From Amoeboaphelidium protococcarum X5 (Eukaryota > Fungi > Aphelidiomycota): DNA of 64,000 nt. Positions within the stretch are counted from its first letter, which is position 1, and every line of letters begins with the position of its first letter. The stretch covers positions 1,797 through 65,796 of the forward strand of contig JALDTO010000150.1 in NCBI GenBank assembly GCA_023515725.1, given 5' to 3'. The notes beneath the pieces were generated by a model. The model was not told where the DNA came from and ran no database searches. It worked only from the letters and a program-made list of their open reading frames with translations. The position numbers were made by a program, and so were the translations under genes. Shown piece by piece: positions 1-64,000 of this stretch.

Positions 1-855
1 CTAATTATATTACCTTCCTACTTACAATGTAGGTACCTACCTATTTATTTATTTTCTATCTATATACTTACAATGTAGGTAGGTAGGGTATCTATGTACC
101 CCTTGATCATTATTACCCCTATATATCGCGCGTATTCTAGTCCTTTTGTGGTCGGTGCCCTGTTCGCACATCCCACCTATGATGTTCGTGATTAATCCGA
201 CACTATATTTAAAGGTTTATCCGGTAATCCTTTGTTAGCGACTGAGGCCAAAAGAGCTGCCGCCTTTCCAGTCTCTAAATTGTGGCACCATGGTTCTCGC
301 GGGATCTAAACGCTTTGCACTTTATATCGCACTGGGTGTCCCACTATACTCTACTCGTAGAAATGTTTTAAAGTGTTCGTTGAGAATGATAGTCGAGATG
401 CGATATTCGCCTGGCCTTTTGATAGCGGCAATTCTAATTAAAATGATGAGCCATACTCTAGAGAAAGGGTGGCGCGTTCTTATACTCTCCAAGTCATGAC
501 CAGTGTCATTATGCAAGTAATTACGATATGCTTGCTGGCTTGTGGAGAAGACGATTTAATCTCTTCCTCGAATCCTATGGCTGTGGAAGCTGTTAAGATG
601 AAACCAAAAAGGTAAATTATATCTTTCGATAATACTGACTTTATTCTCAATTGAGATGAAAATATTTTTCACACTTCAACCTAAGCCACTCGGATCAGTG
701 ACCTCTGAACCGACAACCGAAGCTCTGGCACACCAACCTTCACATAATGATCAAGGGGGTACATATCTACCTACTTACCTACATTGTAACTATATAGTTA
801 AAATTGAAAAAATAGGTAGGTACCTACATTGTAAGTAGGAAGGTAATATAATTAG
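1..855. mobile_element. Element bounded by ~110-bp imperfect inverted repeats (non-autonomous DNA transposon / Pack-type element); left end may extend beyond the window
   Basis: Bases 1-46 (ctaattatattaccttcctacttacaatgtaggtacctacctattt) are the exact reverse complement of 810-855. Imperfect similarity continues over 47-113 versus 744-809. Each arm has two copies of ttacaatgtaggta. Confidence 0.7.
94..654 (+). CDS. 186-aa ORF inside the inverted repeats, PD-(D/E)XK nuclease-like fragment; possibly a captured pseudogene
   Basis: Open from ATG 94 to TGA 654 with TAR=Gln. Contains DQSDTIFK...LLATEAK (D...ExK pattern) followed by WHHGSRGIQTLCTLY and FKVFVENDSRDAIFAWP. The ATG lies inside the left repeat arm. 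Confidence 0.45.
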
Positions 856-1288
856 AGTTCTAAGTATTTAAAAGACTTTAATGGCATTATAAAATGTTGA
901 GTTGAACAATTTAAATAAAGTCTATTCGTTCATGATTTCAATACTTAAACTCGCGTCGCGTATCATTTGCCATAGTCCAGGAGGTGTATTGAGTGAAGAT
1001 GGCAAAGCGCTTACTACGACGCTATGACACTAAGATGACATCTGGTTCGGGAGCAGTACTGGACCATCAAGCCCATGGGTAGTGCCAACTTCGATGCTGA
1101 TACATGTTGTTGGATAATGGACGTGTAGCCACTTCCAACCGTTTCACAAAGAGCCTGAAATTCCCGGAGAATGTAAACTGATGAGAAACATTCAATTGTG
1201 CTATAAAATTGGATCTAAAGTTTAAAATTAAAACTTCAACACAACCAAAAGTTTTAATACCATTTATATATCAAAAATTCAAAAAATA

Positions 1289-1361
1289 TGCTCGGTACAG
1301 GGATCGAACCTGGGACCTCAGCGTTATTAGCACTGCGCTCTACCGACTAAGCTAACCGAGC
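1289..1361 (-). tRNA. tRNA-Ile (AAT)
   Basis: GCTCGGT/ACCGAGC acceptor stem, anticodon arm CAGTG-CT-AAT-AA-CGCTG, GGTTCGATCC T-arm, T6 Pol III terminator downstream. Confidence 0.95.
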
Positions 1362-1933
1362 AAGGGGTGATTTCGTAATTCAGATGAAAGTGTCCATTTT
1401 ACTTTGTAATATTTTAAAGATTTTGACATTAAATTAAACCAATCGTATCTTTGCATTCTTGACATACTACTGGACTAAACAACATTCAAAAAATATCTAG
1501 AGCTGGCGTACAAGACAAATGAAGTTGTATTTATAATAGACCACTCGCGTATAAAGCACTTATTGAATCAACTTATTACTGCCAATCCAACTTCATATAG
1601 TCACATTCAGCCATAAACTCATCTATAATAAGAACCATTAGAGAGCTTTTGTACAGCTTTTTCAAAATGTTTTAAAGTTTAACACAGTCTAAACGTACCA
1701 CGGCGCGAACAAAAGTCATAGACAAAGTGTTAATCTTTAATTAAATACATTAATGTCTAGTAATTACTTGCGCGTGTTCCAACGGATATAAAGTCAAGTA
1801 GGACGAAAGACACTCAAAATTCTACCAGTACTTATCATAAAATAACTTGGTGGTCACAAAACTATATACAAATTACAACTTTATTCATCCAGAATACTCA
1901 CACTATATACCAACTACGATAAAAAATTAAAGG

Positions 1934-2962
1934 TCAGTTCAAAAAATGAACAATACCAGAGCTAGCATTTGCGTCAAAGACAAAAGCATTCCTGATAGGA
2001 CAATCCTTTCCTGACAACAATCTCAGCAAATCCTGTGCCAAAATACCACCCAGAATTGCACCAGTTGTTGGTTCATCGCGTTCAACACTGTTCTTTATGG
2101 ATAAAAGTAGATCCGCATTAAAGTACTACTCAGGAATATTCTTGGCCTTCACATACTCTTCAATGAACTGATAGCACTTGGATTCATCTAAATCACGCAA
2201 AGAAGAGGCGACATCGCCTTGAACATTTTAAAACAGAATCTGAAACGCGCAAAACAACGGCGACACGACGCGTGAAACCTTCTTGGCGGATAGTGGCACT
2301 GTCTGTGATGGTAATCTATAGTCCAAGAGCTGCTGCAAGGATGGCCATTGTGTTGTATGATTCGTGTTCACTTGAACCGCCTCTTGATCTTGCTTTAGTT
2401 ACTTGCTAGTCGAGTAGTATTAATGCACTTTCGATCCCAAGTCATTAAGAATCCAGCCGCAATCACCCAGTGTGCAAGCAGAATACAGGGCCACATTCAA
2501 AGGTCTGGTCACATCATCCAATCGCACCAACTGGGACCAATTAGTTGCACCGACCAAGACAATTACACTAAATTATGCCACAAATTGGGCATCAAAAATC
2601 AAAGCATCCGAGGCATCAGTGATAACATTGCACTTGACGCGATGATTAAGCTCATTCAAGTAATCTTGCAAGTATTCAGCAATGAACTCATGCTTGCGGT
2701 CCTGGCCATCAACACCACTCAGAATAAAAGTACTTGTGGACTACTCACAACCATCAATCTTCTACTAACTGAGCAAAGTAATACACCCAACACCGGCTAG
2801 TGCAAGATTCTTCAGAGTTTCACTAGCCAAGTTGGACTTTAAATCACCACAGAGCAATGTGGAGGAGCTTCTCAGTTTCTACTATCCACCTAGGCCCCAC
2901 AGTCTTATTTATCGATCATACAGAGCTGCCTCATCAGCTGATATCTACTATTCCATCGTCAT
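1934..2962 (-). CDS. SAE1: SUMO-activating enzyme subunit 1 (Aos1/SAE1, ThiF family)
   Basis: ISADEAALYDRQIRLWG (Q encoded by TAA), ETLKNLALAGVG, C-terminal PTTGAILGGILAQDLLRL; 343 codons ending in TGA. Confidence 0.88.
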
Positions 2963-3174
2963 GTTATCTTAGGAAGGATCAGTGCCTAGAAAAGTGCTCA
3001 ATATATACAGTGTAATAAGCTTAAGTAGAGAGAAGCCAAAGCAAGAATTCGACGCGATGTCCTTCGAATTAATTTTTCATCTTTGTCGTCACGCTGAAAG
3101 AAGGTGTAAAAGAGAACTTTCTTTGCCTCTCTGGAGTAAATCGGACAACTAGAAACTAAATCCCATACTCCATT

Positions 3175-3752
3175 ATGCTTAATATTACTAAACTACGTTC
3201 AACTTTGACTCTCCGCAATCGCGATTATGGTCGCTTCATGTGTAAGTTAACCATCTGATCATTAGACTTCAGCTGTCATATATTTTTTAATGTAGCAAGT
3301 GTTAAAAAGTTCACTCTCGAGCATGAGTGGATCAGCGTGGACAAGAGCGAAAAGATTGGAACTATTGGCATCACTGATTACGCGCAGAAGGCACTTGGAG
3401 ATGTTGTGTTTGTTGAAGTTCCACCTGTCGGAAAGCAGCTAGAGTAGAAGAACGTCCTGGGAGCGGTCGAGTCTGTGAAGGCAGCCAGCGACATTTACAC
3501 TCCAGTCTCTGGCAAGGTGGTGGAAAGCAATACAGAGCTAGAGTCATCGCCGTCCATGATCAACAGCGATCCTGAAGGTGAAGGTACGTTTCTAACCGGG
3601 GGCATAGTTAGTGAAAACTTTTGTAAATTGTCCTATTTCCTGTAAAGTGTGTAGGTTGGATGGCAAAGGTGGAGTTGAGTGATCCATCGTAGCTTGATCA
3701 GTTGTTGGACGCGGCGGCGTACAAACAACATTGTGAGAGCTCTGAAGATTGA
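3175..3752 (+). CDS. GCSH: Glycine cleavage system H protein, mitochondrial; introns 3242-3295 and 3584-3654
   Basis: HEWI...[22 protein letters not shown], lipoyl-Lys motif [27 protein letters not shown]; Arg-rich presequence. Confidence 0.95.
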
Positions 3753-3797
3753 AAGCGTTATAAGTGGATAAGATAATGAATAAATATACATTATTGT

Positions 3798-6700
3798 TCA
3801 TGTAAACATTTGTATGGCATTCTTGAGAGAAATTGCTTTTAGTTCTTTTAGTACTTTCAGCTAAGATTGAGGATACATGACTTGAGACTGATCCATTAGA
3901 GTCTAATAGGCATACATGGCTTCATTCAAATTGTAAGCAGAGTAATCAGCAGTGTGGCTGGAGATCAACTTTGCGATTATTTTCTCTTTTGTATCGTAAT
4001 CCTTATACCTTGGTTCATTTACAAGCTGTAGTGCCAGACGAGAACTCAATAATTGCAATTCTGCATCCCCTTTCAACGTCATTTATAACAGTGTTTCCAC
4101 TTCTAATGATGCAGACTCAAAATCTTTTATTTACACATTATACCAACCTGTGAGTATCAACTTGATCAGCTATATTCTCTACTTGTCAAAAGGGAGAGCA
4201 ATCACACGATTAATCAAATCATCAATGACACTGAGCCATTCATACGCCAAATGGCCGCTACGCTCATTAATATTAGCTCCGCACTTGAACAAAATCTCGT
4301 CCACTACTCTCTAAACTTCAAGTGAATACTATCCAAACTCAAATGCGTATGGTTACTTTGACTTGTTAATTGTAGATAGCTTTTAAAATAAAGACTTGGC
4401 AGCTTTCACATCTTTGCAGCAGATATTCGATAGATGATCTACTAAATACTCAATTCCATCTTTATCAAATTAGAGCTGACTCAAATGTCGCTGCAGATCA
4501 TTCACAAGCAAGTCAGCATAGTACAAAGTTTAAAGACGCACTTTTCCACGTTCTAGCATAGTTAATATTTAGTCTTTCAGTGACAACTTATAAAACTTGT
4601 CCAGTTACAAAAACAGATTCTTATCAGGCAATTCAAACACATCCACGTCTTTAAACTCTACAAGCTTCATATCATAGAGATAATCACCTATTAATCTCAA
4701 ATCTCGATTCTACTCTCCACAAAATTCCAAAGCGATGCTTGTACAATTAGTCACAAAGTCCATAAGCAGACTTCTCTTTTAACAATTCTAAATGATTAAT
4801 TCTTCTAAATTATTACCATCAGACTACACATTATCTACATTGAAATGTTTCTAAAGTTACAATTACTACTTAATCTAATCATATTCAACCCAATCTTTAT
4901 CACGAAAGTTTAGAGGAGCATCCCGGTACGCATAAACTAGAAGCTGAGAAGAGTCTAAACTGCTAACTTCTGGCAGGTGATCGACAATAGATAGCAAATC
5001 ATCAACAGAGATATCACTTTTATGTCTGGTCAACAGTACGCAAATCGATTCTATCATCTAACGCTCAGCCATCCAACGAGCTATACTTTACAGTGATAAT
5101 TGATTCCATTCAGCATACAACTGAGGGAATGTATAATCGGACATAACCAGCTTAAATTCGGGCAATCTCAATAGACATTCCAAAGTTTACAATTTATCTA
5201 AACGGCGCAAAAGACAAAATCTTTACTAGCAGAATGTCAATAGTCTAAGCTCATTATCAGATTAATCTCTAATCAGAACAACTTTATCTAGTCGTGATTA
5301 TAAGTCTGTATCACCATCAGAAGAGCAGAGTTCATCCAACACATTGGTAAGGCTAATTCCATAATTGTATAGATATAATTAAGATTCTACATTGTGACAG
5401 ACTGTAGATATACATTGTTAAATCTACCAATGAACATCTAGAATTCTATGCAACACTCTCTTGATCAATTCAACGTCTATAATACGAGTATTCATCCACT
5501 AATGTTTAAACACTAAATCATAGCTCAGACCGTATTACTTAGTTATACTCAGAGCCTCCTCATACTGACCGAGTTATAATTTACTTTGCACAATATTCAA
5601 CGGCGTAGTCTCGGTAATTGAAGTCAGTTTAAAATGACGACTCTCAACACTGACTATACGTTCAGGAAGTTGAGTGTCAAATATCTTGAATCCAGTGACA
5701 AGGTTCAGAATCTATGCCAGTGGATAAAGCAATTACTAAGCCAGAAAACTTTCATTTCGCCTCTTTTCAACTACAAAAATTCTAATAAAATACTATAAAA
5801 AAGTTATATATGGTTAATGACTAAAAATCTCACCTTTCATACTAGGTAGATATTGAGTAAGATTAACACTGAAAAAAGTGTGTTAAAGTTAGCCAGAAGA
5901 AATGTGCTAGAAGAACAGGAAAGGCGCGCGAGATATCTATACGCGTTTCATCGAAGGCAATAACGCGTGAGTAAGATAAGGAAGGACGAACAAGATATAA
6001 AAACATGCTGATACTACTATGTTAATGAGTATCATTACTCCAACTTTGGTTTTGATGCAGATTTTGAGAGACCACCTACAATGTTGCCTTATGAGTCAGT
6101 CTTTACCTTGTGAACTATGAAACTCATTTCAAGCACTAGCATCTCTGACCGCGACGCGTCATTATGATCTTCGTTATTCACCACGTCGATCATTTAATGT
6201 GAGGTAAATCTAAACTATTCCACAACTTCAAACGGATCGCCAGATTCTTCCAATCTCAACACGACAACATGGCCACTTTTAAACTGTAAAAGTATCTTCT
6301 GCTTGCTATACCACCTAGCATTGATGATACAACTGTCAACTTTACATAGGCTTTGCACTTCGTCAAGTTTAATACATTGCAATAAGGCATCATCTAGCTA
6401 TTCATGCTTCAAACTGGTATTATAAACTTGCAGACTTCCATCAGCAGAGAGTGTAAGTAGATATGAATTACAATTATTATAATCGACACTGACTACACAA
6501 CTAGCATCACCAATACCTTGGTCATTCGTCCTTAATTTAAACAAAGATGTAAAATTGAGTGACTGAAGCCATGAACCTCTCAACTACGTATCATCTTCAT
6601 CATCATTAACTTTGTACAATGGCTGTAAGAATGGCTCTATCATAAGAGGTTTGAACACTTGAATATGATCTCTATAGTTAGTTCCAGCTACAGCAATCAA

Positions 6701-7570
6701 TTGTTGATCAGACTCAGACTTAATTACACGTCCGCACAAGACATTCGATAGAGAGGCGACATTGAATGAGTGGTGATAAGCTATATTCTAACCGGCGTCT
6801 GCCTACTGCCTAGAATACTTTTCAAATAACACAGAAGATTTACCATCCAATTACTCGCTTTATCGAGCATACAAGTAGTAAAACTCTAATTTACCAGACA
6901 GAGAACCTAGCACTAACTCATATCTAAACCGACGCGATTAATACAATGATCTGCCATTTACATGAGGATCCATCCAGTCAATAAATACAATTAAACTGTC
7001 TCTATCAGAAGGCTTGTTTTATTCTTGAGCATTTAAATCAGAATGCTAAAGGTAAAACACCAGCTGTTACTGATCAACGTTAATGATATCGACAGAACCA
7101 TCGCAATAACTTATGGCGAGCAATTAACCATCAAAAGACCACTTCATTCGACGCAACTCTAAAAAGTTACGCTGAGGTGAGTGCACTTTAACTTCAAAAC
7201 TCTGAGCACTATCTCTATCCCATATTAAGACATGATCATCCATCAACACCGCCACATGCTAACCATTAGGACTCGTAGCGACTTGCCATTGAGTTTTGAT
7301 ACACAGACTCTGCGCCATCTACAAACTTATGTCATACTATCGCGCTATATTCACCTCATTTCCCTCAATATTTATCTACTTTGTGCTAAGGCCAGTAAAA
7401 TAATAAAGTAACAGCTATAGAGTTCGAAGTACAAGTCGAAACAACCATTAAAATCCAGAGACGGTAAGCTTTTGACTTTTGAGTTTACGGTTTACCAACT
7501 CTTACAATCTGCCCAAACTATCATCTGGTCTCCATTCCGCTATTAATTCCTTATTACATAATTAGGCCAT
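3798..7570 (-). CDS. NBAS: NBAS/Sec39-family protein (~1240 aa); one intron ~5771-5833
   Basis: N-terminal propeller segment WQVATSPNGQHVAV...RRMKWSFDGQLLAISYCDGSVDII and block ETTPLNIVQSKLQLGQYEEALSITKQYGLSYDLVFKHQW, both resembling NBAS; continuous only with TAR=Gln. Confidence 0.75.
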
Positions 7571-8108
7571 ATCGGAAGTATTACAATAAAGCTTGACTTT
7601 AAACCGGTAGAATGAGTAATGAGATGATAATGTTCTTACCACTCTATTGAGAAAAGGATGGACGCGATTCACGAAATCCATCGCTTTTCGGTCGCTTTGG
7701 TTTAAAGGCCAAAGTGGCGATGGCATATCTTTTCTACTCATCATCAATATGAAAACGCGTAAAAAATATTATTTAAGAACTGCTGTGGTTTATAATCAAT
7801 TACATAGCACTTCTAGCTAAAAGTCAGATCCTACATGATTACACATATAACCCCAGCTCTTCGATTTCTCCCACCCACTTGATCTCAGGATCTTGTGGTC
7901 CAACGCAATCAAATTGGGAAGATGAGAAATGGTTTGTATGATAGGACGCATGTACTTTAACTTGTTTATTATTATTGACAAAAACATTTCTATTTTCTTT
8001 ATCATCATCATCCCTTTAGCTTGAAATTATCATATTTAATTAAGGATCTAATTCTACGCGTCGAGGCATAAGCAGACACGATTGAAAGACGCGTCAGATT
8101 TTACGATT

Positions 8109-9122
8109 TCATCGGGCTAAAGCAAGGGCCGTGATGATACATGCCAGTACTATAATTCCTAGGATGAAAGCTGTGAGCTAATATCTCTGAGTATACCAAG
8201 GACGACGCCAAGCCTTTGTAGAATCTTCATATGAGCATGTGATATCACGAACAGATTCGAGCTTGTGCAAAGTGATTCTCTGGTTAGTCATCATTCGGTT
8301 AAGACGCTTCACCAAAGGTTAAATGTCGTTTGAATGATGGCTCACAGAAATAATAGACTCAGCTTTTTCTTTATTCACCAAGGTAATAGCTGACTGGGTG
8401 TTATGATCAGCTTAAATGCCATGTGAGATCGCTTAATCCTGCTGCATTTATACAATATGCACTTGCTTAATGTCCTGATGGTGGGAACTCTTCTCAACTA
8501 TTTACCGCTGCTACATTTTCTGTCTCCTTTACTCTTTTCTCTCATCTTCAGATAGCGGCAATTTGTGTTGGCGAATCTATTCAATAACTTTCAATCTCAA
8601 ATGTTGAAATCGCTCGCATTACTCTTTAAATTGCTTTGACAGTCTTAGCTCTTGCTTCTTCATTTCAATGAGCTGAGGATCAATATTACGTATTATCGCC
8701 AGTTAATCTTGGCTAAAGGTAATCTTTTGGTGTCCGTCGCTCTTGATATCAGTAAGCTAGACTTGATCATCATCAGAGATGATTTCCATTGATATGCTCT
8801 CAAAATCGAGATTGTTCATGTCATCAATACCAAGATCCAACTAAGCATCAGTCATTGCGGTGAGATCAATAACGCTGATGCTCAAATCTTTAATATTGGC
8901 AACAGTTTCAAGACACAGCTAGTTTACAGAATGTCGCATTTGAACAGAGTCTATCTAATCAGCTGCTCCTGTAAAAATACCGAATTTTGGCAGATTACTT
9001 TCAATTCTATCTATCTAAGGACGCAGTTTATTCGTTATGTCATACTGTGTTTATTCAAAGAGCTTCTACCATTTATTTTGGAATATTGAATCGGACAATT
9101 AAGTGAAATCTTGCTGTGCCAT
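8109..9122 (-). CDS. Tail-anchored coiled-coil protein, divergent syntaxin-like
   Basis: 338 codons; helical N-terminus with GAADQIDSVQMRHSVNQL; C-terminal TM AFILGIIVLACIITALALAR-stop. Confidence 0.5.
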
Positions 9123-9306
9123 ACTGACTTTACACTTATAATTAAGTTGTTTCAAAAGTTTAAAAAACAGCTGAAAGAAGTTGAAACAGAGATTGTTTGA
9201 TCTCGGCAGTGATGATAAAAATATCTCAGTCTACATGACTGCGGGAAATGTGGTTGAAACGATACTTAGATTACACACTATCAAAAGTAATTTATAATTC
9301 TTATTG

Positions 9307-9545
9307 TCAATTAGTCATAGACATGCGACCATTGGTAGTCTTATGGTTTGAATTGTTTTCAGTAACTCCTAAAACATTCAAATCAGATTTCAGATATTGG
9401 GCACAGTCAGCTCCATCTTCCATGGCCACATCATAGTTAAATCCCAGAAAAAGATCTGGAATATCATAGATGTCGAGCTTTTCTGAGCACAACTGCAATG
9501 TTAGTAGCGATATATTAATAAAATGAAAGTCAATAAAACGAAAGC
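9307..9545 (-). pseudogene. Partial duplicate of the adjacent I9 inhibitor domain (pseudogene or alternative 3' exon)
   Basis: YDIPDLFLGFNYDVAMEDGADCAQYLKSDLNVLGVTENNS aligns with YTTPDFFLGYAYDVPKENGTASVIYLQSDPNVLLVENNS of 9615-9995; no own signal peptide or first strand. Confidence 0.5.
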
Positions 9546-9614
9546 TAAAATAGTAAATCAAACTCAAACAGTACAAGGTATTCCATTTCAATCAATCAGC
9601 TTCATATTCATCAC

Positions 9615-9995
9615 TCAATAATACGCTTCAACTCCAGTGCTCTAGATAGTGACAATCGAGTTGTTCTCCACCAGTAAGACATTCGGGTCACTCTACAGGT
9701 AGATCACTGAGGCTGTGCCATTTTCTTTAGGCACATCATACGCATATCCCAAAAAGAAATCCGGCGTCGTGTAATTATTAATCACGTAGCTACCAAACTT
9801 CAGTGTGATATTATACTGAGAGGACTCAATATACGTCCACTGAGTGGTATTCTGAAATTGTACGATATAAGAGCTGTTGACAGAATTCTACTTGATATCT
9901 TCTTCAGTCCATGTGCGCGGAGGATAACCTACCATTCCATACACTGCAGACACAACGATCAGCACTAACATGCATAAAGACTTGATGTGAATCAT
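9615..9995 (-). CDS. Secreted stand-alone peptidase inhibitor I9 (subtilisin propeptide-like) protein
   Basis: Signal peptide MIHIKSLCMLVLIVVSAVYG; SYIVQF...FLGYA...LQSDPNVLLVENNSIVTI; 126 aa. Confidence 0.7.
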
Positions 9996-10323
9996 TTTTT
10001 CTAAATAAAAAATAATCAAATTCAATCAACTAAAAGTGGTTACAGTAAAGGAAGAATAAAGTGGTCACGAGATTAAAGGAGGGGCCATTCTGATTCAGAG
10101 TCAGTTGATTGGTCCATTTTGGGTTAGGCCGCATTCGACTTTAACCAGTTTGAACACCTGTACCGCACTATGATTGATGTTGTCAAAAGTAAATTGAAGC
10201 TAAATAATACACGAGATTAAAATAAATTACAAACACAGTTTTACCTACTATAGTGAGTCATTAAACACCTTACAAATTTATTCAAATTACGATTCATACT
10301 TCAATTACAATACTTAAGAGCAT

Positions 10324-10887
10324 TCAGTTGATGGACATTACTTAATCCTGTTCGACAGAAGACACATCACTACGCGATTGCAGTAAATGCATCAACTTTA
10401 TACCAATTTGATCATTACTTTCACTCACACTTTCACCATTAAATGATGAGGATGTCGGAATGGTATAGCTGAAGCCGAGCAGAGATTCATACATGTGCGT
10501 GATAGTGGCCTGATATTTCTCTTTCAATTCCTCAGCAGTTTTTTTCACAGTTTCAAGAGGAGTATCAGATTTAAACATCACTATGAACGACTGTTATTGA
10601 TTAGATTCTTGACTGTTTCCATCAAGTGGTGTATCCATATCAGCTAATTAAGATTACGTGTCAGCATCAGAGTCCGCTTAGAAAACAGAAGATTTCTTAT
10701 GAGATGAGCTCAGCAATAACTCCTACTGATCATCTTGCTTATTACCACTAGTGGCGTACAAAGCTACACCGATTAATGCCAGCAGTATCAACAGCAAATA
10801 CATTGCTCGGCGAGCTTGATAACCATTCGCCTATTTCAATTACTATCTGTCCAAAGGCTTATACCGAATCTGAGGCTTATTAATCAT
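10324..10887 (-). CDS. Type II membrane-anchored I9 inhibitor domain protein
   Basis: TM MYLLLILLALIGVALYA, then SFIVMFKSDTP...ITHMYESLLGFSY...LQSRSDVSSVEQDQVMSIN-stop (VEQDQ requires TAA=Q). Confidence 0.75.
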
Positions 10888-11102
10888 GATTATTGGTTTT
10901 GCAATAGCAATACGTCAAAGATTTAAATACTAATGAATAATTGCTTGTTTAACGATTTAAATAGCGACTTGATAAAAGCCAAGGAAGAGAGAAATTGAAC
11001 TGCTCTGATTCGCTCGCAGAAAAGCTTGGAATTGAAGATCGTGTCTTTAACAATCGTTATAACGTCTCATCATTGTGCAATCGACATTTATATTGGAGCG
11101 AT

Positions 11103-12239
<1,137 letters not shown>

Positions 12240-12884
12240 CTCCGTGGTTTACCGAAGAAGCGCGTACTTTTCGTGACTTGGACATTGTAGTAGATTGAAA
12301 ATCATGAAGTTTTCTGAAACGGATGCGATGTGTTTGAACAGTAGTAGGGGGTAAAAATTTTTTTTATTATAAAGTTACAACACTGCAGTGAGTATATTTT
12401 TACTACTCACTACTATAATCATAATATTTAAAAATATAGACGAATGCTGTTAAAAGCATTCACTCGAATATTCATCAACATCAGTATGGTAAGCTGACGC
12501 TTCTTACATTTATATTTGGTTAAGTAAATACATTATGTAGCAGCGCAATTTAGTGTCTTCATTGCATAATATTTGCGTTGTAAGCACACGCGTCGATCAA
12601 GTATCAACAGCTGACTCTGTGGGGCTTAAATGATCAACATTGTTTCAATTGCGCGCCTCTCTCATCATTGACATCTCGAATAGGCAAGTATCTGCAGTGT
12701 ATATGCGCGCCTCTTATGGACATTGATTTCTTTCACTTTACGTGTTAATAGAGTATTCATCTTATTAACATATTTTATCTTCCTGTACTCCTGTTGGTGT
12801 CTCTGTTTGACTATTAGTCTTGGTATATAGCTTCTCGTCTTGTTGCTATTGTATATATAGTCTGTCCACGGTGAAATCTTCATC

Positions 12885-12956
12885 CCTCCAATAGCTCATC
12901 GGTAGAGCGCTTCACTAGTAATGAAGAGGTCCTTAGTTCGATTCTGAGTTGGAGCA
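12885..12956 (+). tRNA. tRNA-Thr (AGT), with C1:C72 mismatch
   Basis: D-arm GCTCATCGGTAGAGC, anticodon arm CTTCA-CT-AGT-AA-TGAAG, T-loop TTCGATT, T-run downstream; acceptor stem CCTCCAA/TTGGAGC. Confidence 0.88.
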
Positions 12957-13452
12957 TTCTTTCTTTTTGTTTGGTACATCATCATCCATATTCTGATATC
13001 TGTTTTGGATATATGAAGGCGTCTTTACTTTACAATCGATAGTGATGGCAATCCCTTGAAAAAATTTACATTGTGAAACATTCTAATATCGTCGACGAAA
13101 GCATTCATTTAGGTACATTGATCGAGCAGACTGAATTGCCGGTCAAATTCACTTGGACACGGTTCCCCATATGAGTTGTGCGGTAGGTACATCGTGCAAA
13201 CGAGAGGCAGCACGCGTAGTCAATCAAATCTCGTTGTTTTGCGTGGCAGCGTTTGATTGGGCAGGTAGTAACGTCGATTGCCCACGTAGTACCTCGAGTT
13301 TGTAATCATATGAACTAGAGTGTATTTAAAAAATTACATCCGATAGCGTCCTTCTTCTTCTTACAATTATTTAATTTGGAAAAGAAGCATCATATCTTGT
13401 GCTAATCTTTCAATAACAATAGACTTATAGAAAATCTTTCCATTTGATCAAT

Positions 13453-15768
13453 ATGAAAGTTGCATCTCAAATATCATTGATTGGAGCATTCCTGGCCTCG
13501 TTCAGTTTTGCCGCTGAAAGCACTCAAACTTATGGCTCCTTCTGGGGTGAATTCTCTGCCACTAGTAATCCTTTCCAGTGTCCTGGTGATGCCTATGTGA
13601 CGCGTTTGAACGCTACTGTAGCTGACAGAATCAGGAACATTCGCGTCTTCTGCTCTGACGGCACCGCGTCTCCTTGCTATGGCTCCTGCTAGGCAAACGA
13701 CTGGAAATTTGCTCAGGGTGATGCTAAGCCAAACAAGGACACTCCGCTGATGATGACCATGTACAGCGAGTAGGGCTTCAACTCCATGGTGTTTCAGTAC
13801 ACCAACCTAGTGGAAACTATTCAGTCTGTCAACTCTGCTACTCAGCTCGTTGCTGCTGACAGAAATGGTAATCCAGAGGTGACCTGGCCATCTGTTGAAG
13901 ATCAGCAAGCTAATGGTGGTACATAGAAGATCATCACTGGCTTCAAGATCAAGAGTGGTTTGGATGTCAACATGATGCAGATAATGTATCGCGAAAACAA
14001 GACTGAGTAGTTTCACGGTTTAAAGATGCCTTAGCCACCATTCAAGCTGGTTGATGGTCCTGCAATCGATGGTACTCACGTGTATGGAAAAGGTGCTGGT
14101 GGATAATTTGCTGACAACTCCAATCCTTTCATTTGCCCAAACAATGGCTATGTAACTGATGTTATCTCCAACATTGGCAGCCGCATCGAAAGCTTGGAGG
14201 TCAAGTGTTCTGACGGTTACATGTCTCAGTGTTTTGGTAGTTGCGACTCGTTGAGAGCTCTTCCTATGGCTGATGCCTCTCCGCAGTAAGACTCTCCTCA
14301 GAGAAGAATTATGACCGCTCCGCTGGGTTTCAATAAGGTTCAGTTCTATGCTGGTGATGTCCTTACTGCTATACAGTCTGTCAATGCTGTTGGTCACTAT
14401 CTGTAGAGTGATGCTACCATATTCGACCATACTGCGAACACTTGGCCATCTCTCGATGATGACCGCAAGGATTCTAAGTAGAAAATCATTGTTGGCTTCC
14501 GCGTCAAGTCTGGTGAGGCTATTGACTCTCTTTAGGTGGTTTATAAGATCAATAACACTGTTGCAGCTCCTGCTCCTCCTGCTACCAATCCACCATCTAC
14601 TGAAGCCAATGTACCTGCAAAGGCTGTTCACAATCAGCCCGTCCCTGCGCCTGTCTACAAGGCTGCATCTGCCTCTCCATCATCTGACAGTGACAAGAAA
14701 GCGAATTCTCCGGCGTACAAATCCCCTGCTCCTGTCCCATCTCCTGCTTACCAGACTCCTTCTCCAACTCCATCCTAGGTGAAGCCAAGTCCTGCTTATC
14801 AGTCACCGGTGAATTCCCCTCCTGCTGGACACCCTTCCGCTCCAGCTTATAATAAGCCTTCTTCTCCTCATCCTGTGCCTGCGCCTGCTCATGGTCCATC
14901 CTCGACCACTCCTTGTCCTCCTACTCCGACACCATCTCCAGCTCCAAAGCCTGCTTCACCTCAGCCGGCTCCACGCCCTGCACCTGCTACTCCTCATCCA
15001 GCTCCATAACCTGCTCCTGCGTATAAGACACCGTCTACAACTACTCCTTGCCCTCCTACTGCAACTCCATCTCCTGCTCCTAAGCCAGCACCTGCTGCTC
15101 CACATCCAGTTCCATAACCTGCTCCTGCGTATAAGGCACCTTCCTCAACCACCCCTTGCCCTCCTACCGCAACTCCATCTCCTGCTCCAAAGCCTGCACC
15201 AGCTGCTCCACAGCCGGCTCCTGCTCACAACGTGCCAAGCTCGGCTGTCCCATGTCCACCAACAGCTGCGCCATAGTCTGCTCCAAAACCAGCACCTGCT
15301 GCGCCATAGCCTGCTCCTGCTGTACCTGCCCCTCACCCAGTGCCTGCTCCATCTAATGCACCAAGTTCCAATACTCCTTGTCCACCGACTGCAAGTCCAC
15401 AACCTGCTCCAGCTACCAGCGCTCCAGCTCCTAAGCCTGCAGCTTCCCCTGCAGCTCCTGGTTACGGTCAACCATCGGCCCCATCTCAGAAATAGGACAT
15501 TCCATACTGCGATGAAGTTGATACCACCAAATACACTCCTGTCCCAATCAAGGGCAGTGAAGCCAAGGCTCCTAATGCAACCACGTCTGCTAACACAACC
15601 TCCACCAAGAACGCAGCTGCATACAAGACACCATCCCCTGTGGCGGTGAGTGAACTAGGATCAAGCATCGACTCTTCTTCAAGTAAGTCTTTGGAGGCTA
15701 GCAGCGCTGGAACTGTATCAGCATCTCTGGTCATGGCAGTGGTTAGCGGTGCATTGCTCATGCTATGA
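13453..15768 (+). CDS. Secreted, probably GPI-anchored protein with two jacalin-like repeats and a Pro/Ala/Ser-rich extensin-like stalk (771 aa)
   Basis: Signal peptide; two homologous domains (SNPFQCPGDAYVT...CSDG...CYGSC and SNPFICPNNGYVT...CSDG...CFGSC); Pro-rich repeats; C-terminus SSAGTVSASLVMAVVSGALLML-stop. Confidence 0.8.
15004..15219 (+). repeat. Two 108-bp coding tandem repeats (PQPAPAYKxPSxTTPCPPTATPSPAPKPAPAAP); more diverged copies flank them
   Basis: ccataacctgctcctgcgtataag begins at both 15004 and 15112. Confidence 0.85.
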
Positions 15769-16404
15769 ACACTCTTTTAACACTCGGTTTGATGAATTTA
15801 ATGACGTTAAGGTGAATTAAAAGTATTAAGATTAAAGATTTAATAGCAGCATTTTGATACATTCAAATTCATTGTTAATCGCGTTTTCTACTTTACAGAT
15901 ATTCGATAGATTACGGAGACAGAGTGGCATGAATCTCCTCCACCGCTTTGTCTATTTCAATGGCACTCATTTTAGATAAATCAGGTGTAGAACTGAAATC
16001 TATGAGCGGATTAAATGAATCTTCGACGCGTCTTTAATTACCTTAAACGTCCTTGTATTGTGATTTGTCAATTTAAAATGGCCGTAGATCTCCTCCAGCC
16101 TATGTCATTGTCGTAGTGCATTACGAAAATAGCGACTTTTTAGATTGAATTACCGGCAATTATTTTCGAATTATTTTGACACACTACACGTACTATTAGC
16201 TAATCATTAAATTCAATACGATTCACTAGAGACTTTTGTTATTATTACAAGTCCGTCTTTATCAACATTTGAATTGAGTAACTGCTTAACGTCTCTGTCA
16301 GTGGACATCACTTCTTTTTCCTTAACGCGCTGAATGCTTAAAAGATAAATTCAAATCAAATCCTCAATTTATAAAAGTGTTAGAAATAAGGAACGAGTAA
16401 AATA

Positions 16405-16761
16405 ATGAATCCGTCATTAATTCAACTCCTGATCAAGGAAGACTCGTAGCTTTAAAAGTTTGCAAATGATCCCAGTATTGAGATTTTGATTAAAGATCTA
16501 GATGGTCGGTTTGATAAAACTGTGTCGTATTCTTTAGCTGAACTGTCCAGTCAAGATTATTCATAGTTTGATTTTAGTAAAGTCGATTGGTCCGCGCTGG
16601 CGACTAAATTGTGCGATTTCAGTGAAGATTCAGTGTCTTTCGATAAATCAGTCTTTAATGCGAAAATCTAAGTCCAGTCCAGAGCAGAGGAACTTAGTTA
16701 GTAAGATGATGGCGAATAGTAAAAAAAGATCAAGATCCGGTTCAATGTTAAAAAATAGTGA
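16405..16761 (+). CDS. Hypothetical protein (118 aa) with basic C-terminus
   Basis: ATG to TGA open with TAR=Gln; ends KKIKIRFNVKKQ; converges on ILV1 with a 12-bp gap. Confidence 0.55.
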
Positions 16762-16773
16762 TCACATGTAAAC

Positions 16774-18444
16774 TCATTTTAGTAATGTTTTGTAGATTTC
16801 ATTATCTGTAACTTCTACATAAGGATAGCCAACTTTATAGAGAAACTCCTTGAATTTCTGATCTACACTTTCATCGTCTTGCGCGAGTGGCACTTGAATA
16901 CCCACTAGAACTTTGCCAATGTCGCCACCATAATTTCGATAATGGAATAAGGAGACGTTCCAATCAGTGTTGAGACATTACAGAAATTTCCCCAGAGCTC
17001 CATTCTTCTCTGGAAATTGGAATTATACCAAACGTTCCTAGAATCTGGCATCTTCATTAGGACAGCTTCCACCCACCATATATCGCAGGTGAGTTTTAGC
17101 AACTTCGTCATGACTGATATCAATAGCGCGCATATTCTAACCGCTCAAGTGTTCTATAATAGTTTTAACGTCGTTCTCTTATCTTTGTTATGACAGTTAA
17201 AACGAGAGTATAATATGAGCATTGGACGAGTTGCTTTTGCGATAGCTAAACTCAGTGACACTTCGCGGATAGAGTTCATTATACAGCTATATGAAAGCAC
17301 CGGGCCTCTCATCAATAGTGACCAAAAGCATCGCCTCTTTACGCTCTCCCAGACTTGCGCGCTCGGCCACAAATCGCAACCGATCAAAGTCCATATTGGC
17401 ACCACTACAAACTCCCACCAGTCGTTATGGTTTATTCATCGTGGGTGACAACTGTTCAGATTACTCATTCAGCAAATACTTTTTCATTCCAGCCACACTG
17501 AGAGCACCGGCAGGTTCCAATACGGTTCTAGTATCGATAAACACGTCTTTGATGGCAGCACAAATCTCATCATTTGTCACCAAGATGACTCCGTCGATAC
17601 CGGGCACTTGATCTGATCCTTAGCATACGCGGAATGTCTCAGATCCAACCTTTTTAACTGCGGCACCATCAGCGAATAATCCAACACTACTCAACTCAGT
17701 AGGTGTCCCAATTTCAAGCGATTTATGCAGAGAGCACGCGTCAATAGCTTCTACTCCATAAACTTTTACCTGAGGATGGATTCTTTTAACATAAGCGGTG
17801 ATACCAGCTATAAGCCCTCCGCCTCCAACACAAACAAATATAGCATCCACATCTTCTAAATCATGAGATCTCTTACTCAACACTGGACACTACGCGTCAA
17901 TCTGCTGCGCCTACTTCATAATCTCAACGCCCACAGTGCCTTGACCAGCGATTACAAATGGATCATCGAATGGATGAACAAGCACTTTCTATTACTCCTT
18001 CGCTATTCGCGCACACTCCTTCTGTGCTTCATTAAAATCCTCGCCGTGCAGGATAACTTGAATGAATTCGCCTCCAATACGTTTCACATTGTCCACTTTG
18101 ATCGAAGGTGTAATCACAGGCATGACAATAGTCGAGTGTATCTAGAGAGTTTTAGCTGAGAGCGCCACACCTTGTGCGTGATTACCAGCGCTACAGCATA
18201 CGACGCCATTAGCCTGCTCCAGCGGTGACAAATGCTTCATTTTATTATAAGCGCCGCGGATTTTAAACGAGAACACAGACTGTAGATCCTCTCGCTTCAG
18301 CAAAATGTCATGTCCAAATCTCTGAGACAAACTATGCGCATACTACAGCGGAGTCTCCTGAGCAACATCATACACTTTAGATGTGAGTATTAGCTTTAAA
18401 TAATCTATTTAATCTTCTTGAAGTAACGCGCCTTTAGTCATCAT
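16774..18444 (-). CDS. ILV1: Biosynthetic threonine deaminase (IlvA/Ilv1)
   Basis: [49 protein letters not shown], two regulatory repeats ([16 protein letters not shown]). Confidence 0.95.
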
Positions 18445-18620
18445 TTCCTTAATAAAATCAAATTGCGTTAAATAAGACGATTAATGGTAAAATCTTAGCG
18501 TTAGGATTCAATAAGATCATAAGCTTGTTAACTTGTAAGGGCAATCACTAAAATGAAGTTTTTATATAAACTCTCAATATATTAACAAATTTATATTTAA
18601 ATTCAAGGATTGCTAAAAAT

Positions 18621-20147
18621 TCAATTATCATTATTGATACTTAGAGATCTTCCCAGTCGCCCATTGAGATCTTCATTGTCTGAATTATCGGCAGAGTCAT
18701 GATCGTGAACCACGCCCAGTCCCCAGATGAAGCGCTTCGTCTGATCTCCGCGTTCATTCCATCTCAAGCACCGCGCCAAACTACCAAACCAGTCAGCTGA
18801 TACATTCACCTCCTTTATGATGATGGGTAGGGAGCGATTTTGCTATTAATTAGAAGCGAATACGCGAACCACATCGCCCTGACTGAGTCGTACCCGGTGT
18901 CTTCCGTCAAAGCTTACCCAAGCGGAGCAGGTTGAAGAGTGAGACTTGTACTCTGGCACAACCACAATGACACTCTCATTATCGGGTAGAATAACTGGCC
19001 GGAAGCTAAGAGTATGTGGACATATAGGAGTAACCAGCAGTGCAGCCACAGATGGATGGCATATAGAACCACCTGCGGATAATGAGTACGCGGTGGATCC
19101 CGTCGGCGTTGCGATAACTATACCATCAGCTTTCACAGTTGTTAGATGAATTGGAGCCGTATCTTGAGATGCAAGCGATTGACTGAACAATTCCAGCGTG
19201 GATATATAAGCTGACGGACCTCGATCGACAACAATGTCATTTAGTATTTAGAACGATTCATCCGGAATGGGAGGTATACAATATTGCGACTGATCCTAAG
19301 TATTCTATTCCTATGACCGCAAGTAATCAGAGCTAGATTATTATTTCACAGGACATCCAAACTTCTCCAGTGGATTAGCTAAAGTGACATGCCGTGTGAG
19401 GCCAGGTGTTCGCACAATCTTTTAGCGATAAACTTCGCATGTTAATCGCATGCGATAAGATATACCGATGGAGCCTCGTTCAGGCTATTAACGCATGACC
19501 CAGTCCAGTATACACCCCAGTTCAGAGTATTAAAATACAGTCAGGAATCCTAGAGAACCCAGATGGAATGGAAGAATTGGCGGTACTTGATCTTAGAATA
19601 GCCACGATGCATATAAGACAGTTCCATCGCCACCGAGTGTAATAATAAGATCTATAATCTCATGCGGACACCGACTCTGAGTCAGCGATATATCATGTTT
19701 GCAGTAGTACTTTTACTGTATCTATTCCTACTACCATGGATCTTGATCGCCATCACTGAGTTGTTATTACTAAACATTAGGAATAGAATCCTAGTTATTA
19801 TTATTATGATCAGGACTTGATGGTATAACAGTAGACGGAATATGTGGAATATTGGGCGGACAAGTTTATTTTCTCAACTAGTGTGCATTCCAAGCCTTCA
19901 CTTTCTATGACCATTTATCTTTGCATTCAGGCAACAGCGGCGGTGAGTGCATCTGCTCATATAGAACATCTTCAATATATACAATACAATCAAAACGGCA
20001 GCAGAGAAGTTCAGCGACATTACGCACCTTGTCCACCAGCGACGGATCACTCAACTTTGCCACAATGAACACTGTCTGAGGCTTACTCCACGGATAGTTC
20101 TAGGATGAAGAAGATGAAGGAGATGGAGTCTACTACTTATCCAACAT
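18621..20147 (-). CDS. ATP-NAD kinase (Utr1-like)
   Basis: [81 protein letters not shown]. Confidence 0.93.
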
Positions 20148-20372
20148 ATTGCTAATACTAAGAGCAGAAGCTAGCTTTATTTTACTAAAGAGAAATTATC
20201 AACTTAAGTAGTGAAAAGCTATGGAGTGAATATGCAATTGATCCGCAAGTCTTTCAACTCAAACTTCAACGGAGACAAACGCGGAGTGAGTGGCTGCAGA
20301 TCAACATTTAAACTTTCGCCCAGCAGCGCCGCTTTGTCATTTGCCGCGAAAATGACAATAAACTTTACAACA

Positions 20373-20851
20373 ATGGTTAAGATGCAACAGATGTAGCTAT
20401 TACTATTGACAATTGTGGCACTGATTAGCCTAGTAGATGCAACCAAATGTATGGATTCTACAGTATACACTATATCTTGAGCGATGATTTGACTAATATT
20501 CATTGTAATGTAGATGCGTACTTGGTGCTAAAGTCTCCATGGTCATTCGAAGCGTATGAATTGGTGGACGCGGAGAGGAAAAGCATTTTGACAGAATTTC
20601 GTGAATTGTGCCCACAATAGTATAATGTGCTGATTAATGACGTGTTTCCCGCTTGTAAGTATGTGTGGTTGTAAGAGTCTTCGCGTCGAGTCTTTGCCAA
20701 TAGAGATTCTGAGCTGGACTGGTGTTTGAATGCTGTTTAGAGAAGTTCGTTCACTGTCGCTTCACCTAATCCGTTTAATCACAGATGGACGTTCAAGATG
20801 GACATGGAACAATGTGGATAGACATTATCATTATTCTTCATGACTGACTGA
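20373..20851 (+). CDS. Small secreted hypothetical protein with 4 Cys; one intron ~20449-20513
   Basis: Signal peptide QLLLLTIVALISLVDA; a GTATGG...ACTAAT...TGTAG intron restores the frame to TGA 20851. Confidence 0.6.
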
Positions 20852-20903
20852 ATTAAGAAAAATGTTAATACATTGAGCCATATTTATAACTATCAATAAT
20901 AAA

Positions 20904-21621
20904 TCATTTCACTTTCTTGTTCTAACGCGGCGATTGTCTGGTGCCATTAGAGTAAACTTTGGGTGATTTACCACCATCTCTCTACGCGTAAATCATAGCA
21001 GTAAATGGCTCTTCAAAGGATAGAGCAACTTTGTACAAAAAGAACACAAACACTGATAACCAGATTCCAGTAACTTTCTAATACCAGAGAGCAGTGCCTA
21101 GAAAGACCAAAGTTGAACCATTATACATTGGATTATTCATCACATTGAACGGGAACGCTGTTACTCTATGAGACATCAAAATTCCAAAATAATCACCCAA
21201 ATAAGTTCCGGTTATGCCCAGCTAATACATTGACGACAATACAAACACGTTACCAATGGCAATAAGGACCGCTCCAACTAAAGGTGCGTGTTCAAACTAC
21301 ATCAAGTATCTGTCGCTGTGCATAGACTCCAGCGCCAACTTGTACAGATAATCACGCCATATGCCGGCGACAAATATACAAAACGCTAGTATGTAGCAAC
21401 CTCTACAAATTGAAAATGATTTTTAAGTTTAATTCGCACAACAACTTACCTGTACTTGTCACCGACACATTTACTGAGCCAATGCGTTCTGTACTCAGAT
21501 CTACACACACAGCACGTATATTATAGTCAATAGTGGCATGCATTCCATACCTGGCAGCTATATTCCATAGCAATGGATTCATTATGGCCTACGCGACAAA
21601 AGCGAAAACATAAACGTTCAT
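20904..21621 (-). CDS. OPI3: Phospholipid N-methyltransferase (Opi3/PEMT); introns 21403-21449 and 21501-21550
   Basis: [55 protein letters not shown]. Confidence 0.92.
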
Positions 21622-21810
21622 TATGATTAATAGAGGTTGATGTAAGGTATAATCAAAATAGGAGTTATACAAAACTTGGTGCGATTCACAAACTCTATCG
21701 ATAAAACAAGATCTGAACGCGGTATCTTGGTGAAAGCATATAAAGAGCACTAGAATTCAAAGATATAAGATTATAGCTATAAAATCTATTACTTATCAAT
21801 AATGAAAAAA

Positions 21811-23619
21811 TCAGTATGAGTAATCTTTTGCGCGATACTTTTACTTTGAACCAGAGTTGGAGTACTTTGGAGAGCCATAGCTTTTACTGAATCCCCCCTT
21901 CTTCTAAGCTCCGTAATTGTTACTGCTATAATCTTTGCCAGATCTGCCACCTCTTTACTGCTGCTAATATTACGAACTCTATTCTTTAATTGCCTAAAAC
22001 TAAGACATATCATCCTAATCACCATCATGATTAGTAGTAAGTAAATCATTAGTTAGAGACTTGATCATGGCCGCCACGAGAGCAGAAGACTTTTAATCTT
22101 GCAACTCTTGCATTCCACAAGCAGTCAGCAGTGTTTGAGTGTGATCCATGTACCCAGCTAGATCATCCTAAAGATTGGCGATCACCTGAGGGATAATCGT
22201 AGTCTCCAATGATGCACTCAACACTTCTTACTTGGTCGGAACAGACACGTAATCCATAGCGATCTTCGTATCCTTCTCAATCTCTTTTAGCTTATTTAAA
22301 TCTCTGCTGACAGAACTAGATCCTCCTCCTCTATCATATCTATCTCTCTTACGTCTATCGTTAGACTATGATGGATCAAAGAGTGTGACATTGGTTCCAA
22401 AGTTATTAGCGCGACCAGTTCTACCACTTCTGTGTACGAAAGATTCCACGTTATCTGGAGGACCCATTTGGACAACCATGTTCACATTCTTGATATCTAG
22501 GCCACGACTAGCAACATCAGTGCACACAAGGACATTCAATTTACCATCTCTGTACTATTGCAGTGTCTCATCACGTTCACGCTGGCCGAGATCACTATGC
22601 AAGGCAGCCACGTTTAATTTATGAGCAAAGAATGAGCTTGCTGCCTGATGAAGTTTTGTGGCAGCCTCATTAGCTTCCTTCTTGGTTTGCGTAAATATCA
22701 GAATCTGATCTTTGTTGGCACTTTTTCCGCCATCACTATGGGTGGCATCTTCCGGTCGTGTGTGCTTCCAAGTTCCAGTGTAATGAAGGGCCAGAATATC
22801 AATCAAAGATGACAGCTATCTATCCTTCTTACAAGGGATAGCAAGATACTTTATACTTGATGGAGCATTATTCTCTTGTCCAACCAGATCAATTGTGGTA
22901 TAACCAGGGCGGAAGAACTTTCTGGCAGCCTACTTTACCCACCTCGGCATAGTAGCGCTGAAAAGCAAAGTCTAATGTTCTGTCGCGTTGGAAGTAGAAG
23001 CTTTGTGCTTCTTAATCAAACCCAGAATCTACTCCAATTACTCTTCAAAGCCGATATCCAACATGTAATCGCTCTCATCCAGGCAGAGTAATTGCACCTA
23101 ACTCAAATTAAACTTATTGCTGTCTAGCATATCAACAATACGACCGGGGGTGCCAATACATATATCAGCCGATCTTAGCGCGTTAACTTGCGGGCCATAG
23201 CCGACGCCACCATAAATGCAAGCAGTTTTCAAATCAGGCAAAAACTTTGCAGCCACGTCATGAACCTGAGTAGCCAGCTCGCGCGTTGGACACAGAATCA
23301 TAGACCTAGGTGCAAAATCTCTCTTATTGGCACTAGCAGAGTTTTACAGAATCTAGCCAATAGGCAGCAGAAACGCCAGCGATTTTCCACTTCCAGTCTT
23401 GGCTCTTGCAATCAGATCCTTGCCGTCCATGATAATATCAAATGTCTACTTCTGGATCGGAAATAACTCCTTGATACCATTGCGTATTAAAATGTTTTAG
23501 TATTTAGGAGACAGATTAGGATGAATCTAGGAATCAATACTCTATTATTATGCAGCACTATTACTAGTAACAGAGCTATGTCTGATCTGATGTATGACGC
23601 GCTTAGTCTATCGAAACAT
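21811..23619 (-). CDS. DEAD-box RNA helicase, DDX21-like, with predicted mitochondrial presequence
   Basis: LFPIQ, ARAKTGSGKS, PTRELA, TPGR, motif II DESD, FSATMP, TDVASRGLDI, HRSGRTGRA; G/S/Y/K-rich tail. Confidence 0.9.
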
Positions 23620-23741
23620 TTGCGCGTTTTTCGTTTCAGTTTGTTCAAAGAGAGAGAAAAGAGAGAAAGGCGTTTCCATTAAGCTGTAGATTCTCAAATC
23701 GCAGAAATCCCATAGCATCAATTTATAATATTTTTTTCTAA

Positions 23742-24839
23742 TCAAACAATATCATCACTAGGATCACCCTGAAGATTTTACTTTACGCCTCCATCCATTG
23801 ACATTTCAGTATCTTGTAATTAGCCGGGAGCACCTTTCGCAGCAGGTAAAATACTGATCTGATCAAAGTAAGCTCCCGTCTTCATGACACTTGCCGCAAT
23901 ATCATCCGGCGTGGACTCGGAATCATCAGTCGTTGCATTCTTTGCCTTGGACTTGGCTTTGGATTTTTACTGCGTTTTTCTCTGTGGTTGGGTACCATCA
24001 GGCCTCAAACTGACTAGTTACATCAAGACGCTGAAGAAGGCATGAGACCAGAATGTGCAAAACATTAGGCAAAGATCAACAATTGCAATGCGGGAATGTA
24101 AACTCAGAGCCATACTTTAATCAGCCACCAAGTCATCTGACATCAACTGTCCCACTGGCCAAGCAAAGAAACACGCTGATACTCCACACATCAGCTCTAC
24201 CACCACGATAACCAGTGTCTTGATCACAAGTGGAATGACTGACTTGTTTAAATACTCAGAGGCTTTCTTTTTATCATTCTTGGAACCCAATGTATCCTTT
24301 TTTATATCAAGCACAATTTTTAAGGAAATCAGACCTGAAGCAGAGTCTAGCAATCCAATGTAGCAGTAAAATACCACCCAATAGATACGCGTCGTAAAGT
24401 AAATAGTTGGAAATATTTAATAACTGTATATCGATGATACGATGCCAACATACAATCCTCCCAACGCTATCAGTGGCATCCAAAGTCCGGCCGACACCAA
24501 GTTTGAGCTGTGATACAACCACGTGAATGACTTTAATCTCAAAATGACTATAGTCTCGTACAGTATCACATTGATGGTGTATAGAATCTCACCCGTGGTC
24601 CATAAAGCATAGTATAATCCATTGTCGCCGGATGGCTAAATAAAAAACTCCTTTGACAACTTGATAACAGCGCATAGTAGAGTGCCAGTAGCACTTAAAG
24701 CCATTAAGCGTTGTATCTGAGTCTTAGTTTCAACCGCGTGATAGTGTTGACTTGCAGCTAAAACCAATGCAACAACGACGAAGGCAACTTCCACTGATAT
24801 AGCGACTGGATTAAGAGGCTGCAAGTTGATGGCTAGCAT
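23742..24839 (-). CDS. Multi-pass (about 7 TM) membrane protein, GPCR-like topology
   Basis: 366 codons; roughly seven hydrophobic segments followed by a polar cytoplasmic tail. Confidence 0.6.
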
Positions 24840-25043
24840 TTTTGTCGCTTATAATGCGTTTGATATTAAAAGTATGCAATTTTTAATTGAAATCGTAATA
24901 CCGTGAGAGATAAATTTTCACATGCCACCATCTAAATATAGATTTGCCTCGTTACAAACGTCTTTTTCATTCAAAAAGGTGATTAGTGTTCAGAAAGGGA
25001 TATAGCACCACTGCGTCCCTACATAAGGGACAAAAAAATAAGT

Positions 25044-25126
25044 CGTCGACAGCAGGATTTGAACCTGCGCGCCCAGAGGGCAGTTGATTTCGAGTCAACC
25101 CCATTGGACCACTTTGGTATGTCGAC
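25044..25126 (-). tRNA. tRNA-Ser (CGA)
   Basis: GTCGACA/TGTCGAC acceptor, GTTGA-CT-CGA-AA-TCAAC, long variable arm GCCC-TCT-GGGC, G73, T7 terminator. Confidence 0.95.
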
Positions 25127-27021
25127 CTAAAATCGGCAAAATGTTGCGAAGGCGCATTATTTAAAGTAGTTTGGAAGAAATCTAGCGTGTTAAGATTTAA
25201 ATGTTCATGGGTATGGTAACAAAACTTGGTCCATTCAGTAATTTTGCTTCAATGCTTTTTAACACAAGGCATCGCCTGAATCGAACCTTTAAAACAGAAA
25301 GCTGCAGTCCTGGTTAAGGAAAATATTCTGAGTGATTGCTTTGTTTACGGTCTTATTTTAAGCGCACGCCGATGGGGTAGTTCTGTTTGCTAATGTCGAC
25401 TATCTTAGGTGCCCAATCCTCGTTGGCACAAGAGCATAAGCCGCTGCAATAGAAGAATTTTATGAACGGAGGCTGAAAATTTGTTTTTGCTGGCTTTTTA
25501 TGCAAGATAGCTCATCTGCAAATTTATTAAACCAAGGAAACAGCCCTGTCATAAGTCCTAATTATCTTGTGTCACAATCAGTTATGATTCACTTAAATTA
25601 AGGTTAATATGAGGGATAGATTGGTTAAGTTTTTTAGAAAGGAGCTTGGTCTGATTAATGCTGCTAAATTTTTACAGTGGGATGCGCTATTTGAGTTTCG
25701 GATGGATCGGCTGAATACGAAATCTCCAGTTAAATTGACTGCTGCATCAATTGAATAATTCTTAAAACCGTAGAAGCATTCAGTATTTGCCGACTCTGTC
25801 TAAGAATAAACAATGTTTACCGTGCAGCATACTAAAAGATTATTGACATTGGTATAGGAAGGATTTTTGAAGATGTATCTGAGCGCAATGAAGCCACAGC
25901 TCGATTCTTTTGCTTCCTCCATGTCCCGTGGCAGACCATCGATGATTTGATTTTGAGTGATTGTAAGTCGTGGCTTGGTTCTAATTTCTGCGCATGATGA
26001 GATTCCTTCAACTCTATTTCCGCCAGAATTAGTTACCAATGTTCGATATAGTGCTTGAGTATTAACTGGCACCAGATAGTAGCAAAAACGTCTTAGATTT
26101 TTGGTGGTACTAAAATGGAGTGATATGCGTAAATTCAAATTTAAGTTCAACTTTAGTGATATAATTAAGGGCGACCATACATGGCGAAGAGGCTGATATT
26201 TTTTATGATTATGAGGAGGATTTGCAGTTGTAAGTCTAGGAGGAGAAAGAACATTAATACGCGCACGTGAGCTGTTCAGTATATGAAGTAGAAACGTTTT
26301 GGTTGTGTTTGATTTCTATAAGATTGCTCATCTGTACCATCTTGAAAAAAATGCTCAATGAATACGCGCTACGAGTATTAAGTTGAGAGCCATCCTTGTG
26401 AAGCAGCTACAAGTCCTCCTTTTAAGGATCAGTTAATACGTTTACCGAGAGTCGGATTGATAACTATTGACAAGAAAGTTGAAAACTCTAAAATGGTATA
26501 TACTCTATGATTACAGTACTATGTTCAACATATTATTTTTATGCATATTTAACCTGCAGTTAACGGAAAAGCTCTACGTTTATGAGCATGAGCTAACACG
26601 GATACTGCGTTAAATGATCATTTGGAGTATGCGTGTTTCAAGTCAAAGTGGCTCTGTAATCTGTAAGAGTTGAACGAATCAAGAAATTACTACTTGTAAT
26701 AATGATGGTTGTAGCATAGGGAACATGTGTTTTTCATTCAGTCAGTCGGAATCTATAAAAAGTCCTCCCTCAGTTGACCTCATTAGTCAGTTGCAACGTG
26801 AAATGCCATCTACGAAAGTGGATGGCTCTTTGAGCATTTTACCGCTGCCAATCTCAATTAATGTATCTCTCATGCGCGACTTACGATGAATAGTCCATAA
26901 GAGTTAATACCAGTAAAAATCCTGACATACTTATTTGAGCTTGCTTTCTCGGAGTCTGTCTAAAGGTGTCATGCTCTTTTAAAAATGCCCCACTGAATAT
27001 GGTGAAAGGCGGGATGCGTAA

Positions 27022-30000
27022 ATGTTCGTGCGTCCAAGCTTGAAAATTTCATTAAGGAGGTTTTGTGGATACTTATATGAGCAACAATTTTTATTGCTTT
27101 ACACGATATTTCAGTTAATCAATGTAGCAAATAGTGCTTGCAACAAACGTGTGTTGGTTACTTTTGTTTCCATATTTGCTGTAAAAGGATTACTGTATTA
27201 ACATACCATATTGATTCTTCGGGGTAGTCAACATAATTATTCATCATACTTCTTATCTCCTACCGCATTAGTAATCATCGTATCTGTTTAATAGTCGTCA
27301 CACCGAGTTTACTAGTATTCATTTGTGATGTCGTCAACTATCAGCTCTTCAAACAACTAGTATTTGGTTAACAGTGGGGCCACCTACTGCTACTCTGTGG
27401 TGGCGCGTGTAAATGATAACACTGCTTATGCTGTGTGTTAGGCTAAAACAACACTTAATAGTATGATTTAGGTGCTGTCCAACGATGGCTCTATTGTGAG
27501 GTAGTTTACGTGGAAAGCAATCAGCTGGCTTCTGGCGTTTGCATGCCTTATAGTATTGCGTTGAATCAGTAAACTGGTGATATATACGTCACTGGTCAGG
27601 TGAAGAATAGTGTTGATGGTTATGTTTATGCATCGCGTTTACGTAACGATGGCTCTGTTGTCTGGACCTAAACATATGGTGCATCTGGATTGTAGAACAT
27701 TGGCTGGAATGTGCAGCTGTTTGCATCGAAAAATCTAATAACGGTGACTGGATAGTCTATGGGTGATCCTATGAGTTATTTTGGTGGCATGGATGGTCAA
27801 GTGATGTCTATTGATGCTTCGACAGGCGCTCTATTACATCGTATAGTCATTAGTCTTGGCAATGATGATTAGATACGATCATCAGTTAATCAGGATGATA
27901 TTAATCTTGTCGTTGCTGGTAATGTATGGCAGTCTTCTCAACGCAAGGGATATTTGGCGAGTTATGCTGTATCATCGTCTGGTAACTTGACTTTGAGATG
28001 AGAATAGACTCTCTTTACCAACATTTTAACCGAGTTTAGAACTGTAAAATATTACCGCGGTTCCTTATATGCCGGCGGAACTTGGAATGGTCATTTCTTT
28101 TCTGGTGGTACCTTCGCTTCGTCTATGAATTCAAATGGTTCTCTTGTGGTGAGATATGCGTTGAATGGCACAATGGATAATTCATTTTTTGCCTATGATT
28201 ATCAAGGTGACAGTAGAGTATACGATATCCATGTTGATCAGCCTTCCGATTTAGTTATGCAAGTCGGTACTTCTAGGCCTAATTAAGATAATAGTTGGTA
28301 TTCCATGGTGCGACAGAGCTACTTTTCTAAGTTAGGCTATTATTATGGTCTAAATGGGGTTTCAATTGGAGACAATTACGCGATGATATTCACATCGTTG
28401 GCAATGCTCGATGATCGTACAGTCATTGGTATAGGTGCAAGTAATCTGCTGCTCAATGGAAATGCTCACATTCTAGTTAATATGGATTTTACATTGATTA
28501 CTACCACTACTACGACGACCACCACTACTACTACTACTACTACCACTACTAGGACAACTACGACCACGACAAGTACTACTGCTACCACTACTAGGACAAC
28601 TACGACCACGACTAGTACTACTACTGCTTCCACAAGTACAGCTGCTATCACAAAGATGACCAGCACTACAATCGCACCATCACCGTCTACTACTGTTACA
28701 TCAGCAACGGTCACAAGCACTTCAGCTACTTCGATCACTCCAAATGCCACATCTATTGGTGCATCATTAATGGTATCTGTATCTACTGAATCATCTAATA
28801 CCTCGGCATTGATCACAATTTCATACTCAAGCACCATATCGAATGGATCATTCACATCTCTTTTTATGCCTTCTGCTAATAGTTCCTCTAGAGTGCCTTC
28901 ACTGGTTAGTTTGTCTAGTACAAGTACCATACTGTAGCCGATTGCTTTGTTAACGATTTCACAACTTGGTACTAGCCAATCATCTACTTATGGTAATGGA
29001 CATTAGTTTTCTTTGGGCTCTAGTCAGAATTAGGCCACTATATAAGGCGTTGCATAAACTACAACTGGTAACCCCGATTTGTAAGCTAATACAAATCAGT
29101 GTCTTAACATGGTTGGTGCGTACGCGTTAGTCGCCGTTTTGGCAGTTTTTGCTTTGATAGCTATTGGTATCACATACTTTGTGATGAAGAGGAGGATGCG
29201 CAAAATGAGTAGGAGGGGCAGAGGCTCTACTTTGAGGAATCATAGTGCTTTCTCCACCTTGACTAATAGCGTTACTCACACCGGAACCTACGCTGGTACA
29301 CATATGTAATAGACAACTCTCTAAGCATCTAATATTATTGCCATACCGGTGTTCATGCAAGCAAAGTATGGAGTAGATTTTACGACATCTCACCTGTTGA
29401 CTAAAGGTGGTGTGGGCTCTATTTACTTGGCTGAAGTTTTTAATTAATCACTTTAGTAGAGAATCCCAACTGGTGTAAAGCTATTATTCAAATAAATCGC
29501 TTAAAGTTTACGTGATATGTCTGATAATCAGCGTGCTATCTTCCATTAAGAATTGAGTATAATGTACCGATTCACAGATGATCCTAGACTTGCATATATT
29601 TACGCGTATAGTGAAGAGCCAGCCGGTCTCCTATTGCGATATTATGAATTGGGATCCATGAAGGATTACATTCACGGAGAGAGTTAGATGGCGTATTAGT
29701 TTATGTATACAACGTCGTAGGTACTGTATCTGATCAAAACTCTCTCCCAGGCGCTCTTTATAATGCACTCGAGCGGTTTTGTACATCTAGATATAAAGCC
29801 TGCTAATGTTTTGTTGGATTATGATGCACATAATGGGATGTTATTCTCGATCCTGACTGACTTTGGATTGTCCAAAATTGTGGATGAGTAGTCGCTTAAA
29901 GTCAAGGCGTTCTAAACTGGTAAGATTAAAGGTGCGTCTTTGAGTTATGCCGCACCTGAGATTTTGCTTTAATTTCGCAATGCTACTCCTTTAGGTTAAA

Positions 30001-30092
30001 TTGGCGCTGCATAGTATCCAGCTGATGTTTACTCTGTTGGAGTGGTATTGCTGGAGATGCTGAATCGACGTAAAGTTTGGGTTTGGGTTTGA
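27022..30092 (+). CDS. Receptor-like kinase: beta-propeller-like ectodomain, Thr/Ser stalk, TM, non-RD kinase; apparent frameshift at ~27505 and short C-terminus; start uncertain
   Basis: GDIYVTG and NDGSVVWTQTYG repeats; poly-Thr; TM AYALVAVLAVFALIAIGITYFVM-KRR; KGGVGSIY, HLDIKPANVLL, DFG, YAAPE. Confidence 0.75.
28500..28625 (+). repeat. (ACN)n coding repeat encoding a poly-Thr stalk
   Basis: actaccactactacgacg... with two copies of taccactactaggacaactacgaccacgac. Confidence 0.85.
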
Positions 30093-30721
30093 TGACTTGC
30101 TGTACTTCTAACGTTAACTATGATGCAATCTCATTCAACGGTTACATTACGATTTCAAGCGCTCTCGGCCACTTGTTGAAACGACGATTGCCTCTCCTGA
30201 GTGGGAAAATTCTAGGCTGTTCAATGATGAAGTTATGATCAAACAATAAATTTTTAGAGATGCAAAACACAATTATAATCTTAGTTCAGATATTACAGTA
30301 AGGTAGTACGATTAATAAAGGACATTAATACCAACGGGTGTTCACACTCAAAACTTTCATGGGATGCGGTACACGTTTAGCACGACCCGGGATAAGTTTC
30401 CTGCCCTCGAATACAGAGTCAATATTTCGAATCTTAGAGCGCACGGTCAAACTTCAAGGTTACTGTTTAAATGTTGCCCTTCCGACACGCCTTAACGGGT
30501 GACGAAAGTCGAAGCGTCTTGTCTAGCAAGGCATCGATTCCTGATCCTCACTGTATACGGTGAGTTTAACGGGATACTCCGGCCATTGTGCCGTTTAAAC
30601 ACGCCACTATAAGAGCTTTGGTATGACCTTGTAGTAGGTTCGCTCGTGGCCTTTTGGAAGTGATACTATTAGTTAATGAGTATATGATTAGTGCAGAGTC
30701 GGAATTTTAGCATTTTCCCGT

Positions 30722-30803
30722 GTCGACATATCAAAGTGGTTACTGAGATTGACTTGAAATCAATTGCCCTCCGGGCGCGCAGGTTCAAATCCTGCTGTCG
30801 ACG
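30722..30803 (+). tRNA. tRNA-Ser (TGA anticodon, reads UCA)
   Basis: GTCGACA/TGTCGAC acceptor, ATTGA-CT-TGA-AA-TCAAT, long variable arm, GGTTCAAATCC, G73. Confidence 0.95.
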
Positions 30804-31413
30804 ATCTTTATTACATTTTTGAATATAAGTAGTATCTTAACTCAGCTCGAATTTCTGTTCTACTAGAGCCATCTACTTCTTCATTAATTGAATAAAGTAT
30901 ACAGTGCAATCTCTCAAGAACTCTGCGATAATAACATTGAGAAAGGTAAAGTATAATCACTAAACTGTATTCAAACCATATAAATCACCAATCTCTGATT
31001 GCAACTTGATAAAAGATTAAATTCTATTCTATTCCGCTTGTTCATCGCGGGATACCACTATATTTATAGTCATTCCCTATTTCGTACCTTCAGGCAACAA
31101 TGTCACGGGATACTCAATCACAGTCAGACGATCTGGAGTCATTAGCAATGCAATCTACACGCACATGTCTCTTCAGATATAAACAACCAATTTATCTCTA
31201 TAAAATCAATCATACATTAGAATCAATTTTGCTGACGAGTAACGCTACCGGATCTTACGACATGATATCTCCAAAGAGTCAAAATTGTTGCAGAGTTGGG
31301 CCAGCGAAAAAAAAACGTTACAGAGCGGCTCTCTTTCAGTATCTCAAGACGACGCGCTATTAATTTCTTCAACTCTTTATCCAAAATTGCTAAGGTAATA
31401 AGAACATTTAAAT

Positions 31414-32061
31414 ATGCTTCGTGTTTGTAAAAGATTCAATTCTGGGCTGACTACTGCTCCAGCATAAAGTGCCAAGCTGCTGGGGAAGGCACCTCAATTC
31501 CAGACAGTGTCCGTTTGGAACAAAGAGTTCAAGCTAGTGAAATTGGACGATTTTAAAGGCAAGTGGGTGCTGCTGTTCACCTATCCTATGGATTTCACGT
31601 TCACCTGCCCAACCGAGATTTTATCTTTTAGTAAAAACTATGACGAGTTCTAGAAGAACAATTGTCAAGTTCTGGGTTCATCCGTGGACAGTCAGTTCAC
31701 TCATCTTGCTTGGATTAATACTCCGCAGGACAAAGGTGGACTTGGCCAGGATTTGAAAGTTCCCCTGCTCGCTGACGTCAATCGCGATATTGCGACAAAG
31801 TATGGCTGCCTTCTGGACAATGGTGTATGCTCGCGTGCCACGTACCTAATCGATCCTCAGCAACGTATTCGCCATATTAGCTAAAACGACCTGCCAGTGG
31901 GTAGAAATGTTAAAGAGTACTTGCGTCTTTTACAAGCGTTCCAGTTTGCTGATGAACACGGTGAAGTGTGTCCGAGCGACTGGCAAGTTGGCCATGACAC
32001 TATCAAGCCAGATCCTAAAGGTTCGCTGGAGTATTTCAAAAAGGCTGCCAATAAGCAATGA
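31414..32061 (+). CDS. Typical 2-Cys peroxiredoxin (AhpC/Prx1), probably mitochondrial
   Basis: [37 protein letters not shown]; N-terminus [10 protein letters not shown]. Confidence 0.93.
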
Positions 32062-32130
32062 TATATAACTTATCTTCAGGAATTACATATAATTTATTAA
32101 TCTTATTGGGCAAAGGTTTTCATATAACTT

Positions 32131-33702
<1,572 letters not shown>

Positions 33703-34025
33703 TTCCGCAGATTGAATTTTATTCTTAACAGACTATAAATGTCTTTGGTGTAATGAATTTACTACACACAATGGATGGAGATCGAATGAGCAATCCTGAG
33801 GAGAGTGGAAGCGAACGCTTAAAGCTTCCGTTAGAGAACGCGACGCGACGTGATTTGAGCGCGTTTGAATAGTTTCGCTCTCTTGTTCTTTCTCGTCCAG
33901 TCGAGCCGCTGACGTAACTTTGCTCTTCTTTTGTTTCTTTAAATACAGCACACCCACGCATAGAGTTAGAACAGATAAACTCTAGAAAGTATTTGAAGTT
34001 ATAGTGAAATTAATCTAGTTTAGAA

Positions 34026-35564
34026 ATGAAAGAGTATACTAGAGAGGAGGTGCAGAAGCATGATAATGATGACTCTTTCTGGATTGTGATCGATGGTATA
34101 GTGTATGATCTGACTGTGTTCAAGGATATGCATCCAGGTGGAACTGATATATTGACACCTTATGGAGGTAAAGATGCAACTGAAGTGTTTTATGCTCTAC
34201 ACCGTCACGACGTTTTGAACAAGTATGGTCCCAAGTATGCTATCGGCAGAATCTAGGGAGAGAAGTAGATGGTAAAGTCTGGAGGTACTGTGATCAGTAA
34301 AGTTCCGTACGCCGAAGCTGCATTCTGGTAGAGCGGAAGATCAGCTTATTATAAAGAGACTCATATTAAGTTCAAGTAGGCTTTACGCAAGTTCTTTACA
34401 GAGGAAATTCTACCTGAGGCCAAGGTGAAAGATGACCTGGATGAGGCTCCATCTAAAGAGTTGTTTGAAAAGTGCGGCCAATTTGGTCTGTGGGCAAGTA
34501 GACTTGGTCCTGGGCATTGGATGAAAGGTCGTCAGTTGCCTGGTGGTGTGAAGCCTGAAGAGTTTGATTATTTTCATGAACTGATTGCGCATGAAGAGAT
34601 CCAGACTCTGGGATATCCTGGATTCTCTGATGGATTAGCGTGTGGTCTGGTTATAGGCCTGCCGCCGTTGCTGCACTTTGGTAGTGCAGAGTTGTAGAAG
34701 CGTGTGGTGCCTGATATTCTGGATGGTAAAAAGAGGATTTGTTTGAGTATCACCGAGCCATTCTGTGGAAGTGATGTGTCTGCCATCTAGACCACGGCCA
34801 AGTTGAGTGATGATGGAAAGTATTACATTGTGAATGGTGTCAAGAAGTGGATCACCAATGGACATCATGCCTAGTACTTTACCACTGCTGTCAGGACTGG
34901 GGGTAAAGGGATGAATGGTATCTCAATGTTGTTGATTGAACGCTCCCCTGGCCTGAGAACTAAGCCTATCAAGACTGCTTACTCCTCCTCTGCTGGCACG
35001 TCTTTAGTTATAATGGAGAATGTAAAGGTGCCTGTTGAGAATTTGCTTGGTAAATTGAATGAAGGTTTCAAGACTATTATGTTCAATTTCAATCATGAGA
35101 GATGGTTGATTGTATGCCAGTCTGTACGTGCATCACGCCTGGTGGTTGAAGAGTGCTTCAAGTGGGCTATGCAGCGTCAAGTATTTGGTAAGCCATTGAT
35201 CTCTCAGCCCGTGATTAGAGAAAAGTTGGCGTAGATGATATCAAGAGTGGAGGCCACATAGTCCTGGCTAGAGTCGATCACGTATCAGATGTCAGTCATG
35301 TCTTACAAGGAGCAATCTTTGCACTTGGCCGGTCCTATTGCTCTACTCAAACTGTTCTCGACCAGATCGGGGGAATTTGTGTGTGATTAAGCGTGTCAGA
35401 TCTTTGGTGGTCGTGCCATAACCTCTACAGGTATGGGCTAGGTGGTGGAAAGATATCGTCGTGCCACCAAGTTTGCCGCCATTCTCGGTGGCTCTGAAGA
35501 GATTATGGCTGACTTGGCCATCCGTCAGGCTATCAAGATGTATCCAAAATCTGCGAGATTATGA
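34026..35564 (+). CDS. Cytochrome b5 - acyl-CoA dehydrogenase fusion, peroxisomal (PTS1 ARL)
   Basis: b5 motif HPGG; ITEPFCGSDV, NGVKKWITNG, FNHERW, QIFGGRA, ILGGSEEIM; ends SARL-stop. Confidence 0.93.
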
Positions 35565-35729
35565 TTCATTTGTTCTTTATAAATACCGCGTGATTTTAAT
35601 TTATATCTGCAGTTATTGCGACTCTTATGATTATTGATTTATTATTGGCCGTAAATTTACTACCATCATTCACTTTATTCTTTTAATCAGTGAAATTTAT
35701 AACGATCAATTAGTGAGAGAATTGTGGAG

Positions 35730-36572
35730 ATGTTTTAAATACCAGCGACTAAAATTGCAAGCGAATCTGAAGTACGGGCTCTAAAATAGTATTAGAACAA
35801 GTTTAAATGTGTTGTGATGGGTGGTACTGGTGCAGTGGGTCGTCATTTGGTTGCGCGACTACTTGCGACAGGTGCCTTCTAAAAGGTGGTAGTGTTGACC
35901 AGGAAGCCTGCTGATTCCGTTCAGTATGATGGCGATAACAAACAGGCGTTATAAGTGTGTCAGTATGATTTCGAGTCCCCCAGTGCAGATTAGATTAAAT
36001 ATTTGAAAGACAGCGATTGCCTCTTCATCACTCACGGCACTACGCGGGCTCAGGCAGGCTCGGCTCAAGCATTTGTAAAGATTGACATGGATTATGTGGT
36101 GAACACTGCCAAGCTGTGGAAAAAGTAGAATCCTGACAAGTAGCAGTAGTTGAAGTGCTTTTTGCTAACGTCTGCTGGTGCGAATCCTTAATCGGCATTC
36201 CTTTATCCGAAAACTAAAGGGGAGATTGAGTAGTAACTGGCCAAACTCAATTTTGCGAATTTGAGCATATTCCGACCTGGTTTCTTGGAAGGCCGCCCTG
36301 ATGATGGCAGAGTTTTGGAGAAGATTGGCGGCGCGTTGATTGTTCCGCTTCTGAAAGTATTCGCTCCCAAGAAGGGATGTGTATCTGTAGAGTAGGTGGC
36401 AGATGCTATGGTAAAAGCTTCGTTGGATCAGTAGCCTTAAGCACTGAAAGATGTCAAAATATACACGCAGTCAATGAATCAAAAGATTGTTCACAATGCA
36501 ACGTCCAATGGATCAATCGAAATCTACGACAATGAATCCATATATGTGCTATCCAACAGTCAGTTTGAATGA
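35730..36572 (+). CDS. HTATIP2/TIP30/Fmp52-like NAD(P)-binding protein
   Basis: GGTGAVG, HGTTRAQAGSAQAFVKIDMDYV, SAFLYPKTKGEIE, IFRPGFL. Confidence 0.85.
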
Positions 36573-36678
36573 ATATGCCTTTATTCGCGTGTGATATGAT
36601 TATTGTGAAATGAGAATGCTAAATCAGTAACGACTGAGTCCCATAATACTAACAATTAAGATATATTCTATTAATCAA

Positions 36679-36882
36679 TCAAACATTGAATCCGTGAGAT
36701 CGCATGCATTTCTTATGCTCTTCTATCAATTTCTTGCATTCCACATTATCATCACCTTTCAATAGGACACATTCATCCCGTGCCTTCTTTGTCTCTGGGC
36801 ACGCACAGCAAGGCTTCAGTTTCTTCTGCTCGTTCCCACTGGTAACTGCAGTAGATTCAGTTTTTTTACTTTCTTTCGTCAT
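36679..36882 (-). CDS. COX17: Cytochrome c oxidase copper chaperone
   Basis: [16 protein letters not shown]...[19 protein letters not shown]. Confidence 0.95.
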
Positions 36883-37060
36883 TACTAAGCTTTCTCTCTC
36901 TCTCTCGCGTGTTTGTTGATGAAAGACTAAAACGGTAAAAGAAGAGATTAGCGAAACGACAAGCGAGAAACGACTCGGATCAACTACAGTAAACACAAAA
37001 TGACAACAATCAAGAGAAAGTGTGTAGTGATGATTGAAATTCAATGTATATAAGATGTGC

Positions 37061-38501
37061 TCACTTCTTGCTTGCTGCAGCAATACGGCGATCTCTCTCC
37101 TCCAGGATGGTCAGCTTGACACCCTTCTGCTTTGGCAGAGACACCCAAGCCTTGTTACCCTTACCAATGACAAAGACGTTGCTCAGACGAGTGGCGAAGG
37201 TGTGATCCAACGCGTCCTTGATGTGGACAATATCGAAACCACCCAGATGTCTCTCACGGTGCACAATGACACCCATACGACCCATGTTACGACCGCCAGT
37301 GATGGCACACATGTTACCAGTGTCAAACTTGACAAAGTCGACAATCTTTCCAGTCTCCAGATCAACCTTCACAGTGTCATTAGCTTTGATCAATGGATCC
37401 GGGTAACGGATGGTGCGGCCATCATGAGTGACAACGTATGGAATACCTTTAGCTCCCAGCTGAACCTTTCTAACCTTGCACAGCTTGAACTTGGCCTCTT
37501 CATCAGTGATACGGTGGATAGTGAAGCGACCCTTGACATCATACACAAGACGGAAGTGCTCACCAGTCTTCTCAATGGAAATGACATCTACACACCCTGA
37601 TAAGAGATAAGAATATTATTAGCAATCTGCTGCAAAACAGTATCGAGATTGCAGATCGATAAATATATATGCTTATGCAGAGTCGTTCATTAAGATTCTA
37701 AAATACTTGGCCTCACCAATATAAATTTAGGCAAGAACGAGTACAGAATCAACATGTGGTATGAATACGGAATATAAACATACCTCCTAATAGCGGTACC
37801 AAACAGAAGTTGGTCATGGATTAATTGAATGAACGCGGGAGGACTACAATGACATTATGGCAAGTCAATGCGACGTCATCATCATCAATATAATGAGACG
37901 TTTTCTTGGTAACTCAATCTCTATAACGAGATGAACACCGCGACATTCAATTTAGGACTTGTTATGATGAGACTATCTAATCCCAACTGCATATCATTCC
38001 TGCTAGTCATATAAATACCTATATCTATATATGTATATAGTCAATCCAGAACGCGTGCATTTGCCACATGATTAATCAATTACGATAAATATCATGAGCC
38101 ATTCAATTAAAACAATGAGCCAAACTATCCATCATATAGTCACCAACGCATAGGAATATAAGCACGACATCAACAACAACATCAATCAATCAATCAATCT
38201 ACAATCATCGCTACTAATCAATAACAATTAAAATCCTACCCATATAACCAGCTGGGAAATTAGCATCAGTACGAACTTTCCCATCCACCTTAATCAGACG
38301 CTACTGCACAATAGAGACAACCTCGCGCTTGTTCAAAGCATACTTCAATCTGTTACGCAAGAAGATGATCAAAGGCAGACACTCACGCAATTTGTGAGGA
38401 CCAGACGATGGACGAGGTGCCCAGGTACCGGTCATTTTGTCCAGCATCCAGTGAGATGGAGCATTCAATCTTTTCAAGTGCTTTCTAGGTCCTCTTGGCA
38501 T
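37061..38501 (-). CDS. RPS4: 40S ribosomal protein S4 (eS4); one 652-nt intron 37588-38239
   Basis: [22 protein letters not shown]...FPAGYM|[22 protein letters not shown]...[12 protein letters not shown]...FATRLSNVF. Confidence 0.97.
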
Positions 38502-38514
38502 TTTTCAACAGCTA

Positions 38515-38541
38515 ATTATTATTATTATTATTATTATTATT
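38515..38541. repeat. (ATT)9 microsatellite just upstream of the RPS4 start codon
   Basis: attattattattattattattattatt. Confidence 0.85.
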
Positions 38542-38967
38542 AACGTGGTGATTATTACTAGGAATGTAACACGGAGATTGCTCTTTACTAGATCAAACGC
38601 CGAAAAAAGATTCGAATTTGGACGCGTTAAGGCTTCGGTTATTTCCAGATCGCGTTTCTCTTTGAACTGTCTTCTGTCGCTTTTTGTTATGCGTGAAGAT
38701 ACTCAGAGCGCGCTCGAAAAGAAACAAATCAGGGGCCAGAAAGCTTTACAACCTTATTCCCTTTAACTGATGAGATGATTCTGACGCGTCAATTGAGAGC
38801 AGTGCTCCCTTTGACAGTAAGAGAGAAAGAACGAAATGTGTTGAGTTTGAACTTGTGTTATTCACTTTCATTCGTCGCTAATCTCTGTTTTCTTTACTTA
38901 GTACCAAGTGCATTCTCAGTTCTTCTTTCGTTCTGTGAATTTATAAAAAATAATAACTTCTTGAAAT

Positions 38968-39795
38968 ATGACTGTAGCTGTGGATGGTTTTAAGAGCTCT
39001 GCTGTTATGTAGTAAATCGCTCAAGCTTTGCCTACTAACGATGCATGGAAGAAAGTTAATGCAGTGTTCCAGTTTGATGTCAAATCGGGTAGCAAGGTTT
39101 AGACTTGGACTTTGAACCTCAAGAATCCTCACGATGGACAAATGGTTATTACTGGTCCTCCTAAATCTGCTAAGGCTGATATTGTCATTGCAGTCTCAGA
39201 CGATGACTTTGTGGAATTGGCCTCCGGGAAGTTGAATGGACAAAAGGCATTCATGGCTGGTAAGATCAAGGTGAAGGGAAATATGATGCTAGCAACTAAA
39301 TTGGATCCTCTGTTCAAACAGGTGCAGAATGCCAAGGGAGCATAGCCTAAGAAGGCCGACTCCAAAAGCTCAACTGGGGCTTCTAATGGCGGTGCCAACG
39401 CGAAGAGTGTCAAGGTTGATGGATTCGAGTCGAGCGCTGTGTTTGAGCAGATTCGCGCCGGATTGGAAAGTTCGTCCGAGGCCGAGCGTCAGGCTAATTT
39501 GAAACGCATCAACGCGGTGTTTCAGTTTGTGGTTAAGAATGCCGGTGGTAAGGAGTAGAACTGGACTCTGGACTTTAAGAATCCTCCTGGATCTGTGTAT
39601 GTTGGGCCAGCAAAGGGTAAAGCTGACATCATTATCAGCATCGGTGATGATACCATGGTGGCTTTGTCCAATGGTAAACTGACCGGCTAGAAGGCTTTCA
39701 TGCAAGGCAAACTGAAGGTGAAAGGTAACATGATGCTTGCCACAAAGTTGGATGGCGTTCTCAAGGGTGCTTAAAAGACCAAGAGCAAGTTGTGA
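38968..39795 (+). CDS. Tandem SCP2 sterol-carrier domain protein, peroxisomal (PTS1 SKL)
   Basis: Two copies of VxVDGFxSSAV...NAVFQF...WTLxxKN...GKLxGQKAFMxGKxKVKGNMMLATKLD; ends KSKL-stop. Confidence 0.92.
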
Positions 39796-40040
39796 TAAAT
39801 CTTTATTATACCTAGTGCACGTAGCTAAATAGTATTTTGAATTATTTTCATTCGTATGATCTCCAAGAGTTTTAGATTTCTAAAGTTGTGTGACTGTTGT
39901 TGTCGGCAGGCGTGAGCTATTTTTATACAACACCATAGATCAAATCATCGCCAGTGAAGACTTCCCATTTAATTACAAGGATACTGCGCTTCTAATCTTT
40001 GGGAAAATATTTCTTCTTGTACATTTAGATAGATTAAGTA

Positions 40041-41747
40041 ATGGACGTACTTCTTATAGTGCTAATTATACTGGGTGCTCTATTGGTGTTTGGTATAATC
40101 GTAGTCGTTGTAGCATACATCAGGTTGAACAGACAGCGCAGTCGAAACAATGTCCCAGCGTAGAAACAAGCGTAAAGATCACAACCTTATCTGCCGCAAT
40201 AGTAGTAGAAGTAAATTCAAGGTGGAAATTTCGTACCTGTTGCTGTGCAGTAAAATGTACGACAGTCGTAAGAAATCAGGAGCAATCCACAATAGATGCA
40301 GCAGCAGCGTCCTTCGATTCCACAGGTGCCGTAATTCATGCAAAGCAAATCGATGAGCACTCACTCTGTTATGAACGCGCCGACTGTGATTTTAAGCGCC
40401 TAGCTGGTTAAACCTTAGCCAACGGTAATGCAAGGTCAGTCACTTCCTAATAATATGCAATAAGCTGCTACTCAGTATGGATTTGGATAGCTGGTTTAGA
40501 GTATCAATCAGCAGCAGTATCAAGTTTAATCCCCAAGTGGCATTTAGCAGCCCGCAAGTAGAGATGATGCGACCAATTCAAGAGTTGGCAATGCCCACTC
40601 TGTGGATTCAACTACGCTTATTACTCAAGGTAAAACATTGGCTATGCCTGGTTTCCTATCCATGGTGGAAGGCACTGATTTCTCAGTCAATGAGCGATTT
40701 GCAGAGGGTGCCGGTGGGACTTTATACTTGGGGGAACTTCTGACGCGCTATGGCATAGATCGCGCCGAAGGAGAAACTTAATGTGTTGTAAAGCAAATCA
40801 AGCCTGAAGCTTTCGAGTCTCAGCAAGATTGCTAGTTGTCATTTCAACAAGAAGTCTCCATAATGTGGTTGGTGTATAAGTCTAAACATGTTGCCAAGAT
40901 TCGCGGATTCTGCATGAGTCCTTTATCCATTCTGATGAAGTATTATCGTTTTGGTACACTATATGATTTAATTCATCAGCGAAATAATCACGTACCTGAT
41001 GATAAATGGAGTCCACGCTTCGTTATGAGTCTCGCGCAGGATATTGCTGAAGGATTGGGAAATTTGCACGATGAAGGTGTCGTTCACTCGGATATCAAGC
41101 CGGCCAACATCTTCATAGACAAGGATGAGCAGGGATAGTTGCGAGCCATTATTGGTGATCTTGGTGTTGCTTCTATTATCGATTCGTCTTTGCTGAGAGT
41201 GAAAGCATACAAAGAATCGCGTATCAAAGGAGCCTCGCTGCCTTATGCTGCCCCAGAAGTTATAAAGACATTTGTTTAAAACACGCCGGAAGATGAAGCC
41301 AATCTGGCCAGTCCAGCAGTGGCCAAGGCTGGAGACGTATTCTCATTCGGTGTGGTCGCCTTCGAATGTCTGACCCGGAAATTTGCATGGCATGGAGTCT
41401 AGGAAGATATCGCTATGCTAGTTCTCGACAACAAACGTCCAAGATTTCCGCAATCTATACAACTGAGAAGACAGAGTGATTATTTGGTTGATGTGCTGTG
41501 TCAAGTCATCACGCGTTCCTGGTCACAGAATCATGCCAGTCGACCAACTTTCGCTGACATTCTGACCACGTTCTAACAATGCCTCGCCGCATTACCGTCG
41601 ATTTAGTAGTAGGTAAATTAAGCTGTAGTGTCATCCTAGTAGAATTTATATCTCAACAATAATGCAAGTAATGGTCAGCTTTATTCTCAAAGCGGCGTTG
41701 ATGAGAGTACTGTTGTTAGGTCGAACGGCGTGTAGTAGTAATTTTGA
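40041..41747 (+). CDS. Membrane-anchored non-RD protein kinase, no ectodomain, Gln-rich juxtamembrane region
   Basis: N-terminal TM; FAEGAGGTLY, CVVK, HSDIKPANIFI, DLG, YAAPE, GDVFSFG, RPTF. Confidence 0.88.
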
Positions 41748-41924
41748 AAGTTAAAAATAGACTTGCCTTAATTTGATAACTAAACAATGCCGTCTACCCA
41801 GATCCCTTAACTCCGCTTTTAATCAGTGATCTATATATTTTCGTCATCTTAAATTACGGTCTTCATTGTGACTTTCAACTCTATACAATTTGAAGAGGAA
41901 TTAAAAGTAATATCTTGCCGAGTG

Positions 41925-44900
41925 ATGGATGCATCAAGAAAAGGTAAGAAACTATAACACAATCTATAACATATCTGAAACTCTAGTCAATTGTAGTCTC
42001 AATGGATTCCAATTCAAGTTCGTCAAAGAAAGCAAGCAGAATTAGTGCTGATGCATTTGAAGCCTCTGCATTGACAAAGTTGATTTAGGATCTACATCAA
42101 GGCTAGCAGAGTGGAGAGTTGAAACGTACCACCAGTGTGAGGATGAATAGAAATACTTCTGCCGGATCATCAGTATCAGCATCTGGATAGTCCAATACAA
42201 ACAGTAGTAATTCTGCTCAAAATGGTTAATAAGCTACCGCGTAATCAGGAAATACTGCCCCTCAAGGATTAGCCCGCTCAGAGAGTATTCGAGTCGTTAA
42301 AATGACGCCGTCTAATAGCGCTGGATCACTCAAGCCTGATTTGAATGCGATTGCGGCATATCTGGCAGCTGGAGATGCACTGAATAGTGTTGGCGATTTG
42401 ACCAAGTAGTAATTGCAACTGAATCAACATCCTTCTCATTCATCTAATCTGAGTAAATCCGGAGGCTCATATACCAAAAGCGAATTATAGAGTGTTGATG
42501 AGTCTAAATAAGCTGATGAATCGACCATGCTTGCAGAAATAAGTAATATTGTGACATCGTAGAAAGTTATTGAAGAGAGAATTGTGGAGCCATCTGCCAA
42601 GTCGCCGGTAGCTGTTGAAGTTGTAACACAGGATGAGATGTCTAAAATTGAGCCACAATAGACTAATATGACTTTTGATGAGTTGAACGCGATTCATACC
42701 AAGCTCGCTGATGAGATAGAAGTTAAGAAGGCGGAGTTGAAAGCGTTGGAGGCTACAGAGAAAAAGGTTGATGACTTCTCCAGCTCGGTGCGCAACAAGA
42801 AGCGTGTGTCTATTGCTTCGTTTCTATCTATCGGCGGTAAGAAGTAGGCTGCAGGCGATAATGATGCTAATGGTTATACTAGCGCGTCTGGAACTTAAAC
42901 ATAAGCGGTTAACGAAAAGTAATAGGAGTAGAAGCATGAAAGTGATTAAGCTGGTGGTCTGAAGAGAAGTAAATCCTTATTCGCTCGCACTTTTGGCAAT
43001 GGAAATAAAGCTACCTCTTCAGCTAATGCGTAGTAGGCGCCATCTAATGCAGGAACCGATTCTTCTTAGACTGGTGGTAGTGGTGTCAAGATTATGAGAG
43101 GATTGAGTTTGCGTAAATCAAGACCTACGAGTCTGCTAGTACCAAATGGACAGTCTGCGGCTCATTAAAGAAATAAATCCATTTCTGATATTAACGAAAA
43201 TCTACCGTCCCCAATGGAAGAAGATGATGAGTAAAGTGTGAATGGAGCTAATAAATCATCTGGTGGTATTTTGAAGAAGATTTTGGGTGTAGGAGGTAGC
43301 AGCAGTAGTAAGAAGGATGATGGCCACAGATTTAAAATTGATCATTCCACTCATGACTCGTTTGCTCCTATTTATCATCCGCCCGCTAAAGTTGATAGTG
43401 AAAAAACTCAAGACTAAACTGAAGCTAAGGCTGCACCTTAGGCTGTTATTGCTTAGGTAGATGAAAGTGTACCGTTCTTGAATTTACCAGGGCCTCCACT
43501 ATCAGCTCCATCTTTGAATAACATTGCATAAGATAATTACACTCATCAGCCATAAGGTGAATAGTCTGAGAACCCTGCTGAAGATCTCTCTGTGGTATCA
43601 TCATCTAAGCTGGTTCGCAAATTGTCCAATTCTTCAAAGTCATCGCGCCGCAAGTTGTCTGGATCTGCTAATTTAGTTCTTGATAGTCAAGTTATACCTG
43701 AGAGCCTGGAGGAGGTGAATGCTAGTGAAGCTCATAAGAATAAAGAGTCCGTTAGTGCCAGCGGCAATGATTTGGAATAGTAGGTTGAAATTGTCGCTGC
43801 CTCTGTGAACATTTCAAATTCTGGTCTGAATGATGAAGAGTTAAAATCCACGTAAAGCACACGGAAAGATCAAGAAGTTTAGGCGAATGTTGTTATTGAC
43901 CAAGTATAGTAGTCTCTTGAGGCTGTTGCCAAGTCCAACTTGGTACGGGAGGAAAGTAAAGACGATGCATCAGATTTATTAGATACTTATGCATCTTTGA
44001 AGTCTAATCGTCATTCCACTGCTCAGCAGTTGTAATATCAAGTTGATGATTCTAAGATTGGTCAGATTGCTGAAAAGCGTAACGAATAGGCACCTGTAGA
44101 ATCCGATGCTCCTCCTCCTGCAATTGAAGAGAAGGCGAATGTGAATAATGGCCGATTGTTGATGAAAGACCTGTCTTTGATAGGGCATCAATTGGAGTCG
44201 GCTATAGCTATGGATAGTTCTGAGACTTCAAATTTAAAGTCACAGTTGGATGCAGAATTCTCAGCCGTAGGCGTCAAAGAGGAACCGGTAGTCCTGGTGA
44301 ATGGTGGAAATCAGGATTAGTAATTTAAAAGTCAGGCTATTCTTGAGAAGGGTCTCTCTGAAATATCAGCAGATTTACGGTTGGCTGCATCTGATTTGCC
44401 GGATCAGAAATTCACTGAAGAGCAAGAAGAATCTGTAAAGCCTGATAATGTCAGAACTTTGTAATCTCATGACTCGGACTCTGCAGGAGTTTTACAATAA
44501 CTAAGTAATCTAGTGAAGAGAAGTCAGGAGTTGACAGTCTCAAAATTTGGTGGTCAAGATGATGTCAATGCAGTGACAAGTGATGCATCTAAGACTTTGG
44601 AGTAAGATCAGGCAACTTATAGTGACCAGGATGATGAGAGTTTGGAAGATGCTGAACCGGTCTTAAATTCTGAAGAGGCCGATTTCTTGGCCAAAATAGG
44701 ATTTAAAGAGTTGACTGAAGTACTGGCAAAGTCTTCTTCCAGCACGGCGCTGAAGAGTAGCAATAGTCAAGTAATGATGGATAACAGTCAGCTGACGAGG
44801 AAAGTCAGCTCTCCTGTTGATCCGATTCCTGAAACTGCGGTACCTCTTCCAGCCGCTATAAGTAGCGCTGATGTATAAAAGGTGGACAGTCCTCCATAAT

Positions 44901-45571
44901 AGGCTGCAAATTCTATACAGACACCTCCATTAATCAAGAAGCCAAAGCCGTCGCTGGCTTAAATTAGACCATCTCTCAGTGGTTTACAGCCTGGCTTTAA
45001 GTCTGATTCAAAGACTAATTTAATACTTGAGAGTGGTAACGCGTCTACTCCATCTAGTTAACCTTAGAAAGATACTATTCCAGCACCTGTGCAGGCGCTA
45101 TTGCCGAAGCCTGATATGAACGATTTCATCAAGAATATCCAGGGCATTGGGAGAAGTAACAGTGTTTTACAGAGGTTTCGACCTGAGGCTGTGCAAAGCG
45201 CGAGTACTGAACAAGGTGATAATGCGACTATGCAAGATCAAGGCCTAAACGACAGGAGAAAGTCAAAGGGTATCAATGATGTGGCTAGAGCAAAGATTGT
45301 ATCCAAGTTTAGTGCCATGTTTGAACAGAAAATGTCTCCACAGTAAGAATAGCCGACAGAAAGTGAATCTTATGCTCTGGGTAGATCAAAGACCATGTCG
45401 ATGCGTGGGTAAAAGACAGCGGTGGTACCTAGACAAGAAGCTGTCAATGTGCAGATTCCGAATAGTGACACTCAATAACAACAAACTGGCTAGAAAGACG
45501 CGTCTCAGTAGCCCAAGATCGTCCTCAAACCAAAGCCATCATTGAGCCTGTTGAGGAAGAATGTTTAGTGA
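41925..45571 (+). CDS. Large low-complexity (S/Q/E-rich) hypothetical protein with a short coiled coil; intron 41944-41996
   Basis: ~1190 codons free of TGA in one frame; coiled coil FDELNAIHTKLADEIEVKKAELKALE. Confidence 0.7.
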
Positions 45572-45869
45572 TTCAGGTGACGGAATATAGGAGTTATTGA
45601 GATGATGCGACAGAAGTAAAAAGTGCGTTTGATTTTAATACCACGCTTAATTCCTTACCAATGTCAGCCACTCTTCTGGTGCAATCAATTTGCTTCAGTA
45701 TTTTCCCCACGACTCGCGCTCGATTGTTATCGCGGTGGAGTTCGAAACATTCAACTCAATTACTCAAGACCGGGGTGCGGGGTTGAGGTGACGTAATACA
45801 TTTGAAATAATAATCCACTTCCCCACATTTCATTTTTCATTACTGATAACAATTACACGTTGACGTATT

Positions 45870-47633
45870 ATGAGTGTTTATTTTGGTTGGCTTCTTGGTA
45901 TATATTGCTACGCCCTTTGCGCTACCCAAGTGAGCGGTTATTACTATGACGCGTCTGGTTAACTGACGTTTCATCATGCTGTTCAGTCTCACTCTTAGCG
46001 TTCCCTTTATATAGTAAAGTCTCGTGATCGCCCTGAAGATTTAAGTTATGGTATATTGAAGAGTTTGGCTACAGAGGTTGGGTTTAACACGCATCTATTG
46101 GGTGAGAAGTTTGCAATCAGAGGTCTCAGTTTATAGCCGGAAGATGTTGTCATTGCTGTGGGTTCATCGTCAGAACTGATTCAACGTCAGTTGGCTTCTA
46201 CTAGCTAATCAGTGCTGTTATCGCGGTTCCTATCTCTTGCCTACCCAATTACTCACCTACTGCCGTACCCCTCTATTGCTATTGCCCCCATGATTGATGC
46301 CACATCGCGATCTCTGTTTAGTTTTGCCATCTAGGATTAACTGCTGTCATAATATGAAAATGTCGATCATTTTCTGGTGTCCAATACTAGTTACAGCGAT
46401 TTGTTTAGCGGAGGTAATCTGAAATTGATCTCTGCAATCAAACGTGTATTGCAACCTTAGTATGATTCCAATGATGATCGGGATAGTATGCAAGTCCTTC
46501 GCGCCATTCAGAAGCAGTTGAAGAGAGAATCGCATGTTGCACTAAGTCCTTCATGTCATAAATATAACGATAAAGATCCGAAATCTGTGGATAAGAATGT
46601 AGATTGCTTCGTCGGTTCAGAGTTTATGGCTTATATTCAGTTGCAAAGTGCAATTGGTCATCTGACGCCAGATTTGAATAGATCATTGAGTCCCATAGTG
46701 CACAATAAATCTGGTAGATTTCTAGGCTATGAATACCGCGGCGCTCTTAAAGATCATCCACTTGATGTTTCGGTGTCGTTGCGTGAGGAGCAACATTATG
46801 CATGGGTCCACTTTCCGCTTCATGTGCCTGTTGTCAGAAAACTGAGTGCTTCTTCTATAGAGGCTGAGTCTGTATCTGAAGCTATTTACGAGTCTCCAGC
46901 TTTCTATCAAAGTAACAAGTACATGTCTAATGGTGTCCAATGGCCTCTGAAGCCTATTACTGCTATTGAATCTAAAGGCAAGTTGGGATCCAGAGAACTT
47001 TACATGAAGCCACTAAACCACTCTAATCAATCTTATCTCGATTTAATGCGTAACGTTGGATTACCTTTTGAGCATCTGGACTATTCACAATCGTTTGAAG
47101 AGTTGTTTGACTGTGCATAAGCTCTCAGGGAAGAGTCAGTCTGGCTTCAGTAGCCTGTATCTGGTCTCTCTGGTGACAAGAAGGGGTTTTGCGCAAGATT
47201 AAACTTGATTGCAATCAAAGAAGCATTTAAACTACTGGAATTTGATGGCGCACGATATCACAAGATATCCATTGGAAAATAGCAGACTGCCATTGCGATT
47301 GAACCAATCTTTAAAAGCGTCACGTAGAATCAGGCACTGTCTAAATTATAACAAAAGATTTTGAATGGAGATCTCATGTTGGCGGTGAGTTATGACCTGG
47401 ACACACTGTGGAACATTGGTCCGCTGTGGATCTGGAGATAGTTGTCGGTGCGTGAGACTTCTTGGCCTAAAGGTAGTAGTCATAGTAATGGACGCGGTCG
47501 ATTGCTGAAAATCATCCAGTCGCCAGTGATGATGAGTCCAGTGAATTTCTTCATCAAAGACGCGGCTGGAATTCATTATTGTAAAGTATTGCATCCGTCC
47601 AGAGTCATTGAGTGGCTCTTGTATGATCAGTGA
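45870..47633 (+). CDS. Uncharacterised, probably secreted protein (587 aa)
   Basis: N-terminal hydrophobic signal; ORF-track fragments 46488 and 47442 lie in the same frame; C-terminus GIHYCKVLHPSRVIEWLLYDQ. Confidence 0.7.
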
Positions 47634-47858
47634 GTATCATCTGGCGTTTTATTACTGTGTAAAGTTTGAAATTTTGAGAATATTCAAATTGTTATGAAAT
47701 GCATATTGTGATTTTACTTTTCCACCCTTTAAATTAGAGATAATCTTCACGCCATATTACTGATTCTACTGTCAATGCATAGCCTACTAACAGCAGCAAA
47801 GCGAACAATATACACTGAATCAATAAACGCGTCCAGCATTGAATTGTAAGAGCCTGTT

Positions 47859-48262
47859 TCAGCGACGCATTTGTCTCTTCTAAATCACAACTGAGGACAT
47901 TATGAGAACGATCCACATTAACAACTACAATTATATCATAAATCTCAATTATATATTAAAATGCACTACTAATTATTTACGTATATAATGGTGAAATTAG
48001 GATGATAATCTGAGTTGAAGTTGTTACTAATGGAGCAAGATTTAAACAATTCAACAGTTGATCCATTCGATACACCATCAGTACCTGGAACTTATTCTAT
48101 GCATTATTACCGATAGCCAGTGTCTTTGCAAGGTGAGCTGTCAATCTACACTTAAAAGAAGTGGCAATACACACATACGTTATAAAAGTAAAATAAAAAA
48201 GTTACCTCAGCTTCAGGACATTGTTCGCACTTTGTGCAATTATAGTAGCCAGTAGCAGTCAT
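47859..48262 (-). CDS. JTB-like small Cys-rich membrane protein; two introns
   Basis: CTKCEQCPEAE|IDSSPCKDTGYRQQC...FKSC, TM FTIIY|LLMWIVLIMSSVVI, then QKRQMRR; both introns are GT...TGTAG and keep the frame. Confidence 0.6.
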
Positions 48263-48467
48263 ACGCAAAACGAGGAAAAGCTTTGGAATTCAATTAGAAA
48301 CGGAAATAAAATTTACTGTATTCACACCGGAGACTACTGTATTAAGAGAAAAGAACTATGAAACAGTTTCAAGCAAAGGCAGTGGTTGGTTCTAAAACAA
48401 AGTCCGTCTCACAGTTTCGCGTTTGAGGAGAGATCAGGCAAGGCGCCGTATTTGTTGAATGTTTGAG

Positions 48468-48471
<4 letters not shown>

Positions 48472-48498
<27 letters not shown>

Positions 48499-48527
48499 GC
48501 TCTCGCTCTCGCCCTCGCCCTCGCTCT
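48472..48527. repeat. (CT)n plus (CTCGCY)n simple repeat in the divergent JTB-like/CARMIL intergenic region
   Basis: tctctctctctc...gctctcgctctcgccctcgccctcgctctc. Confidence 0.8.
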
Positions 48528-48683
48528 CAGAGCTTCTCTTTCTTCTTTCCTTTGGGTGAAACGGCTCCATTTGATTGATCGTATTGTTTTGCTTCTTCTA
48601 TCCAACTTCATTATTGTTTAGACTTTTTGAATCAACATTTAAAGATATCTCCTTGATAGAGTTTGTATATCACATCAAATTGA

Positions 48684-51600
48684 ATGAGTCAACAAGTGTT
48701 TAGAAATTGTGAAGTGCTGGTTGGTAATGCCAAGACTGCAGAGTAGTGTGATGTTGTTTTGGACAAGCAGTTTCGAGTTGTTGTGCAGAAAGCTAATGGT
48801 GGCAAGCAGTTGATAGAGTTCAACTTGAGAAACTTGAAAGCTCTCATCAGCAAGTAGAATATCGAAGTTGTACTTTAATCGTTTTAGAAGAATCAGAATG
48901 TGATGACTATTTAACACAAGTCTGATATTGAGCAGATTATCATTGCCATTGTTGACTGTGTAAAGTGTACGTTTCCTGTGCGGCAGGTGAAGATTAGAAG
49001 TGATATCCATGCCTCCGTGAGTAGTATGGAAGGCTTGCACACAAAGACGGAGTAGATGGATCTTATTGTAGCCGTCCCTTGGAAAGAATTGAACTTTAGA
49101 AGTAGTGTGGGCACTCGGTAGTTGATCGCCGGGGGAATGATGAACACTTACGTTGCCTGCTGTCATCATTTGAATGTGCCTGTGAGTCAAGAGGCGCTAT
49201 GGCTCATCAAGTCTCAGTCTGGTGATTGCTGTCTCGATTTGAAATTGTTTGCTGATTTTGATAATAAGTAGATTTTGGCTATTCTGGATGCTCTGGTGTT
49301 TAACGGTTACTATAGTCGGCTAGTGTTGACTGATATCAAATTCAATAGTCCCGATATGGCACATGCTTTGATTCATTTACTCAAGTGGAATCAGGGATTG
49401 GAAGAGATTGTGTTTGGTGGTAGTAATTAGTTTCCTAAAGAGTTTCTGCACCAACTGTCTGAGGCCATGAAGAATTGTATGCATTTGCAGAGTGTACATC
49501 TGGATGATAATTCGATTGATGAAAAGTATACGGCTCTGCTAGGTTCAGATTTACACCAATTGTAGAGAGGAGCCAAGGGACTGTCTTTGGCCAATTGTCA
49601 GCTGAGTAAGAAAGGCACCGTCTCATTTCTATCCAACTTTACCAAGTCTAGTAGTGGTGGATCTAACGCAGTTTCTCTCACTGATAGTCTTCAGTATTTG
49701 AATTTGAGTGGAAACTCATTAGGATCTGATGGCGTGTTTGCTCTAAATGAATTGCTTCAAGTGCCTAATCAGCTGTCATTTCTCAACTTGACCAACTGTG
49801 GCATTCCGAATTTGGAGATTTTATTCGCAGCTCTAATGCGCGGATGCACGTTTAGCCTCAAGGAGCTACATCTGCAGGGCAATAGATTTAATAATGGTCA
49901 GGATTGCGTTCCATTTGAATCGTTCTTGAAGAGCTCGCAGTCACTCTAGGTGATAAATATGAGTGAAACTAAGCTGAGTTCTGGGTAGTTGAAGTAATTA
50001 TATAATGCTTTGAATGAGAATATCTCGCTTCTGAATGTGCAATTATCTCTGAGAAATAATGACTTGGGAAAGAAGGACATTTCTTATATTGGGCAGATAT
50101 TACCTCAGTTGATTACGGTGAGTGCTGTGGATTTTAGCGAGAATGATGTAAGTGATGATGTTGCGGCAATTGATTTAATTGAGGGACTGGCTCGCAATAT
50201 GAAGTTGAAGGTGATCAAATTGGACAAGTGTTTCCAGAAATTGTCCAAGTCGAAGAGTGCTAGTAATGTCCGACTGTAATTGCTATTCCAAATGTAGAAT
50301 GTTGTTGAACTATCGCTGAATGATAATGTTCTTGGTAAGTTTTTATCTCACTCGATGGAAAGTGTGAAGATTACTGGAGCTGATGGCAGTAAATTGCAAA
50401 AGTTGCACTTGGTTAACAATTCTCTTGGAGATGATGGTTCATCTTCTCTGTGTTAGTTGATTTCCCAATTGCAGCAGTTGTTGTTTTTGGATTGTAGTCA
50501 GAATGGCATTAGTTTTGTCGGATGGCACTTTGTTGCTAGAGCTGCCGCTCTGAATAAGTCTCTGCGCGAAATTGTTTTACCTTTTGGTGAGATGCAATCG
50601 TTTTATAAATCTGATAAGGTGAAAGCCGAGAGATTGTTCGCAGAGCTGTAGTAAAGCTGTGCTTAGAAGAGTAGCGGGTTCAATGGTGCTACCAGTGCCT
50701 ATAACCATTGGTGGACATCTGGCGATAAAGCTGTGGTATCTGGCGTAATTAGTAAATGTTAGCATAAGATCGATGCCTTATCAAAGTATGGTGGACTGCC
50801 GTAAATGGTTGTCGAATAGGTGTCCCAGAGTAAGAAGCTGTGCTCAGAGTTAGATAGCCTGGAATCTGTCATCAGCGTGGTGAATTAGCAATTTGAATCT
50901 GTTTTCAAGGCTGATCAAGATGAGACCAAGGGAGTGTTGACGTAAAGTACTCGCCCTCTGATGGACGTGTAGCAGAGAAATATGAGTGAACTGCTGCTGT
51001 ACGTTGCCCGCCAGGCTGACGATAAACTTCCGCTAATATTAACCAAGTTTGCGAATGATTAGAAGAAGTTCACCAGTCATGTTATGGAATCGTTATAGTC
51101 GCATATTAATTACAACGCCATTAGCAGTAGTTTGGAGAAGGGTGCAGCGGTAAAATTGAATTCTCAATTTGAACTTTCCGCCATGCAGGCTATTGGTCAG
51201 TTTAAGCAGTTGGTTATTGACTCTTACCTGCCAGTGATTGAGTAGTTAAGTGATTAACTGACGAGTGTATTAGATGCAAAGATTTCTGAGGCTAAAGGAA
51301 GAAAGTCTGTACTATCGAATACTCCGCAATCTGCACCAGCTAAAGTTGACTCTTCTGCCGTGATTGATATTTAATCACTAAAGGAGACTGCATCACTGGC
51401 TTCAACTTCGCCTGCATTAACTCATGTCGCTAAAGATCGCGTCAATTTGAAGAATAAGCGCAAGCCTGGTGCCGCTCCATCACGCGCCCTAAGAGACAGT
51501 GTGGCCTCTGATGTCGTTAGTGTTTCTACCGACGCCCCTGCTATTGCTGTTGAAAATGATAAGCATGAGGAAGTGAAAGAGGATCCTGTTGTAGTTGAAA

Positions 51601-53845
51601 AGGCTCTTCCAGCTGTTACTGAATCATAAGTGCATGAAGAGGAATCAGTGAAAACCGAAGTGTAGCCTGCTATAGAGGTCGAGTCTCCTGTTTAACAAGA
51701 GTAATATAAGAAGAATACTCGTGAAGTTGTTAGTGAACCCCCTCAGCCGGAGAAGCAAGCAAATCAGCAGCCTGAGCCGTAATTTGAACAATCTGCTGAT
51801 AATGTAGTCAGACAAAGTCTTGCACCAACACTTACTAATTAACGTGATAGTGTAAGTGTTTCCAAGAGTTTTTAGCAAGACGCTTTTATGTCTGATAGTC
51901 ATCTAGAGTCTCCTAATGCAACTCTTGTTGCTGAATAGACACAATCAATGAATTAAAATGATCACCAGGCTGTATAGGAGCAGGTGGAGCCTGCGTTTAA
52001 TGTCTAAGAAGCAAAGGTGAGTTAAATTGATGCAGATCAGGTTCGTTCAGTGGAGAATGTTGAGCAGTTACCTGCTGTAGGTGGATATTCTTCAAACGAA
52101 GTTTAGTAGGATGATGCCACTGACGCCAGTGAAGCTGTAGTCTAGAAAGCTTCTGTTGTTCCGCCGAGTAATGCTGTGGAAGAAGTTAAGAGCAAGGTGG
52201 AGAGAGAGCCTGCGATAAACTAACGTGCTTTCAAGACGTCGTTAGGTAATCTTCTTGGCCAACCACCAAAACCTCGACCGCAAGTGCAAAATGAGTCAGG
52301 TGATGAAACCGAGTCGATTAATGCAGACGCTAAAATGCAGTAGCCACTACAGCCACCAGAAGTACCTCCTAATGAATCTAAACCGGTGCCCGCTCCCAAG
52401 CCGGAAACTTAGGTGGAGTAAGTCAGAGAAGCTGATGTCAGTAAGGAAAAGGCGAGAAAGAGTTCTGGTGGTGCCAAGAAGTTTTTTGGCCTTTTTAAGA
52501 GTGGAAGCAGTTCTGATAACAAGGCGGAGGTTAAGAAGTAGGCGTCAGAAGTTAGCATCCAGTAGTAGAGTGTTGAACCTCGTCAAGTAGAGACTTAACC
52601 CCCAGCAACTCCTCGCAAGCCGGAATCAACTTCAGTTTAAGAATAGCAATAGTCTCCTTAAATTCCATCGCGTGCTTAAGTTTATGAGGTTGTGCCGGTG
52701 TAGAAGGAGGAGAAACCGAAAGAAGTTGCGGTAGAAGTATAATAGCCAGCGTAAGTAGAAGCACAGGCACCTGCCCCGGCTCCTAAAGCTCAAAAATTTG
52801 GCGTCAGATTACCGTTTGCTGGTGGAGATTTAGGTGCAATCGGTCAGGTAAAGTTGAAATCCTTCAGCGGTGGTTAACCAAAGACTGATAGTAAGGAGGA
52901 TTTGCGCGCCAATACATCTACTCCTGACAGTACGGTGGCAGCGCCTGATGTTCCATCCAAGTTTTTGAAACCTGGCACCCCATAAATGTAAGACCCCGTC
53001 CCGTAGAAGTAGCAATTGCCGTAATAATAGCCTTAGAGTCAAGTTTCTCAAGACTAGCCACCAGCTATTACTCAGTCAAAGCCTAAAATGCCAGCCGCTG
53101 GGTTTCCTGCGGCTCAGAGTTCATCTTAGGCAGCGCCTGCAGTCACTGCGCCTAAGCCGGGCGTTAAGATCACACCTAAAGATATGCCGTCTTCAGTTGA
53201 TTCTGGATCAAAGAAGTCTGATGGGAGTGCTTCTGCTGAATCACATGTAGCATCTTCCTAATCTAGTCCAGTAGTACCACAAATTCCTCAAAAGCAAGCT
53301 GTTGCAACTCCACCTAGCGCCGCCTCCACCTCGTAATCTGGTGCAGATAGTATCAAAACTATGCTCACAGACTCTGATTAAGGAAAGACTGAGTTTTTCA
53401 GTTGGATGAATGGTAAGTGTTAGCAGCAGTCTATAACAATGTCTTAGAAGTACGATAATTTGGATGATTATTTCAAAGATGGTTGCTCCATGTTGGAATT
53501 TATTGAGGTAAGTCTGATATAATTTTGCACGGTTTCATTAGAATTATATTTGAACTGTAGAAATTATCAAAGCAAAGCGTTGGAAATTATAAAAAGAATC
53601 CCAAGTTGATCCCTCACAAGATTGACAATATGAATATCCTGATCAGTTTTATGAAGGATAAGCTGGATCTCCCTCAGACTCAGAGTATTCTTGCAGAAGG
53701 TAACGTTAGTTTATCTGATCAATAATTTAATCTCAAATTGCGCTTATATTCTCGAAATTTGTGCGTTGTTTATGTAGAGCTTGTAAATGCTGAGCATAAG
53801 AAGGTGTTGCTATTCATGAGCATATTGAGCAAGAAGTATCCATGA
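48684..53845 (+). CDS. CARMIL-family LRR protein (PH-like region, linker, LRRs, CPI motif, Pro-rich region, WH2-like motif) with C-terminal calponin-homology domain; introns ~53508-53560 and ~53700-53777
   Basis: Linker GMMNTYVACCHHLNVPV; RI-like LRRs (LQYLNLSGNSLG); CPI-like LTHVAKDRVNLKNKRKP; WH2-like LGAIGQVKLKS; CH-like FFSWMN...LDDYFKDGCSMLEFIEKLS...KIDNMNILISFM. Confidence 0.8.
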
Positions 53846-54148
53846 TGATTTTACTTCGAGTACTGGCTATATTCGGGATGAATGATTTATCCTTCAAACA
53901 CTACCACTTTGGGTCGATTAAATCGCGTAATAGTTGATAAGAATTTAGTGAATTTTAATATATTCTATGATGATTATGATGATGTTTGCTGTTAAATGAT
54001 GGTCTATTAATAGCGTTTTTACATCAAATCTAATGACAATGGCAGCTTTTTAATTATCTTAAAGCCTTTTTTGAAATAAAATATTAATTGCTTTGTGAAC
54101 CCTTTGTATTATAAGAGCAAAATAGTTTCATAAAAAGATTGACTTAAT

Positions 54149-56206
54149 ATGTCGGCGTAGACTCAAAGTGAAAGAAGTGGTAACAATAACAATGTGATAT
54201 CCTTAACTGATTTCGGCGCTGTGATTCCGGGTGTAACTTTCACGGTGGTTGTGGTGCTCGTTATTGTAATTCTGTTGATTTCCATTGCTACAAGTATTCT
54301 GCTGGGCATATACTGCGGCAAGTTGAAGCAGAGACGTCAGAATGGCAATTCAAACATTAACAACAAGCAAAGGAAATAGGGCGATGTACCACTCGGTGTT
54401 ATTAATGATACGAGTATGCTCAACTCCAACTCAGGTGATACCTCACTAAGTCTATACAGGAATCGCGGTGAAACAACGGCTCTTCGCATGCAGAATACGA
54501 CCATGTACACTGAAGGTAAAACACTGGCTCTCCCGGGATTCCTGATGTTAATATCCGAACTTGACTTCAGTCTGGGTAAAGCTTTCGCTGAAGGTGGTGC
54601 TGGCACAGTTTACTTGGGTGAGTTGAAAAATGAGTCGGCCATCAAGAGAATGGGTGGAGAGACTAGCTGTGTCGTTAAAGTCATGAAACCGATCGAGGAC
54701 GCTTCAGTTGATGATGCTATGGCCCTGTTTAATCATGAGATATCCATCGTATGGCTTCTTAACGAGTGCCCAAATGTTATTCGCCTGATTGGTTACTGTC
54801 CTCAACCGTCCATGATCCTGCTAAAGTACTATCCTCTAGGCAGTCTTGAGGATTTGATTCACAAAAATGGAACTGGCGGTGAGTCTAATAAATAGCCTTT
54901 GGTACCTGATAATCAATGGACACCAAAGTTCATCTTGAGAATGATGAGAGATGTCGCCAACGGACTGGCTGATATGCATGACAATGGTCTTGTGCATAAC
55001 GATGTCAAACCAGGTAATGTATTGTTGGACAAGTAATCGGGCAATGGCGAGTTGTACTGTGTGCTGTGTGATTTTGGTGTCACATCAATTGTTGATGGCA
55101 GCCTGTTGCGCGTGAAAGCTTACCAGAAGTCTCGCATTAAAGGTGCCTCCCTAGTATACGCCGCACCTGAAGTTCTGCTTGCATTTTAGAATAATTTGGA
55201 TATCGATGAAATTGCAGAGCCAGAGAGAATTAAAGCTGGGGACTTGTATGCATTCAGTATGGTTGTGTATGAGCTAACTCAGCGCCGTATTCCATGGTGG
55301 GATGTCGATGATCTTGAAGAGATTTCTCGGTCTGTGATGACTGGCGTTCGGCCTAAACTGGGTAAATCATTGTATGAACGCGCACAAACTGATCCGTACT
55401 TAAATTTGATTGTCTCAATAATGGAGCGGTGTCAGCATTAGGATCCGTTTTAGAGGATGTCCTTCAGCTCAGTGGTAGATGAGATTGGTGAGAGGTTGGG
55501 CACGTCGAAGCGATAAAAGACCCGCACAGATATGAATGTGCGCCAAATGCTATTTGACAATGCCAAGTCAACTCAGATCAAGAAGATGGAAACGTAAGTG
55601 AAAGGCGTTCAAGCATAATCTTTTGCACCTGCCCCTAATGTTAGTAATAAAAACATGCTGATGCAGTCTCAGTAACTAATGCCATAATATCAGTAGGCTG
55701 CATTCGGCAAGAATGATTTCAATTAATCTTCTTAGCTGTCAAGCAATAATGGTAATAGGTATTCTCAAGCATAGCAATAATCATCTTCAATGGCGTCTCA
55801 ATCTAATGTAAATCTGCAGAGAGCTGTATCTCAGAGACAAGCGCCGTAGAATCAAGTCAATTTGCATCGTGCCGCATCATAGAGATAGTAACCAGCAATC
55901 TCAATGTATTAGGCTAATCCTATTGTTTAATAGTAGTAGTAGTAACAGTCATAGTAGCAGCTGATGCAGTACCCTGGAGGTGTGCCCAATACGTCGGATG
56001 TTCCAACTACCGGCCCTCCTCCAGCAATCAACAATCGCAATGTCAATGTCAATAATAGTATGGACCAACTTCAACCATCGCAGGAGTAATAGTAGATGCC
56101 AAAGCAATAGTAGCCTCCATATACTAAACCACTCTTAGTGGACGATAATGCGACTCAAGTTGGAGATATGCTCGACAAGATTTTGATAAATTTGAAAGAC
56201 TAATGA
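54149..56206 (+). CDS. Membrane-anchored non-RD protein kinase with Gln-rich C-terminal tail
   Basis: TM VTFTVVVVLVIVILLISIATSILLGIYC; FAEGGAGTVY, CVVK, HNDVKPGNVLL, DFG, YAAPE, GDLYAFS, QRMSF. Confidence 0.88.
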
Positions 56207-56303
56207 TAGAGTGTTGCATGTATTATGTTACTACTTTGCACTATAGTGCAGATCAAGCTTACATTTTAAATCACGCACTTTACTATATTTCAATTATAAT
56301 CCT

Positions 56304-57139
56304 TCATAAATAATAAAATCCAATGGCAAATCCAGCACCGAAAACTCCACTCATTGGAATACTCTAGGCGTACTCTTTCAAGACTTGATATTATTGCACA
56401 GCGTAGTCGATCATTGGAAGAGCATTGCGTACTTGATCTACTCGTTCCCAATTCACTTTAATAAAGTCATAATCTATCAGAAACTACATAAATCTTTGCA
56501 CTAAATGTAAACAGCTAATAGGATACTAATAAATAATCTTACGTTGGATATAAACCATACGGCAGAGAATGTAGCAACGTAAGCGCCCAACTGCCTTCGA
56601 ATTAAACTGCCAGCGAATGCCCCACCACATCCAATAGTAAGAGGATAGTAGAGCTACTAACGCGTCTCAGGATTTCGCAACTATTCAGACCAGTGTCTGA
56701 CGTGATAATTTATGAATCTGAGTAGTTAAGTAGCCACTCGCGCCACCACATTACCCATAAAAGTGTAATCTTGTGAGAAGTTTGAGCTATCTGAGAGCGA
56801 GTCGTAGTCACTGTCAGCGAAATCATTATTATCATCCTGATCATCTCTCACAGCTGTATTACTTCGCTATTACTAAATTAATGATAGTATATTACCAGAG
56901 CTGAGACTTTCACTAATACTTCCTATGGATGTGATTCCCAATGTTTGTCTATTCAGATCACTTGAACTATTACCATCATTAAGATCGCTCTCATCCGGCG
57001 ACAAGCAGTATAAATATCTTAAACTTGATGCCTTGTGTTAAAGATGAAAGTAATAATATCCAATTATAGTATTAACTCCAAAGAGTATCCTTATAGATTT
57101 CGGTCTATATAATAATTGACTTTGCCTTGGTAGATTCAT
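56304..57139 (-). CDS. FUN14-domain mitochondrial outer-membrane protein; one intron
   Basis: LTIGCGGAFAGSLIRR...DFIKVNWERV...GVFGAGFAIGFYYL-stop. Confidence 0.65.
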
Positions 57140-57306
57140 CTCAGTCGAATTACAACAACGCGCGCTTCAACAAAAGTAAAAGGCTTTGCCTTCACGTCAA
57201 GAGATCTCGACCTGAGAGATCCAAACTATAGAAAGAGAATGCTATGAAAGATAAAAATTAAAGCCACTAATAATTCGATTCAAAAGAGACTATCACAAAA
57301 AAGTGT

Positions 57307-59163
57307 TCACTATTTCCCGCTGGTAGCTTGTCGTCTACTAGTAGATCTTGTGGCAATCCGAGTTCTGGTGCTTCCTTATGAGGCCTTTTCTGGCTAAATT
57401 TTAGTCACGGTAGAAGATTATTACTCAACGTCCATGCTATTATTTATAAGCAATACGTTTCCACCTATAGCGCTGCGTGTATCTTTCATACTTTCTTAAG
57501 AGTCCTGATCGATAACATCATTCCAAAAAGTATCGCCACTAATAGACTGTTCCATGGCCAATTCAACCAGCTGAATAGCTTAAGAATCTGAAGCTGATTC
57601 ATTTAAGGCAGATTAGTAAAGATTGACAGCCAAATCTAACTCACCCATCACATGATAAACGTAGCCTAATAGTTCTTTCGTGTTAGAACTTGGCCAGAGA
57701 GACATAGACTTCTTTAACAATGCCAAAGCTTGATCAATCTGTCCAATTTGAACGCAGCAATATCCGAAATTTGTCAGATATGTTCCCATGAAAGAATCGC
57801 TGTAATTCTGATCAAGTACCACCTGGAGACACGACTGTAGATATCCATAAGCTTCATCAATTCGATCAGCATCTCTCAGGCAAAAAGACGCATATTGAAT
57901 GATGAGTTACAAATCATTGTCGCCGCGGCATCGTTCTAAGCACTGCTTATACAATGATGACGCTAACTGCGGATTTACCTCTTCATACTCACCAGCCATC
58001 AGTAGGAGAGGTACATGACTATCAGTACATTTCATAGCCTGACTGTACGCTATAATTGCAGCATCTGATTCTTTGTTCATTGAGAATGCATGACCAAGAC
58101 CAAGCCAGCCATCCACAAATTATGGATCAATAGACGTACAATGCGAAAAGTACCGCTTGCTCATTGCATACTTCATAGTTGACAAGTAGTACAACCCCAC
58201 AATGTACCAAGTGAGTGCAGACTCCGGATAATGAATGGCAAAGGAGGATCCAATCTCATACAATTTCACATTATCATTCAATTAGAATAGGCAATCGCCA
58301 TATAAATGGATTATACGCGGATCATACCTGTCACCATCATATAAGTCTTCCAGTATCGCAACAGCTTCCGGGTATCTACGCAGATGCATAAAATCCATTG
58401 CCTTTTTACATTTGTAATCAAGCTGATTGTGAACAATGTTAGTAATCTGGGTATCACCAGGATAATCTAGATCAAGTTTCTGAGAATACAAGCATTTTAC
58501 AGCGTCTGCGACCCACTTTTAGTCGAACTATACACTAAAATGTAGTGACTTTAAGAGTTTAGATGCCTCTTTAGAAGGAAGCGATCCAGAGGAAGATAAT
58601 TGCTACAACGCTTCCAAATTCGTTGGATCAATCTACAGACATTAGGTGTAATCAAGACGAGACTACTCCCAATTGCCAAGGCAACTATGGACTTGCGCTC
58701 TTATTTAATAACATTTGGCCAACATGGGAGTTGAGGACTATTTTTAATTACCAGCACTATTATTATTGTTATCAATGCAAATGTTGAGTATTGCCAAGGC
58801 TTCGTTCAATTGATCCAATTTGAGTAAGCACTGTGCTCTAACTAAAGCGAGCCCGCCAAGATCATCACCATCATTATTACAATTGGAGTTGAATTTATTA
58901 AGCATTTACAGCACTCTTTCATACTCTCCTCTAGCGACTAGAATAGCTGACAATTTAACCAAATCTGCAAAGTTCTGAGATAGACTATAGGAATATTAAG
59001 CCCAATGGAGTGCATTGTCTAGATCCAGAATCAGTAAAGCTTCATCTCTTTTATTTTGAAACTGCTCAAGGCAAGTCAGCGTCATCTGAGTGTCATTGAG
59101 TGGAATCTTTTACGATGACTACTGCCTTCTTCTAGTACCAGCTTCAGGAATATTAAACAACAT
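57307..59163 (-). CDS. CDC16: Anaphase-promoting complex TPR subunit Cdc16/APC6
   Basis: YPESALTWYIVGLYYL...RYFSHCTSIDPQFVDGWLGLGHAFSMNKESDAAIIAYSQA...SHVPLL; further TPRs. Confidence 0.82.
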
Positions 59164-59492
59164 ATTCAGAAATAATAGCAGTGGGTAAAAGCGGTATATA
59201 GATATATATACCTAGTCGTCGTACGAACCAATAATATGCAATGAGTAGAGAAAAGCAGAGAAGCTAATGAAGAGAGAAACGTTGAGAAATGCGGAGCTGA
59301 AACAGCGCGACAAGAAACAGTTTTTCGGGAGAGATGAGAAAAGGAGCAGCAAGACAATTCAAGCCGCTGTGAAATGTTGAAATTTTTAGCAAGCAGCACA
59401 CAATACAGGTCGAGATGCCTGAAATATTAATTGGCGCATTCATTTAATATCTCTGGTGCGAGCATATCCCGCACAACACACACACTATGAAG

Positions 59493-59967
59493 TCAGTCAA
59501 TAATCTCATTGCAATGCTCTTGTATTGACTTTAGTGACACGTAAATCTCCTGACAAAGGCTTTCAATCTATTTACAATGTTCTACTCTCAAGTCTAGTTA
59601 TTTCAAGAGGAGTCTACAGATATAGTTCTCAGAGAATATTCTTTCAAACTGGTAAATGGTGGCGCACTTACTTTAATTTTTATTGCTTATTTTATTCAGC
59701 ATTTTATTCCATCAATTTATACCACTCTTGAAATTTCTATATAGTTCCCAAATCTTTCAGTGCTGCTTTTGTATTTGTAATACCGAGTTTCTCGCTGTCT
59801 CCATCTGGCTAATTGGTAACTTTATCTTTTAGATCACTTTTAACATCCTATTCATTATTGTTCTTCTTCATGAGATCATTAAGCTTACTAAACACTTTGC
59901 GATCTTTATCGCTAAAGTCGATATTACCTTCCCACTCTTGCAGCAATTAACCAATGTCTGTGATCAT
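59493..59967 (-). CDS. Short protein resembling only the N-terminus of COG3/Sec34; one intron
   Basis: LLQEWEGNIDFSDKDRK...LGTIQKFQEWYKLMEQ...LDLRVEHCKQIESL; TGA after ~140 aa. Confidence 0.45.
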
Positions 59968-60140
59968 TTATAAGTGATCTCCGTTATGCAACGCTATTAT
60001 ATCTTTTCAATTGACGCGAGACGGAAAGAAATACTGCCGCAGTATGTCTCATCAAAGCTATGGAAATGAAGATTATGTGATGGTATGGTACTTTATTTAC
60101 TTCAATGTTACAAAATGTTAACTAAATGTGCACGTTATGG

Positions 60141-61308
60141 TCATGCCAGAGTATTTTTCTTTTTCTTATCAGCCAACTCAGCCAGAACCTTGGTGGCATT
60201 GGTGTGCAGAGTGTGATTTTGCATGCTCTAAAGTCTGTGACAGGTGGTGTTCATCCTTTATGCAGCCTAATCTCTCATGGATTCGAACCTCTTGACGATT
60301 GCAGTCTTGTTGGCACGGGTATAACAAAATGGCACTTGTACCAGTGTGCTAGCCAAAGACATACCTGATGTTCCAGCTCCAAAAGTACCCAGGCCAATAC
60401 CTATACCCGCGACTGCTGCAGCAACACCGGCAGTTCCAATTACGGTGAGGATAGACACACCGAGTGTTGCCAGTCCAGCCACCACTCCAAAACCTTCCAT
60501 GGATAATGTCAGAACTTCTTTTGTGCAATCGCGACCATTCTCAGTGCACAGCATTCCACATCTATACGGCTTTTGTGGTGGGCAATTCTCAGAACACACT
60601 ACAAACGTTCAAGTGAATTATGAACATCATATTTAAATAAGCCATGCATGAAAATTGGAACTTACAGTATCCGTGACGAGTGTAACCTTCAGGACATTTG
60701 TCATAACACAGCAGACCTTCGCGTTCTTGGGTGGTTTGATTGCAGGCTACACTATACCGAAAATGATCGCTTAAACTCGATGAGATATAGCATAACATTA
60801 CCTAATGGTTTTCCAAATCCTCTAAACTTTCCCTTCATAAAGCCAGTAGAGCAGAATGGACCGCGGCCAGTATGGTTAGTTGGACATGGCTTGTAGCAGA
60901 GGGCACTACACTTATCAAGAAATTGAAAGGATTTAAGTTGTGTCCAATATCATCACGCTTACCCTGAACGTTCACGCCCATTGACACATGTATTGGCAAA
61001 GTGTGGTTTCCCAATAGCAAAGTTTTGCAGCCAACACGCACTACACAGTTGAAACAACGATATATCATATAGTTCAGAATAGATAAAGAATAACAAGAAA
61101 CTTACGGCGAATCTTCGTAGTCACCAGATACAGCATCAATAGGAGTCGGCCTGGTAACATTTAGATTGCGCTCAAGCATTGTTGCATTCAGAGCAGTAGA
61201 ATTATAGTGTTTCAATCTTGAGGCACCATACTATCGCTGATACACCTAAGGGTCAGCTAGAGAGGTTAGTGCGACCAGGAATGTCAATATAGCAGCGCGA
61301 ACAAACAT
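60141..61308 (-). CDS. Secreted Cys-rich repeat protein with Gly/Ala-rich hydrophobic hairpin; four introns
   Basis: Signal peptide; repeats ERSGALCYKPCP and EREGLLCYDKCP; CPPQKPYRCGMLC; all four introns keep the frame. Confidence 0.75.
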
Positions 61309-61674
61309 GATACTTTAACTTTTGATTTAGACAAGATCGGTGATATGAGATAAATATTAAAAGGAAACAAGATGAATACATGAATTTGAGCTTTTATGCA
61401 CTTGCAGGTTTCCTATTTCGAAATTGAAGGAGGCTGATCACGCATAGATTTACTTGAAACATCAAAATTTCCTGATTTAGAACGTGTCTCTTTTGAAACG
61501 GGCCGATTGAATCAATATGGTTTCAACAAATATCTGATCTTTCCCATTCCAGATGCTTAGTCAAATATTTACATCATCATAAATTGAATACCATTCATAG
61601 AAATTAATTCATCATATCAGGTATTATTCATTATTTCACATTAAACTTTAAGCAACACCACAAAGGCTAGAGAT

Positions 61675-62156
61675 TCAAGCAATCTTACACGCAGCATCGG
61701 AGTCAACCTTTATGCCTTGGTCAGCCAATTTTGCCAGGGTAGCCTTACACTGCTCATATGCTTACTTTTGGTTTGATGTAACTACATCAGACGCGGCAAC
61801 TTAGTTCAACTAGTCTTGGGGAATCTGAGCAGGAAGATTCAAATCTTACACACTCGGTACTGTGGGAATACACTTGATGCAAGCGGACTTGTCAGAGCAT
61901 TTGCATTTGCTCGTGATCTTCCCATTGTGGTTAGAGTAATTCAGCTAGATGCAAGCTTTTGGATTCTTGCAAGTAAAGCTAATACCATTTTATGACATAG
62001 ATACATATTGAATACCACAATCTACAATGCGCAATGTTAGTTAGTCTATTTCTTGTGTGAGATTCTCAAGTACGACATACCTGGTAAAGTGGTTGGACGA
62101 GCGGAAATGTTGGCCGCGGTGGCCAGTATCAAAATCAAATAGTAGACAATATTCAT
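61675..62156 (-). CDS. Small secreted Cys-rich protein; intron 62022-62080
   Basis: Signal MNIVYYLILILATAANISA; 9 Cys in ~140 aa; GTATGT...CTAAC...TGTAG intron. Confidence 0.7.
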
Positions 62157-62760
62157 TTCTATACAGTATAGATGTAACGGTTGATAACAGTATTAATGAC
62201 GGTGAAAAGAATTTATCGTTCGACTGTTGACTTGATACCATCCATCATATTACAGTACAGCAGCGTGATTCATTGACAAACATTACACATATCAACGCGT
62301 GTGTCGATTTCTCTTATTGCTTTGTAAAGTAGTTAAGGCTGTATTTTAAATGAGCATGTACGGTGAGCTTTTTTTAGAAAACAGTGTCCAGATGGTAGGT
62401 CTTTCATCCAAATGATAAGTATACGAGATCAAGTATTGAAGCAGTGATCAAAAGTTTTCAATCTTCCAACAGGTTTCTTTTAGTTCAACCAGAGCACTGG
62501 ATATCTCATTTCGCGGTTAATTTTTGAATGTCGTCTTTAATTAAGTTGTAAATTTTTCATCTGTCCATGTTATCAGATTTTTTATGACTGTAGACAAACA
62601 TTTAGTATTTGGATGTTGGATGCGACGCGCTATGAGATTGCTCTCACTGTATGGCGATTGTAAGTTCCCTTGACAACCAAGCAGTACCTGGTGATTTGAC
62701 ATTTATCATTTTCATTGTAATTAAACACGCAGAACTCCAAAGTCGGCTACCTATTTAGTG

Positions 62761-64000
62761 ATGATTATCCACAAGATTCTTATATCAGTTGCGATCTGCC
62801 TTCCAGCTTTGATATCCGGTTAGTCTCAAGCATTTATAGTTAGAAATTCAACAGATAGTTCGCTAAGAGTTGGACATGCTTCTGGATTGCAATACAAATC
62901 TGTCGGCGTCTCTCTTTATCCTTACTGGGTTGGAACGTTGAATGACTACGCATATAGGCTGATGCTCACTGCAGTTGCTAATGGTATCACTTCATTCCGC
63001 GCAGTGCTGATATTTGAGTAGAATAATCGAGTGGCTGACCCTGATGCTCTGTGGTCAGATTACATTTGGCGTCCGCTTGATTCTCTGATATATCAGGCTT
63101 CATTGTTGGATACTAGAGTTACAGTTGAGCTGTCTGGACTTGCCAACTGGATGGAGAATGTCTAGTTGGACGCATTCAGTGCAACTAATTATTATTTGTG
63201 GGATCAGTTGGTTGATTTTGTTTGTAGTAGAACTAATGTGTACAGCGGTATAAAGTACACGGAGGATCCCACAATCATAATGTTCACTGTCCTGGGAGAA
63301 GTTTAGCCATCGCCTAGATCAAAGCAGGCACCTATATTCGCATTAATCAAGAGAGTGGCTGCAAGACTGCGCTCACTGGATAAAAAGCATCTAATTGGTT
63401 CTGGTGGACTGTTACACATGTCGCCATTTTCTGGCTATAATGATCCTGTTACCTACTGGAAGACAATTTACAGTGATCCGAATGTTGATGTCTGTATGAT
63501 ACATATCTATCAGGATCCTAACAAAATTTTATTGTCCAACGGTGCATTTGCCAAGTCAGAGTGGGACAACTTGGCAACTTACGCGTCCTTTTGTCGTGAT
63601 TTAGGCAAACCGTTTGTTGTTGACGAATTCGGCCTTAATTTTGATGCTTATAGTAGATCCAGAGGAACGGAATACATCAAGTATGCCTTCGATAAAGCCT
63701 TCAATACCTCGCCGCCTATTTCAATGATACAACTGTGGAATTGGAGAGCCGGTAAAACTTTCGACGTGTATCCGAGAGAGGATTTGCTTATACTGGAAAT
63801 AGTGAGGGATAATGCCGCCACTCGATGGGGATTCGGCGATGGTGTAAAAGTGTCGCCTTCTAGTTCTTCTATTCAATCTAGTAAACTATCACAAGTCATG
63901 GTAAACAATCCAGTGGTATTTGACTCTGAAAGCTTTTTAGCTGAAGGTCCTGCTCTAGTCACAGATTTTTAATCTTTGCCTCAGACTCCCAATTAGAAGG
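62761..64000 (+). CDS. Secreted glycoside hydrolase family 5 (mannanase-like); runs off the window end
   Basis: Signal peptide; RTNVYSGIKYTEDPTI, acid/base region LGEV, CMIHIY, nucleophile KPFVVDEFG, QLWNW. Confidence 0.8.

What the first reader, a model, noticed from the sequence alone, without database searches (positions are those of the whole stretch)
3242..62080. All 20 modelled introns end in the same pentamer, TGTAG
Seen: every intron I could place ends ...TGTAG. The count is GCSH x2, NBAS, sirtuin, 20373 gene, OPI3 x2, RPS4, 41925 gene, JTB-like x2, CARMIL x2, FUN14, COG3-like, 60141 gene x4 and 62156 gene. Many boundaries are fixed independently by protein homology. In NBAS an upstream TATAG is skipped in favour of TGTAG. 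Branch points (CTAAC/CTAAT) are inconsistent and pyrimidine tracts are weak. Established: most eukaryotic acceptors are YAG with a weakly constrained -4 position; extended acceptors are known in nematodes (TTTCAG) and as a bias in plants (TGYAG). Inference: this lineage defines 3' splice sites by an extended, near-invariant motif, possibly via altered U2AF, which could help when TAG and CAG Gln codons create many exonic YAG decoys.
Basis: partly seen in the sequence, partly recalled or inferred. Interest (0 to 1): 0.85.

Follow-up and report, generated by a model that had tools for sequence, protein, structure and literature searches.

The report
Aphelid introns ending in TGTAG
In the alga-parasitic fungal relative Amoeboaphelidium protococcarum most introns end in the five letters TGTAG instead of the usual loose pyrimidine-AG, a nematode-like extended splice signal that is already the commonest ending in a relative with the standard genetic code, so the organism's altered code did not create it.

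Summary
Real, with two corrections. The genome is Amoeboaphelidium protococcarum (TAA/TAG = Gln). A gene finder blind to the acceptor chose TGTAG in 36/72 calls (chance 1.5%). Homology alone ranked TGTAG first at 7/7 informative junctions. Genome-wide, GTAAGT...TGTAG occurs 1194 times against 333 for TGCAG (chance level).

Correction 1: it is near-invariant, not invariant. About 24 of 29-31 intron-like sites in an acceptor-blind genome sample end TGTAG; the rest look like one-letter variants, and one homeolog ends GGTAG.

Correction 2: the genetic code is not the origin. A standard-code environmental aphelid has 16/30 TGTAG; A. occidentale 1/17.

No branch-point or pyrimidine signal was found. 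U2 snRNA, SF1 and the Prp8 alpha-finger are conventional; U2AF2 RRM1 is diverged and U2AF1 carries S34A. Best reading: a nematode-like acceptor read by U2AF (inferred). UGUAG is also the optimal PUS7 motif (speculative lead). No RNA run was listed, so no junction was seen directly. The scan noted this before in many other windows of this genome. No description was found in the held papers; the genome paper was not available.

The parts
3242..3295 (+). GCSH intron 1 (54 nt, GTAAGT...TGTAG); homeolog ends GGTAG
3584..3654 (+). GCSH intron 2 (71 nt, GTACGT...TGTAG)
5771..5833 (-). NBAS-like gene intron (63 nt); upstream TATAG and ATTAG are out of frame
11511..11582 (+). sirtuin intron (72 nt)
20449..20513 (+). 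intron of gene at 20373 (donor position uncertain, acceptor TGTAG)
21403..21449 (-). OPI3-like intron 2 (47 nt)
21501..21550 (-). OPI3-like intron 1 (50 nt)
31155..31215 (-).
37588..38239 (-). RPS4 intron (652 nt); in-frame ATCAG 9 nt upstream is skipped; holds a 60-nt cassette 37784-37843 flanked by TGTAG and GTATGT
41944..41996 (+). intron of gene at 41925 (53 nt)
47925..47980 (-). JTB-like intron 2 (56 nt)
48146..48205 (-). JTB-like intron 1 (60 nt)
53508..53560 (+). CARMIL/CH gene intron 1 (53 nt)
53700..53777 (+). CARMIL/CH gene intron 2 (78 nt)
56484..56542 (-). FUN14-like intron (59 nt)
60599..60665 (-). 60141 gene intron 4 (67 nt)
60747..60801 (-). 60141 gene intron 3 (55 nt); TATAG 5 nt upstream skipped
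60906..60962 (-). 60141 gene intron 2 (57 nt)
61041..61105 (-). 60141 gene intron 1 (65 nt)
62022..62080 (-). 62156 gene intron (59 nt)

Best explanation
These are ordinary GT-AG U2-type introns, mostly 47-78 nt and about 71% A+T, whose 3' end is marked by an extended acceptor W-N-T-G-T-A-G instead of a branch-point consensus plus pyrimidine tract. Shown: the motif, its excess, its conservation, the lack of branch-point and pyrimidine signal, and a gradient across aphelids (A. occidentale 1/17, environmental standard-code aphelid 16/30, A. protococcarum about 80-95%). Inferred: as in C. elegans (UUUCAG/R), the U2AF heterodimer reads the whole pentamer early, U2AF1 zinc fingers on UAG and a remodelled U2AF2 on the UG just upstream; U2 then settles on a nearby degenerate adenosine, and the pair donor + short AT-rich spacer + TGTAG defines the intron. 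TGTAG alone is not sufficient, as it is common in exons.
For: Motif. Selection: positions -5..-3 98% identical between homeologs vs 80% at -25..-6, p=4e-5 (partly biased because the window copy was chosen as TGTAG). YAG decoys within 30 nt upstream are skipped in 12/39 introns, so it is not first-AG scanning. No branch point although U2 keeps GUAGUA and SF1 keeps its KH GPRG loop, the same picture as C. elegans (PMC11347140). U2AF2 matches TIGR01642 only over positions 281-510, its RRM1 half is not recognised against PDB, RRM2 has a 6-residue loop deletion. U2AF1 keeps the AG-reading residues but has Ala at Ser34, the residue that contacts -3U. Prp8 alpha-finger reads conventionally.
Against: No spliced read was seen. 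No binding data; divergence of U2AF2 could be general fast evolution, and I could not obtain U2AF sequences of A. occidentale or the environmental aphelid. S34A removes a contact to -3U rather than adding one, and 4 of 59 aligned homologues also show Ala there. U6, U5, U1, Prp18, Slu7 and Fyv6 were not examined or not found.
Confidence: 0.58

Rival explanations
1. The pentamer is enforced late, at exon ligation, by second-step factors (Prp8, Prp18, Slu7, Fyv6/FAM192A, Prp22 proofreading) rather than by U2AF.
For: Prp8 Q1594 contacts the -3 base and sets 3' splice site stringency with Prp18 and Fyv6 in yeast (bioRxiv 2025.06.16.659908).
Against: The Prp8 alpha-finger segment reads conventionally, as judged from recalled consensus; with no branch-point or pyrimidine signal something must mark the 3' end early. 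The other factors were not examined.
Confidence: 0.14
2. TAA/TAG-to-Gln reassignment created exonic YAG decoys and this selected the extended acceptor.
For: Exonic YAG 30/kb vs 20-24/kb in standard-code relatives; the motif is strictest in the recoded species (24/29 vs 16/30, p=0.025); mild depletion of TGTAG in coding sense strand, 113 vs 145+-10.
Against: TGTAG is already modal in a standard-code aphelid. Recoding doubles exonic TGTAG itself (0.96 vs 0.5/kb). GGTAG and CGTAG are depleted similarly, and donor...TGTAG pairs in exons are not depleted. From my own knowledge, TAR=Gln ciliates have no such extended acceptor (not tested here).
Confidence: 0.1
3. UGUAG is kept because it is the optimal Pus7 substrate: pseudouridine at -3 of the nascent pre-mRNA marks true acceptors for U2AF1 or another reader.
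For: UGUAG is the optimal PUS7 motif in cells, PUS7 modifies pre-mRNA and affects splicing, and needs an unpaired target U (PMC13689517); the introns are AT-rich; most relatives' acceptors are UNUAG too; the changed U2AF1 residue 34 faces -3.
Against: Post-hoc match (1 of 32 NNYAG pentamers); likely TGCAG, CGTAG, GGTAG acceptors fall outside UNUAR; no modification data; the Pus7 gene was not looked up.
Confidence: 0.07
4. The shared end is a footprint of a transposon-like intron generator (introner), not a recognition requirement.
For: Intron positions differ among aphelids (RPS4 intron after codon 1 in relatives, at codon 88 here).
Against: Interiors show no shared sequence by eye and donors vary; the end is held while interiors drift.
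Confidence: 0.04
5. Artefact: introns were modelled by looking for TGTAG.
For: No RNA junctions; curated set is circular by construction.
Against: Four acceptor-blind tests and genome counts.
Confidence: 0.02

Closest known systems
C. elegans / nematode UUUCAG/R 3' splice site
   Same: Short AT-rich introns, extended near-invariant acceptor, no branch-point consensus, yet SF1 and the U2 branch-recognition sequence are retained (PMC11347140).
   Different: Different sequence: purine G at -4 and T at -3, so it is not a mini pyrimidine tract; independent origin in a fungal sister group; U2AF binding untested here.
Fused branch point-acceptor ends (Trichomonas, Giardia, Yarrowia)
   Same: Conserved bases upstream of the terminal AG (PMC2483917).
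   Different: Those anchor ACTAAC at a fixed distance in intron-poor genomes; here there is no branch-point motif and thousands of introns.
Ostreococcus lucimarinus CGCAG preference and plant TGYAG bias
   Same: Purine at -4 (for Ostreococcus; plant bias from own knowledge and examples).
   Different: Those are weaker preferences with C at -3 common; here TGCAG is at chance level genome-wide.
Amoeboaphelidium occidentale introns
   Same: Same genus, GT-AG, strong T at -3.
   Different: 31-45 nt, mostly TTTAG/CTTAG, 1 of 17 TGTAG, standard code.

Membership tests
U2-type spliceosomal introns | GT...AG ends with GTRAGT-like donor | tested here: met
   39/39 GT, +3A 38/39, +5G 32/39
U2-type spliceosomal introns | Major spliceosome parts present (U2 snRNA, U2AF1, U2AF2, SF1, Prp8) | tested here: met
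   U6 not found, inconclusive
U2-type spliceosomal introns | Removal from mRNA seen in reads | not testable with these tools
   no RNA run was listed
Nematode-type extended acceptor | Near-invariant bases upstream of YAG | tested here: met
Nematode-type extended acceptor | No branch-point consensus | tested here: met
   CTAAC 2/39 vs 1.0; CTRAY 8 vs 5.7, p=0.2
Nematode-type extended acceptor | Sequence UUUCAG/R (short U tract) | tested here: not met
   TGTAG, no +1 purine rule
Nematode-type extended acceptor | Direct recognition by both U2AF subunits | not testable with these tools
   only sequence divergence seen
Fused branch point-AG introns (Giardia/Trichomonas/Yarrowia type) | ACTAAC at fixed distance from AG | tested here: not met
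U12-type introns | GTATCC/ATATCC donor and TCCTTAAC branch site | tested here: not met
   donor and upstream columns
Introner elements | Families of similar intron sequences | tested here: inconclusive
   no similarity by eye; no formal all-against-all test

The most novel reading that the evidence does not exclude
The acceptor is defined through an RNA modification: UGUAG is the optimal Pus7 site, and pseudouridine at -3, read by an altered U2AF1 (Ala34) or another factor, distinguishes real 3' splice sites genome-wide.
Probability: 0.07. Interest if true: 0.92.

Novelty: new variant of a known kind. Interest (0 to 1): 0.6.

Why it matters
The 3' splice site of most eukaryotes is only YAG, and a 50-species survey listed five exceptions (PMC2483917). 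This adds a branch-point-free extended acceptor with a purine at -4 in the sister group of fungi. The aphelids also supply a natural series (about 6%, 53%, 80-95% TGTAG) in which the change in splicing factors can be mapped against the change in signal. That makes testable how U2AF specificity evolves, including at residue 34 of U2AF1, the cancer hotspot. It also gives a practical rule for annotating aphelid genomes.

Tried and rejected
RNA evidence: the look-up of sequencing runs listed none. Genome paper (Mikhailov 2022, Curr Biol) not held; six searches on aphelid splicing, TGTAG or UGUAG acceptors found no description. Intramolecular pairing of TGTAG with a CTAACA branch site: rejected, CTAAC not enriched. 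Donor-acceptor complementarity: rejected by inspection. Altered U2 branch-recognition region: rejected. Loss of U2AF1: suspected after a zf-CCCH search missed it, rejected by motif search. U6 search empty and uninformative. Search for relatives' U2AF2 failed. GCSH homologues fetched were too short to rank acceptors, RPP21 ranking ambiguous. Apparent non-TGTAG intron at window 62660-62732 rejected: donor not kept in the homeolog. JGI metagenome scan gave no further usable aphelid locus that I analysed. One coordinate slip (TAGAA row) is a typo for a TGTAG intron. Joined spliced models were built only inside scripts and compared with loci and proteins already fetched; none was sent to a database search, so Pfam or homologue searches of joined models were left out.
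Full report
Source. Long open frames appear only if TGA is the sole stop. The RPS4 exon matches MIR68_003553 of Amoeboaphelidium protococcarum at 100% on a contig of the same length as ours. UAR=Gln is published for this species (PMC5304391). The assembly (23.6 Mb) holds a second copy of almost the whole window on contig C212 at about 90% identity, which I used as an internal control.

Observation. A 21st, in a CHS5_N gene (31215-31155), does too. For three genes of the second strain X5, the annotated gene range and product length are compatible with the TGTAG introns. Because such a set can be circular, I ran acceptor-blind tests. A self-trained gene model allowing any AG called 72 introns in 270 kb (homeologous copies counted separately), 36 ending TGTAG against 1.5% expected; every other pentamer occurred 1-4 times, and the non-TGTAG calls I inspected lay in continuous ORFs, had a TGTAG nearby, had unconserved donors or sat in broken-looking regions. 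Letting the model learn the acceptor converged on T-G-T at -5..-3. Ranking donors without acceptor information, 16 of the top 20 were followed by TGTAG. Scoring every AG 35-130 nt after a donor by protein similarity to relatives, TGTAG came first at all 7 informative junctions, including RPS4 where an in-frame ATCAG lies 9 nt upstream. Genome-wide, GTAAGT N35-65 TGTAG occurs 1194 times and the TGCAG version 333 times, although TGCAG is the commoner word; chance is about 260-330 for TGTAG and 420 for TGCAG. The tool's own reversed-pattern control (996) is not a matched control, since its two words are common in coding DNA.

How strict. An acceptor-blind listing of all 66 AG|GTAAGTWW sites with 80 nt of downstream sequence, read by eye, gave about 24 ending TGTAG among 29-31 intron-like stretches (83%, 95% interval 64-94%). 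The likely exceptions are one-letter variants: CGTAG twice, TATAG once or twice, TGCAG once. These were not fetched and are unconfirmed. The intact homeolog of GCSH intron 1 ends GGTAG with no TGTAG available. Locally 39 of 39 curated loci have TGTAG, a biased figure. Positions -5..-3 are 98% identical between homeologs against 80% for -25..-6. So the rule is near-invariant, with -5 the most tolerant position.

Anatomy. Introns are 47-78 nt (two longer pieces in RPS4), 71% A+T, donor GTA(A/T)G(T). Position -7 is A/T, -6 is often G (GTGTGTAG ends are frequent). There is no branch-point excess (CTAAC 2/39 vs 1.0; CTRAY 8 vs 5.7) and no pyrimidine tract (55%). Upstream YAGs within 30 nt are skipped in 12 of 39. 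TGTAG is common in exons (0.96/kb), only mildly depleted (113 vs 145, like GGTAG and CGTAG), and donor...TGTAG pairs are not avoided, so the motif acts together with the donor and the short AT-rich spacer.

Relatives. A. occidentale (standard code): 17 introns inferred from annotated lengths and gene models are 31-45 nt (one of 127) and end mostly TTTAG/CTTAG, one TGTAG. A freshwater metagenome contig (ERZ19026002/ERZ19026233) is syntenic with both species, groups with aphelids in an RPS4 tree (97/89; A. protococcarum itself unresolved) and uses TAA and TAG as stops. Its introns are 55-100 nt; 16 of 30 end TGTAG (12-13 of 34 with a flat acceptor), with -5T 77%, -4G 70%, -3T 90%. In the conserved Mo25 and UBC13 genes read by eye, 4 of 6 end TGTAG. 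The preference therefore exists without the code change. The order of events is not fixed, because I could not place this organism relative to A. protococcarum.

Machinery. U2 keeps GUAGUA. SF1 is present, short, with its KH loop. Prp8's alpha-finger reads conventionally (role). U2AF1 (C141) keeps Phe20, Cys27, Arg28, His29 and the second-finger contacts for AG, lacks an RS tail, and has Ala34, Thr32, Asn22; Ser34 contacts -3U in the S. pombe structure (PMC7505975). U2AF2 (C214) keeps the U2AF1-binding Trp, RRM2 and UHM, but RRM1 is not recognised and RRM2 has a shortened loop. These changes fit a shift in what U2AF reads, but do not prove it.

Mechanism and comparison. The closest working model is C. 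elegans: invariant UUUCAG/R read by both U2AF subunits, no branch-point consensus, SF1 and U2 retained (PMC11347140). It works like that (inferred, 0.58) but is not that motif. A 50-species survey lists five exceptions to plain YAG, none like this (PMC2483917). A speculative lead: UGUAG is the optimal PUS7 motif and PUS7 acts on pre-mRNA (PMC13689517); 0.07.

Limits. No RNA run was listed. The genome paper could not be read, so prior mention there cannot be excluded. Joined spliced models were used only inside scripts against data already fetched and were not sent to database searches. Other readers of this scan reported the same motif in many windows of this genome; that is not independent evidence. 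Verdict: real, new variant of a known kind, interest 0.6.

Noticed in passing
window 37588-38239 (-), cassette 37784-37843: The 652-nt RPS4 intron is unusually conserved between homeologs and in strain X5 and holds a 60-nt in-frame cassette flanked by TGTAG and GTATGT; X5 annotation includes it (282 aa vs 262 aa). Possible autoregulatory exon of a ribosomal protein gene; no Rfam match.
   Followed up: partly
window 26180-30348: About 4 kb with a receptor-like kinase gene is absent from the homeolog, is bounded near two tRNA-Ser genes (25044-25126, 30721-30804), and has an in-frame TGA at 27999-28001.
   Followed up: partly
window 13-74 and 770-850: Short inverted and direct repeats (about 70 nt, CCTACCTAC/ACAATGTAG-rich) flank a region not aligned to the homeolog; possible ends of a mobile element.
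   Followed up: no
whole window vs G000:C212:338000-404000: Collinear second copy at about 90% identity, consistent with a hybrid or duplicated genome.
   Followed up: yes
L042, L044-L052 (ENA ERZ19026002, ERZ19026233): Unnamed standard-code aphelid in freshwater metagenomes, syntenic with Amoeboaphelidium, with weak +5G donors (GTATC/GTACA) and TGTAG as modal acceptor.
   Followed up: yes
L050 (Logan SRR32590478): Another standard-code aphelid-like contig (COG3, RPS4, PALP synteny); its RPS4 intron ends TTTAG and is long.
   Followed up: partly
L041 Mo25 gene (A. occidentale): One intron appears to end in AAG (TAAAG), a non-YAG acceptor.
   Followed up: no
   Followed up: no
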